Source of the DNA: Isurus oxyrinchus
Lineage: Eukaryota
Direction: 5' to 3'
NCBI GenBank assembly: GCA_026770705.1
Contig: JANJGN010000009.1
Coordinates: forward strand, 162,936,001-163,000,000
Length of the DNA stretch: 64,000 bases
Part shown: piece after piece, positions 1 through 64,000 of the stretch
How the letters are laid out: each line of letters opens with the position of its first letter
Position numbering within the stretch: position 1 is the first letter of the stretch
The notes under the pieces: model-generated
Told to the model about the DNA's origin: nothing
Database searches by the model: none
What the model saw: only the letters and a program-made list of their open reading frames with translations
Translations under genes and position numbers: made by a program

Positions 1-264
1 GTTTAAATGGCCTTAAAAGGCCTTTGACAGTTCGGCGGGCTGCGCAGCCGACTCTGGTGCGTGCTGAACTCAAGATCTGAATGACGCGCGGTGATGTTGG
101 GATGCACGCCCGACATCACCGCGCAACATTTTATGCATCAGCGAATGGGCCCCACCCCCACTCACCAACTTGAAAATTCTGGCCATAGACACAGACCCTA
201 TTACAGTTCCAACTTAAATATAATTTCCAATAACATTATAGATATTAATGTCTCTTCAAGAAAA

Positions 265-555
265 TTACCCACTGTAATTCAAGTTTTGCCCAGTGTAATT
301 CAGGATTTAGCCATGGTAATTCAAGCTTTACCCACTGTGAGTCAAGTCTTCCCCACTATAGGTCAAGTTTTACCCACTGTAATTCAGGTTTACCCACTGT
401 AATTCAGGTTTACCCACTGTAATTCAAACTTCATCCATTATAATTCAAGCTTCGCTCACTGTGACTCAAGATTTACCCACTGTTATTCACATTTTACCCA
501 TGGTAATTAAAGGTTTACCCACTGTAATTCAATTCTTATTCAAGATTTACCATTG
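265..555. repeat. Degenerate 20-21 bp tandem repeat (ccactgtaattcaagttttac); further blocks at 1085-1150, 1871-1958, 2768-2855
   Basis: Direct periodicity is visible and explains the QV(L/Y)PTVI pseudo-ORF. Confidence 0.85.
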
Positions 556-559
556 TGTG

Positions 560-1078
560 ATGGAATACCAGGAGTGTGTTGGAATACTCCCCACTTGCCT
601 GGATGAGTGCAGCTCCCACAACACTCAAGAATCTTGACGCAGTCCAGGACAAAGCAGCCCCGCTTGATTGGCACCAGATCCACAAACATTCACTCCTTTC
701 ACCACTGATACACAGTAGCAGTGTGTACTATCTACAAGATGCACTGCAGGAATTCACCAAGGTTCCTTAGTCAGCACCTTCCAAACCCAGGGCCACTACC
801 ATCTAGAAGGACAAGGGCAGCAGATGCATGGGAACACCACCACCTGGAAGTTCGCCTCCAAGGCACACACCATCCTGACGTGGAAATACATCACTGTTCC
901 TTCACTGTCGCTGGGTCAAAATCCTTCCTAACAGCACTGTGGGTGCACCTACGCCACATGGACTGCAGCAGTTCAAGAAGGCATCTCACCACCACCTTCT
1001 CCAATACAACTTGGGATGGGCAATAAATGCTGGCCCAGCCAGCAAAGCTCGCATCCCGTGAATGAATTTTTTAAAAAA
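560..1078 (+). mobile_element. LINE family A 3' fragment
   Basis: Homologous to 9700-10215 (EYSPLAWMSAAPTT..). Confidence 0.85.
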
Positions 1079-1151
1079 TCATGTTTTACCCACTGCAATT
1101 CAAGTTTTCTCCTCTGTGATCAACCTTTACAGACTGTAATTCAAGTATTGC

Positions 1152-1870
1152 TGTTATTACACAGCAGTTGGTAAAGGCTAAGTTGTTTAAACCCCAGAGA
1201 GTTGAAAAACTGTCATAACCTATATCTTCAATTGATATGTTTGAGATGCAGCTCTGAATTCAGGAATAAGACCACCGAGCCTGGAAAGGTTTTTTTTTAT
1301 ATAGAACTAAATTATTAATTTATTTATTAATTTAACGACAAATTAAATACATACACATGTCTACAAATTACAACCATAATAACTTTTAAACAAATCCCGA
1401 AATTAATCACTCCCAGATAAACCTTCACCAAGGCAACAACAACCCTTAGAATTTAAACAGACACCAGGCAAAGCACATTTGAACTTACAAATTCAAAATG
1501 AGGTTCCTTTCAATTTGTTTCCTTTGCAGGCACAGTTGTGGGCTTACAGGCTGGTTAGATCTTGAATGCCCCTGATTCACACATGTTTGTCTCCCAGCCA
1601 AGTACAAGATTTTACCCATACTTTCGAATGATTTATTCAACAAATGTAAATTTACACATAACCTTTTTTAACTTCCTTATGTATATTTAATTAACATCTC
1701 AAACTATTAAACATCAAAGCACCCAGGCTAATTGGCTTTAATCCAATTACAATGCACACAGACACACACAGGCACACACATAAAAACACACAAAGACACA
1801 GACCCTACTACAATTCCAATTCAAAAATAATTTCCAATAACATTATAGACAATAATGTCTCTTCATGACA
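1152..1870. mobile_element. Solo-LTR-like repeat, copy 1
   Basis: TGT..ACA termini flanked by attgc / attac. Collinear with 1959-2767 apart from an internal deletion. Confidence 0.6.
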
Positions 1871-1958
1871 ATTACTCACTGTAATTCAAGTTCTACCCGC
1901 TGTAGTTCAAGATTTACCCACTGTGATTCAAGCTTTACCCCTGTAATTCAAGTATTAC

Positions 1959-2767
1959 TGTGATGACACAGCAGTTGGTAAATGCTGAGTTGTTTAAAGC
2001 CCAGAGGGAAACTTGAACAACTGTCATAACCTATATCTTGAATTGGTAAGTTTGAGATGCAGCTCTGAATTCAGGAATAAGACCACGGAGCCTCGAAAGG
2101 TTTTTTATATAAAACTAAATTTTACATTCATTAATTTAACAACAAAATAAACACATAACACATGTCCACAAATCACTACAATAATAACTTTTAAACAAAT
2201 CCCCAAATTAATCATTCCCAGGTAAATCTTCACCAAGGCAACAATAACCCACAGAATTTAAACAGGCACCAGGCAAAGCACATCTGAACTTATGAATTGA
2301 AAATGAGGTTCCTTTGCAGCCATAGTTGTAGGCTTACAGGCTGGTTAGGTCTTAAATGCCTCTGACTCACACATGAACTCCTTTCTGTTTATACCTGGCT
2401 TCCCCTATCAATGTAAATTTCCCATTGTATTAATAGGTTTTAAAAAATTTTACCTCTCCTAACAATAATCCTTTCATTCCACCAATTTTATTAGTAATAT
2501 AAACACATTGCTTGGTGTCTCCTGGCTAGGTGCAAGATTTTACTCATACTTTTGAATGGTTTATTCAACAACTGCAAATTTATACATAACCTTCCTAACA
2601 TGTATCTAATTAATATTTCAAACTACTATACATCAAAGCACCCAGAATAGCTGGCTTTAATCCAATTATGACACACACAGGCACACACATAGGTTCAGAC
2701 CCGACTACAATTCCAATTTAAAAATAATTTCCAATAACATTATAGACATTAATATCTCTTCATAACA
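1959..2767. mobile_element. Solo-LTR-like repeat, copy 2
   Basis: TGTGATGA..TCATAACA inverted termini with a 5-bp TSD attac. Confidence 0.65.
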
Positions 2768-2949
2768 ATTACTCACTGTAATTCAAGTTTTACCTGCTGT
2801 GTTTCAAATTTTACCCACTGTGTTTCAAGCTTTACCCATTGTAATTCTAGCTTTATTTTTACATTCGGAAACCCCCTTTGTTCTGGAAGGGTTAAACTGA
2901 ATAATTTAGATAATGAATTCCATTTTGAGGAAGGAACTTCAGGGAATGC

Positions 2950-2980
<31 letters not shown>

Positions 2981-3624
2981 TGGAGGTTATTCACTGTTAA
3001 CAATTGCTGTCCACCTACACTCATTACTTATCTTTTGGCCCTGTGTCTGTGCTTACAATACAAACTGCATACTGGTTTAATGTGCTGACTACATGACCCC
3101 TTGTATTTTTGTTAGGAGGATATTGGTCCCCATGTGTAAACTTGTATATAGGATTCCTGTGCACAGAATAGTTGTTCTTCTTTGTGATGGTGCGCACAGG
3201 ATGTGGGTTCTATTTAATTGTTGCATACTGGAGCTTAAAAGGATGGACTGAAATACAAAAACTGTCACAATGACAAAATGCTGCAACTATTCCCTCTGGA
3301 GAAATAAAAGGGACACCAAATATTTCTGCTACTGTACTTCTTGCTTCAGCCATTGTCTTGAGAGAGCAGAAGCTTAAATGACTCATAGTGTGGAGGAGAA
3401 ACTTTATCTGCAATCCAGGTGTGTGCTTTTCTTCCTGAGGATTAGATTTCTGCCTAATGATTAGTCAGCGGGAGTTCAGGACAGCTAATATGACTGGTGA
3501 TTGTATTAAAGAGGAGATAGCTGTCTGAGGTTCTACTTAGGAACTAGGAGTCATTCTGAAATTCATTGTGAAGGAATGTGGGCTGTGCACCACCTTTCCT
3601 TCCAGACAAAATAACAGATTTTAT

Positions 3625-4718
3625 TTTCAGACGAAACCTTTGGGCTACTAATATTTTTATTTCAAAGCTATTGGCATACCATGATCTAAACCTTTAATAG
3701 GTTTTGCTTGATTCGTGTTTTTATAAATTAGCAATTATTTACAAAGGAAAATAAGTTAATAAAAGACCAATATAGTTACAGGAGGCGATAATCTAACAAT
3801 TCTTCATGTTGCTATAAACACTATTCTCATTTCAATTGTCCAGTTCTTGACTATCAAATCAGTCTGTAAGTTTTCACCTCTGTCATTCTTTGGCTGTTTA
3901 ATTCTGCTTTTTTCTCCTTTCTAATTGGCTGTGCTTTATTAATCATTATATGTAAAATCTTTCTCCCCATTTCAATTTTGTTCCCAATCATTTTCTATCA
4001 AACAAATTCTCGACAATTGCATTCCAGCAATAAGTTGTTGTAAGACACAGCTACCAGGACTGTTCCTTATCTACCCCACTGTGGAAAGCAGAGGAGAGGA
4101 GACCTTTATTGAAGCAGAGCAGACAGAGGCACCTTGTTGGGACAAATGGAGAGACACCTTGTCGAGACATCTCATTGAGACAGATCTCCATCTGTCCCAA
4201 CAAGGTGCCTCTGTCTACTTCCGCTTCCACAAAGGCCTCCTCTCCTCTGCTTTCCACAGTGGGATAGATAAGTAACAGTCCTGGTAGCTGTGCCTTACAA
4301 CAACTTTTTGCCGGAATACAATTGTCGAGAATTTGTTTGATAGAAAATGATTGGGAATAAATTGAAATGGGGAGAGAGATTTGACATATAATGATCAATA
4401 AAGCACAGCCAATTAGAAAGAAGAAAAAGCAAATTTAAACAGCCAAGCAATGACAGAGGTGAAAATTGACAGACTGATTTGACTGTCAAGAGGTCAAGAG
4501 CTGGACAATTGAAATGAGAATAGTGATTATAGCAATATGAAGACTTATAAGATTATCACCATCTGTAACTATATTGGTCTTTTAGTGACTTGCTTTCCAT
4601 CGTAAACAATTGCTAATTTACAAAAACAAAGTGTTACGAGTCAAGCAAAACCTATTAGAGGTTTGATTGATGATAGATTTGAAATAAAAACATTAGTAGC
4701 CCAAAGGTTTTTTCTGAA
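3625..4718. repeat. Large imperfect inverted repeat (arms about 525 bp, spacer about 30 bp)
   Basis: aaacctttgggctactaat (3635) pairs with attagtagcccaaaggttt (4692), and complementarity continues inward to about 4152/4184. Confidence 0.92.
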
Positions 4719-5583
4719 AGAGACATACTTTGTTGAGACAGGGAGAGCGAGAAAGACAGAGAAACAGAGCAAGAGGCACTTCATGGAGACAGACAGCAAG
4801 AGGGAAAGAGAGAGAAACTTTGTTCAGGCACCTTGTTGAGACAGAGACTGAAAGAGAGCGATACCTTGTTGCTTCAGACAGAGAGAGACCTTTTTGAGTG
4901 GGGGCAGGGTGGATCAAGAGAAAGAGTGAGAAACGCTGGTGGAGAATCTCTGGTCCACTGGGAGTGAGGGAGATGATTGCTTTTGAAGTTTAGTGGGCCC
5001 AACTAATAAAACCACAAACCCCCCACTGCATTACCAGCATTGCCATCGTTCAAAGTACAGTGATTCTCAAATTGATGTAATTGTTTCTAGACTGATTTAA
5101 GCTTGAGTTTAACCTTTTTTTTACATCAAGGTATAGAGTAGCTAATTACCTCAGGGAGATGTACAAAGTATATAAAATGATGAAGATTTTATAAATGTAG
5201 GAAAATAGACAGCTGGAAGTGAATCACAGGTTAAATTGTGACATTGGAAACTAGGAAACTGAAATATTACTTTTTGTTATTCTATAACTACATGTGAGGG
5301 CTCTGAATGATGTGCTCAATATTTACTAAAAATGATGATCATGCAAGTCCCATTCACCCATCACCCCTGTGTTGGCTGATCTATATTGTTTCCCAGTCCG
5401 CTTTCACCTCAATTTTAACATTTTCATCCTCATGTTAAAATTCCACCAATGCCTCATTGCTCACCATCTCTGTACCCTCCTCCAGCCTTACAACCTTCCA
5501 ACAGCTCCGCATCTTCCACCTCTGATCTCTTGTGCATCCTCCACTGCCTTTACCCAACCATTAGCAGCCATAACTTCAACCGT

Positions 5584-5822
5584 AAAATACAAGCAAAATT
5601 CTGCGGATGATGGAACTCTGAAATAAAAACAGAAAGTGCTGGAAAAACACAGCAGGTCTGGCAGCATCTGTGGAAAGAGAAACAGAGTTAATGTTTTGAG
5701 TCCAATATGACTCTTCCTTGTTCAGTTCCAAAGAGGAGTCATATTGGACTCAAAACATTGACTGTTTCTCTCTCCACAGATGTTGCCAGACCTGCTGAGT
5801 TTTCCCATCATTTTCTGTTTTT
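5584..5822. mobile_element. Palindromic PLE 3'-end insertion (older subfamily) inside an L2 fragment
   Basis: Inverted arms centred at about 5720. 14-bp TSD ataacttcaaccgt (5570-5583 / 5823-5836). Confidence 0.8.
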
Positions 5823-7074
5823 ATAACTTCAACCGTGCTGCCCTTAATATCTGAAATTTTCTTCTTAAATCTCTTTGACTCTCAACCTCTGTCTCTTTCT
5901 TTGAGACAATCCTTAAATTATAAGTCTTTGAGCAAGGTTATTAGTCACTGGTCCTAATAATTCCTTCTCTGTCTTGGTGTCATTTTTTGCCTGATAGCAC
6001 TCCTGAAAAGCACCTTGGGACATTTTACTATGTTAAAGAAAGTATATAAATGCAAGTTGTTGTTGATTTGTATGCCATTGCGTAATTGGTATTATTAGGA
6101 GTCTTTTTGTCAGTTACTGAAATTATTGAGATTATACAATTTTACATAGACACTACTTATCTGGTCATGTAATAGACATGCTACATATTATGTACATAAC
6201 ATCCATTATGTACAACATACATAAAACACTATGTACTGTACATAATTTACAAACACACTGCATATTACATAAAACACACGTTGCTTTAGAAATGGTACAC
6301 CACAGTCCTTAGAAACCACATAGTTTCACAATATAAATTGGATTATGTTTTCGACTGGGTGGACAATCATTTGACACTATGCAAACGAAAGCATGGAAAT
6401 TTTGGTAGTCTGGCCAATATTTATGGCTCAGCCAGCATTAACAGGAAAGATTATCTAGTCAATGAGCTGGTCACTGTTAATTGGATCTTGCTGTGCACAC
6501 AACGGTTGCTGTGTTTCCTTACATGACAGCAGCCCCTTACATTAGCAAGATGTTAAAAAGTACTTGATTATCTGTGTTGCATTTGACACATTCTGGGATC
6601 GTAAAGGATGCCATGTTAAAGCAAATTCTTTTTCTCTTACCAATTAGCCTATTGCCTTTCTAAACAACAATTCTTTCATATATTGTGTCAAGTGCAACTA
6701 ATGCATCAAAAATGCAATTTTTAAAAGTAAACATTACATCCCACTTCTGCTCAAAACTCTGGAAAGAACTATGTTTGTTCCCCCGTTGGTCTGTCTGAAA
6801 CAAACACATCTCTCTATTTCCATTGTTTGAAATCCTGTGGATTAAACCCCCTCAATCCAAGATTTCAATGATCCAACATACTCCAGTAATGTGAATTTTC
6901 ACTAAACTTTATGTAAACATTCATATTTTTCTGGCCAATCTGTCACCTCATTCTGACTTTGTGGATGAGGTAGAGTTGCCCAGCATCTACATCCTATTTG
7001 GCCCTTAGCTGAGATTCGGAGTCAACCGACCACCTATTTTCACCATCATTATATCTTCTGTCTCTGTCCATCAG

Positions 7075-7670
7075 CTATGTAAATCCTTATCCATCCTTCT
7101 GTGATCTCCAGACTCAACTATTCCAAAGCTCTCCTGGCCACCTTCCCATCTTCCACACTTTATTAACTTCAGCTCATTTAAAGCTCTGTGTTTGTATCCT
7201 GGCTCATCTCAAGTCCTATTCATTGATCACCCCTATACTCACTGACCTACATTGGCTCCTGGTCCAATACCTTAATTCTCAAATCCTTATCCTTGTGTTC
7301 AAATCCCTCCTTGGCCTTGACCCTCCCTATCTCTCCAGCCCTATAATCCTTTCAGAAATTTGCATTCATCCAACTCTGGCCTCTTTTGTATCTCCGATTT
7401 CATTTGCCCCTTCGTGTCTCCATCACCCTTTGGTGGCTGTACCTTCAGTTGTCTTGGACCAAAGCTCCGGAATTCCCTGCCTAAACCATCCACCTCTCTC
7501 TTCTTTTTGACAATGCTTCTTAAAACCTACGCTTTTGACCAAGTTTTTGATCCTAATGTCACTTTCGTTGGCTTGGTGTCAATTTTTGTCTGATTACATT
7601 CCTGTGAAACAATTTAAGAAGTTTACTATGTTGAAGGTGCTATATAGAGGAAACAGCTCATTGTTTTGTT
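7075..7670 (+). mobile_element. L2 LINE 3' fragment (others at 5340-6062, 53388-54230, 58360-58860, 61000-61320 -)
   Basis: ITPILTDLHWL..ILILVFKSL..LRNSLP..LLKTYAF is an L2-type C-terminus with its tail. Confidence 0.75.
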
Positions 7671-8068
7671 ATTGAATAATATGTTTGCTGAAATAGCATT
7701 AGAAATCTATGGTCACCGAGCAAAATCCAAGAGATCAATCAATCAAAACACAATACTGAAGTTCCAGAACACAGAACCAATCCTTTGGTGTCAGTGACCT
7801 CAAGGTCAAAGGGACACTTTGCGATTAAGCAAGACCCTTCCCTAATTTGCCATCCCATTTGGAAAGGAATGCCAACCCATCTTTGGATATTCGGTCACAA
7901 AACTGCATGTAGCCCACCTGGGTAAACATTTCAAAACATAGTTCCTTCAGTGTTGTGAACCAATTGCTTCAGTCCACCTAACCTGTGGCTCTTACCTCTG
8001 AGTCAGAGGGTTGTGGGTTCAAGTCCTACTCCAGGACCTGACTACAAAATTTAAGGCTGGCACTCCAG

Positions 8069-10215
8069 AGACCCTCCATCATGCTGTGTGGCATGACCAC
8101 TGTGCTAAATGGGATAGATTTCAAACAGATCTAGCAACTCAAGACTGGGCATCCATGAGGTGCTGTGGGCCATCAGCAGCAGCAGAATTGTACTTGAACA
8201 AAATCTGTACCCTCATGGCCCGGCATATCTCCCACTCTACCATTACCATCAAGCCAAGGGATCAACACTGGTTCAATGAAGAGTGCGGGAGGGCATGCCA
8301 GGAGGTGTCAACCTGGTGAAGCTTTAACACAGGACTACTTGCGTGCCAAACAGCATAAGCAGCAAGTGATAGACAGAGCTAAGTGATTCCACAACCAATG
8401 GATCATACCTAAGCTCTGCAGTACTGCCACATCCAGTTGTGAATGGTGGTGGACAAGTAAACAACTCACAGGAGGAGAAGGCTCCACAAATATCCCCATC
8501 CTCAATGATGGAGGAGCCCAGCACATCAATGCAAAAGATAACACTGAAACATTTGCTGCAATCTTCAGCCAGAAGTGCTGAGTGGATGATCCATCTCGGC
8601 CTCCTCCTGAAGTCCCCAGCATCACAGATGCCAGTCTTCAGCCAATTCGATTCACTCCATGTGATATCAAGAAATGGCTGAAGGCACTGGATACTGCAAA
8701 GGCTATGGGCCCTGACAATATTCCAGCAATAGTACTGAAGCCTTGTTCTCCAAAACTTGCGACGCCCCTAGTCAAGCTGTTCCAGTACAGCTACAACACT
8801 GGCATCTACCCGGCTATGTGGAAAATTGCCCAGGTATGTCCTGTACACAAAAAGCAGGACAAATCCAACCCAGCCAAATACCGCCCCATCAGTCTACTCT
8901 CCATTATCAGAAAAGTAATGGAAGGGGTCATCAACAGTGCTATAAAGTGTCATTTACTCAGCAATTATTTGTTTGAGTTCCGCCAGGGCCATTCAGCTCC
9001 TGACCTCATTACAGCCTTGGTTCAAACATGGACAAAAGAGCTGAACTCCTGAGGTGAGAGTGATTGCCCTTGACTTCAAGGCTGCATTTTACCAAGTGTG
9101 GTATCAAGGAGCCTGAGCAAAACTGGATTCAATGGGAATCAGGGGGAAATCTCTCCGTTGGTTGGAGTCATACCTAACACAAAGTAAGATAGTTGTGGTT
9201 GTTGGAGGTCAGTCACCTCAGCTCCAGGACATCACTGCAGGAGTCCCTCAGGGTGGTGTCCTCAGCCCAACCATCTTCAGCTGCTTCATCAATGACCTTC
9301 CTTCCATCACAAGGTCAGAAGTGGGGATGTTCGCTGATGATTGCACAATGTTCAGCAGCATTCATGACTCCTCAGGTACTGAAGCAGCCCATGTCCAAAT
9401 GCAGCAAGACCTGGACAATATCCTGGACAAGTGGCAAGTAACATTCATGCCACACAAGTGCCAGGCAATGACCATCTCTAACAAGAGAGAATTCAACCAT
9501 TGCCCCTTGATGTTCAATGGCATTGCCACCACCAAATGCCCCAATATCAACATTCTGGGGGTTACCATTGACCAGATACTGAACTGGAGTAGCCATTTAA
9601 ATACTGTGGTTATAAGAGCAGGTCAGAGGCTAGGAATAGTACTAAAGCTAACTCAACTTCAGACTCCCCAAAGCCTGTCCACCATCTACAAGGCACAAGT
9701 GATGGGATACTTCCCACTTGCCTGGATGAGTGCAGCTCCCACAGTCCCACAGCACTCAAGAATCTTGTCACCATCCAGGACAAAGCAGTCCACATGATTG
9801 GCATCACATCCACAAACATTCACTCCCTCCACCACCAACACACAATGGCAGCAGTGTGTACCATCTACAAGATACCCTGCAGGAATTCACCAAGGCTCCT
9901 TTGACAGCACCTTCTAAACCCACGACCACTCCAATCTAGAAGGACAAGGGCAGCAGAAAGATGGGAACACCACCACCTGGAAGCTCGCCTCCAAGTCACT
10001 CACCACCCTGACTTGGAAATATATCGCCATTCCTTCACTGTCACTGGGTCAAAATCCTGGAACTCCCTTCCTAACAGCACTGTGGGTGTTGCTACACCAC
10101 AGGGACTGCAGTGATTCAAGAAGGCAGCTCACCACCACCTTCTCAAGGACAACTAGGGATGGGCAATAAATGCTGGCCCAGCCAGCAAAGCCCACATCCC
10201 ATGAATGAATAAAAA
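8069..10215 (+). mobile_element. 5'-truncated CR1/L2-group LINE (family A), degenerate ORF2 reverse transcriptase
   Basis: KAMGPDNIP, YRPISLLS, GVPQGGVLSP and MFADD motifs across frameshifted ORFs. 3' tail ..gggcaataaatgctggcc..atgaatgaataaaa. Inserted in a SINE. Confidence 0.92.
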
Positions 10216-10266
10216 AAGTAAATAAACTGAGACCCCGTCCAACTTCTCAGGCAACATAAAAAACCC

Positions 10267-10470
10267 AGCAGGTCTGGCAGCATCGGCGGAGAAGAGTTGA
10301 CGTTTCGAGTCCTCATGACCCTTTGACAGAACTCTGAGTTCTGTCGAAGGGTCATGAGGACTCGAAACGTCAACTCTTTTCTTCGCCGATGCTGCCAGAC
10401 CTGCTGAGTTTTTCCAGGTAATTCTGTTTTTGTTTTGGATTTCCAGCATTCGCAGTTTTTTTATTGTTAT
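10267..10470. mobile_element. Palindromic PLE 3'-end insertion inside a SINE
   Basis: Inverted arms centred at about 10334. TSD-like ataaaaaa(aa)ccc on both sides. Confidence 0.85.
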
Positions 10471-11532
10471 ATAAAAAAAACCCTGTGACACCATTTGTAA
10501 GAAGGGCAGGGAGTTATCCCTGGTATCCTGGCCAAAATTGATCCCTCAATCAACATCACAAGATCAGAGTACCTGGTCATTATTGTATTGCTGCTTGTGG
10601 GAGCTTGCTGTGTACAAATGGGCTGCTGCATTTCTGACAATACAACACTTCAAAAGCCGGCTTCAGTGGCTGAAAAGTGCTTTGGGATGGTGGCTGTGAA
10701 AGGTGCTATGTAAACGCAGGTCTTATTTTTACACAAACCGGTGATACATATATTGGTAGAATTTTATTCTGTGGGACTAAAGTTCACAATTGTAGTTATA
10801 AGGTAACTCTTTGTTCTTGTGTGTGCACACATACACACACACACACACATTGATAAACCTCCCAAGTTCATCCCAGTCGATGTGTGGAGTAATTGCTGCC
10901 ATTGGGGGGTAAAGTTGGAAACTCCGCAGAGCTGGAGCCTGAAAAGACCTGTCGTGGTCCCCCCCACCCTTCAAAATGAGTCATCCACACGGCGTGTTGG
11001 TTCCGTGCCAGTGAAGTGGATCCAGATCCAGCGCTAGGAGCCCAGGCGAAGCTGCTGCTTCTCCCTCTCGCTACACCCTTCATTCAGCTCAGCCACCAGC
11101 ACCTCCTTTCAGGCGAATTGCTGGGGGGTGGTGGAAATTGGGTTTTAATTAGAAAACAAAAACTTCCAGCTAGTATTTCCACTGGGTAAACCCGAAGAGC
11201 AGCTCGGGGGACCTGCACTGTTATATATGACCAAGACGCAAGTGTTAAACTTTATATTTTTTATTTTGAATTGTAATTGGGGGATTTAAGAGAGACAGAG
11301 AGAAAATTGGGCTGTGGCATTGGATCAAACTCCAAATTTAACCCTCGACCTCCATTAGCTGGGGGACAATATTTTGTACAATTCGAGTTTATTCTGCGGA
11401 GGATCGAGGGCTGAAAACTTTGAAAAGTTCCTGAGAATTTTAAAAATCGGAATTTATCCCTTTTTTTGGGTTTTTTTTTGGGAATTTTACTTTTTTTTCA
11501 TTGAAAGACCTTTTCTCTCTCTCTTTTTGGCT

Positions 11533-12617
11533 ATGTTGGGCTGTTCTGAACTGGCCGCTCGCCCTGTCCGGAGGACCGCCTGGCTGGTCAGCGCCCTGTC
11601 CCACCACCTGGGTCCGGAGGGCGAGGGCGGGCAGGTGGACAACGAGGTGGTCGTCCTGGCCACGGGGGTGGACCAGTACCTGCAGGAGACCTTCCACCAC
11701 CTGGACGGCGAAGGGGACGGGCTGATCTCGGGGGAGGACTTCCGCCGGCTCTGCTCGGTGCTGGGGCTGCCGGGGGACGGGGGCCCCGCCGGCTTGCTGG
11801 CCGGACTGCCCGCCGAGCTGACCTTCCGCCAGTTCCACGCCCGGCTGTGCGAGCATTTCCAGCAGCGGGGCGAGGAGGGGCCGGGCCGGCTGCCGGTGGG
11901 GGAGGAGACCGAGCACATCGAGAGGCAGATCCGCCTCCGGTGCCCCCGCCGCCAGAGGAGGAGGAGGAAGCAGCAGCATCAGCAACAATGCGTCTCCTTC
12001 GACCTCTCCGCCCAGGGCTGGCGGCCGCGACCCACCGCCGGAGCGCCGCAGGGTCGCGGCGCCCCCGCCGCCGCCGCCGCCGCCCCGGCCCCGCTGGAGC
12101 TGGAGCTGGAGCTGGAGCTGGAGAACGCCAGCCTGCGGGAGCTGGTGGAGGATCTCCGCGGCGCCCTCCAGAGCAGCGACGCCCGCTGCCTGGCGCTGCA
12201 GGTGGGGCTGCAGAAGTTCGGCGGCCCGAGTGGCCGGAGCAGCTGGCCGAGGGAGAGGAGAGCCAGGTCCGGGGAGGGCAGCTGCTCGGCCAGGCCGGGC
12301 TGCCGGGGGTTCCAGAGCCTGGTCCGGGAGCTGGAGTTGATCAGGTCCTCCAGGGATGGGCAGATCGACGAGGCGATGCGCTTTAACCAGGAGCTGGAGG
12401 AGGAACTGCGAGCCGCTCACGGTTTGTTGGTGCAGTGGGAGCACTCCGCCTCGGCACTCAAAGCTGGCAATGCCCTGGTCAGGAAGAAGGCAGAGCGAGC
12501 GAGGGCAGCTATCCTGGAGGGCATGGAGAAGGTGAAGGAGCTGGAAAGCAGAGCTAAGCAGATCCCAGAACTGCAAAGCAGAATCCAGGAGCTGGAACAA
12601 GAGCTGGAGCGATGCAG
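11533..12617 (+). CDS. EFCC1: EFCC1-like (EF-hand and coiled-coil domain protein), coding exon 1 of 7
   Basis: Translation ([89 protein letters not shown]) matches recalled EFCC1/CCDC48 motifs. ATG at 11533, donor AG|GTCAGT, phase 2, CpG-rich. Orthologue versus paralogue is unresolved. Confidence 0.9.
11550..12430. promoter_or_regulatory. CpG island over EFCC1-like exon 1
   Basis: Very GC- and CpG-rich stretch in an otherwise CpG-depleted window. A TATA-like ttatatat lies upstream at 11221-11228. Confidence 0.7.
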
Positions 12618-12751
12618 GTCAGTGGCGTGAATCTTTCATGGGGATGGGGGCGTCACTGGCGAGACCAGCATTTGTTGTCCATTACCAATTGCCCTTGTGC
12701 AGCTTGCTAGGCCATTTCAGAGGGCAGCCAAGAGTCAACCACATTACTGTG

Positions 12752-13303
12752 GGCCTGGCCAAGTTGGCCATTAACAGAGATAAAAACAAAGAAAACTGCG
12801 GATGCTGGAAATCCAAAACAAAAACAGAATTACCTGGAAAAACTCAGCAGGTCTGGCAGCATCGGCGGAGAAGAAAAGAGTTGACGTTTCGAGTCCTCAT
12901 GAGGGTCATGAGGACTCGAAACGTCAACTCTTTTCAACTCCGCCGATGCTGCCAGACCTGCTGAGTTTTTCCAGGTAATTCTGTTTTTGTTTTGGCCATT
13001 AACAGGTCCAGGCAGCGGGCGATCGGGGGAGTCCCGCCCGATTGCTTGTCCCTCTTCTGTGGCTACGTTCGCGGCCAGATGTCCCTGGAGAGGGAGCACG
13101 CGGTGTCTGCTGGCACTCTTTCCGTGCCCGGTGGGCACCACGGGGACTGGGGTGTTTTGTTGACCCCTTTAATCACATTTTGATTTAAAGTTTGTAAGGT
13201 TCCTTTAAATTTTGTTCTTTGGTTTTACAGCTGACCTGAATTAGGGGCTGTGCTTGATTTGACCTCATTTTGTTGATTTGGTTTAATTGGTTACACCTAA
13301 AAG
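12752..13303 (+). mobile_element. Tx1/L1-like LINE 3' end, inserted in a SINE and interrupted by a PLE palindrome
   Basis: LAKLAINRSRQRA..CLSLFCGYVRGQMSLEREHAVS resembles a Tx1-clade ORF2 C-terminus. T-rich 3' UTR; host SINE sequence att(a/g)ctgtggg is repeated on both sides. Confidence 0.6.
12778..12991. mobile_element. Palindromic PLE 3'-end insertion inside a Tx1/L1 fragment
   Basis: Inverted arms centred at about 12903. 14-bp TSD ttggccattaacag (12764-12777 / 12992-13005). Confidence 0.88.
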
Positions 13304-14062
13304 ATTATTGCTGTGGGTCTGGAGTCACGTGTAGGTCAGATCGGGTAAGGACGCCAGATTTCCTTCCCTAAAGGACATTGGGTGAACCAGATGTGATTTT
13401 TACAGCAATCCATGATAGTTTCATGGTCACAGTCACTGAGGCTAGTTTTCAATTCCAGATGAATTAATTGAATTTTAAATTTCGTCAGTTGCTGTGTCAC
13501 CAGGGCAGTAGCCTGGGCTTCTGAGCCCAGTGACATTATCACTCCACCACCGCCTCTCCCATTAGATCATTAATAAATGATTTGAATTATTTAAATTATG
13601 CATCAAGAAGCATGTCCCAATTGATGAATAGCAAGCTAAGTCATATCCATTCTCCAATCTATTGCTGGTCTAGTTTTCAAATGACATCAGGGCCTCGTGT
13701 AGTTAGGAGCAAGTAATTGATGATAAAACATGGTCGATAACATTGACTTTAACCTGACAGACGTTTTGCTTGAAATCTAGCCCAGATACTTGGGATGAAA
13801 GTTATTTATTTTGGCAGTAAAGATTTCAGACCTATATTTAGTTTGAATCATCTCCCTGCAGCCCCATCTGCACCAAGGTGTAATGACAGACAACAGCCAG
13901 GGCAGAGGAGTGATCCCGACTTGGCACTATGTCATTGCAGACACGAGAGGGAAGATTTCTTATTTTTCCTATTTCTAATAATTGTGTAAGTGTTGTAAAG
14001 TGTAATGAGTTTCTGATTTCACTAAAACAAATTACCATGAGGAAGTGTCTGAGTGTATATAC

Positions 14063-14202
14063 TGTGCTGTATCCACTGTGGGGAATACGTTGTGCTGTAT
14101 CCACTGTGGGGAATACGTTGTGCTGTATCCACTGTGGGGAATACGTTGTGCTGTATCCACTGTGGGGAATATGTTGTGCTGTATCCACTGTGGGGAATAT
14201 AC
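14063..14202. repeat. 28-bp minisatellite, 5 copies (tgtgctgtatccactgtggggaatacgt)
   Basis: Units start at 14063, 14091, 14119, 14147 and 14175. Confidence 0.95.
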
Positions 14203-17200
14203 TTCCCCAGTGCTGTTAGGTAGTGAATTCCAGGAATTTTACTCAACTATTGCTAAGGACTGGTGATGTATGTCAAAGTTGGGTTGGTGTATGACTTGAA
14301 GCTGATGTTGTTGCCATGCACCTGCTGCTTTTGTCCATTTTGGTGATGAATGTTGCAGGTTTGGGAAGTGCTGCTGAGTTTCATCCTTTAGACATTGTAG
14401 CCAGAGTACCCAATTGGAAGAGGATATTTAAATCATTCTGCTCTCTTTTTGAGCAGAGGAAATCTCAAGCCATGTGGGAAGTTGCAAATACAATCCCTTC
14501 ATTCAATGAATATGGCATAATGCCATATGAAATGCCAACTGTGCCATCTTTCTGAATACCAGCTGTCAATACTCTGCCCAATAGAAGGTAATGTTTTTTA
14601 AGTCTGTTTTGCATCCCCATTGCCTATTTGAATTAAAAAGTTAATCATTTACTATGAATCTAATCTGCTTATTTTCCTTGTGAAGGCAGATTCTGCCAGG
14701 ATTGATGGGCACTATTGCTACCCCATCTTAACTAATCCCTGCCAAGACTATACGATCTTTTTGTGAACTTAGACCTCCAAGGCAGTGACTTGCCCTTATT
14801 AACTTCATCAACTTCTGATCCTCAAGGGAAAGCTCATTTGACAGACTAACTTCTCTCAGTCACTGATCCAAGTGACTCCCCCCACCCCCCCCCCCCCCCC
14901 CCCCCCCCCCACACACCCCCACCACCCACCACTGCCGGCCCCCAAGCTGCACACATTGAAACATAGAGATTTCTGTGTCAGCTATGTATGCAGTGCATCT
15001 AGAACATCCTTATCAGGGCTAATACAATTTGGAGCCTCATTCTCTTGGATCTTACTGTTGGCAAGATCAGACATTGTCAAATTTTGTACCTTAAAAATGG
15101 AAACAGTTCTGAAATTACTTTCTAGTATTTGCACATCACAGCTCAATGTACTTATAAATGTACTGGGGGCAGCCTGGTGTTGCAACTTGTACAAACTGTA
15201 CTAAGCAATCTTTGCCTGAATGTTTTTACTGACCTAAGATCCATGTTATTTGTCGTGCTCAGGATCAAGAAGCATTTGATCCTTTTTTGCTCTGAAGACA
15301 TGTTTTCTTATTATTAACCCAATAGTGCCCTAAAAAAAAAATTACTACTTATGCTTCTGGTTTATTTAAAGGGTGGAAGGGAATAACAAAACACCTTGAA
15401 ATTTTATTACCCGTGCAGGAGCTGTCCTATTCTGAAAATAAATAACAGGGAAGGGAGATTACAGGAGTAATACATAATGTGGGTTTGTGCTAAACGGGCC
15501 AACATCTCTCTCAAAAATAATGGACAAAGGAATCGGACTTGAATACACTTAGGGTTAGGTAACATTTGAACAAAATGCTTTCAGAGGTAATAAGTCTCCT
15601 CTCTCACATATTTTCCAACTCCATCTGACTCCGATTCTATATAATGTCATCTGAAAGGCGCTAATTAATGCCGCTCGTTCCAACAAAAAGATCACTCCTC
15701 ATTTCACCTTAAATTGTAAAGAAATAAAATTACCTTTAAAACAAAAGCTCTCTCTCAAAATGAAGTATGTTTGAGGAACATTATACCAACTTGCAGCTGA
15801 GACCACTCTTTGGGGATATGTGGCAACTGACAGGTGTGGCCTGACTCTTTTGAGCAACAACATTGGAGCACCAATGAAGCCAGTGGCATTTTCAATGGAA
15901 TCGTCAGCAGAACCCAGGAGGAACAGCCGGGAAACAGCAGCTGATGCCCCCACCTCCCTAAAAGCACAGATTGCAGCTCTGGAGGTGGTAAGGTACAGAG
16001 CGCAACAAAGCATCATTTGTTGCTTCCAGTGTGTTCCTGTGGTTTTTAGGATTTGCCAGCGGCCACTCCACCAGTGAGGCCGTTGATTGTTGGGGACACA
16101 GATCCGAGGGATTGTGCAATATCTACAGTCCTTCATGCAGGCTCTTCTGAAGTTATGGTGGCCAAACAAGAGAAACACCCACAGAAACTCACTCCTGTGG
16201 TGCGGAATGGAGTGGAGTCCAGTGGAGTGAAGTAAAATGGATAAAAGAGGGGGGAAAAAAGCCTGAATTTATATAACAGCTCCTTTTACAACTTCCCAAA
16301 CTATTTTTCACCCAATTGAATACTTTAACTGTCGCCACTGATATAATAGAAGAAACGCAGCAGCTAAATTGAAATCAGCAAGGTCTCACAAACAGCAATG
16401 TATTAATGATCAAATACATGTTATAGTGATGTTAGACTGTAGGATAATGTGTAATGGAGAAGAGCGTAACAGAATGGACCAAATTGAATGGAAAAATGTG
16501 AAGTGTAGGTGAGCAGAATAGAACTGAAATGATGCAATAGGTGGGTGTAGGGAGTCTGCTCCTGACAGAAAGGGACTAATTAGCAATCAGTCTACATTGT
16601 GATCCGTCTTTGGACAAGACAGCTGATAAAACGGTCACAATTTCTTCATAACCCCATGAACAATTACTGTACCCACAGTGAGCTCATGTATTTGGTAAGA
16701 TGAGTGAAGTGGTCTGGGCTTGCTGAGTGTTTTGCAGTAGGTTTTTGCTGCCATCAGCCATCTCTAAACTGCTGGTTAGACTTGAAACCACAGCAACTTG
16801 TAACACTTTTATTAGGGGGCATAGATCATCTGCTCATGTCGGCACAACCAGACAGCTGAGATACACAATAGAGAACAGAGCAAATATACTGCTCACTTCA
16901 TAGGACAAAGCAATCGAGTGAAAATGAAATATCCTCCTGTGCCCCTCAAGGGAGCGAAGCCAAGGCAACAGAAATCAGAGTCATTGTTGTGTTTTGCTAC
17001 GCAAATATTGCTTATTCACATCTTTGTCCATATGTGTGACATTTTGTAAGTGAAAGAATTCTCACATTGAGAAAGGAATATTGTTACTCCATCCTGTCCT
17101 GTACACACAAATGAAAGTAGTTCTCTGAAGCACCAAATTTCTTAATGCAGAATATAGTCTACAGTTGGAACAAGTTGCCAGAAGAAGGGTTAAGAGCAGG

Positions 17201-18993
17201 ATACAGGACTCGTTTAAAAAGCAGCTAGATACTATAGTAGGAAACTTTGTATTTGAAAGGATGTGTCCAAAGGAGCAAAGAGCCTTCTTTGTCTGAACCT
17301 ATCTTAATGTGTTGTAAACTGAACACAAGTTGCCTGATGTGCGCACCTTGGTACAGTTCAGTTCATAATGATTAAGATGGTAATGGTAATGTGTGAAGAA
17401 TTTGCAACTTTCCTGGGACTGTTCATGTGCATAATTCTTCACAGCCCTGAGTGCAGATCTGGACCTGTTCAGGGAACAGAAAATTGCGGTGGATGCAATT
17501 TTCTTTTTTTTAAAAGGGCATGGATAATAAAAGAAAGTTGCAAAGTAAGAGGGGATAAGAGGCCTCGCAAACCATTGGGGTAGCCTTTCCTGATGCTGAA
17601 AGAGGAGAGAGCGGAAAAAGACTGGCAAAAATGCAGGGGAAAGAAACATTATATGCGGGTGGGGTCTGAAAGCAAGTGATGGTCAGCATCTGATTCCTGT
17701 TTGGGGGCTGCTCAAGTGGAAATGGTACTACATGAGGTGACAGCAAAGAGCGTTGTCCCAAAGATCAGCATTGCAGTTTGTCTGGGAAGAGGTAGAAGCA
17801 GGTCAGAGGATATGGCCATCATGGGCTATCCTAGGCTTAGCTGCAGATTTCATTGCAATATATGGTCGATCTTGGATTGTGCCAACTCAGTGTCTGTAAA
17901 GACCAATCCACCCCCACCCCTCCCGACACTATTCTCCCCACCCACTCCCAACTCCGGCTGGTGCTAGCTAGGTGAGACAACGTCTGCTGCCATGATTGAT
18001 GGGTGTTGCCCAATGAGCCAAGCTGGCACATGTTCTGAGATAGACCATCATTGAAAGTGTGGTTGGAGCGCTTCCAAAGAAGTGTCAGGATGACATTTGA
18101 CACATCACATTGATGTTATGAGGTGTTAAGTTACAAACTACGGGTTGGAGTCTCTGCACGTATTAATCTTGGATGGAATGTGCGCCAACTGCTCATAGAT
18201 ACAGTTGTGTTCTGCCAAATAGGCACAGAATATCTCCGATCTAGCCTGGCCTCCCTGACCTCTTTTTTCCCAGTTCACTCTTCTCCTCTAAAGAGCTCAC
18301 ACACACACACATGAGGATTCCTTCTGGGAAATTCACCGGTGCTGCCAATGGGAACTGCAGTTCAAAGAAATCAAAGCAATCACACAATGTTTCATGGAAT
18401 CTAGATGGGAATAGCGTATAAAGAAATAATGGTCCAGAAATGGTCTTTCATACAGTTGGCTGATTGCTCTCACTGTGAAGAGTTCAAATCTAACCATAAC
18501 AAAACATGGAGTTGAATTCATTCCATTTGATCATTTGTGAGTTACAGTGAGAAAAAAACTAGGTTGGTGAGAAAAACCCAACTGGTTCACCAGTGTCCTA
18601 CGAGGAGGGGAGCTTACTTGATCTGAACCTACACATCATACCAATCTCACTGTGTGATAACTCCAAAATCCCCTCTACATAATCATTCCGTTGTTGAAAA
18701 AAATTGCCACGAATGCAGGAGTTCAAGAAGACGGCTCACCACCACCACCCCAGGACAGCTAGGAATGGCCGGTAAATGTGGCCTTGTCCATATTGCCCAT
18801 AGCCCAAGAAAATGTAAATAAAATTGCCACAACCGATTTTGGCAAGTGAGTTCAGTGTAGCCAGCTTCAAAGTTGGCAGAGATGACATGATGTTTGGATT
18901 CAATGTGAAGTAACACCTCTCCCCACTCCTCCACCCACCCGCCAGTATTGACCTGCCAATACTAACAAGTGCCTTAACTTGTTTTTAATCAAG

Positions 18994-19190
18994 ATCACAA
19001 GAAGGTCAAGGCAAGAAGGCCCCAGCTTTACTGAACAGCTCTCAGCACTTCCAGAAATATTGCCGCTCTAGTCAGAGTGACTGGAATCCCTCCTGCCAAC
19101 AAACACGGAGCCCACCAACCGGCAAAGCTGATTCTGTCTCTGAAAGCAGGGAATGCAGCTGGCACAATGGAAACCCTTCCTGTAATGAAG
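18994..19190 (+). CDS. EFCC1: EFCC1-like exon 2 (RSQEGQGKKAPALL...NGNPSCNE)
   Basis: Acceptor ttgtttttaatcaag|, donor AAG|gtaatt. The 197-nt open frame converts phase 2 to phase 1, exactly as the flanking exons require. Confidence 0.8.
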
Positions 19191-19494
19191 GTAATTTCAA
19201 TTTTGGGGGCGGGAAAGAAACCTGCATCAGGTAAAATTGTTGAAAAGATATCTATGGAAACTCCCACCACCAGAATCTTCTGCTCTAATAGACACCGGGT
19301 GCATAAAATCTTTGATGACATTTCTATACAAGCAGCTGATGCAGCAAGACATGGTCGCTGCTGTCACTGATCGCTGCTTCAAATAATTTTTCCGTGGACC
19401 GTAACAGCATTAAATCCAGTACTTTCTGAAACTTTTACTATGATCAAGTCTGTTAGCCTTCAGCGAGCGCCTGCCCTAACCTGTTTTTCCACAG

Positions 19495-19618
19495 ATGAGG
19501 GGCGTTTGCTCAGAGCAGTCGAGGGGCGAGCTGCTTCTGATGAGGAGGAAGAGAGATGTACGCAGGACCGACAATGTCAGATGATGGAACTGAACAAGGA
19601 TAGTGGCAGTGGGGAAGG
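19495..19618 (+). CDS. EFCC1: EFCC1-like exon 3 (DEGRLLRAVEGRAASDEEEE...)
   Basis: Acceptor ctgtttttccacag|, donor GG|gtgagt. Contains the EFCC1-type motif R.VEG.AASDEEE. Phase 1 to 2. Confidence 0.88.
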
Positions 19619-20296
19619 GTGAGTAAGGTTCTGACAGATCTATCAAGGGGCAACTCTCTGACCTTAACAGTCATCCTCCTCTGTGTTCCTTGCAATCCAT
19701 GATTTTCCACCCATGGAGACAGTCAGAGCCCACATATCTTGCGTTCCTGCATTCAGTTGCACCAACATTAACCTTGTGTAGTTCACATTGGGCAGTAAGG
19801 CTCTACCTGACTATGGGTAAAGGGGAATGCCACTCCCTTGTCCTGAATTTCATGTTACCGCACTGGTGTTTCTTTTGGTGGGGTGGGGGTGAAATTGACG
19901 GAACGGGATTCCTCTGATCGACGCCTGCACCGACCTCGCAGCAATTTCATGCTGGGACAGGCTGCCCATCCTTGCTCCAGTTAAGGTCCTTAAGCCAGTT
20001 ATGGGCCACCTAAGGGCTGTTTCCCACCCAGCCTCAATTTTTAGGCTGGCAGGAGGAGTTACCCTAGCATGGGGGAAGCCTGAACATGAACAGGCTTAGG
20101 CCTTGGCAGTAAGGTGGGTGGTGGTGGTGGGGGGGCCTCCAATAGAAATCAGAAGCCCCCTTCTGATTTTGTGTGTCCCTACTCTTAAGGTCCAGTCGCT
20201 GCTGGACCTCCCTCCCGAGCTTCTCCCCTGATACTCCAGTTGCCACTTTCCAAACCCCCACCAGGCCTTCGCTATCCCGGTCAGAGGTTAGGAATC

Positions 20297-20880
20297 CTGC
20301 AGTGAGTAACTCATCTCCTGACTCCCCAAAGCCTGTCCACCAACCTACAAGGCACAGGTCAGGAGTGTGATGGAATACTCTCCACTTGCCTGGATGAGTG
20401 CCGCTCCCACAGCACTCAAGAAGCTTGACACCATCCAGGACAAATCAGCCCACTTGATTGGCACCACATCCACAAATATTCACTCCCTCCACCACCAACG
20501 CACAGTGGCACCAGTATGTCCAATCTACAAGACGCACTCCAGGAATTTACCAAGGCTCCTTAGACAGGATCTTCCAAACTCTCGACCACCACCATCTAGA
20601 AGGACAAGGGCAGCAGACACATGGGAGCACCACCAACTGGAAGTTCCCCTCCAAGCCGCACACCACCCTGACTTGGAAATATATCACTGTTCCTTCACTA
20701 TTGCTGGGTCAAAATCTTAGAACACTCTTCCTAACAGCACTGTGGGTGTACCTACACCACATGGACTGCAGCAGTTCAAGAAGGCAGCTCACCACCACTT
20801 TCCCAAGGGCAATTAGGGATGGGCAATAAATATTGGCCCGGACAGCGATGTCCACATCCTGTGAACAAATAAAAGAAAAA
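20297..20880 (+). mobile_element. LINE family A 3' fragment inserted in a MITE-like repeat
   Basis: Homologous to 9630-10215. Confidence 0.85.
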
Positions 20881-21337
20881 ACCCAATACTTACTTTGCTG
20901 CCCGGCTCCTGGACTTAGGCTCTGTCATGTTGAAGCACTCCCTCTTCTGTCCACTGCAGCTCCTGAACCTGCAGGAACTAGAGAGCTGCTGGCTGACAGC
21001 TTCCTAAGGCAGCACTTCCTCCTGAGGGAGGCGCGGAAATCCCACCTGCAGCAGATGACGCTCATTTGAGTGTTACTCGGAGTCAGTGGGGGTGCGTCCC
21101 CTGCTGACTCTTTGGAAGGCGGGATGGAAACCCTACCATCCGAAATGACCCAGCCTTTCTCTGGAAATTCTCATCCCGCTTTTCCTGGTGTCGGCCCACG
21201 TTTCAGGTAATATTTTTAAACCAGAGTAGTCTTCCTGAGTACAATGTGGCAACAGAAGACACCCTGCATGCCCCCAGTGCATATCGGGCTGAACAGAATT
21301 TTGTTAGGCTGGAGTAATGGCCTCTGTGCATAAAGAA

Positions 21338-22832
21338 CATTACTCTGCAGTATCAATGCTGAGTGAAATCACTGTACGTTACTCTGCAGCAGCAATGCTG
21401 AGTGAAATTACTGTACATTACTCTGCAGCATCAATGCTGAGTGAAATCACTGTACATTACTCTGCAGTATCAATGCTGAGTGAAATCACTGTACCTTACT
21501 CTGCAGCAGCAATGCTGAGTGAAATCACTGTACCTTACTCTGCAGCAGCAATGCTGAGTGAAATCACTGTACATTACTCTGCAGCAGCAATGCTGAGTGA
21601 AATCACTGTACCTTACTCTGCAGCAGCAATGCTGAGTGAAATCACTGTACCTTACTCTGCAGCAGCAATGCTGAGTGAAATCACTGTACCTTACTCTGCA
21701 GCAGCAATGCTGAGTGAAATCACTGTACATTACTCTGCAGCAGCAATGCTGAGTGAAATCACTGTACATTACTCTGCAGCAGCAATGCTGAGTGAAATCA
21801 CTGTACCTTACTCTGCAGCAGCAATGCTGAGTGAAATCACTGTACCTTACTCTGCAGCAGCAATGCTGAGTGAAATCACTGTACATTACTCTGCAGCAGC
21901 AATGCTGAGTGAAATCACTGTACATTACTCTGCAGCAGCAATGCTGAGTGAAATCACTGTACATTACTCTGCAGCAGCAATGCTGAGTGAAATCACTGTA
22001 CATTACTCTGCAGCAGCAATGCTGAGTGAAATCACTGTACATTACTCTGCAGCAGCAATGCTGAGTGAAATCACTGTACATTACTCTGCAGCAGCAATGC
22101 TGAGTGAAATCACTGTACATTACTCTGCAGCAGCAATGCTGAGTGAAATCACTGTACATTACTCTGCAGCAGCAATGCTGAGTGAAATCACTGTACATTA
22201 CTCTGCAGCAGCAATGCTGAGTGAAATCACTGTACATTACTCTGCAGCAGCAATGCTGAGTGAAATCACTGTACATTACTCTGCAGCAGCAATGCTGAGT
22301 GAAATCACTGTACATTACTCTGCAGCAGCAATGCTGAGTGAAATCACTGTACATTACTCTGCAGCAGCAATGCTGAGTGAAATCACTGTACATTACTCTG
22401 CAGCAGCAATGCTGAGTGAAATCACTGTACATTACTCTGCAGCAGCAATGCTGAGTGAAATCACTGTACATTACTCTGCAGCAGCAATGCTGAGTGAAAT
22501 CACTGTACATTACTCTGCAGCAGCAATGCTGAGTGAAATCACTGTACATTACTCTGCAGCAGCAATGCTGAGTGAAATCACTGTACATTACTCTGCAGCA
22601 GCAATGCTGAGTGAAATCACTGTACATTACTCTGCAGCAGCAATGCTGAGTGAAATCACTGTACATTACTCTGCAGCAGCAATGCTGAGTGAAATCACTG
22701 TACATTACTCTGCAGCAGCAATGCTGAGTGAAATCACTGTACATTACTCTGCAGCAGCAATGCTGAGTGAAATCACTGTACATTACTCTGCAGCAGCAAT
22801 GCTGAGTGAAATCACTGTACATTACTCTGCAG
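21338..22832. repeat. 39-bp minisatellite, about 38 copies (tactctgcagcagcaatgctgagtgaaatcactgtacat), in EFCC1-like intron 3
   Basis: Perfect 39-nt periodicity with no spacers. Confidence 0.98.
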
Positions 22833-23884
22833 TTGCAGGGGAAAGTGCAAAGTCAAAGCTTTTCTGTAAAGTCCTGCTGGCCAGCAGCTCTCCAGTCCCT
22901 GCAGGAACAGGAGCTGCAGTGGACAGAAGAGGGAGTGCTTCAACATGACAGAGCCTAAGACCCGGGCCGGACGGCAAAGTAAGTTTTGGGTTTTTTTTTA
23001 AATTTCATTTGTGGGATGTGGGCGTCGCTGGCTAAGTCAGCATTTATTGCCCATCCCTAATTGACCTTGAGAAGGTGGTGAGCTGCTTCCTTGACACCAC
23101 TGCCGTCCACACAGGTTTCAGAGGCAGCCCGCTTTACTTTAAAATGCTAGTTTGCGGTTTCTGCTGTTAAGTTACGACATCACTTCATAAACAGTCTATC
23201 ACGTTACACCAAGCTCCTCGGGCATTTTCTTCTTCTCCCACCCTGACACCACAATTGCAATAAATGTCAAGAATCATTCTCGCCACAGAAGATAAATAGC
23301 TCTTACTTAGCAGAAAATTATAAATTGCACACTTGATGGAAGCCAAATTGCCTTATTCATCACTGTCCGTGTTTAACAATCCTAACCAATAGCTGTCAGC
23401 AGTTCAGAAGCAGCTTAAAGACTATTTTCCCCCCCACCTTCAATGGTCATAAAAGTTCCCCATAGCACTCTTTCAAAGAAACCTTACCATTCTTTCCAAT
23501 ATTAATGCCTCAACTAACGTCTGTAAAGCCAGATTATCTGGTAATTTATCTCATTGCTGCTTGTGGGACATTGCTGTTTGCAATTTGGCTTCTACGTATC
23601 ATACATTTCAACAGTGTCTACACTCTAAACAGCACTTTTATTGGCTCTGAAACACTTGAGACATCCTGAGGTTGTGAAAGACGTTTTGTCTTTAAAACCA
23701 TTGAGTCCATTTAACTCTTTGCATTGTTTCTAGTATTTGTTCAATATCCACGTTAATCACTCACATTATATTAACTCCCTTTACCAAGCAACAGCTGAGC
23801 GGGGATACTTACAATTTAGCAGACTTTTTGGGGGTTGGTACCTTTTATTTAGGACTTATTTTAAATTCTTGTCAGATCCTATAG

Positions 23885-24053
23885 GTTCCGTAGTAGTACA
23901 TTACGACGACTACTGTCTCACAACTGCAGCTGTGCTAACAAGGAGGGTGGTTCCATCGTCCCCCCAGTATGGATGGACAGAGAACAGGAACTCTCAGTAC
24001 TGCTAAAGAACAAGGAGAAACAAGTGACAGAGCTCCAGACTGAGACAGAGAAG
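23885..24053 (+). CDS. EFCC1: EFCC1-like exon 4 (GFRSSTLRRLLSH...KQVTELQTETEK)
   Basis: Acceptor ..gatcctatag|, donor AAG|gtagga. 169-nt open frame, phase 2 to 0, with a coiled-coil-like end. Confidence 0.8.
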
Positions 24054-24685
24054 GTAGGAATAATAATCATGAAAGTCGACCAAAGGGTGCAAATCAAAAA
24101 TTACAGCCTTGTACTACACGCTGCTGGTTAGTAAAACGTTCTCTTCTTGCCCCCTCTCCACAAGACTTCAAGTTTAGAATCACTTCCAGACTCCTGAATC
24201 ATTAGGACAGTTTTCATACTGTGGGAAACTTTCGGAAATAAACTTGGCTTTTTCCATGGCTCTAGAGAATAAGCATTTTCAATTTAGTCAACTGGAGTAA
24301 AAGCTATTTTTTTATGTAGCTCACAGGCATTTGAAAGTGATTTCATAGCTCTCAAACTGCGTGCAGATTATAGGGTATGGAGGTCACAATTAGAATGTTT
24401 TTGGGCAGAGTGTGGTGGGCTGCAGACCAAGTGTGTTGGCAGGGCAGGCTGGTGAGGAAAGAGTTACTGGTGTTCATAGTGTTGTGTCCAGTTCTGATCG
24501 TCACAAAATAAAAACATACAAATGCTGAAGGTGTAGAGAAGAGCAATGAGACTAATCCAAACTCAAAGTGAAAAGACGGTAAAGCCACAAGGCTAAGTAT
24601 TACTCTCGGGCAGCTCTTTTCACCGGCAGACAGTTGAGACATGGACTTCTGTCTGATGCCGTGGTCCTAACCCAAGCTGGGTTGA

Positions 24686-24771
24686 GGTTCTGTTGAACTC
24701 GAAACGTTAACTGTGTTCCTCTCCGCAGATGCTGTCAGACCTGCTGAGTTTTTCCCGGTATTTTTATTTTT
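24686..24771 (+). mobile_element. PLE 3'-end fragment (older subfamily)
   Basis: ctcgaaacgttaactgtg..gcagatgctgtcagacctgctgagtttttcc matches the family. Confidence 0.7.
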
Positions 24772-26440
24772 GGGTTGGGCAGGTCTCCTGCCGCATGAAG
24801 AGGGCCTGTTGCTGCCAGGTAGGAAGTGATGGCGGGTACTGCAATGGGACATCAGAAGGCGAGGGCACCAAAGCTAAAGGGGCGGAGGTTCCTAAATTTC
24901 ATAAAAGCCACTTCACAAGCCAAAGAACCTCAAAGCAGAGGTAATGGCCGAAAGGGAGGGGAAAGAGTCTCCCTTTTAAGATTCAGAAGAGCAGGCTTGT
25001 TGCTGCAAGCCCCACCCCCCACTTACATCCCTTCACCCCACTGAACGTTCAGCCATCCAGGCCCCACAGGAGGGAAATCTGTCCATCAACCCCTCCAACT
25101 CTTCACCCTGCTGTAAAACGTTTCTCGAAATCTATCTCTTTTGGCTGCCTCTCCTTTCGGCTCATGTTCAAAATTTGATTATGCCTCAGTGAAAAATGTT
25201 CGGATGTTTTTATCTTAAATGCAAGTTGTTATTGTTGTTGAGGCAGCTCTCGTTTAGACAGGACTCGGCACGAGCCAAACAAGTTTTACGCACCCAAATT
25301 CCTGCCTTGTTTGGTTAACTTAAGTCAACACCACAAACTATTGAGATTTACTTCAAAACACAAAACGAACCGATGTTCAGAACAACTTCCATCACATTAC
25401 GTAACCCAGCCCCGCAAAGCACAGCTGCCTTAGGTTGTGTCTGGTTTCTGGGAATGTATCCTGGTCACTTCCTGGGAGCTCGAGGCGTCGGATTCAAACC
25501 CAGACAGCTGCGTTTTGTGGGGGCGTAGTTCCAAGGAGGACACAGTTCCTCTCGGGAACAGGAGTCTCCGTGTTAATGGGAGATGCTGTTGACTCAGCTT
25601 TCCGCTTTCTGCCTGGTCAGTGCTTGGATTCCCCGTGCTGCTGAAGGCTTCCTTTCCCGTCTCCCCACAACACTCCAGCTTCCGATTGTCTGCTTGCTCA
25701 TCCTGCTTCTTGGATGGAGGAGGAGGAGGAGAAGCCCATTTCTAGACTTCAGCTATTATGAATCTGTAACCTTCCAATGAGGAGATACACCAGAGTGGTC
25801 TGGAGTGTTGTGGCCTCTGATATTTTTTCCCAGCTGATTTGACAAATCCCTATAGCGGAGAGCTGGAACTCACTTTGCAGTGAATTTTAGTTCCCGACAG
25901 GTATCCCAGCAACCTCCAGGGGCTGGGTAGAGGGGCAAGTTGTTTGTCAAAGCTGTGGATATTGCATAACATGGGAACTCTTAAAGGTGGAGGGGAGAAA
26001 ATAAGAAATAAGTTGAATAACCCTGCCACAGGGAAGCATGGAATTATATAAAAGGACATTCCGGAGGCAGTTTGTGCTTGTAATGGTTTTTTTGTCTTTC
26101 AGATAAAATGTAAAACTTCTGCCCTTTCAAATCAGAGGAACTATTTCAAAGAAGAGCAGGGGAGATCCCCACAAAGTTTAAATCAATATTTATCCCTCAA
26201 TCTTCATCCTTAAAAACAGATGATCTGGTTACTATCTCATTTGCTCTATGTAGGATCTTGCTGTGTACCAATTGGCTGCCACATTTCCTACATTATAACA
26301 GTGACTACACTTCCAAAAAGTACCTCTGTGGCTGTAAAGCGCTTTGGGACATCCCGAGGTCATAATAATAGGTGCTATAAAAATGTAATTCTTTCCTCAG
26401 GCTACTAAAGTCTCAGTGTGAACTCTACCTTGTTTTCCAG

Positions 26441-26599
26441 TGGACATGTTCAATGACAAAGGAGCTTCAGCTGAAAGGGGAAGAGGTGGAAATGCTGAGG
26501 ATGGAGCTGCAGATGGTTGAAACAGATCGTGTGCGACTTTCGCTGATTGAGGAGAAGCTGACCGATGTACTACAGCTTCTACAGCAGCTGCGAGTGCTG
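26441..26599 (+). CDS. EFCC1: EFCC1-like exon 5 (..[35 protein letters not shown])
   Basis: Acceptor cttgttttccag|, donor CTG|gtaatt. Closely matches the conserved EFCC1 coiled coil LELQMVETERVRLSLLEEKL. Phase 0 to 0. Confidence 0.93.
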
Positions 26600-27951
26600 G
26601 TAATTATTTCTAACCTTCTCGGGTGAATACCTATTTTTAAACCGCATTGTTAGAGGATTGAATGCGTGACTGTTGGATTAGATTCAAACCCATGGGTGTT
26701 TTTGAAGGACTGTCATCAGAGCTGACCTATCTGTCAGGTTCTGTCTGAACATGTGTAAGGTAGCAATGATGTTCGTCTATGTCAGTGGTTCTCTTTGAAC
26801 CTGACACCTGGTAAAATTCAAACCAGTTTATGTTACATCTGATGGCACACACTCCAAGGAGCTGTGCCCATAAGAAATGGATCACAGGAACTAGATGTAG
26901 AGCCACTAACGAACATGCATGGAATGTGAGCGCTGTTCCTTGCTGGGTGTACAAGATTTTGGGATTGACCCTGTGTTCAGACAGCACCTCGTGTAGCAGC
27001 GACACCTCATTTAGGTGCATTTAATAGGCCGGTTGGGCTTTAGGCCGATCATCCATATTTGAGTTAATCGCTGACCGTGCTGCTGAAGTGGAGTGAGTGA
27101 CTGGGTGGGTACGTGGGAGTTCAAGGTTTCCTCAATTCCATCCTGGCATTCACAGGTGAGGGCTGATCTGTTCCATTGCTCAGCCTGTGTGACTCGCCCT
27201 CTTTCACTAGGTGGGGGGGGTGGGTGGGTTATGGGACATGGATGTGGTGTTTTCAAATCTGATCATCTCAAGCAGGTATTGAGAAACAGGAGCCCTGATA
27301 TCAGGGTATTTTCAATTGGGCTCTGTACATCAAAATACCGTCATGGACAGATGCCATTGAATGGAATAAATTTTCACAGGTGTTTCATTCACACGTGTGT
27401 TGTGGGAGTGGCTGCACCATGTCATGGTATGGGATTGTGCCTGCTTGTTACCAGCAGCGACAGTATTATTGGTCTACATGCCACTAGAGGCTTGGCCTTT
27501 GGTAAGACAACCCAGAAAGGTTTGAAGGACAGTTTTGAGAACAGCAATGGTTGAATCTGATGTATGCCCATACACATGCAGGTTAAACTGTTGCCTATAG
27601 CCTCTCTAGCCTTTCTCTGTCAAAGAGGGATGGAACTTTTGGCAATGATGTTGAATTGGCCTTTTAGTCTGTGGATCTTATGGCTCTTTTGCACATCCAG
27701 AGGCCCAATCAAACATACAGTTACATTATTTTGGTGCCACCAGCTGCTCTGGGTATCAGGCTGGCACCCAGACTGACTGGCAGGATATGGGAGTGCACCT
27801 GTTCAAGTGGACAACACACTCCAGGGTAGTTGAGTGGATTAGTTTAATTGTCACCACTTGAAGCCGCTGCTATGTGCTTTGCTGTCCTTCCGATTCCAAC
27901 CACTTTGTTGCACTCCGATTCATGCTCAATTTTTATTCTGCTTGTGCACAG

Positions 27952-28021
27952 AACATTCCCAGACGCTTGTTGGGGAAAATCTTAATGAACACTCTGGACT
28001 CCTGTTACAGTGCTGGACATG
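27952..28021 (+). CDS. EFCC1: EFCC1-like exon 6 (NIPRRLLGKILMNTLDSCYSAGH)
   Basis: Acceptor gcttgtgcacag|, donor ATG|gtaagg. Matches EFCC1 NISKRALGKILLSTLD. Phase 0 to 1. Confidence 0.9.
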
Positions 28022-28115
28022 GTAAGGGATCACGACCGTGAATTATTTTCAAAAGGAGGGACAATCAGCTGATGTAACTTGTCACCAACAACTTCTTCTG
28101 CTCCCTGTTTTACAG

Positions 28116-28246
28116 GAACAATGGGCTCCTTGGACATGTTGAGTGTTCTCCATAAAGAGCTGCTGTCTTGTGAGTTACTCACCAAAGGTTCATCGCAAAC
28201 AGAGAATCAACAGGGCATGAAAAACTCCCTTGTGATATCATGTTAA
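28116..28246 (+). CDS. EFCC1: EFCC1-like exon 7, terminal coding exon (..LDMLSVLHKELLSCELL..NSLVISC*)
   Basis: Acceptor ctccctgttttacag|, stop TAA at 28244-28246. C-terminus resembles EFCC1 ..NPLLVSC. Total CDS is 1935 nt = 644 aa plus stop. Confidence 0.9.
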
Positions 28247-28277
28247 TGTACGGAAGTGGACAGATGCCATTGAATGG

Positions 28278-28283
28278 AATAAA
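28278..28283 (+). terminator. Candidate polyadenylation signal AATAAA of EFCC1-like
   Basis: First AATAAA, about 30 nt after the stop codon. Usage is not demonstrable from sequence. Confidence 0.35.
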
Positions 28284-29043
28284 TGACCTGAAGCAGCGAT
28301 CTTCAACCTTCCGTCTTAAGTGATTGGTTGGGATGTGGCCAACATTAATAGACAGAAACCATTGAAAATTCATCACTCAAAAATGCTTTGTTCTTTAGTG
28401 CTTGTACATCAAAGGCTGTTCAATCACAGGACACCGTGTACACAGGATGCCTGAAACTAGAAGTTATGTGTTACCATGGACTCTGACCGACACATTTTAC
28501 CTCCTGGGCAAAGATTCTGTAAATTTGCTCGCAGTCCCAAAAAAGCAAATTTAGAATGGCAATCTAATTCAGAAAGGTCTTAGGGGTTCTTGGGACATTC
28601 TACAGCAATCCACAGCTAATGAAACCTGTTGCTTAAAGCAGACAAATATGGTAACCACACTGTGCACAAAGAAATCCCACAAAGAGCAAAATGGCGCATT
28701 GCCAGTTAACCTGTTTCGGTGGTGGTGGCTGCAAGATGATCGTTCGCCAGGACTTTGGGAAAACTCCCTGCTCACTTTCTTCAGAAAGTGTGCGATGAAT
28801 CTAGCATGTCCACCCGAACAGACAGATAATGCCTTGGTTTCTTGTCTCATTCTAAAGGTGGCACCTCCAGATCCTTTTGCTCTTCTACCCCAATTCAACA
28901 CTCTTACAATTCCCCACACCCTTTGAACTGGCCGGAACTTATTTCAGGCTTGAGATTATGTGCTCAAGTCTCGAAATGGGCCTCAGCTAATCGTGTTCTA
29001 CGTGGCTTCTTATTTAGGGTGTTCTCATGGGTCCAGTCACTAA

Positions 29044-29587
29044 GGGCAGAATTTTGCCCTCGGTGAGCGTGCGGGCCCCACCGGCTCAGTGGCGGGCGGA
29101 CAGCTGACCCCCGCCACCGAAACAGGACCTGCCACCATTTTGAGTGGACGAGCCAATTAAGGCCCCGCCCAGCGGCCTGCCTGACAGGAGGTGCTTCCTG
29201 TGGGGGAGGGGGAGGGATTCCGCAACTGTCAAAGTGCGTTCTTTCACGCATGCGCTCTGCTCCCTGAGACTAAGTGGTACCTCAGGGAGATTACTGACAG
29301 TCCGGAAAAATTTAAAAATTATTAACATGTGCCCCTCATGTGACAAGGTCACACGAGATGGGACATGTTAATAAATATCACACAAAATGTATTAAAGTTT
29401 TTAAAAACGGATTTAATTGGCCATTGACAGGTCGGCGGGTGAACAGCTGATTTCGCTGTCTGCCCACCTTCCTAAAAATTTAAAGGGACCGGGATGATGT
29501 CGGGGGTTCCTCCCAACGTTGTCCCGTGTCATTTTCCTGTCGGCGAGCTGGCCCCGACCCCAAAACGTCAACCGGAAAATTCAGGCC
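29044..29587. mobile_element. Harbinger-type MITE
   Basis: TIRs gggcagaatttt / aaaattcaggcc with TAA on both sides. Internally deleted relative of 57408-58115. Confidence 0.8.
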
Positions 29588-30002
29588 TAAGGAACTGACA
29601 TAACTTTCAGTCATCTTTGTCTATCTTTATCCATACATTGCCGTCAATCTAGCTGGCCAAACTGTCATTCAGCTCTTTAGTCAATAGAACATAAATGTTT
29701 AGTCAGTGGCCTATTCCCCATATCTATTATTGAGCAGAATAGTATATATCTGATAGGGGAAAAATTAATTTAATCTCTAGATCTACTTGTGCATTGTCCC
29801 TTTATTGCCCCCTCTTCATCCTACACTTAGAAGCCATGCCTTGAGCTGCGAAGGCCCACACTCTGGAATTCCCTCCCAATATCCCTCTGGCTCTTCAACT
29901 CTCTCCCTTCCTTCAAGAACCTCCATGAAACCCCCATCTTTGACAACACTTTTGGTCACCCCTCCTAATATCTTTACCTTTGGCTTAACATTGTTTTATT
30001 TT

Positions 30003-30850
30003 AGGAACTAGGAGTATGCAGTCTGGCCCCCAGGCCTGCTCTGCCGCTCACCTAGGTCTTGGCTGATCTTCTACCTCAATGCCATTTTCTTACACTATGC
30101 CCGCAACCTTTGAAATCTTTAATATCTAGAAATCTATTGATCCCTTTCTTGAATATACTCAATGACTGAGCCTTCACAACCCTCTGGGTAGAAAATTCCA
30201 AAGATTCACCACCTTCTGAGTGAAGAAAATGCTCCTCCTAAGTGGCCTGTCCTTTATTCTGAGATTGTGTCTCCTTGGTTCTAGACCCCCAGCCAGTGGG
30301 AACATCCTCCCTGCATCTACCCTGTTGACCCTGTAAGAATTTTATGTGTTTGAATGAGATCGCCTCTCATTCTTCTAAACTCTGGAGAATAAGGGTCAGT
30401 CTCCTTAGTCTCTCCTCATAGGACACTCCTGCCACCAGGAATCAGTCTGCTGAACCTTTGTTGCACTCTCAATGGCAGGTATATCCTTCCTTAGGTAAGG
30501 AGAGCAAAGCTATACACATTACTCCAGGTGCAGTCTTACCAAGTTTCTATACAATTGCAGCAAGACTTCTTTAATCATATACTCATCTCTTGCAATAAGG
30601 TCCAACATACCATTTATCTTCTTGATTGTTTGCTGCACCTGCAAGTTAGCTTTTAGTGACACCCGGGTCCCTTTGGACATCAACATTATCCAATCTATCC
30701 CCATTTAACAAATACTCTGCATTTCGGTTTTTCCTACTAAAGTGAATAACTTCACATTTTTCCACATTATGTTCTGTCTGCCATGTCCTTGTCCGCTCAA
30801 TTAGCCTGTCTAAATTCCCTTGAAGCCTCTTTACTTCCTCCTCAAAACGA
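30003..30850 (-). mobile_element. Older CR1 LINE 3' fragment
   Basis: Degenerate ..WQTEHNVEKCEVIHF..LYRNLVRLHLE, homologous to 41945-42830. Confidence 0.85.
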
Positions 30851-30949
30851 ACATTCTTTTGCATCTATGAACGGGCAAAGGCCCAATATCTTTGTATTGT
30901 TGGAACTGATGGCAAGGGGCAGGTTACATCTGACTTACAGGCTGCGTGA

Positions 30950-31150
30950 GCTGACCATTCCTTCATTGTCGCTGGGTCAAAGTCCTGGAACTTTCCCCTG
31001 AGCGGCACCGTGGGTGAACCTACCCCTTATGGACTGCAGGGGTTCAAGAAGGGGGCTCCCCACCACCTTCTCAAGGGCAGTTAGGGCTGGGCAATAAATG
31101 CCACCCTTGCCAATTTTGTTCACATCCCATGAAATGAATGGAAAAAAAAC
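30950..31150 (+). mobile_element. LINE family A 3' tail (further tails at 38500-38665 +, 55165-55250 +, 43195-43330 -, 44865-45005 -, 47750-47886 -, 14200-14380 -)
   Basis: Shared 3' UTR sequence ..caccaccttctcaagggcaattagggatgggcaataaatg.. Confidence 0.75.
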
Positions 31151-31779
31151 ACAGAATTTGATATGAACGCCCTCTGAATAAAACGGCACGGGAGGTGTCC
31201 ATTTGGCCAGTTTGTCTGTGCTGAAAGAACGATCCAATCCACCCCATTTCCTGTTCTTTCCCTGTAGCCCTGAGAGAGTTTTCTGTTCAAGCGCGTGCCA
31301 GATACCTTTACATTTTATTTCTGGTTCTTTTGCCAGTTATTTTAAATTTGTGTCCTCTGGTCACTGTCATTTCCACAAAAACAATAGGCAAAGAGCGTTA
31401 ACACTGCACAGTACGGTTCCAGCCCAAGGCTTTCAAACTTGCCTTCAAGTTCATTAGGATTTTCTGAAAGGACTCAGCTCCTTAATTCAAAATGATATTA
31501 AAATTATCCGAATATTCCAAATTATTTTTAAGAAGTAAAACTTCACTCTGCTGAAGTTATAAAAAAAAAAGCAATTGCTTAATTAAAATTATTGAATGAT
31601 TTCAAATTTCTTTAGCACGGACCATGACTTGGAATTATCAGGAATAAACTGCTCATTGGAAGGAATTTAATAAATGGCTAGGTGTATTTACACTGAATTT
31701 ACTGAATTTCAACATAGGTAAGTGCGAAAAATAAGGAGTTCGCACATTACTTAGGGAATAAGAATGGAAATGGGGTAGA

Positions 31780-32790
31780 GGAGCAATGCCATCTGTGAGT
31801 ACAAATACATTAATTGCTAAAAGAAGCGATGCAACTTAACAAGGCCATAAAAAAAAACAGAAACCAAGCACTAGGATTTATTTCTATCTAGAGGGACAGA
31901 ATTGAAAAGTACTGAAGAAGTTATTGAACCTTGGTTAGACCACATCTGGAGTGCTGCATACAATTTTGGTCACCATATTATTAAAAAAAAAGATATAGGA
32001 GAAAAGATATAGGGGCAATGGAAAGGGAGCAAAAAAAGATATGCAAGGCGGATGCCAGAAATGGGTGGGTATACATATCAGGAAAGGATTGACAGGCCGG
32101 GGCTCTCTCTTGAAAAGATTAGGATGACCTAATCAAGGTATTTAAAACTATGAAAGGTTTCGATAGTTCAGACACAGAGAATGTTTACTCTTGTTGAGAG
32201 AAGCATCACTAGAGACCGTCAATGTCAGATAGTCGCCAAATAATCTGTTCATGTGGGCATCATTGGCTAGGCCAGCATTTATTGCTCATCCCTAATTGCC
32301 CTTGTTCAGAGGGCATTTACGAGTCAACCACATTTACCACGGGTCTGGAGTCACATGCAGGCCAGACCAGGTAAGGACAGCAGATTTCCTTCCCTAAAGG
32401 ACATTAGTGAACCAGATGGGTTTTTACAACAATTGACAATGGTTTCATGGTCATCATCAGACTTTTAATTCCAGATTTTTATTGAGTTCAAATTTCACCA
32501 TTTGAACCTGAGCCTGCAGGGCATTACCCTGGGTCTCCAGAATACTAACCCAGTGAAAATACCACTATTCCCCCACCTCCCCGGACAGAACGGTGAGAAT
32601 GTGGAACTTGCCACCGCAAAGAGTGGTTGAGGTGAATAATATGAATGCATTTAAGGGGTGGCTAGAAAAACATGAGGGAGAAGGGAATAGAGGGCTATGC
32701 TGATAGAGTTCAATGAGGAGCATTAATTGCTGGCATGGACTAGTTGGTACATGTGGTCTGTTCCTACGGCGTGTATTCTATGTAAGCCTA
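31780..32790 (+). mobile_element. Degenerate CR1 3' fragment interrupted by a SINE (32247-32582); related remnants at 33350-33600 and 38990-39400
   Basis: ttggttagaccacatctggagtgctg (LVRPHLE) and a CR1-like 3' UTR. Confidence 0.65.
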
Positions 32791-34170
32791 TGAATTCATA
32801 TGCCCTTTAAATTACCCACTGGTATATATGAAGCAGTACTGGTTGTGTATTTTTAAAAAATATTATTTTAGTTTCTGCAATTGTATCCCGATTCTCAGCC
32901 TGTGTTTATCTATACATGTCTGTGGTACTTACTGATTTACTGTCTTCCTTATTCATGGTACTATGATATTGTACAAAGAATTATTCTTTTAAAGGATCTA
33001 TCGCCCCCTCGTGGGTGATCAAGTTATTTATTATAGTTCCTATTCTGGATTGAGATGTTCTGCAGATTCCTTTGATAATAGGACTTTTGTGAATAGGATT
33101 AAACAGCAAAGATTAAAAACTGATGGGGAAAAGTCTGCGAATGTCCTTGTTTTCAACTGCCATTTAATCATTTTGAATAGTGATTATGTTTCGTTATTGT
33201 ACATAATTAGATTGATTAAATTTCAAACCACTCCTGTTGGAAAGTTCATATTGGAGAAGGAATTCCAGCCCAATATTTTTGACTTGTTCTGTAGTTTGCT
33301 TAGGTAGCAGGGTTATTTCACTGACACCCAGCCCAGTGTATAGCCTTAATCATTTAGAACAGAGGGCAGGAGAAACATTTTGTCACAGAATCGTGAGGCT
33401 GTAGAATTCACTTCCAGGGTTAGTGGTTGAAACTCAAACCATACCAGCATTCAGGAGTAAATTGGATGGGTGGATGAAGGAAAAGGGGTAGCAGGTATAT
33501 CAGAACAAGGTGGGAAACGTGATTAAAACTATTTCCTGATGTGCCGGGATAAACGCTAACTCAAAGATTGGGCCGAATGGCCTGTTTTCATGCTGTAACG
33601 GCTGTTGATAGAATGTTCTTCCCTTGGAAAATCATGGAAGGATTCACAGACTGACAGGCTGAGGCATCAACTCTTCTACAATGGCTGTGCCCATCGTTAT
33701 ACAAGCCAAGCGGGAGGGTCTTACATCCCAAGTGATGAAGGAGGGAGCCACCCACACCCACCAGACGTAAGATTCCCCCCCTGCCACCCCCAACAACACC
33801 GCAACACAGAATTCCAAGCTTGAGCTGCAGTCTTCACTTGCCAGAACTGTTAGGATTGGGGTTCGAACCCTCCACTCAGGGATTTGGAACTAAACTCGAT
33901 TCTATGACTTCGTGGTGATTGAACAAGAGTGATGGGAAGCACCAGTGGTTTCAGTGGTTGTGATTGTCATTTCCCCTGACTGGAAAGTGAAAGAACGATA
34001 CAGAACAGATATCTTAAAAAAGCAAGTGGGGGTGGGGTGGGGTGGTTGAGATTCCTTTAGGTCCATTTTCAGGTCTGATGTGAGAGCCATATGCACGGGG
34101 CTGGATTTTACCACCACCCCTGTGCTCTGATCTGAATTGGTTCCCAGTTAAGCAACGCCTCAAATTTAAA

Positions 34171-34350
34171 ACAAAAACAGAATTACCTGGAAAAACTCAG
34201 CAGGTCTGGCAGCATCGGCGGAGAAGAAAAGAGTTGACGTTTCGAGTCCTCATGACCCTTCGACAGAACTTGAGTTCGAGTCCAAGAAAGAGTTGAAATA
34301 TAAGCTGGTTTAAGGTGTGTGTGGAGGGAAGGGGGGAGGGCGCGGGGGCG

Positions 34351-34381
<31 letters not shown>

Positions 34382-34713
34382 GGAGGGGGTTGGTGTGGTT
34401 GTAAGGACAAACAAGCAGTGATAGAAGCAGATCATCAAAAGATGTCACTGCTTGTTTGTCCCTACAACCACACCAACCCCCTCCATTTCTCTCTCTCTCC
34501 TCCACCCCCCCCCCCCCCCCCCCCCACCCCCACACACACCTTAAACCAGCTTATATTTCAACTCTTTCTTGGACTCGAACTCAAGTTCTGTCGAAGGGTC
34601 ATGAGGACTCGAAACGTCAACTCTTCTCCGCCGATGCTGCCAGACCTGCTGAGTTTTTCCAGGTAATTCTGTTTTTGTTTTGGATTTCCAGCATCCGCAG
34701 TTTTTTTGTTTTT
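34171..34713. mobile_element. Long palindromic PLE 3'-end insertion
   Basis: Arms of about 250 bp match 61810-62100. 14-bp TSD gcctcaaatttaaa (34157-34170 / 34714-34727). Confidence 0.9.
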
Positions 34714-37700
34714 GCCTCAAATTTAAAGTTCCCCATCATGTTTTCAAATCCCTCCATGGCCTTGCCCTCTGAGAGATCCGCCTTTCTGGCCTCTTGAGCA
34801 ACCCCCAATTTGAATGCAATTGTTACATGGAGTTTAGTCGGTAATTGAGAATGCTTCCATAATAAGCCAATCCCTCTTCCACAATATCAAAGTTCACCTG
34901 GGGACGAGTTTGAAGGAGGATTGACTTTGGGGACGTGGGCTGTGGAAATAAAATTCCTTAACCTGGAAAAGTTTTGGCAGCTGCCAGCCAGTGCTGAAGG
35001 TTCCAATGATAACATTTAACAGTTACCAAGCGCACAAAATCCCTTAAAGCTTGTAAAAGAATAATCAGGCTCTGCATCTGCCTCAGTAATTAGGTCCCCT
35101 TCATCACCTTATTAAAGCTCGTTAAGTTTTAGTGACTAGACTTTGCTTTTCCGTGCACATTAAGCTGCTCCGTGCTGAGCTCTTGACAAGATTACATCGC
35201 AGTTGCTCATACAGAAATTATGCTCGGGGCTTGGTGCAAGGGGTCTGAGTATGTTAGCTCCAGCAAGAATATTGTATTCTTGTTATGGGTGGAGGCAGCA
35301 GGTTCAGAATTGGGAGTCCTAGTCAATTTTGGGAGCTTGTTCAAAGGGATTTCTTTGAGGCATCATGCTCTCAGATACTAATTCTTGCTGTTCAGGCGGA
35401 GTCACTAGCGTGTGTGATCTAGGTTACAGTGAAGGTGCTTAGTTATGCTGCTCATTGCATGTTCTATTTACCACAAGGAATTAGAGGAGACACAAGTAAT
35501 AAAAGATGTTGCACTTCTCCCCTCCCCCACCCACCATTGGGGGTTGGGTCAGAAAGAACAGACCCATGTATTGAAGCAATAGGAGCAAGGCACCCCTGTG
35601 ATTATAAACTCAGGATCTTCTGTTTACCAGGCAAGCTTTTACTCACTAAGCCACAGTACCAAGCTACAAGAGTTTCTCAAATTTTACCATCTGCTAAAGT
35701 GGGATTGGAACCAAGTCCCCAGGGCATTATTCTGGATCTCAGGATTATTCATCTAACAACAATACCATTACACCACCACCTCTTTGCATGTATTTAACAT
35801 CTTTCAGGATAACCCAAAGACAATTAGTTTCTTAATCACATCGCGGAAACTGCAGTGAGATAATTGGCCAATCATTTTGGTGGTTCTGGTTGAGGGGTGG
35901 GTGTCAGTTATGAGCTGGAGGGAGGAGGACTCCGCTGGTCTCTTTTCAATAACATTTAAGTCCACGTGAACCAGCAGAGGTTTAATGTCTCATCCAAAAA
36001 CAGCACCTCCAGAAATGCGGAGCTCCCTCCATACTGAGCTGAACTATCAGTCTGCATTATGGAAAACGTGGGGTGGGGCTTGAACTCACAAGCCGCTGAC
36101 TCGGTGGGGGGGGGGGAGAGTTGCACTACTGAGCTATGCATGACTATATAGCCAGACTAATTGACCAGCATTAGTCCATGTTGTACAAACAGTCATTATA
36201 TCTCAGTGGCAAATAAATGAGAGTGGAGTGGGGTTGGAAGGCCAACATGATTGTTTAAAGTTTCTATCTGCTTCTCCTTGGAAAAGGACCTCCAGAATAA
36301 TAAAATCAGATCCCAAAGGCAATGATTCCAGTCCATGTTCTGACATCACATTCAGTTGCACAGAACAATCCTACTGTGAAACTTGACCCAAACCCTGTCG
36401 ATATGGGAAAGGCTTGTGCTGCAGCCTCTGGAGTGAACTGTAAATGTGAAGGCAATTGGGAGGACACCTGATAGGCGTTGGTAAATGGCATTTGAAAAAT
36501 GACTTCACTTCTTAAATAGCAACATCTCTGATTCTCTCCAAGATCTGGCCAATGCCTGTTTACCCCCAAAACTCAAAGAACTTTAGGCCTCCTTGCAATG
36601 CAAAACAGGATCAATAAATAGGCGAAGTCCCTGTTAATAAGCAGATTGGGTTAGTCATTGTAATGGGCCATTGCATTAGAACATCAGCACACCGACATGG
36701 TGAATGTGATTCAATCTTACACCTTATGTCGGGTCCCTGATAATAAAATTCAATGCTTTAGGTAGAAAAAGACCGATATTTTACGATAGGAGTGATATGT
36801 ACAGTGTGGAATGCCAATCAGCGTCTGACTCTGTTACCCTTTACTGACCATGTCTCAGGCGGGTAAGAACTGTGCAGGGCAGCTGCCCTCCTGGGGCCTT
36901 CTGTCCAGGGCTTCAGAGTCGGACACAAGGAGGCCACACCCCCTTTTTTTACAGCACTGGCTGCCGTAAATCAGGTGAGTTTACAGGTCCAGCCACTTTC
37001 AAGCCAGGGAGAAGGTGAGTTTGTCAGGTAAGTGCTTAGAATTTGGCAGGGGTGGGGGTTCAGGTCGGGCACTCGGTGGGTCAGGCACTCAGTTGGGGGA
37101 GGGGGAGTGGGTTGGGCACTCAGTTGTTGGGTGGGGGGGGGGGGTCAGGCATTTGGTTGGGGGTGGGGGGGCAAGGGAAGGAGGACCTGAGGAGGGTAGT
37201 CGAGAGTTGGGAGGAGTCCCCTGAGAGTTTGGGGGTGGGGGGGGAATCCTGTGGGATGTTTGTTGGGGGAAGACCCATGGCGGCGGGGGGGGAGGAGGGT
37301 GTGGAATTCCCATGGAGATAGGATGCCCCTTGTGCGGTGTAGTTGGGGAGTGGGGGTGTCCCATGACGGTATAGTCAGGGGGTTGGGGGGGTGGAAATCG
37401 GGGGGTTGTGGTGGTGGGGAGATTCCCCTAACAGGGGGTAGCCGGAGTGTGGGGAAGTCCCATGAGGCGGGGTTAGTCGGGTTGGGGGAGTCCTGTAGAG
37501 GGAGTGTAGTTGGGAGGGAGCCCATTGGGGTTCAGGAATGTGGGCGGAGTCCCGTGTCGGGTTGGAGTGGGATGTATAATTGTTACCTAGAAATTAGAAG
37601 TGGTTTTAATTCTTCTAACGTTTTCTGCGTGACTATTGACATAACCTGGTTGGAACCATCCAAAGTTTGCAATTTAAATTGCATTTTTGTACAATTCCCA

Positions 37701-39585
37701 GCTCAGGGCAATTGCCCAAAGAGAGTTTGCACTTCCCAGGCAATTGCCGTGCAATCCTTATCTGGGAACCTCCAGAGGGGGCTCATCAGTGTACCCCCCC
37801 CCCCGCCCCCCCCCAAGTTATAGTGACCTGGAGCTGGGAAGTTACGGTCAGTAATGTGTCGTGATGTATAATCCTCAGTCTGCCGAAGGAATAGAAACTC
37901 TATTGTTATACAGAACATTGAATGATAACTTCACATTTTTGGAATCCTGTGATATATCATTTCCATCGTCAAACTGGTCATTCCCAATTCAACAAAAGCA
38001 TCAGTTAAGTATGATCTTCTCTGGTGAGTAAGCAATTTCAGTGTGTTTATGCATTTCATGTTGCAGGGATTCCATCTCCAGCATTTTCTATGTATAAGGT
38101 TACACCAGAATATTAATTTCCTAGTGTCAAAGTAAATCTTTTAGTTTAAGTTAGTTAAACTCTGAAGCTGTGGGGTTTAAGGTGAACCAGACTGGTTGAA
38201 GGGTATGACTCTTCGCTCAGAGCTATCTAAGGATTATGGAGGGTCATGAGTGGGTGGAGACCAAGGGCTTTGTGCTGGGTTCACTGTGATTTCTAATTTA
38301 CAGAAATGATCGGGATTCTGAAACCTAGTTCAGATTGACCAATGACACCAAAGAGTAATGGAATTGGGAGGAGGTGGCTCAGAAATTACAGAATGAATCG
38401 AACAAAATAATGTAAGTGGACAGAATAGCAGAAGAAACTTAACACTGAAAATTGTAACACGTTTCCCCTCATGTGGAAATTTGGGATGTGTGCTGGGTCA
38501 ACATCCTGGAACTCCCTCCCTAACAGCACTGCGGGTGTACCTGCACCACATGGACTGCAGTGGTTCAAGAAGGCAGCTCACCACCACCTTCTCAAGGGCA
38601 ATTAGGGAGGGGCAATACATGTTGGTCAAGCCAGTGATGCCCACATCCCATGATGAATTTTTTTAAATCACCAGGAATGAGGCAGACAGAGACCACAAAT
38701 CAAATCCAGTCAATGCAGAGCAGTAAACAAGAAAGAATGATATATCTTAAACAGTGAGCACCCCAAAGGTGTGCTTGGTCACCCCTTCTGGAAGTTCCCA
38801 GGTAAGGAATGCAAGTGCAAACTTGCCCTGCAAGTGCAAACATTGGTTCCCTGCACTGGGAACCATACGAAGATGTGATTTAGATTGCAGACTTCAGTTG
38901 GTTTCGACATCAATAGTTACCCAGAAAAAATTAGAAGAATTAAAACCACTTCTAACTTCTGGGTAACTATTGTACAGAAAGTGAGTATAAGTCTGAGAAG
39001 ACCTTGATCAAACTTTATAGCGAGTGTGGCCAGGCTTCACCTTGAATCCTGCTGCCAATGCTGGCTGCCAAGTAACACAGGAGACATTGAAGCACAGGAG
39101 GCAGTGAGGAGATGATCCATGAGCCCAGTTCTTGTCAAGAGTTCAGAGGTATCAAGAAGTACTACCCAAACTCTGGCTTTTCAGCTTAGATGAGGCACTT
39201 GAGGACTATGCAAGGTTGTGTCTAGCACAACTAATTTAAATTAAACTGCAGAAGCGACCACAGATTCAAACCAGCCCAAAATCATTTCAGAACTGATATT
39301 GGGGTGGTCCTTCACACAAGGAGTGGTCAATGTATGAACAGACTCTTAGATAGACTTAGTGGAAGACAAATTCCTGGAATCACTTAAATCCTGCACCTGG
39401 GGAAATTTTAGAATCATTCTGAATTAAGTTGGGCTAAGTGACTTTCCCTATCCATAATTATCTTGCAAATGTTTTTTTTCACTGTGCATTTGAAAGTTTG
39501 ACCACATCTGAAGTCCAACTTATGACCTTACAGTGTCTTTGGTTGTAATTGGATTTCTTCATTCAGATGGTTGATCAAACTCCAA

Positions 39586-39617
39586 CTAAGAGATTAGCTG
39601 ATAGGAAGGGTATTTAA
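39586..39617 (+). promoter_or_regulatory. Putative GNAT2 core promoter: CRX/OTX site (AGATTA 39591-39596 = TAATCT on minus strand) and TATA-like TATTTAA (39611-39617)
   Basis: Motifs lie about 200 nt upstream of the ATG. CRX sites near a TATA box are typical of photoreceptor promoters. Confidence 0.5.
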
Positions 39618-39656
39618 GCCAGAAGAGCAAAGGGAAAAGCTCCAATAGTAGTTTGC

Positions 39657-39674
39657 CTGTGTGTGTGTGTGTGT
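39657..39674. repeat. (TG)n microsatellite between the GNAT2 TATA-like box and the ATG; other (CA)n tracts at 2953-2980 and 10819-10849
   Basis: Dinucleotide runs read directly from the sequence. Confidence 0.9.
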
Positions 39675-39690
39675 TGGGACATGTAAATGA

Positions 39691-39951
<261 letters not shown>

Positions 39952-40384
39952 TAAAAGGGAAACCATGCTGTAGAAATACAAAGATGAAAGCTTTCCATTT
40001 CTAACAATGTTTTACTTTAATTATGCAAAAGTAAATTCGTTTTCTGATTTTTCTTTTAATTAATATGAAATTATGATGCCACAGGATAAATATCTAAATC
40101 AAAATGTTAAAGAAAGTTGAACAACTATCCAATGAAGTAAATGACCTTACCATTGAAATTGTCATTTGTGTCAATGTTCAGGAGCTTATTTTATTTATAC
40201 CTTTAACCAATTGGCTATGCTGTTTAATGTTACAAAAGCCTATTCTTTAACATATAATGACTGCACTTCAGTATACCACAATATTGGGAGCAGGTGATTC
40301 GGTAAAATGTATTGCAGAACCACTCAACTAATGGAAAAAAGGTAAGAATGAGACTCAAAAAAAATGCATTTATATAAAAAACTT

Positions 40385-40815
40385 GGATTAAGGAAGATTT
40401 GTAATTATAAAGCACCTTTCATGACTTCAGCATGTTCCAAAGTGCTCTACAGACAATGAAGTATTGTTGAAGTGTAGTATTTGTTGCAAGGTAGGAAATG
40501 CAGTGCTTTTTTGCACACAGCAAGATCCCACAAACAGCAAGGTGATGAAAACCAGATATTCTGTTTTAATGTACTCAGCTCGTTGAGTGACAAATATTGC
40601 TCCTCTGCTCTTCTTTGAAATAGAGCCACAGGATATTTTACATCCACCCAAGGAGGCGACTGAGCCTTGGTTTAATGTCTCTCTGAAAAACAGCGCTTCC
40701 TCAGAACTACATTGGAGTGTTAGCTTAGATTTTGTTCTCAAGGCTCTAGTGGGACTTGAAGCCACAACCTGTTGATTCAGGTGAGATTGGGGTATCACTC
40801 AGCCATGGCTGACCC
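40385..40815 (-). mobile_element. Near full-length Deu-domain-like SINE (fragments also at 6455-6630, 16260-16440, 23500-23690, 26140-26395, 28570-28990, 35790-36150, 43345-43680, 45630-45945, 60780-60945)
   Basis: Recurrent ..ctggt..tatc..attgctgtttgtgggatcttgctgtg..ttggctgc.. core in all copies. Confidence 0.7.
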
Positions 40816-41351
40816 TTGCATCAAAACACTGTGCCTTCAATTGCCCTGTGGCTACCATGAGGATCAGACACTATATAAAGACAAAGTCTTTCCAATCACT
40901 ACTTTTAGCACAGCAGTGAATATGGTTGCAATAAATTCTTACTGTGCCATTTTAACATTGCAATCGACCTGTTTACTGTATTCATCTGAAGGTATGAAGG
41001 ACTTCTGTTTAGTGTGAGTTACTACTAGTAACTAGCAACCTTCGTTGGCAGCTGAGTGTTATATTTCTCCCACGACTGATAACCTCCATCCTGTTATCTC
41101 CAAGGCTGATACACTGTTCCATCCATCTAATTGCAGTCAGTTTCTGTTCTGTAGTCTCCATGGCTAACAACCTCCATTGTCTTTAGCTTGTGGGGTCTTT
41201 TACTATTGAGGCGCCTGCTTTCCTTCCTTGATGCATTTGCTTATACTCTGGAAGAACAGGGCAGGGTAACCTTGAAACATGGCATGTTGATATTGTCGTC
41301 TTGTTAATAAGCTTGACTATGACTAGCAGAACCCATTCTTTCAAGGGTAGA

Positions 41352-41559
41352 GCTCAGCAGGTCTGGCAGCATCGGCGGAGAAGAAAAGAGTTGACATTTC
41401 GAGTCCTCATGACCCTTCGACAGAAGTTCTGTCGAAGGGTCATGAGGACTCGAAACGTCAACTCTTTTCTTCTCCGCCGATGTTGCCAGACCTGCTGAGT
41501 TTTTCCAGGTAATTCTGTTTTTGTTTAGGATTTCCAGCATCCGCAGTTTTTTGTTTTTA
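41352..41559. mobile_element. Palindromic PLE 3'-end insertion in GNAT2 intron 1
   Basis: Inverted arms centred at about 41425. 15-bp TSD tctttcaagggtaga (41337-41351 / 41560-41574). Confidence 0.88.
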
Positions 41560-41944
41560 TCTTTCAAGGGTAGATTTGAGCGATCGCTATCGGAAACTGA
41601 CACCTTGAGATATGGTGTGTGAGACATGACATGCGGTGAGTGTGGTAGCTGAGGGACGGTAAATAAAATTCATTGTCAATAACTGCAAGAATTTCATGAT
41701 TTGTATCGCATTTTGAACTAATTTAAAAACTTATTAAATCAGTAAATTGGATTTGAGTCAACCAAGAGCGCTGCATTTATTTGGATATCATTCCATAGAG
41801 GTAGAAACATAGTAGCACTTATGGTGATGTATAGTTTATAATTTTGTACAGTTACATAAGGATACATAAAAAGAGACGCAGGATAGAGGAATAGTAGCAG
41901 GCCAGTTAGCCTTTCATATCTGCTCTGCCATTCAGTGAGATCAT

Positions 41945-43172
41945 AAGACCATAAGACATAGGAGCAGAAATTAAGCCATTCGGCCCATCAAGTCTGCTCT
42001 GCCATTCAATCATGGCTGATAAGTTTCTCAACCCCATTCTCCCGTCTTCTCCCTGTAACCTTTGATCCCCTTACCAATCAAGAACCTATCTATCTCAGTC
42101 TTAAATACACTCAATGACCTGACCTCCACAGCCTTCTGTGGCAATGAATTCCATAGATTCACCACTCTCTGGCTAAAGAAGTTTCTCCATCTCTGTTCTA
42201 AAAGGTATTCCCTTTACTCTGAGGCTGTACCCTCGGATCCTAGTCTCTCCTACTAATGGAACATCTTCCTCACGCCCACTCTATCCAGGCCTATCAGTAT
42301 TCTGTAAGTTTCAATCAGATCCCCCCTCATTCTTCTAAACTCCATCGAGTATAGACCCAGAGTCCTCAAACGTTCCTCATATGTTAAACCTTTCATTCCT
42401 GGGATCATTCTCGTGAACCTCCTTTGGACCCTCTCCAGGCCCAGCACATCCTTCCTGAGATACGGGGCCCAAAATTGCTCACAATATTCTAAATGTGGTC
42501 TGACCAGAGCCTTATAAAGCCTCAGCAGCACATCCCTGCTTTTATTTTCCAGTCCTCTCGAAATAAATGCCAACATTGCATTTGCCTTCCTAACTACTGA
42601 CTCAACCTGCAAGTTAACCTTAAGAGAATCCTAGACTAGGACTCCCAAGTCCCTTTGCACTCCAGATTTCTGAATTCTTTCCCTATTTAGAAAATAGTCT
42701 ATGCCTCTATTCTTCCTACCAAAGTGCATGACCTCACACTTGCCCACATTGTATTCCATCTGCCACTTCTTTGCCCATTCTCCTAACCTGTCCAAATCCT
42801 TCTGCAGCCTCCCCGCCTCCTTAATACTACCTGTCCCTCCACCTATCTTTGTATCATCTGCAAACTTAGCCAGGAAGCCCTCAGTTCCTTCATCTAGATC
42901 ATTAATGTATAAAGTGAAAAGCTGTGGTCCCAACACTGACCCCTGCGGAACTCCACTAGTCACCAGCCTCCATTCTGAGAAGGACCCCCTTATCCCCACT
43001 CTCTGCCTCCTGCCAGACAGCCAATCTTCTATCCCTGCTAGTACCTTGCCCCTAACACCATGGGATCTTATCTTACTGAGCAGCCTCCTATGCGGCACCT
43101 TGTCAAAGGCCTTCTGGAAGTCCAAGTAGATAACATCCATTGGCTCTCCTTTGTCTAACCTACTCGTTACCT
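41945..43172 (-). mobile_element. Young 5'-truncated CR1 LINE (RT C-terminal half plus 3' UTR)
   Basis: YLDFQKAFDKVPH..GVPQGSVLGP..FADDTK..LYKALVRPHLEYC on the minus strand; short tandem 3' tail at about 41945. Confidence 0.93.
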
Positions 43173-46023
43173 CATGAGATATATGTTTTTTTAAATTCTT
43201 TCATTGGATGTGGGCATCACTGGCTGGACCAGTATTTATTGCCCATCCTTTGTTGCCCTTGAGAAGGTGGTAGTGAGCCACCTTCTTGAACCATTGCAGT
43301 CCGTGTGGTGTAGGTATACCCACAGTGCTGTATAACGTACATAGTAAGATGAGCATTTATATTGTGCCTTTCTAAAACATCTCTAAGCATTTCATGTATA
43401 ATTAATTACTTCTGAAGTGAAGTGACTGTTTTAATGTTCATAAGTATGGCAGCCATTTTGTGCATGGCATGATTCCACAGACAGTAACAAAACAACGGTA
43501 GTTAATCTGTTTTTTGGTGGTGGTTGAAAGAAGAATTTTGATGTGCGCATCTTGTTCTTATTCAAACTGTGCCATGGGATCTTTAACTTTCACTTAAGCA
43601 AATAGACTGGGCCTGGATTTAATGCTTCATCTGGGAAATAGCACCTCTAACAATGCAGCACTCCCTCAGTACTGCACCATTCTGCAGGGTTAGAATGAGC
43701 ACTCCAGTCTTCAGAGCAGAGATTGAAATATACATATACCTAATTGGTATATTTGAAAGCAAATGCCTCCAAGAAAAATGGAAATATTTCAACTAAATGT
43801 TCTATAATCTATAATTTAAACATTATCTTATGCTGATTACAATGTGGCAAATTTTGACCATTATGTTCAGACTGAAGTATTGATATCGCTTCACATTTTC
43901 TCATTCTTTCACACATCCACAGCCCTTATGCACCAAGAAGACACAGACTGCAAGCTAAGTACTATTTAATCGCGCAGTGAATGATAAATCATCCTACACT
44001 AAGACTGTAAATACTCTAAGGACCAGGCAAAGTAACATGATCAGATGTTGATGCTAAATCCATTCCCAGAGATTAGGAGCGAGGCACAGTAAGCGTGTTA
44101 TTCAACTAGAAAGAAAGAGTTGCTTCCACTCCGATAAAGATGTGGCATCTCCAGAGGACGTGAACTCAACTCCCAGCATGGCGTGTTGAAAAACTGAATT
44201 CAGTTCAGAAATAAAATCTGGGAGTAAAGAACTGGGATCAGTAAAAGCGACCATTGGATCTATCCGATTGTCAAACAGCTAGTGTTTCAAATTCAGCTAT
44301 TTGAAAACCAGCGATGTCCTAAAACCGAACATTTTTTAAGTCTGTCATGCATAAATTTGAATTAATATTCGATGAGTAAAATAACTTATTGGTTTGTTCA
44401 GCTAGGTGCAGCGTTGGCACAGCAGCACACTGACTACTTATTGACTTTGCGCACCTGTGTTTCCCACACTCCAGGTGGCCCAGGCAACTCGACCCGAAAA
44501 CTGGCAAAATCCGAAATCCAGCATGGACTTGGTCCTGAGGTTTCTGGTTTGAAGACACTGTACCTGTAATGTAAAAAAACCCCACTGGTTTACTAATGCC
44601 CTTAAAGGGAGGAAACTAACTGTTCTTACCAAGTCTGACCAATAAGTGACTTCTGTCCTCCACCAATGTGGTTGACTCTTAACTGTCCTTAGAAGTAGTC
44701 TAGCAAATCATTCAATTATTTAGGGCAATTAGTGATGGGCAGTAAATACTGGCTTTATCAGCGATTCCCACATCCAAGAATGATTTTTTTTAAAGCATGA
44801 TAATGGCTATCTTTAGTGTCTTACATAGAATGTACAGTGCAGAGCTATCCTATATTCTTTTACTTTTTAGTTCATGGGATGTGGGTGCTGCTGGCTAGGC
44901 CAACATTTATTGCCCATCCCTAATTGCCCTTGAGAAGATAGTGATGAGCCGCCTTCTTGAACCTCTGTAGTCCACGTGATACAGGTACACCCACAGTGCT
45001 GCTAAGTTGCCACAGCCTCTGAGTTTGCTACTACCTTAAATGTATGAACTTGAAATGGGAATGACTATTCATACTGTATTATTAGTCAGTCATTCTTGTG
45101 TCAAGTATTGGCTGGATTGCAGTGTCTCCAAACGTGTGGAGTACTGACTATGTGTTACTTAAAACTGTAGTTATTTGGTTAGTGCTATCTAGAATGTAAT
45201 GTCTCTAAATAGTATAGAGTGAGCTAGTACTATCTTATAAAGTGTAGAGTTGGCAGGGTCTCTGATGAGTCAGGAGGTTGTGAGCTCATGGGAGCATAAT
45301 TGGCTGACTAGTGCAATACCAAGGGAGTACTGCATTGTAGGAAGTATTATCCTTCAGCTGAGATGTTAAGGCCTTGATCAGATGGACGGAAAAAGGTTCC
45401 ATGATATGGTGCAATTGAAACATATGCACATGATGGTGCCTGCTATTGAATGCTCTATGTTGCCAATAGTAATATCTCTCCGTCATTGTAATGTTACCAG
45501 CCTATATTATCTCAAAATGGGTATAATATTATCCTGTACATCATCCTTCCAGTCGGTGCCATATCAGATGTACACAATGTCTCTCAGAAGTTAAAGTGAC
45601 ATCCGCATTAAGTACTTCCCCTTAAATCCCCTTTCATCATCTCAGGGTGTTCACAGCCAAAGGAGCTCCTCTTTTTTGAAATGTAGTCATTGTTGAAATG
45701 TAAGGCAATGCTGTAGTTAACTTGTGCACAACAAAGATCCACAAATAGACAAGTTACTAGATGTTATGTTGGTTGAAGGATAATATTGGACAGAACAATG
45801 GGAGAGTTCACCTGCACCTTTTTAGAATAGTGCTATGGGATCTTTAATATCCACCTGAGTGGGCATAGGAGCCTCAGTTTAACGTCTCACCTGAAAGACC
45901 TCCAACAATGCAACACTTGCTAAGTACTGCACAGCCTAGATAATACGCTAAAGGCTGTTGACCAGTCCAATAGCGTCCACATACCATATCTTACAATGAT
46001 GACAGTGTTATCCTGTCTGCAGT

Positions 46024-46914
46024 GGGCTGGATTTTATGCCCCCCCTCCGCCCACCCAGTGGGCCTGTTTTCAGCAGGAGGGCAGGTAAAATATGTTGGGT
46101 TGCTAGCCTGCTCCCCTTCTGCCTACCCCCAACCTGTACCACATAATACAGGGGTGGCTAAGGCACCCACTAGGCCAGCTATTGCCCACTTCAGGCCCTC
46201 AATCCACCCCCAATGCCATAATATTTTGGTCAGTGGAAGGCTGTTTTTTCACCCAAGTTGGTGAAAGGTGAGAAGGAAGTAGGGTACATCTTTTGGAGGG
46301 TTCACTGTGTGCATCGGGGGCAGCCCTACCTAAGATCATACCTCCTCTTTGTGCCTCTCCAGCTGGCCTCTAAAACCCAATCGCACCCCACCTTAACCCT
46401 CCGTCCTGTGAGTGCCCCATCCTTCCTTGCCCAAAAACCCTGGGACTTGCCTGGGTCTGGTGTCCATGCCTGATTTCTGTGGGTCTTCTTGCAGTCCCAG
46501 CAGCGCCCACTGCTGAGCTCTGGCGCTGTTGGCACTGCTAGAGCCCCCGGCCAATCAGATTGGCCAGCAGCGCTCGAAATCGGGACTTCATTCCACTGAA
46601 GGATGGAAGTTCCACTCTCAGGTACTTAAGGCTGCCCGCTGCATAATATTGCTGTGGGACAGCCTCTTTTAAAGTCAAAACAAAAACAGAATTACCTGGA
46701 AAAACTCAGCAGGTCTGGCAGCATCGGCGGAGAAGAAAAGAGTTGACGTTTCGAGTCCTCATGACCCTTCAATAAAACTAGTCAGTTGGTTTCTGGACAA
46801 CTTTTCTTCTAGGTGGGGGGTGGTGGGGGTGGGGAGAAGTATGTTCCTTCACCAACACCCCCCCCCCCGCCCAACAACCCTCTCACCCCATCCCACCTCA
46901 TAAAAATCCAACCC
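46024..46914. mobile_element. Harbinger-type MITE containing a PLE arm
   Basis: TIRs gggctggatttt / aaaatccaaccc flanked by an agt duplication. Confidence 0.7.
46676..46770 (-). mobile_element. Single-arm PLE 3'-end fragment inside a MITE
   Basis: Identical to the short arm of the palindromic copies; no partner arm. Confidence 0.8.
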
Positions 46915-48009
46915 AGTTCCTCCAGTTGGGCACTGTGACATTTTAACCACATAACCTCCTAAACAATGGTTTACCCACACTGCTCTCCCAGTGGGTCTCA
47001 AAGAAAGCAAGGGGGTGGAGGCATTATATTGAGCAGAGATGTATTCTGGTGCAGAGATTGGTGGACAGGGTGTGGCATCATTACATGGGTAACACACTTG
47101 TGCCAGAGTTTATTTGATCCTTTACACTGGACATTTGCTTCACATCTCGATTGTGGTGCACCCCTGGTCTCAAATAGACAGGAAATCCCACCCCATAGTT
47201 TTAACAAGACTATTCTGTCTCCATAAGGGACATTGCGATTGATCTTCACATCTCCCTCAAGGTACACAACACATACCTTTAAATACGCTTAACGTTTGGA
47301 AGACTGTATGTGCAACTCAGGCTGCCATGCCTATACCGCTGAAATTATGATTGACAAATACTTGGTTCTGTTGGGGTCCCTTCTCAGCTCTTGGATGGCA
47401 GAATGAATCCAGGGCAGAATGGATGATGTCTAGCTGCATGCACAAATTATTAATATGGATGTCCTATTGTGGTAAATGAAGTACCAGTGTCCGGATCTAA
47501 GCCAATAATTTCCTGGAGCCCTAGTCCCAAACAAGAGAAAGCCTCAAATGGTAGAGGGGGAGGTTCAAGGAGTCAGCCAGCATTTCCTAAATACAGCCAA
47601 ATGGAAGCACAGAGTTCAAGTACCTTCGCAGGAAATTATAATCATTGAATTATTTGTGTCTCAATATTAATAAATTACAAGTGTTGCAAGTGTAAGCGTG
47701 CAGATATTATAGGACAAATAGAGAATAGAAAGGGAAACATTTTCTATATGTTCTTGGGATGTGAGTGTTTCTGGCAAGGTCAGTATTTATTGCTCAACCC
47801 TAGTTGCCCTTGAGAAGCTGGTGGTGAGCTGCCTTCTTGAACTGCTGCAGTCCATGTGGGTAAGTACACCCACAGCGCTGTTAGGTAATTAGAGTTTAAA
47901 TTCTCTCTGCGCTTTAAATGCAGGAAAATACATGTTGAGAAAACTGAAAGCATTACACAAAAGAGGAGTTACTTTGTTTCGCAAAAACAAGGAAGGAAGG
48001 AAATGTTTG

Positions 48010-51000
48010 CTGAATACTCAGAAATTGGCAGTGGACATCGTGGCGGGTGTGAGTGGACAACATGGTGGGAAGGCCAAAAATCAGCTTCACGCCATCGTGA
48101 AACCAGTTTGCGATCGTCTGCTCTGCCCATCAATGGCGGGGCCGTCTTTCCCACCATCACACGACATATGTCGAGAATGTAATTTTAATACGTCTGCATA
48201 TCATTATAAGCCCTGCTCTTCGGAATCATCCCCCACGTCAAATTTACCGCCCACATCAGCAGGAAATCACGCCGGCCCAGAACACATCTTGACAAGTGTG
48301 TGACGTGCGGAAGTTGGGACTTACCGCCAGGGCCTTGCCCACATAGCGGACACCTGAGGAGCAGAAGATGCTGGATCCCTACAGCTACCTGCAGGAATAT
48401 GTGCGTCGCACGCTCGGTGGATTCATATCGACTTGGCTCCACTGCAAAGCAGCTCACAGAAGGTGGAAGGTCACCGTTGAGAGCCTCCTTCGGGACATCA
48501 GTGTCTCGGCCATGGGCTGCTCTGGATGATCGTTGGTCTCAGAGAGGAAGGTGTCCCACAGGAGGGAGGTGTACCAGGGGAGGATGAGGTTGGGAGGGGG
48601 GGGAGTCAACGATGGTGTCGGGTGGGGTGAGATTAGTGGGGAGGGATGAGGGTGTTGAGGGGTTGAGGTTGAGAGTGGGGAAGGAGGTACGGGGAGGAGG
48701 GTGTAATGGGGGAAGAATGTGGCAACTAGGTGTAAGGGGGAGAAAGTGTAAGGGAAGAAGCTCGGAGAGGGCAAGGAGTTCGGAGGGCAGAAAGAGTTCG
48801 GCAGAGGAAGGAGTTTGGGGGAGGGAAGGAGTCCAGGGGAGAAAGGCGTAAGGGTGGAAGAACAGGTAAGGGGGGGGAGGAACAAGTAAGTGGGGAGGAT
48901 GTCCAGGTGAACATACAAGAGAGGGTCTGTGGAGTCGATGACTGCTTCCTGGGGACCGAAATGAGGGTGGGAATGGTGAGAATGAGAGAGGGCAGAGTGA
49001 GCCGGTAGGGTGGGAGGGTGAGGGTGTGACGGTAGCTGTAGAAGGGGCAGTGAGGGTGGTTGGTGGGGACTCAGAGGCAGACACAGACCCTGGGGGTGGG
49101 AAGGAGGAGGTTGGGAAGTCAATGCGGTTGGGGGTGGGAGTTTTGGGAAGGTGGGGAACGTGCACACCTGCCTGGGCATCCCGGAAAGAGAAGGGTTCTG
49201 GCTGGTAGGGGTTGGTAGGAAAGCGGAAGGTGATGCCGGGGAGGGTCAACAGTGATGGGGGACAGGACATGAGTGGCTGAGGGAGGGGAAAGGATGGGGG
49301 CACTGATGACATACTTCACTACAACCATCTTGCAAAACCGAAAGCGAAAGGAGCCTTGTGTAGGTGCTGCATGGGAGTGTGGTCAGTGGGTGGGTGGAGA
49401 TGCGGATCCGCTCAGATGGACAACGGAAAGAAAACCCCAGCAGGCAGCATTGAAAGTGCTCAGGACATTGAGATGCGTGTGATGGACAGGGGCTCCGGGT
49501 GCGTGGGAGAGAGTTTGCACGAGGCTCTGAAAGGCCCTGTCACATACACACTTCTCCCTCCAGAATCATTCATTGGCCAGCTACGTGCAGCTGAGCTGCT
49601 GGTGGATGGAGGCAGAGGGAGGTCTCACAAAATCTGTAAGTGAAGCTGAAAGACACCACTACACATTTTTCAGTGAAAGTGAATATATTTTCCAATTATA
49701 AAGTGGCAAAATGTGTTCATCCCTGCAGCCACCTGTGACCAGAAATTATTACAAACATTCGAATTAGAAGCAGGGGAAGGCCGAATCCAGAGGCTTGTCA
49801 TCAGACTCGGACCTCACGGATGCCCCTTGCTGAGCAGTCCTCCGAGTGCCGGGGAGCTCGGCTGAACCTGCCTCCTCCTGCAGCGGGCACGTGTCTGTGC
49901 AGTGACCACCTGATTGTGAACCTGAGCCTGCTCTAGTTCTCAGTCCCATTGAGGTGTGTGTTTCTGCACTGGTGCAGGGTGTGGGTAAGCGCTATGACAG
50001 GTCTTCCAGGTTGCTTATTTCCAGCTCTTCAAAGGAGTTGGTGTCCTCTTGGCTGGAGGTGAGGATGTGGGTGGAGCTGAGGGACTGGTTGGCTGAGGGT
50101 GTTGGTCACTTGGCAGAGCTCCCTGTGAACCAAAGTAGAGATAATGAGTGCAGGGCAGCTGAGTCAAAAGCAGGAGAGAGAGCTCTCATAGTTGCATTGA
50201 GAGAGAGATGATGGGGTGCAGGACCCTCACGTGGCTCTTCGCTGCCAACTTCACCGTCATGATCCACAGGCACGGTCCACGGTCTCGCCAACGAGCACAA
50301 TGGCACACTCCTCAAAGTGAGTGAGGGGCCTAATGTGGGCCGCTCCACCCCTGGTCTGGGACCTCTCCCTGCTGTTGTAAGCCAGCTTCTCCTACATGAA
50401 AACGGATGGAGAGGGTGTGAGCAGGACACAGGGCACTGCGTGGAGTATTCGTGTGGTGAACGGAGCCATGGATGGGATGAGGACGCGAGCTCCAGAGGAT
50501 ATGAGCCTGATGGAGACATGAGGGCATGTTTAGAGCTTGTGGTGTTGACCCTTGAGGCGTGGGAACCTTGTGGATGTGTGATGGGCTTGTGAGTGTTTGC
50601 GTTTAGAGTAATGAGATGGTTGCCTTAGCCTGGCGGCACGGACGAGATCACTCATCCTCTTTCTGCACTGGATGGCCGACCTCTTGTGGGCAGCATTGGC
50701 ACTGACTACCACTGCCACTGCCTCCCAAGCCAGGTTGGTGACGATGCTGCCCCTTCTGTGGCCAGAGCGGAGGCATAGAGGACGTCACAGCGGACCTCCA
50801 TGGCATCCAAAAGGCGTTCCAGTGATGCATTGGGAGAGCTGCCATCTTCAAGCCTTTCGGGGCCATGTCTTCTGTGCAGCAGTCCTGCTGGAGACACTGA
50901 GAGATGTGCGCAATGCTGCACTTTGAATATGCCACCCGGTGTGGAGAAGCGGAGAGATGGTGGAGTGGCAGGCGAATCGGAGACCTCCCACCTGCGAAAC

Positions 51001-51150
51001 AGTGTGTTTCCTGGGAATGCATGCTTAATGAGGTGGGATTAGGGCGACTTCAACGTGAGAACCCGCCATTGCGGCCCGCTGGCTAGATATCCTTCCTCCC
51101 CCCTACTACCGCACTTTGTGCAAATCTGGGACGATTCCCCCACCCCCCCC
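48010..51150 (-). mobile_element. Degenerate PIF/Harbinger-type DNA transposon with a Myb/SANT-like gene remnant (about 50530-50880); boundaries approximate
   Basis: Minus-strand ..LERLLDAMEVR..(W)EAVAVVVSANAAHKRSAIQCRKRMSDL is typical of Harbinger Myb/SANT proteins. Internal G-rich tract at 48570-49310. Confidence 0.65.
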
Positions 51151-51249
51151 CCACCCCCCCGGGCCTGTTTCAGACTGAAGAATGAAGTTTGAGGGAGCAT
51201 ACTGAAAGATTTGAAGGAAGAAAGGCGCATTATCATATAAATTGTTGTG

Positions 51250-52275
51250 ATCATTTGAAATTTGGCATTCTTGCTTTTGTCCTGATGATGGAGAAGAGGG
51301 CAATTAAGCAGGAGGCCATGCGCACAGTGGGTATTCAGTCAGCACATCTCCCATCTACACATTCTATGTCTGAGTCCCCTTAGCTTCACTAAAAAAGAGG
51401 CCCGACCATGAGTTATGGCACCTGCTGCCACCACTCGAGTGTCATGTCAGGGCATTGACAGAACTGCCCAGAGCTGTCACGGTCACCATGACCCTTCCTT
51501 TACATGCCACAGGCTCCTTCCAGGCAGCTTGTGACACCAATGGCACCTTATACTTTGCAGACCATCGCCACATAAGGAAGGTTACTGAGGCTCTCTATGC
51601 CAGGAGGAACAGCTGTATCTCTTTCATACTGGACAGAGTGAAATGGTAGAACAGAGCTCTAGGCTTGCAGTCGTCCCCAGGCGTAAGATGCCATTGACGG
51701 CTCCCCATCGCCACCCTGACATATTTGTCAATAGAAAGTGAGTCGACTCCCTCAACGCCCAGCCTGTTTGTAGTCATACACAGCACATCACGTAGGTCTG
51801 TGCCTGGTTTCCCAGTAGCAATCACAATTCATTTATCCAGTGCCAGTCCTCTTTGCCTTTATTCCAACAAGGCCATCAGGTTATGGGCTTGGCCATTGGG
51901 TGACGAAGGCTATCACCTTCAGACTCATAACTTCTGTCAGGAACCTGGCAGAACCCCAGGTCTACAATGAGAGCCATGCTACCACCGAAAGCATCGGCAG
52001 GCACACAAAGGGCACGCCCAAGTAATATTTCTGCTGCCAGGTTTGTTCCGAATGAGCTATGCGGCACAGTCCTGAGTGGGTATTTGGATTTATGGTCATC
52101 TGCTGCATAGTCCATAACTTTGGAGAGTTCTTGTCACATGCCAGGTCTTATCACCACTTGGGCAACAGAAGTAGAATTGAAAACAAAGAAAACTGCGGAT
52201 GCTGGAATTGCCCATTAGTGCTCTTAGCTGCCAGAGCTCCCAGAGAGCAGCTCATCAAAGAGGGCTTCTCCTGAA
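51250..52275 (+). mobile_element. Degenerate Harbinger (HARBI1-like) DDE transposase remnant
   Basis: Frameshifted motifs in the correct order: VTVTMTL..ATGSFQ..HIRKVTEAL, WPLGDEGYHL, YNESHATT, HSPE..VICCIVHN. Confidence 0.75.
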
Positions 52276-52999
52276 CTATCTCTGCCACCTTCAACACACT
52301 AGCAGTCCAACAATCCTAATCATTGCAGTCCTTAATACTACTTCTCTCCCTTTAGTCCAGTCTTAGTAGTGTTGCCCTAACTTTGCAACAAACATAAACA
52401 CCAAAATTGGAAGAACAAACAAATATAACAACTCAGTTCCATCTGGATCTAATAGTTAACAACAATAGTTGAATTGTTGGATCAGTGCTATCCTCTCTAA
52501 TGGATGAACTGAAAGCTTGAAGTAGATAGCTAAATATATCAGACTGTCGAAGAAACTAAGGGCTACCAAATTTACAATGATGACTCCATCCTTAACCTAT
52601 TGACATTCTTGGCCTCATTATTTACTCTAATCCCAATGGAACTCTATCACAATGGGTGTTAAAGAAAAAGAGAGCATCCGCAGCCACTTTGAACATCCCA
52701 TCATGCATCTATCATTGTCATGTGGTGAAGTTTGATATGAAAGTTTTCGGAACAAACAACGAATGACCATTGTATTTTTGCGGGGCCTGCACTGACTAAA
52801 GGGCTTCACATGACCACTCGGGATTCTGTTGGACTGCAGCTGTTCTATTAAACAAAGGAGATGGGCAATGTATCAGATATGACATCTTCTCAGCTCCTCA
52901 AAAACAATATTTGTACAAGAAGCCCCTAAAGGGTGAAAAACATTTATTTTATTTTTAATTGTCTCTGCTCACCTGCCACTTGATTTTTTTTCCGTTTTA

Positions 53000-53387
53000 T
53001 TCTTTCATGGGATGTGGGCATCGCTGGCAAGGCCAACATTTGTTGCCCATCCCTAATTGCCCTTGAACTCGCCATGCTAGGCCATTTTAGAGGGTAGTTA
53101 AGAGTCATCCACATTGCTGTGGGTCTGAATTAACATGTAGGCCAGACCAGATAAGGACAGCAGATTTCCTTCCCTAGAGGACATTAGTAAACCAGATGGG
53201 TTTTTACAACAATTGATGATAGTTTCATGGTCACTGTTATTGAGACTAGCTTTATATTCCAGATTTAGTAATTAAATTCAAATTCTACCAGCTGCCATGG
53301 TGGGATTTGAACACACGCCCCCAGACCATTCACCTGGGCCTCTGGGTTACTAGTCCAGTGACATTACCACGACACCACCATCTCCCC
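53000..53387 (-). mobile_element. tRNA-head SINE sharing its 3' tail with LINE family A (other copies 12634-13560 interrupted, 32247-32582, 55360-55721, 44160-44790 +)
   Basis: Minus strand has A/B-box-like ggtaatgtcactggactag..gttcaaatccc, a conserved central domain and the LINE-A tail. Confidence 0.8.
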
Positions 53388-53795
53388 CTGGACTTGACTA
53401 TTCTAATGCACTCCTGCCTGGACGCCCACATTCTACCCGCCATAAACTTGAGGTCATCCAGACCTCTGCTGTGCATGTATTAACTTGCACCAAGTCCTGT
53501 TCCCCATTCTCAACGACGTACATTGGTGCCCAGTCAAGCAAAATTTTGATTTAATAATGCTCACCCTTGATTTCAAATCCCTCCATGACCCCGGCCCCGC
53601 CCACCACCTACCACCATATCTCTGTAAACTCCTCCAGTTCCACAATCCTCTGTAATATCTGTGCTCATCTGTTTCTGGCCTCTTGTGCATCACCAATTTT
53701 AATCACTCCACCAATGGTGGCTGTGCCATCCATATTTTAAGACCTAAACTCTGGAATACCTTCCCTACAAATCTCAGTTAACTCTAGATTATAAA

Positions 53796-54030
53796 CAAAA
53801 ACAGAATTACCTGGAAAAACTCAGCAGGTCTGGCAGCATCGGCGGAGAAGAAAAGAGTTGACGTTTCGAGTCCTCATGACCCTTCGACAGCAGTTCTGTC
53901 GAAGGGTCGTGAGGACTCGAAACGTCAACTCTTTTCTTCTCCGCCGATGCTGCCAGACCTGCTGAGTTTTTCCAGGTAATTCTGTTTTTGTTTTGGATTT
54001 CCAGCATCCGCAGTTTTTTTTTGTTTTTAT
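53796..54030. mobile_element. Palindromic PLE 3'-end insertion inside an L2 fragment
   Basis: Inverted arms centred at about 53892. 14-bp TSD ctctagattataaa (53782-53795 / 54031-54044). Confidence 0.88.
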
Positions 54031-56279
54031 CTCTAGATTATAAATCTACATCACTTACCTCCTTTACAACACTCCTTAAAACCAAACTCTTTGTCAAATT
54101 GTTCGATCATCTGACCTAATAACTCCCTACGTGTCTCAGTGTCATAGCTTGTTATATGATGCTCCTGTGAAGTATTCTAAGACGTTTTATTATGTTAAAG
54201 GCACAATATAAATAAGTTGTTTTTGTTGTGAGCCTCTTCGCAGCACTAAAGGCTAAAAGAAACAGCACACTGTTCCATAAAGATGATTGTACACTATTTA
54301 GGATTTATTTGTTTTCTGTGTAGCAGAGAGGAAGCATCCCTGTTATTTGACTATCTTGAGAAGCCAATAAAACCATGGGATTATCGACATGTGTAATAAG
54401 CTTACTTGACGTGACCTCACAAGTCATCCTGCCCAGTTAGTGATGCACAACTGTCCCACTTTATTAAGGTTGATCTCAGCTGAAGTAGACTGTGCAGCAA
54501 GCAGGAAGCTGCATCCAAGGGAATTTAGGAATAACAGGAGCTATACCGGGAGATCCGGTGGTGGCATCATGACTTTACCAGATTAGCATCTTATCTACTA
54601 AGAGGATTACTGCTCAGAACGAAGAGCTTAACCTGGCAGCTCAGGATCGGAGCAAACATTTAATCAGCAAATGCGGCAGGAATCTACATAAGCTCCAGCA
54701 GGGGGGATTTTGCATGTTCCGTTTGTAATTTGTCTTTCCCTCAAATCCACTTCTCCCGCTGTTACGTTGTTAAAGAAAGCAGACACTTCCTGACTGGGAC
54801 CACCAGGAATTAGGAACAGAATCCCTCCTGCAACTAATCAACTCACCAACTCGACCACCTTTTGGACCGTTCCCTCCCCATTTGCTCATCAACCGATTTG
54901 TATTCACCCCTTGTCGCTATCACTCCAGTCTACTTTCAAATGGAAACATATATAACTAACTAGGTAGTCCACAATCCCAACCAAAACGCCATCGTTAGAT
55001 TGGTAGGGATCACAGTGTATTAAAGCTTAGAAACTACTTTAGGTATTAGGGGCTGTTTGGATGATATTCCTCTTATTTCATTGCAAATGGATTAAGGCTT
55101 CCACAAAGTAATAGAACAACGCTACACAAGCATGCCAACCACTGCAGCATTCATGAAGGTGGCACATTTCCTTCTCAAGGGCAATTAAGGATGGGCAATA
55201 AATGCTGGCCTTACCAGCGACATGCAGATCCCAAGAAAAAAAACTTTTAAAAAATATTAAAATCACCAAGTAATTTCTTTTTAAGAATAATTTCTCGTTT
55301 AAAATAGACATAGCTTTTAAAACCATAGAAATTTCAGCACAGGAGGATTTTTAGTTTATTTGTTCGTGGGATATGGGCATCACTGGCTAGGCCAGTATTT
55401 ATTGCCCATCCCTAATTGCCCTTGTTCAGAGGACATTAAAGAGTCAACCAGATTGCTGGTTGGGTCTGGAGCCACATGTAGGCCAGATCAGGTAAGGACA
55501 GCAGATTTCCTTCCCTAAAGGGGCCAAGTGAACCAGATGGGTTTTTATGACAATCGGCAATGGTTTCAGGAGTCAGCGTCAGACTGTTAATTCCAGATTT
55601 TCACTGAATTCAGATTTCACCATCTGCCATGGTGGGATTCACACCCAAATCCCCAGAGTATTACTCTGGGTCTCTGGATTACTAGCCCAGTGACAATACC
55701 ACCGTGCCACCACTTCCCCCCAAATGCCAGATTGTTCACTGTACATGTTCTAGTGAACAGCTTTAGTAACAGAACCCAAACACAATGCACATTAATTAGA
55801 ACTTGTCTCATCATATGTTAAGAAAATGTGCACTGACATCGGTACGAGGAGCAATGAAAATCTTTGGCTAAGGGCAAGAGTTCAGATGCAAGCAAGTTCC
55901 TTCTTAACATCAAAGAGGATCAATTAATTTGAAGGGCAAGGATTTTAAATTAAAGCGCGGGCACCACAAAAAAAAGGGACCTACACAGCATAGTTTACAA
56001 ACATGGTGCAGGATTCCTGATCAAGCAGAATAATTGTGCAACGTGTTTACTGGATCCACACCGGTTGGTGAAGCTAAAACTAAGACACAGCAGCTTTCTT
56101 TGCTACACAGAATTTATTGGCTTAGTTCACAGTCAACACTACTCCAAACCCCCAGTGTCCCAGCCATCCCCGTTTATATGCTGCTTTGATTTATCCCCAT
56201 TTATAGGTGGACAAATACCCATCACCTGTTTGACAATGCAATTGCCGTTAAACCTTAACAATGTAGTTCATAAGACTTT

Positions 56280-57091
56280 GGCCTGAATTTTACCCTCCCC
56301 TTGGCGTATTTTTAGGTTTGGGAGGGGTGGGGGGGTTGGGGGGGGTGGTGGGTGGTGTAGGGGAGAGGGAAATTGCAGGGTTGGGATTCCGTCCAGGTTC
56401 CTGCCCACCCTGAGCTTGCTGCAATTTTATGCTGGGGCTGGCAATGCCCTGGGTGGGAAGCCTGCCCTTTGCCGTGAATGAGGCCACTTTAGGGCCTTTT
56501 CCCACCCAGCCTCAATTTTTAGGTGGGGGGCAGATTGAAGCACCATGGGGAAGGCTGAAAATAGTCTGTTAGATCTGGGATGGGAGGTTGGCGTGGTGGG
56601 TGGGTTGGGGGGGGTGGGGGGTGGGGGGGGAGATGCCTCCATCAGAAGCCTTGCTCTGGCTGGGAGGGCCCCCTCCCCCCTTTCCCACCCCGCCCCCAAA
56701 GGCCCAGTGACATCCTGACCTCTCTCCCCCCTGAACCCCAATTACCCCCCTCCAGACAATGCCCCCCCCCCCCCCCCCCCCCCCCACCTCCCAGGCCTTC
56801 CCTACCCTCCCCACCCTGGGGCCCCTGGCACTTACTTTTTCCTCTGGTTCCTGGATTTGGTCTCAGGCCTCTTGGTGGGTGCAGTTCCTCTCTCAGCCAC
56901 TGCAGCGCCATTGCAGCGGGGACAGGGGAAGCTGCCAGCCACTCTGATTGGCCGGCAACTCTCTCTAAGGCGGGACCTCCTCCCGAGTGAGGGGCAGAAT
57001 TCCGACCTAATGCCAATCAACGGTCATTAGAGCGTAAATTGGCAGCGGGGCAGTCAGAGTGGGGGTCCCCGCCATCCTAAAAATTCAGGCC
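56280..57091. mobile_element. Harbinger-type MITE
   Basis: TIRs ggcctgaatttt / aaaattcaggcc; G/C-run-rich interior. Confidence 0.7.
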
Positions 57092-57407
57092 ATTGGCTCC
57101 GCGAACCTCTCACCAAATCCCATTCATTAAACCATGCCATTACTTAGCGATTTAGTTATTTAGATGCGGATGTGCCTCAGATAGTGGTATTGTAAAAATG
57201 GGATAAATAGGGGAACAAATTAATAATGTAATACTCACTTATTGGGGTGGGAGGTGATTTACAAAGAGCCAAAACACCAGTATGGACCGAGTGGTCTGTT
57301 TGAATGCTTTACCCTCTGTGTAATTCTATGCGACACAGAAATATAAAACAGCCCAAAGTTACAAAAATTCCAAGGGTTTCTTTCTACCTCCACCAAGAGA
57401 ACTCAAG

Positions 57408-58115
57408 GGCCAGAATTCTTACCTCGATGGGCGGGCGGACCCCACCGGCTCGGCGGCCGACGGGTAGCTGAACTCCGCCACCGAAACGGGGACCCGCCTC
57501 CATTTTAAGTGGGCGGGCCAATTAAGGCCCCGCCCAGCGGCCTGCCCGACAGGAAGCGCTATGCACTTCCTGTACGGGGGAGGGGTGGGGGGAGGGATTC
57601 CCCGTCTGTCAGAGTGCGCTCTTTCACGCATGCGCACTGCTCCCTGAGGCTAAGTGCTGTCTCAGGGAGATCACTGACAGTGTAAAAAAACATTAAAAAT
57701 AGAAAAATATAAAAATTATTAACATGCCCCCCTCATGTGACAATGTCACACGAGATGGGACATGTTAATAAAATGGACATAAACTTTATTAAACTTTTTA
57801 AAAACGGGCATGAAGCCTCATCCCGCCGGTGGGTGAGGTTTCCTGTATTATCAGGAGCCCGCTGGGGTTCCTGGCCAGTCCGCCAGCCTTAAGGTTGGAC
57901 GGGCAGGGTCTTTAATGATCTTAGTTAGCCTGTTGATGGCCTCAATTGGCCATTGACAGGTCGGCAGGCAAACAGCTGATTTCACTGTCCGCCCGCCTTC
58001 CTCAATATTTAAATGGACCGAGATGACATCAGGGGTTCCTCCTGACATCATCCCTCGTCATTTTCCCCTCGGCGAGTGGGCCCCGCCCCCAAATCGCCAA
58101 CAGGAAAATTCTGGC
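57408..58115. mobile_element. Harbinger-type MITE (same family as 29044-29587; related end at 1-184)
   Basis: TIRs ggccagaatt / aattctggcc with a 3-bp aag duplication. Strong similarity to 29044-29587. Confidence 0.8.
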
Positions 58116-58619
58116 CAAGGTTTCAAACCATGTGGTCGAGGCAGAACTGAAAGATAAAACAACCTTTAATGCACAAGAACTAGAAAACATTCATTTATTG
58201 ACTGAAAAGCACAAAACTCCCAATGAATATTTACAGAAAAACAGCAAATTAAAAACAGGTCTCAGCAAACAGCACCTTAATGTAGCCCTAATGATGATAT
58301 ATGTCAATAATCGTTAGGTTCTCTCCCACTCCACTTTACCACTGAGAAGTAAGCTAAAGTTCACTCACATCCTTGTTTTCAATACCTCCATGACCTCACC
58401 CCTCCATATTTCTGTTATCTCCTCCAGCCCAACGAACCTCTGAAATACCTGCGCATATCCAATTCTGGCCAATTGAACATCCTGATTTTAAACCACTCAA
58501 TCACTGTCAAGACCCTGAGCTCTGGAATTTCCTTACTAAAGCTCTCCACCTCTCTACCTTGCTTTACTCCCTTAAGATGTTCCATTAGAAACTATACCTA
58601 TGTGTTCTAATATCGCCAA

Positions 58620-59030
58620 CAAAAGTAAAATACGACAGAAAGTGCTGGAAAGTCTGAAGAAGAGTCATATTCGGCTCAAAACATTAACTCTGTTTCTCTC
58701 TCCATAGATGCTGTTAGACCTGTTGAGTATCTCCAGCATTTGTGATGCTTATCTCCTTCTGTGTCATTGGTGGCAAGTTTGGCTTTTTATAATGCTCCGG
58801 TGAAGCACCTTGGGGCATTTTACTACATTAACATTTACTATGTAAATACAAGCAGTTTACAAATACAAGCTGTCATGCTGTGGTTTCAGGTAGCAGTCGC
58901 CTCTCATCAACCAGCCACCTCATGACATTAACTGTATCCCTCTCCGCAGATGCTGTCAGACCTGCTGAGTTTTTCCAGCTATTTTTGTTTTTGTTTCAGA
59001 TTTCCAGCATCCGCAGTATTTTGCTTTTAA
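58620..59030 (+). mobile_element. Two older-subfamily PLE 3'-end fragments (58620-58745 and 58926-59030)
   Basis: ctgaagaagagtcatattcggctcaaaacattaactc (CUGAAGA core) and gatgctgtcagacctgctgag..ccagcatccgcag. Confidence 0.65.
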
Positions 59031-61333
59031 CTTCCTGACAGCAGCTAGTTAATCATGAGAGATTTAAAATATGCCAAGATAGGTTTTTGTGCAGGGTGAG
59101 AGTTAGGAACGACTTTTGTGCGGTAAACCCATGGAGTGAGACTGTCTAAGCTCACGTTTCAAAGAAGGCTCACTGCTGGCAGATAGAAGGAGACTCTCCA
59201 GTTATTCATCCAGGTTGGATTTTAACCAAAGGAGCTTTGGCAATGTCAACATCGAACTCACGGTTCCATCCGGATTTTCCATCTCAGAAATGGTTTCATC
59301 TGCATTATTCTGCAAAGAAATGGATGGCCACACTGATGACATATGGAAACCATAGAAACAAAAGCATTTTTAGAATTTTTTTCAAATGAGCAACATGATC
59401 CTAAAGGTCAGGAGAAACACCACAAGGTTATTTTTCCTTTGGTAGTATCTAATCTGTGAATGGGACTACGTGGCCAGAATAGATGTCCTTCGGAACATCT
59501 ACGGCAAGTAAAGTATTTGTTTCCTCATGTGTCAACTTTTGTTAAATTGTCACAATTTACAATCTTTTTAACCAGGCTCCCTGAAAACCTCTATTCTTCT
59601 TTAGCATTTTCCCATTCATGAAACTGAGCAATGCCACATCTGAATTGGAGCCAATCTTCGCTCTCTGTCCCCTTCCCCTCCCCTTGCCATCTCCACCTTC
59701 TAATTTACCATGAGTTCCTCATAATTGGCCTTTAACAGGCTTTCAACAATTAAGACGCTGGGTGGTGGCTTGCTAATTCCTATGAACTCTACTTGGGGTA
59801 GTGGCACAGATAATCCAAACATTTTTAACCTGTGATTCCAACACACAGACTGGCACGAAGGTTATAACACAGGGGTTCTTTATTCCAATCGCATCCAATC
59901 TTCTTGAACGTTAATGGAAAAGCTTAACTTAGAGGAACAAACTATTTATAATGGATATTCACGGCCAATGCTCCAGATTCCAGGATACGGTTGAGAGCTT
60001 AACTCTTGATCTCTAATCAGCCAGATAGCAGAATTCAATTGGTATAGCTCCCATTGCTAATTTCCTGTGACCATGTGAACTCAGTTACCATGTCTCATGG
60101 ACACGAAGGGGGTCTTCCTCTTTTTGTGCCCTCTCGAGCTCAGGGGTACTGTCCAAGTTGTGTGCCCAGCTCTCTAGTGGTTGTTTGCTCCCTCTGCTGC
60201 TGCTTCCTGGCTCTGTCACCATCATCAGAGGCCTTGGCCTGCTCTATTCATGGCCTTGGCTCCTCAACGCTATGACTCACCACCCTCGAACTTCTACTTC
60301 AGCTGCTTGCTGCTGCCCTTCTCTCCCTATCTTCGCGAGGTGCCTGGTCCTTCCTTCTTCAGCCCACACCCCGAGCTCCAGACTCCACCTCCCTCTTCTT
60401 CAGCCTGCACTCTGGGCTCAGGCTCCACCCCCAGCCCCCAGCTTTGCCTCTTGTCCTCAGGGGAGACCCCAGGGCCCACCTAATCCCTTGCCTGGCATCC
60501 TCTCAGGCCGACAGACCTCCACTGGCAGAAATCTAGTGCCCTGCAGGGAATGCCCCATAGTCGGCAGGGCCCAGCTTCAGGCCCCAATCCAAAATCGGGA
60601 CTCTGAGGGCCCACTCACCTCCCCCACCACACACTTTGAGTAAAGAGGTTTTTAATAACAATTTTAGGTTTTTTTTTGCTAATTCAAACTTATAGCCTCT
60701 GCTGCTCCTGACCTAGTTTAGTTTTAAGTAATTTTCTGGCTTTATTTATACCAGTATCATTTATGTAGATGGTCCGGCCATTTATTTAATTGCTACTTGT
60801 GGGATCTTGCTGTGCACAACTTGGCTGCTGCATTTTCTATATTACATCAGTGACCACGCTTCAAAAAGTACTTCCCGAAATGCCTTACAGCCAATGATGT
60901 CCTGAATTTGTCAAAGGCTCGATATAAATTCCAGTCTTTTTTTCTGCAGATTTAATATTGTTATATCTCAAGGACCGACAACAGTCTGTGTTTATAGAGT
61001 GTTTTACTAGTAAAACATCCCAAAATGCTTCACAGAAGTAGAATTTGACACTGAACCACAGGAGGTCAAGGCGGGAAAAGATGTAGGTTTTAAGGAGAAT
61101 CTTAAAAGGAGGGGAGCGATGTAGTGAGGTGATGAAATATAGGGAGGAAATTCCAGAACTTGGGGCCTAGACAGCTGAAGGCACGACTACCAAAGCTGGA
61201 ATGATGTGAACAATGCCCTGATTGGAGGAGTGCAGAGATCTCCGAGGGCTGTAGGACAGGAGAAGATTACAGAGATAAGGAGAGATAAGACCAAGGAGGG
61301 ATTTGATAACAAGGATGTGCAAAGGCAGGCTCT

Positions 61334-62103
61334 GCGACCGCTTTGCAGAACACCTGCAGTCTGTCCGCAAGAATGACCCAAACCTCCCTGTCGCTTGCCA
61401 TTTTAACACTCCACCCTGCTCTCTTGCCCACATGACTGTCCTTGGCCTGCTGCATTGTTCCAGTGAAGCCCAACGCAAACTGGAGGAACAACACCTCATC
61501 TTCCGACTAGGCACCTTACAGCCTTCCGGACTGAATATTGAATTCAACAACTTTACGTCGTGAGCTCCCTCCCCCATCCCCACCCCCTTTCTGTTTCCCC
61601 CTTCCCTTTTTTTTTCTAATAAATTATATAGATTTTCCTTTTCCCACCTATTTCCATTATTTTTAAAAATTTTTAAAAATCTTTTATGCTCTCCCCACCC
61701 CCACTAGAGCTGTACCTTGAGTGCCCTACCATCCATTCTTAATTAGCACATTCGTTTAGGTAATATCACCAACTTTAACACCTATGTGTTATTTTGTTCT
61801 ATTGTTGTTGACATCTTTTGATGATCTGCTTCTATCACTGCTTGTTTATCCCTACAACCACACCCCCCCCTCCACTTCTCTCTCTCTCTCTCTCTCCGCC
61901 TCCCCCACACACACACCTTAAACCAGCTTATATTTCAACTCTTTCTTGGACTCGAAATCAAGTTCTGTCGAAGGGTCATGAGGACTCGAAACGTCAACTC
62001 TTTTCTTCTCCGCCGATGCTGCCAGACCTGCTGAGTTTTTCCAGGGAATTCTGTTTTTGTTTTTGTTTTGGATTTCCAGCATCCGCAGTTTTTTTGTTTT
62101 TAT
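61334..62103 (+). mobile_element. Penelope-like element, 5'-truncated: GIY-YIG endonuclease C-terminus plus 3' UTR/pseudo-LTR
   Basis: ORF ..DRFAEHLQSVRKNDPNLPVACHFN..H..VLGL..RKLEEQHLIFRLGTLQPSGLNIEF is typical of the PLE endonuclease C-terminus. The 3' end is shared with the palindromic copies. Candidate TSD caggctct (61326-61333 / 62104-62111). Confidence 0.88.
61961..61999 (+). ncRNA. Minimal type I hammerhead-ribozyme-like motif in the PLE pseudo-LTR
   Basis: AGUU-CUGUCGA-A-GGGUC(AUGAG)GACUC-GAAAC-GUC-AACU gives stem I, core, stem II, GAAA, palindromic ACGU stem III and a GUC site. The core has U in place of A6. Confidence 0.6.
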
Positions 62104-63682
62104 CAGGCTCTTTCTGTCTAGCTTTGCTAATTAGGGGTGCAGAAATTCCTTCAGTTCTTTCTCTTCCATTTTTAAACACGTGTAATTCTTATTTTCTTCC
62201 ATCACAGGGGAACAATTGTCGTATTTAATGGCTATTTTTTTAAAATTCTGAATCGTTTCATTGTTTGTCAAGGTTAAAAGGACATCTCAGTAATCCATGT
62301 AGCTAGATCACTTTGCATAGATCATTAGCTACTTTTCCCTTTGAGCAACAAATGATGCTCTTGTGATGGGACCTGCTAAGCCCTTCAAACTAATCCAGAT
62401 TTCATTGCTGAACTTTTAAAACACTGGTTGGAACGAGTACTTGAGGTCATATGTGCATACATTAAAAAAAGGGTAACCAGGGAGCAACTGGTCCATTAAT
62501 TCCACCTTGTCATGGTGTAGCTTCTATACAGCATCATCCTCTTGCCCCTGCCACCATATCCGTGTCCACCCCCATGCAGCCAAGCAATCTCCCAGGAGAG
62601 GCAAATGAACGGTGATAGAGATAGCGATTGGAATTCCCTCTAATCAAAGCACCCAGGGTCAATATCCAGCAATTCAGATACAGCATAACCAGACCTAGAG
62701 TAAAGTTCCCTCCACTATCCCTCAGCAATGTGCCTCAGCCCTTACCTCAAGCAGTGTGAGGAACATTCTTTGTTCCAGTCATACTCGGGTCCCCTCCCTC
62801 ATGTATTTCTCTGGCACATTGATAGCAACGTTGGTGCTGCTTCCTGGTGTTTCCAGCGTTTGCAGTGTTTTGCTTTTGTCCCAGGCAAGCGTCTTTATCT
62901 GCATCAGTGTGATTCCTCTCTTTCACGTTCTCCACATCATCCATCCTGAGGCTTGAGTTAGGCCACCAGCCACTCTGGTACTTGAGTTAGCTTGCCAATT
63001 AAAGAAAAAATTAAACGTATAGTTTCATGCTGCAGGATTAGGTCCAGTAAGACCTGAACTAACAGTAATTAAACTCTGCTTCTGTTTCTGATTTGGTTGT
63101 GTCAGCATCACAGAGTTAAATCTGTATTCCACCACCAACATTTTTTTGGGCAGTGCTAGCTAAACCAGGCATGACTTGCTGAGATGGTAGTCCTGATAAT
63201 GAAAACCTACAAATAGAAATAATCTGAAGATGAGTCTTGAAGGTTTTCAGTGATGGGGCTGTGACTATTTCCTTTGGCAGCTTGTTCCACTGTGGGATTG
63301 TCTTTGGGAAGAAAGATTGTTGATGCGCTGTCTAGGTAATTAGTGTGGGTGGCTACCTTGAGTTTTGTCAATGCTGGAGGACACCAGATACTTGTTTCTG
63401 TCAATTCCCAACAGTCCACTCCATGTTTTATAGAATACAGTCAGTCTATTTATTTCACTTCATTTCATTTCTTGTTGGACGATTATAGCAAACGAGCTTC
63501 ACCACGTTTTTGAGGGCTGGATTCAGAGGCGAATGGTCAGCGCAAAACCCACTGCACCAACCAGGTCCCTATCTCTGACTTCTCTTTATGCTCATATACT
63601 CTATGTGGAGTCTATACACCTTCCCTATGGCACACTGTATGTCCTCTTTTTTTGTGGTAACTGTTGTTTTTCAATGTTTCAG

Positions 63683-63725
63683 GTGCTGGTGAATCAGGAA
63701 AAAGTACCATCGTCAAACAAATGAA
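63683..63725 (+). CDS. GNAT2: GNAT2 coding exon 2 (P-loop GAGESGKSTIVKQMK); gene continues beyond the window
   Basis: Acceptor ttttcaatgtttcag|, 43-nt exon, donor AA|gtaagt. In phase with exon 1; conserved Gi/Gt exon size. Confidence 0.95.
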
Positions 63726-64000
63726 GTAAGTTTTGATTTCTCCTGCATTTTCCTTTTATTTAAGGAGATACAAAAGTTTAATCACTTCACTGATATGATC
63801 CCATTAATCATACAATGGAATTTCAGTGTTAAAATAACTGTGGTGTTCCAGGCACACATATCCATGTGCCATTCATTGCCACTTGCTGCAGCTTCCCAAC
63901 TACACTACAAACACATTTACATTTTCAAATCAAGCTGTAATTGCACGTTTCCTCCCACATGTACGAAACTCAGATCATCAGTTCACACTTGCAGACTGTC

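Follow-up and report, generated by a model that had tools for sequence, protein, structure and literature searches.

What process places two inverted copies of the same retroelement end, head to head, into a single target site? The question is raised by a window of 64,000 nt of Isurus oxyrinchus DNA (GCA_026770705.1, contig JANJGN010000009.1, 162,936,001-163,000,000, forward strand), in which six palindromic loci (P1-P6) form the sample. All six are head-to-head inverted pairs of a Penelope-like element (PLE) end, and their inserts begin at 5584, 10267, 12778, 34171, 41352 and 53796, where the first-pass annotation had placed them. It is probable that the palindromes arose through PLE twin priming by a dimer, as independent insertions, short in most cases, of a PLE that encodes an endonuclease.

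The palindromes and their source element

P1, which belongs to an older subfamily, spans 5570..5836 and holds an insert of 239 nt (5584-5822) with the tail arm on the left and a target site duplication (TSD) of 14 bp (5570-83/5823-36). P2 (10256..10483) holds 204 nt (10267-10470), tail arm right, between TSD copies of 11 and 13 bp (10256-66/10471-83) that differ only in the length of an A-run through slippage. P3 (12764..13005) holds 214 nt (12778-12991), tail arm left, with a 14-bp TSD (12764-77/12992-13005). In the remaining three the tail arm lies on the right: P4 (34157..34727; insert 34171-34713, 543 nt; TSD 34157-70/34714-27, 14 bp), P5 (41337..41574; insert 41352-41559, 208 nt; TSD 41337-51/41560-74, 15 bp) and P6 (53782..54044; insert 53796-54030, 235 nt; TSD 53782-95/54031-44, 14 bp). 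TSDs of 14-15 bp are therefore present at five of the six loci, as the first-pass annotation had described. When 30-nt windows lying 200-600 nt apart were paired at random, 1 pair in 20,000 had a match of at least 14 nt in common, an estimate from which the tandem array was left out. Five inserts measure 204-239 nt, and none of the six contains an ORF, each consisting of two inverted element ends only. P6 folds into an RNA hairpin of about 95 bp (z -30). Two of the palindromes flank a coding exon.

Fold-back chimeras are a known artefact type, and an assembly or amplification artefact of this kind could produce inverted pairs. The presence of TSDs, an arm-to-arm divergence that reaches 15%, and the confinement to one element family and one design make this origin extremely improbable.

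The reference for all element coordinates is a long, 5'-truncated copy that runs in one direction only (61334..62103, plus strand; 8-bp TSD 61326-33/62104-11). Sequence similarity identifies the C-terminal 74 codons and stop of a PLE GIY-YIG endonuclease at 61339..61563 (plus strand). A Pfam search of this 74-aa fragment alone returned 0 families. The fragment shares 53-83% identity with nine matches, of which one carries a Pfam GIY-YIG domain above the cut-off and two more carry it below the cut-off. The protein with the above-cut-off domain matches it at 63% identity across 97% of the fragment, which upholds indirectly the GIY-YIG identity proposed earlier. EN+ (endonuclease-containing) PLEs encode a telomerase-like RT in the same ORF, and an RT-like stretch was read by eye upstream in homolog P0007; the window copy is truncated within the endonuclease. 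Homolog P0003 (63% identical) contains a CX2-5CxxC motif in a region that the window copy lacks. This motif before GIY-YIG is a trait of the Neptune/Nematis clade (PMC8557442), and the element probably resembles Neptune more than Poseidon.

A descriptor places a minimal type-I hammerhead motif at 61961..61999 (plus strand), with features as in PMC4209133: helix I of 4 bp, the core CUGUCGA, an extra base, helix II of 5 bp and GAAAC-GUC. Core position A6 is changed to U in the young subfamily. The descriptor has seven matches in the 64-kb window. Rfam on 61800-62200 gave no hammerhead and two chance lncRNA matches; therefore, the ribozyme call rests on the descriptor. The predicted terminal-repeat hammerhead, the C-terminal GIY-YIG (by homology), and the 30-40 nt tail at one end together with an inverted 5'-truncated copy are among the features by which EN+ PLEs are recognized. 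The RNA probably starts at 61960-61961, as suggested by the clustering of inner arm ends at the 5' edge of the hammerhead, and a weak TATA-like TTATAT lies about 30 nt above this putative start (61928..61961, plus strand).

Comparison of the arms defines a 34-nt tail at 62070..62103 (plus strand), flanked by the two main putative priming sites. The short arms begin at U-tracts, 62033-40 and 62063-69 (62033..62069, plus strand), which are putative second priming sites. The base after the final AT of the tail is C in 4/5 young copies that extend that far, which suggests that the template continues beyond the tail. The first-pass annotation had assumed priming from the RNA 3' end. This view is not favored, as published starts are internal, the junctions suggest a template running past the tail, and the arms begin at U-tracts.

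The palindromes account for six of about 11-12 element copies in the window. A probable seventh palindrome of the older subfamily (58621..58741), decayed, partly read by eye and with an internal deletion in its tail arm, yielded no TSD. Single copies include a tail-less one at 46678..46779 (minus strand, 5-nt TSD, GTTGGT at the predicted bottom nick), an older-type tail-less one at 24685..24770 (plus strand, 7-bp TSD) that begins near reference 61960-61961, a tail-only fragment at 52181..52204 (minus strand, 6-nt TSD, exact GTTGCC 14 nt into the flank) and an older-type tail-bearing one at 58930..59029 (plus strand, no TSD found). No TSD of at least 7 nt was found for the copies at 46677, 52180, 58650/58930 and 3625; the 5-nt and 6-nt TSDs are weaker calls from a separate look. 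As single copies occur both with and without the tail, each site primes on its own. EN+ PLEs also form partial tandems that give a direct pLTR; no full-length or tandem copy of the element was present among the matches in the window.

Arms, outer ends and centres

In all six palindromes the 34-nt tail is found on one arm only and the other arm is short, as first described. At 50:50, such discordance in 6/6 has p=0.016. The short arms of P1-P6 lack 41, 65, 39, 35, 59 and 40 outer nt, respectively. The deficit falls into two classes, 35-41 or 59-65 nt, which replace the range of about 25-55 nt given earlier. Four of the short arms end at one U-tract, which is also where the single copies without a tail (46678 and 24685) end. 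Outer ends share exact microhomology of 1-4 nt with the TSD in all six, comprising ttgg in P3, aaa in P4 and P6, 2 nt in P1 and 1 nt in P5, with 7/8 and one mismatch in P2. The proposed 3-4 nt sharing was thus recovered for P3, P4 and P6, along with TCA at the centre of P4, but an exact 3-4 nt match holds for only 3/6 and not "usually".

The centres differ base by base in every palindrome, with no two in common, as had been claimed, but five of the six cluster at about 61960-61976, within a short interval where the minimal hammerhead has its 5' edge (four centres scored, P1 placed by eye). Both arms of P2 end at 61961 with a CTG spacer, those of P5 at 61960/61963 with AA microhomology, and those of P6 at 61961/61965. 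Centre microhomology of 1-3 nt is present in P3, P4 and P5, and extra bases in P2 and P6. Hammerhead self-cleavage was rejected as the cause of the cluster, since the cut would lie at 61995/6, about 35 nt away. A natural quasi-palindrome, GAACT-CA-AGTTC (61953-64), adjoins most centres and could be an alternative draw on junction positions. A cap-copied C in the C-T-G spacer of P2 was set aside as indistinguishable from this quasi-palindrome. Folding of the tail arm by itself is unremarkable (z 0.69), and there is no structural sign of a protein-binding stem.

The short arm reaches deeper toward the centre than the tail arm by 4 nt in P3 (61972 vs 61976) and by 26 nt in P4 (61809 vs 61835). 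Each arm of these palindromes therefore holds sequence absent from the other, and the same was seen by eye in P1. It follows that in P3 and P4 neither arm can have been copied from the other, and a single fold-back could not yield this arrangement without later deletion. Palindrome centres can undergo deletion after insertion, which would blur the argument. In the fold-back account, one cDNA or antisense RNA snaps back, copies itself into a hairpin and joins the second target end, and the centres are trimmed later. It is the published reading of palindromes at PLE inverted junctions, with antisense RNA proposed in PMC3846280; it accounts directly for the single tail in 6/6, and the quasi-palindrome lies beside most centres. 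However, the short arm is then expected to be nested in the tail arm, which P3, P4 and probably P1 violate. P5 would require a 1-nt loop, and the ending of four short arms at the U-tract used by tail-less single copies also speaks against it. On balance, fold-back is considered unlikely.

Amplification of a non-autonomous palindromic master as a unit, MITE- or SINE-like, with later decay of the centres and one end, would explain the similar size of five inserts, the clustered centres and the near-identity of young arms (0-3 differences in 48 nt). Against this stand the distinct centres, the variable short ends that each share microhomology with their own TSD, and the recurrence of the same design in the older subfamily (P1). 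In addition, no variants common to short arms or to tail arms were found among the palindromes, and the one common deletion between palindromes sits in opposite arm types; this comparison has low power, since the young arms are so alike that an arm-versus-arm phylogeny is uninformative for them. A master copy thus seems very unlikely, and the earlier view of independent events rather than one MITE is supported by the distinct centres and outer ends and by the lack of side-specific common variants.

Paired nicks and the proposed mechanism

Across the 12 nick sites of the six palindromes the motif GGCAAC-N14-GTTGCC was found. The consensus just 3' of the nicks is GTTGCC, with an information-content p=0.0001. 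This becomes p=0.002 when the choice of the best among 11 windows is allowed for, and stays at p<=0.023 with any single locus left out, although the motif was found post hoc with n=6 loci. Tail-side sites predict short-side sites and vice versa (p=0.01). No motif signal was present at +7..+16 from the nicks. The loci share repeats at other flank positions, and no inter-locus homology was found at the 14 nt of each nick and the motif positions. Among nine predicted nicks of held-out single copies, two were strong (p=0.0008 and 0.004; Fisher over all nine, p=0.0013), both already noticed by eye when the test was designed, and seven were not significant. The bottom nick of the long copy had no motif match (p=0.79).

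The motif bears on another account, in which the first strand is primed as usual, a host enzyme nicks the second strand, and the top-strand end acts as second-strand primer and lands on a second RNA or another pLTR copy. Simultaneous action of a dimer would be unnecessary, and arm-discordant indels suggest two templates. These indels recur in other copies (5 nt in P2 and P4; 2 nt in P1), a point that also weighs against the main reading, and may reflect either two templates or slippage that happened repeatedly. Neither the same motif at both nicks nor the tight 14-nt spacing is predicted by such a jump, which appears improbable to a high degree.

Priming from both 3'-OH ends of a staggered cut of about 14 nt, as originally proposed, is supported by the symmetric motif, by the arm-unique sequence of P3 and P4, and by work on a PLE in vitro (PMC11167929). 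The protein of Poseidon_Ac, an anole PLE, cleaves and extends both strands and starts reverse transcription at two internal RNA positions, one on either side of the tail; a dimer is predicted for it (PMC11167929). In the twin-priming model, an RT-GIY-YIG protein, probably a dimer, would cut each strand once with a stagger of about 14 nt. Both nicks would lie directly 5' of a GTTGCC-like motif, and two 3' overhangs would result. Each 3'-OH would then pair over 1-4 nt with a U-tract inside the RNA and prime cDNA, with the tail arm coming from the outer tract and the short arm from a tract 35-65 nt upstream. If the primed repeat is the terminal one close to the RNA 5' end, the template would end after 70-140 nt, at about 61961, and this run-off would produce the inserts of 204-239 nt; priming in the 3' repeat would give longer arms, as in P4 and the long copy. 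The two cDNA ends would be joined through 0-3 nt of microhomology and fill-in, leaving a head-to-head palindrome between TSDs. Should priming occur at just one end, trimming of the unused overhang would give a single copy with a short TSD. If one RNA were copied twice, strand displacement would be required. No difference in start site between the two strands was seen in vitro (PMC11167929), so the discordant arms in 6/6 need an additional, so far hypothetical, coupling.

Relation to known elements and significance

The palindromic PLE architecture is already known: EN+ PLEs carry an inverted 5'-truncated copy, a 30-40 nt tail at one end and a TSD (PMC8557442, PMC3846280, PMC2377424). The first-pass annotation credited too little of this, as head-to-head copies with a one-end tail and TSDs had been described. 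The window adds the nick motif, the arm-unique sequence and the centre zone. D. virilis Penelope and A. vaga Pen2a share the head-to-head inverted 5'-truncated copy, one-end tail and TSD, the D. virilis tail measures 34 nt as here, and EN+ PLEs also share the hammerhead in the terminal repeat and the C-terminal GIY-YIG. In contrast, the window inserts consist of the two inverted ends without an ORF, their TSDs are 14-15 bp rather than the 8-10 bp of A. vaga, their loci show a two-fold target motif, and the published account of inverted copies is self-priming or is left open. Poseidon_Ac (Frangieh et al. 2024, PMC11167929) resembles the window element in its two internal starts near the hammerhead, its predicted dimer and a T-rich nick motif (ATT there, GTT here); nicking and extension of both strands was observed there and would apply here. 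Unlike the window palindromes, it showed no strand bias in start site, and that paper did not tie both-strand extension to inverted genomic copies and gave no stagger.

L1 twin priming is alike in that both target ends prime cDNA, joining uses microhomology and the TSD is about 14-16 bp; intact TSDs in 6/6 and outer and centre microhomology are found in the window. The mode is alike and the product is not that of L1. The palindromes have no poly(A) tail, and both arms begin at internal U-tracts. The second L1 primer lands randomly far upstream, whereas here it lies a fixed 35-65 nt from the first, so that nearly the whole insert is duplicated. The earlier contrast, that L1 inverts without duplicating, was overstated, since 17% of L1 inversions contain an internal duplication (median 22 bp; PMC2912911; 10.1101/2024.08.27.596794), and the difference is one of degree. 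Non-LTR retrozymes (10.64898/2026.07.22.740005) are likewise short, non-coding, PLE-derived sequences with a type-I hammerhead, but they form head-to-tail tandem repeats in which every unit has a hammerhead; this class was ruled out, as the pairs here are inverted and bear TSDs, and none of seven TRF rows is a tandem array of the element. MITEs are similarly short and ORF-less with inverted ends and TSDs. The uniform structure of a MITE with fixed TIRs was ruled out, as centres differ in 6/6, the arms are asymmetric, with outer ends offset by 35-65 nt, and the origin is a retroelement.

Among the literature matches listed, which did not extend to older PLE reviews, no explicit PLE twin-priming model, 14-nt stagger or shark PLE palindromes were found. 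PMC8557442 calls the origin of tandem and inverted PLE structures and of the one-sided tail undefined, and whatever follows synthesis of the first strand is unvalidated (PMC11167929). That later step is recorded most cleanly in minimal palindromes whose TSDs are intact, and they offer a testable account of a long-known, unexplained PLE shape. It predicts a 14-nt stagger, the same motif at both nicks and separate templating of each arm. More tentatively, PLE integration in general may depend on a dimeric RT-endonuclease that is guided by sequence to a cut of two-fold symmetry (GGCAAC-N14-GTTGCC) and whose two RT sites must each take a different RNA start. Twin priming might then be the normal pathway and explain the inverted pLTR and one-sided tail across PLEs, and run-off at the RNA 5' end might seed about one near-perfect hairpin of 70-100 bp per 10 kb of this genome. 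At six to seven per 64 kb, a one-window density that may be atypical, the palindromes would densely supply the genome with dsRNA and with DNA prone to form cruciforms.

Structure and identity of the palindromic copies

Six head-to-head palindromes built from the ends of a Penelope-like element (PLE) had been claimed by the first-pass annotation, and self-comparison of the window recovered them all among local inverted pairs. Every arm aligns with the end of the long copy, a 5'-truncated PLE at 61334-62103 (+). The inserts start at 5584 (P1, older subfamily), 10267 (P2), 12778 (P3), 34171 (P4), 41352 (P5) and 53796 (P6), and are 239, 204, 214, 543, 208 and 235 nt long, respectively. Target site duplications (TSDs) are exact in five of them (14 bp in P1, P3, P4 and P6; 15 bp in P5), and in P2 an A-run has slipped, leaving 11/13 bp. 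In a null that excluded the tandem array, at least 14 nt were shared by 1 among 20,000 window pairs. One arm bears the tail and the other (short arm) lacks it in 6/6 palindromes. This agrees with the annotated pairing of a full and a shortened arm, but the missing lengths (P1 to P6: 41, 65, 39, 35, 59 and 40 nt) form two classes rather than a 25-55 nt range. Exact microhomology between short arm and TSD is 2, 1 (7 of 8), 4, 3, 1 and 3 nt in the same order. Palindrome structure, TSDs and junctions are direct observations.

The window also holds five single copies or fragments of the PLE. Judged by eye, 58621-58741 is probably a seventh palindrome, decayed and from the older subfamily, that is absent from the annotation. 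An unrelated 1.1-kb AT-rich palindrome at 3625-4719 (arms ~85% alike) occurs once in the window, and a TSD of at least 7 nt was not found for it. Inverted pairs of another common repeat, ~70-78% alike and ~100 nt apart, lie at 55176-55424 and 44707-44945 and are probably LINE/SINE ends. A 39-bp tandem array at 21337-22832 (38 copies, 98% alike) is flanked by an 86-nt inverted pair (20908-20993/22880-22965), and together they may be a mobile element with a minisatellite. One 21-bp minisatellite unit forms three separate arrays (265-532, 1872-1958 and 2769-2855). Pfam RVT_1 matches mark reverse transcriptase fragments at 9117-9797 (+) and 42631-43200 (-), which we take to be CR1/L2-like. A large GC-rich coding exon at 11533-12627 (+), with a Pfam CCD48 match and an EF hand, presumably belongs to an EFCC1/CCDC48-like gene; P2 lies ~1 kb upstream of it and P3 ~135 nt beyond the end of the reading frame.

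In the long copy, 61339-61560 codes for 74 residues followed by a stop. A Pfam search did not recognise this fragment. Nine of 21 candidates were homologs (53-83% identity, best in skate), one of which passed the GIY-YIG cut-off; it carries the CX4CxxC linker described as a Neptune/Nematis feature (PMC8557442). The host is probably a cartilaginous fish. A minimal type-I hammerhead motif at 61961-61999 has an extra base preceding helix II, a G-C pair and palindromic 15.2-16.2 positions, all listed for minimal hammerheads in PMC4209133, which also describes Schistosoma hammerheads in opposite-strand pairs 100-700 bp apart. Our own descriptor found seven hammerhead copies in the window, and an Rfam search for the hammerhead found none. 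The core at 61965-61971 reads CUGUCGA in the young subfamily, and the canonical CUGAAGA is retained in an older copy (58655-58661); self-cleavage may be weakened or lost in the active family. The tail (62070-62103) is 34 nt long, the length also given for D. virilis. Most young copies carry a splice-donor-like CAG|GTAATT at 62040-62050 (+), where the long copy has G for T. This donor-like word suggests a possible intronic position for the priming tracts and tail, in line with the retention of introns by PLEs.

Inner ends of the arms and their possible origins

The inner ends of the tail and short arms, in long-copy coordinates, are 61961/61961 (P2), 61976/61972 (P3), 61835/61809 (P4), 61960/61963 (P5) and 61961/61965 (P6). 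If the palindromes arose by fold-back, the short arm should be nested within the tail arm. The short arms of P3 and P4 hold 4 and 26 nt absent from the tail arm, in favour of separate templating of each arm, and P1 by eye seems similar. For P5, fold-back would imply a loop of a single base, and P2 and P6 fit either origin. Deletion of the centre is common in palindromes, and later loss of centres could rescue fold-back, which these inner ends weaken. Amplification of one MITE as a unit, which the annotation had rejected, is likewise opposed by the evidence: no centre recurs among P1-P6, no variant is side-specific, and the sole shared 5-nt deletion joins the P2 short arm with the P4 tail arm.

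Priming sites, RNA start and target motif

Tail arms start in the outermost U-tract, and short arms in U-tracts at 62063-69 (four copies) or 62033-40 (two). Because the base past the tail's final AT is C in 4/5 young copies reaching that far (CT in three), a small sample, the template seems to extend past the tail, which suggests internal priming and not priming from the RNA 3' end as first annotated. Centres were said to differ in every copy; none recurs, but 5/6 cluster around 61960-61976 and are bounded at 61960-61. The single copy 24685 also starts at this limit, as does 46779 if three substitutions are allowed (strict start 61970). A weak TATA-like word lies ~30 nt upstream of the limit, and an older copy has TCAGTT in this region, which we take to be an initiator-like word. 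From these sequence features we infer an RNA 5' end at 61960-61; alternatively, the natural quasi-palindrome at 61953-64 may have caused the clustering.

Counts at +1 to +6, 3' of the 12 nicks, are G6 T8 T8 G7 C6 C6 (each of 12), and their information content gives p=0.0001 against random window positions and p=0.002 after allowing for the choice of the best among 11 windows. Leaving out one locus at a time kept p within 0.0002-0.023. Sites on the tail side predicted those on the short side and vice versa (p=0.01), and no signal was found at +7 to +16. Some repeats are common to the flanks, none at nick positions. Among nine predictable held-out nicks in the five single copies, two had high scores: that at 52180, with an exact GTTGCC lying 14 nt inside the flank (p=0.0008), and that at 46779, with GTTGGT (p=0.004). 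In the remaining 7/9 the motif was not significant (p 0.17-0.83), and Fisher p over the set was 0.0013. Because the motif is post hoc and the two strong nicks had been noticed by eye before the test was fixed, the symmetric motif is a lead of moderate strength.

Integration in the light of known elements

An adjoining inverted 5'-truncated copy is described as standard in PLEs, as is a tail of 30-40 nt that frequently occurs at just one end, and the origin of both is termed undefined (PMC8557442). In A. vaga, head-to-head PLE copies with 8-10 bp TSDs are attributed to self-priming on an antisense template (PMC3846280). For another PLE, that of the anole, the protein was shown to nick both strands and to extend them, with RNA starts at two internal sites on either side of the tail. 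Its preferred target is ATT, it has been modelled as a dimer, and later integration steps are described as unvalidated (PMC11167929). L1 twin priming also uses both ends (PMC2912911; 10.1101/2024.08.27.596794), and its inversions carry internal duplication in 17% (median 22 bp; 10.1101/2024.08.27.596794). Given these precedents, neither the architecture nor the two-primer idea is new in kind; the palindromes are a real PLE feature, less surprising than the annotation held. PLE twin priming, a 14-nt symmetric site and shark palindromes of this type were not found among the literature matches listed, a scope outside which lay the 2002-2006 PLE papers, Repbase/Dfam and most subscription papers.

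We infer that a dimeric RNP would cut the target in vivo with a stagger leaving 14-nt 3' overhangs. Both target ends would prime on neighbouring U-tracts of one or two RNAs, each cDNA would extend to the RNA start unless it detached earlier, and the two would be joined via short microhomology. In 6/6 palindromes a tail arm is paired with a tail-less one (p=0.016 for independent arms), which sits awkwardly with the lack of strand bias reported in vitro (PMC11167929). The junctions recorded here bring the mechanism of PLE integration within reach of a direct test.
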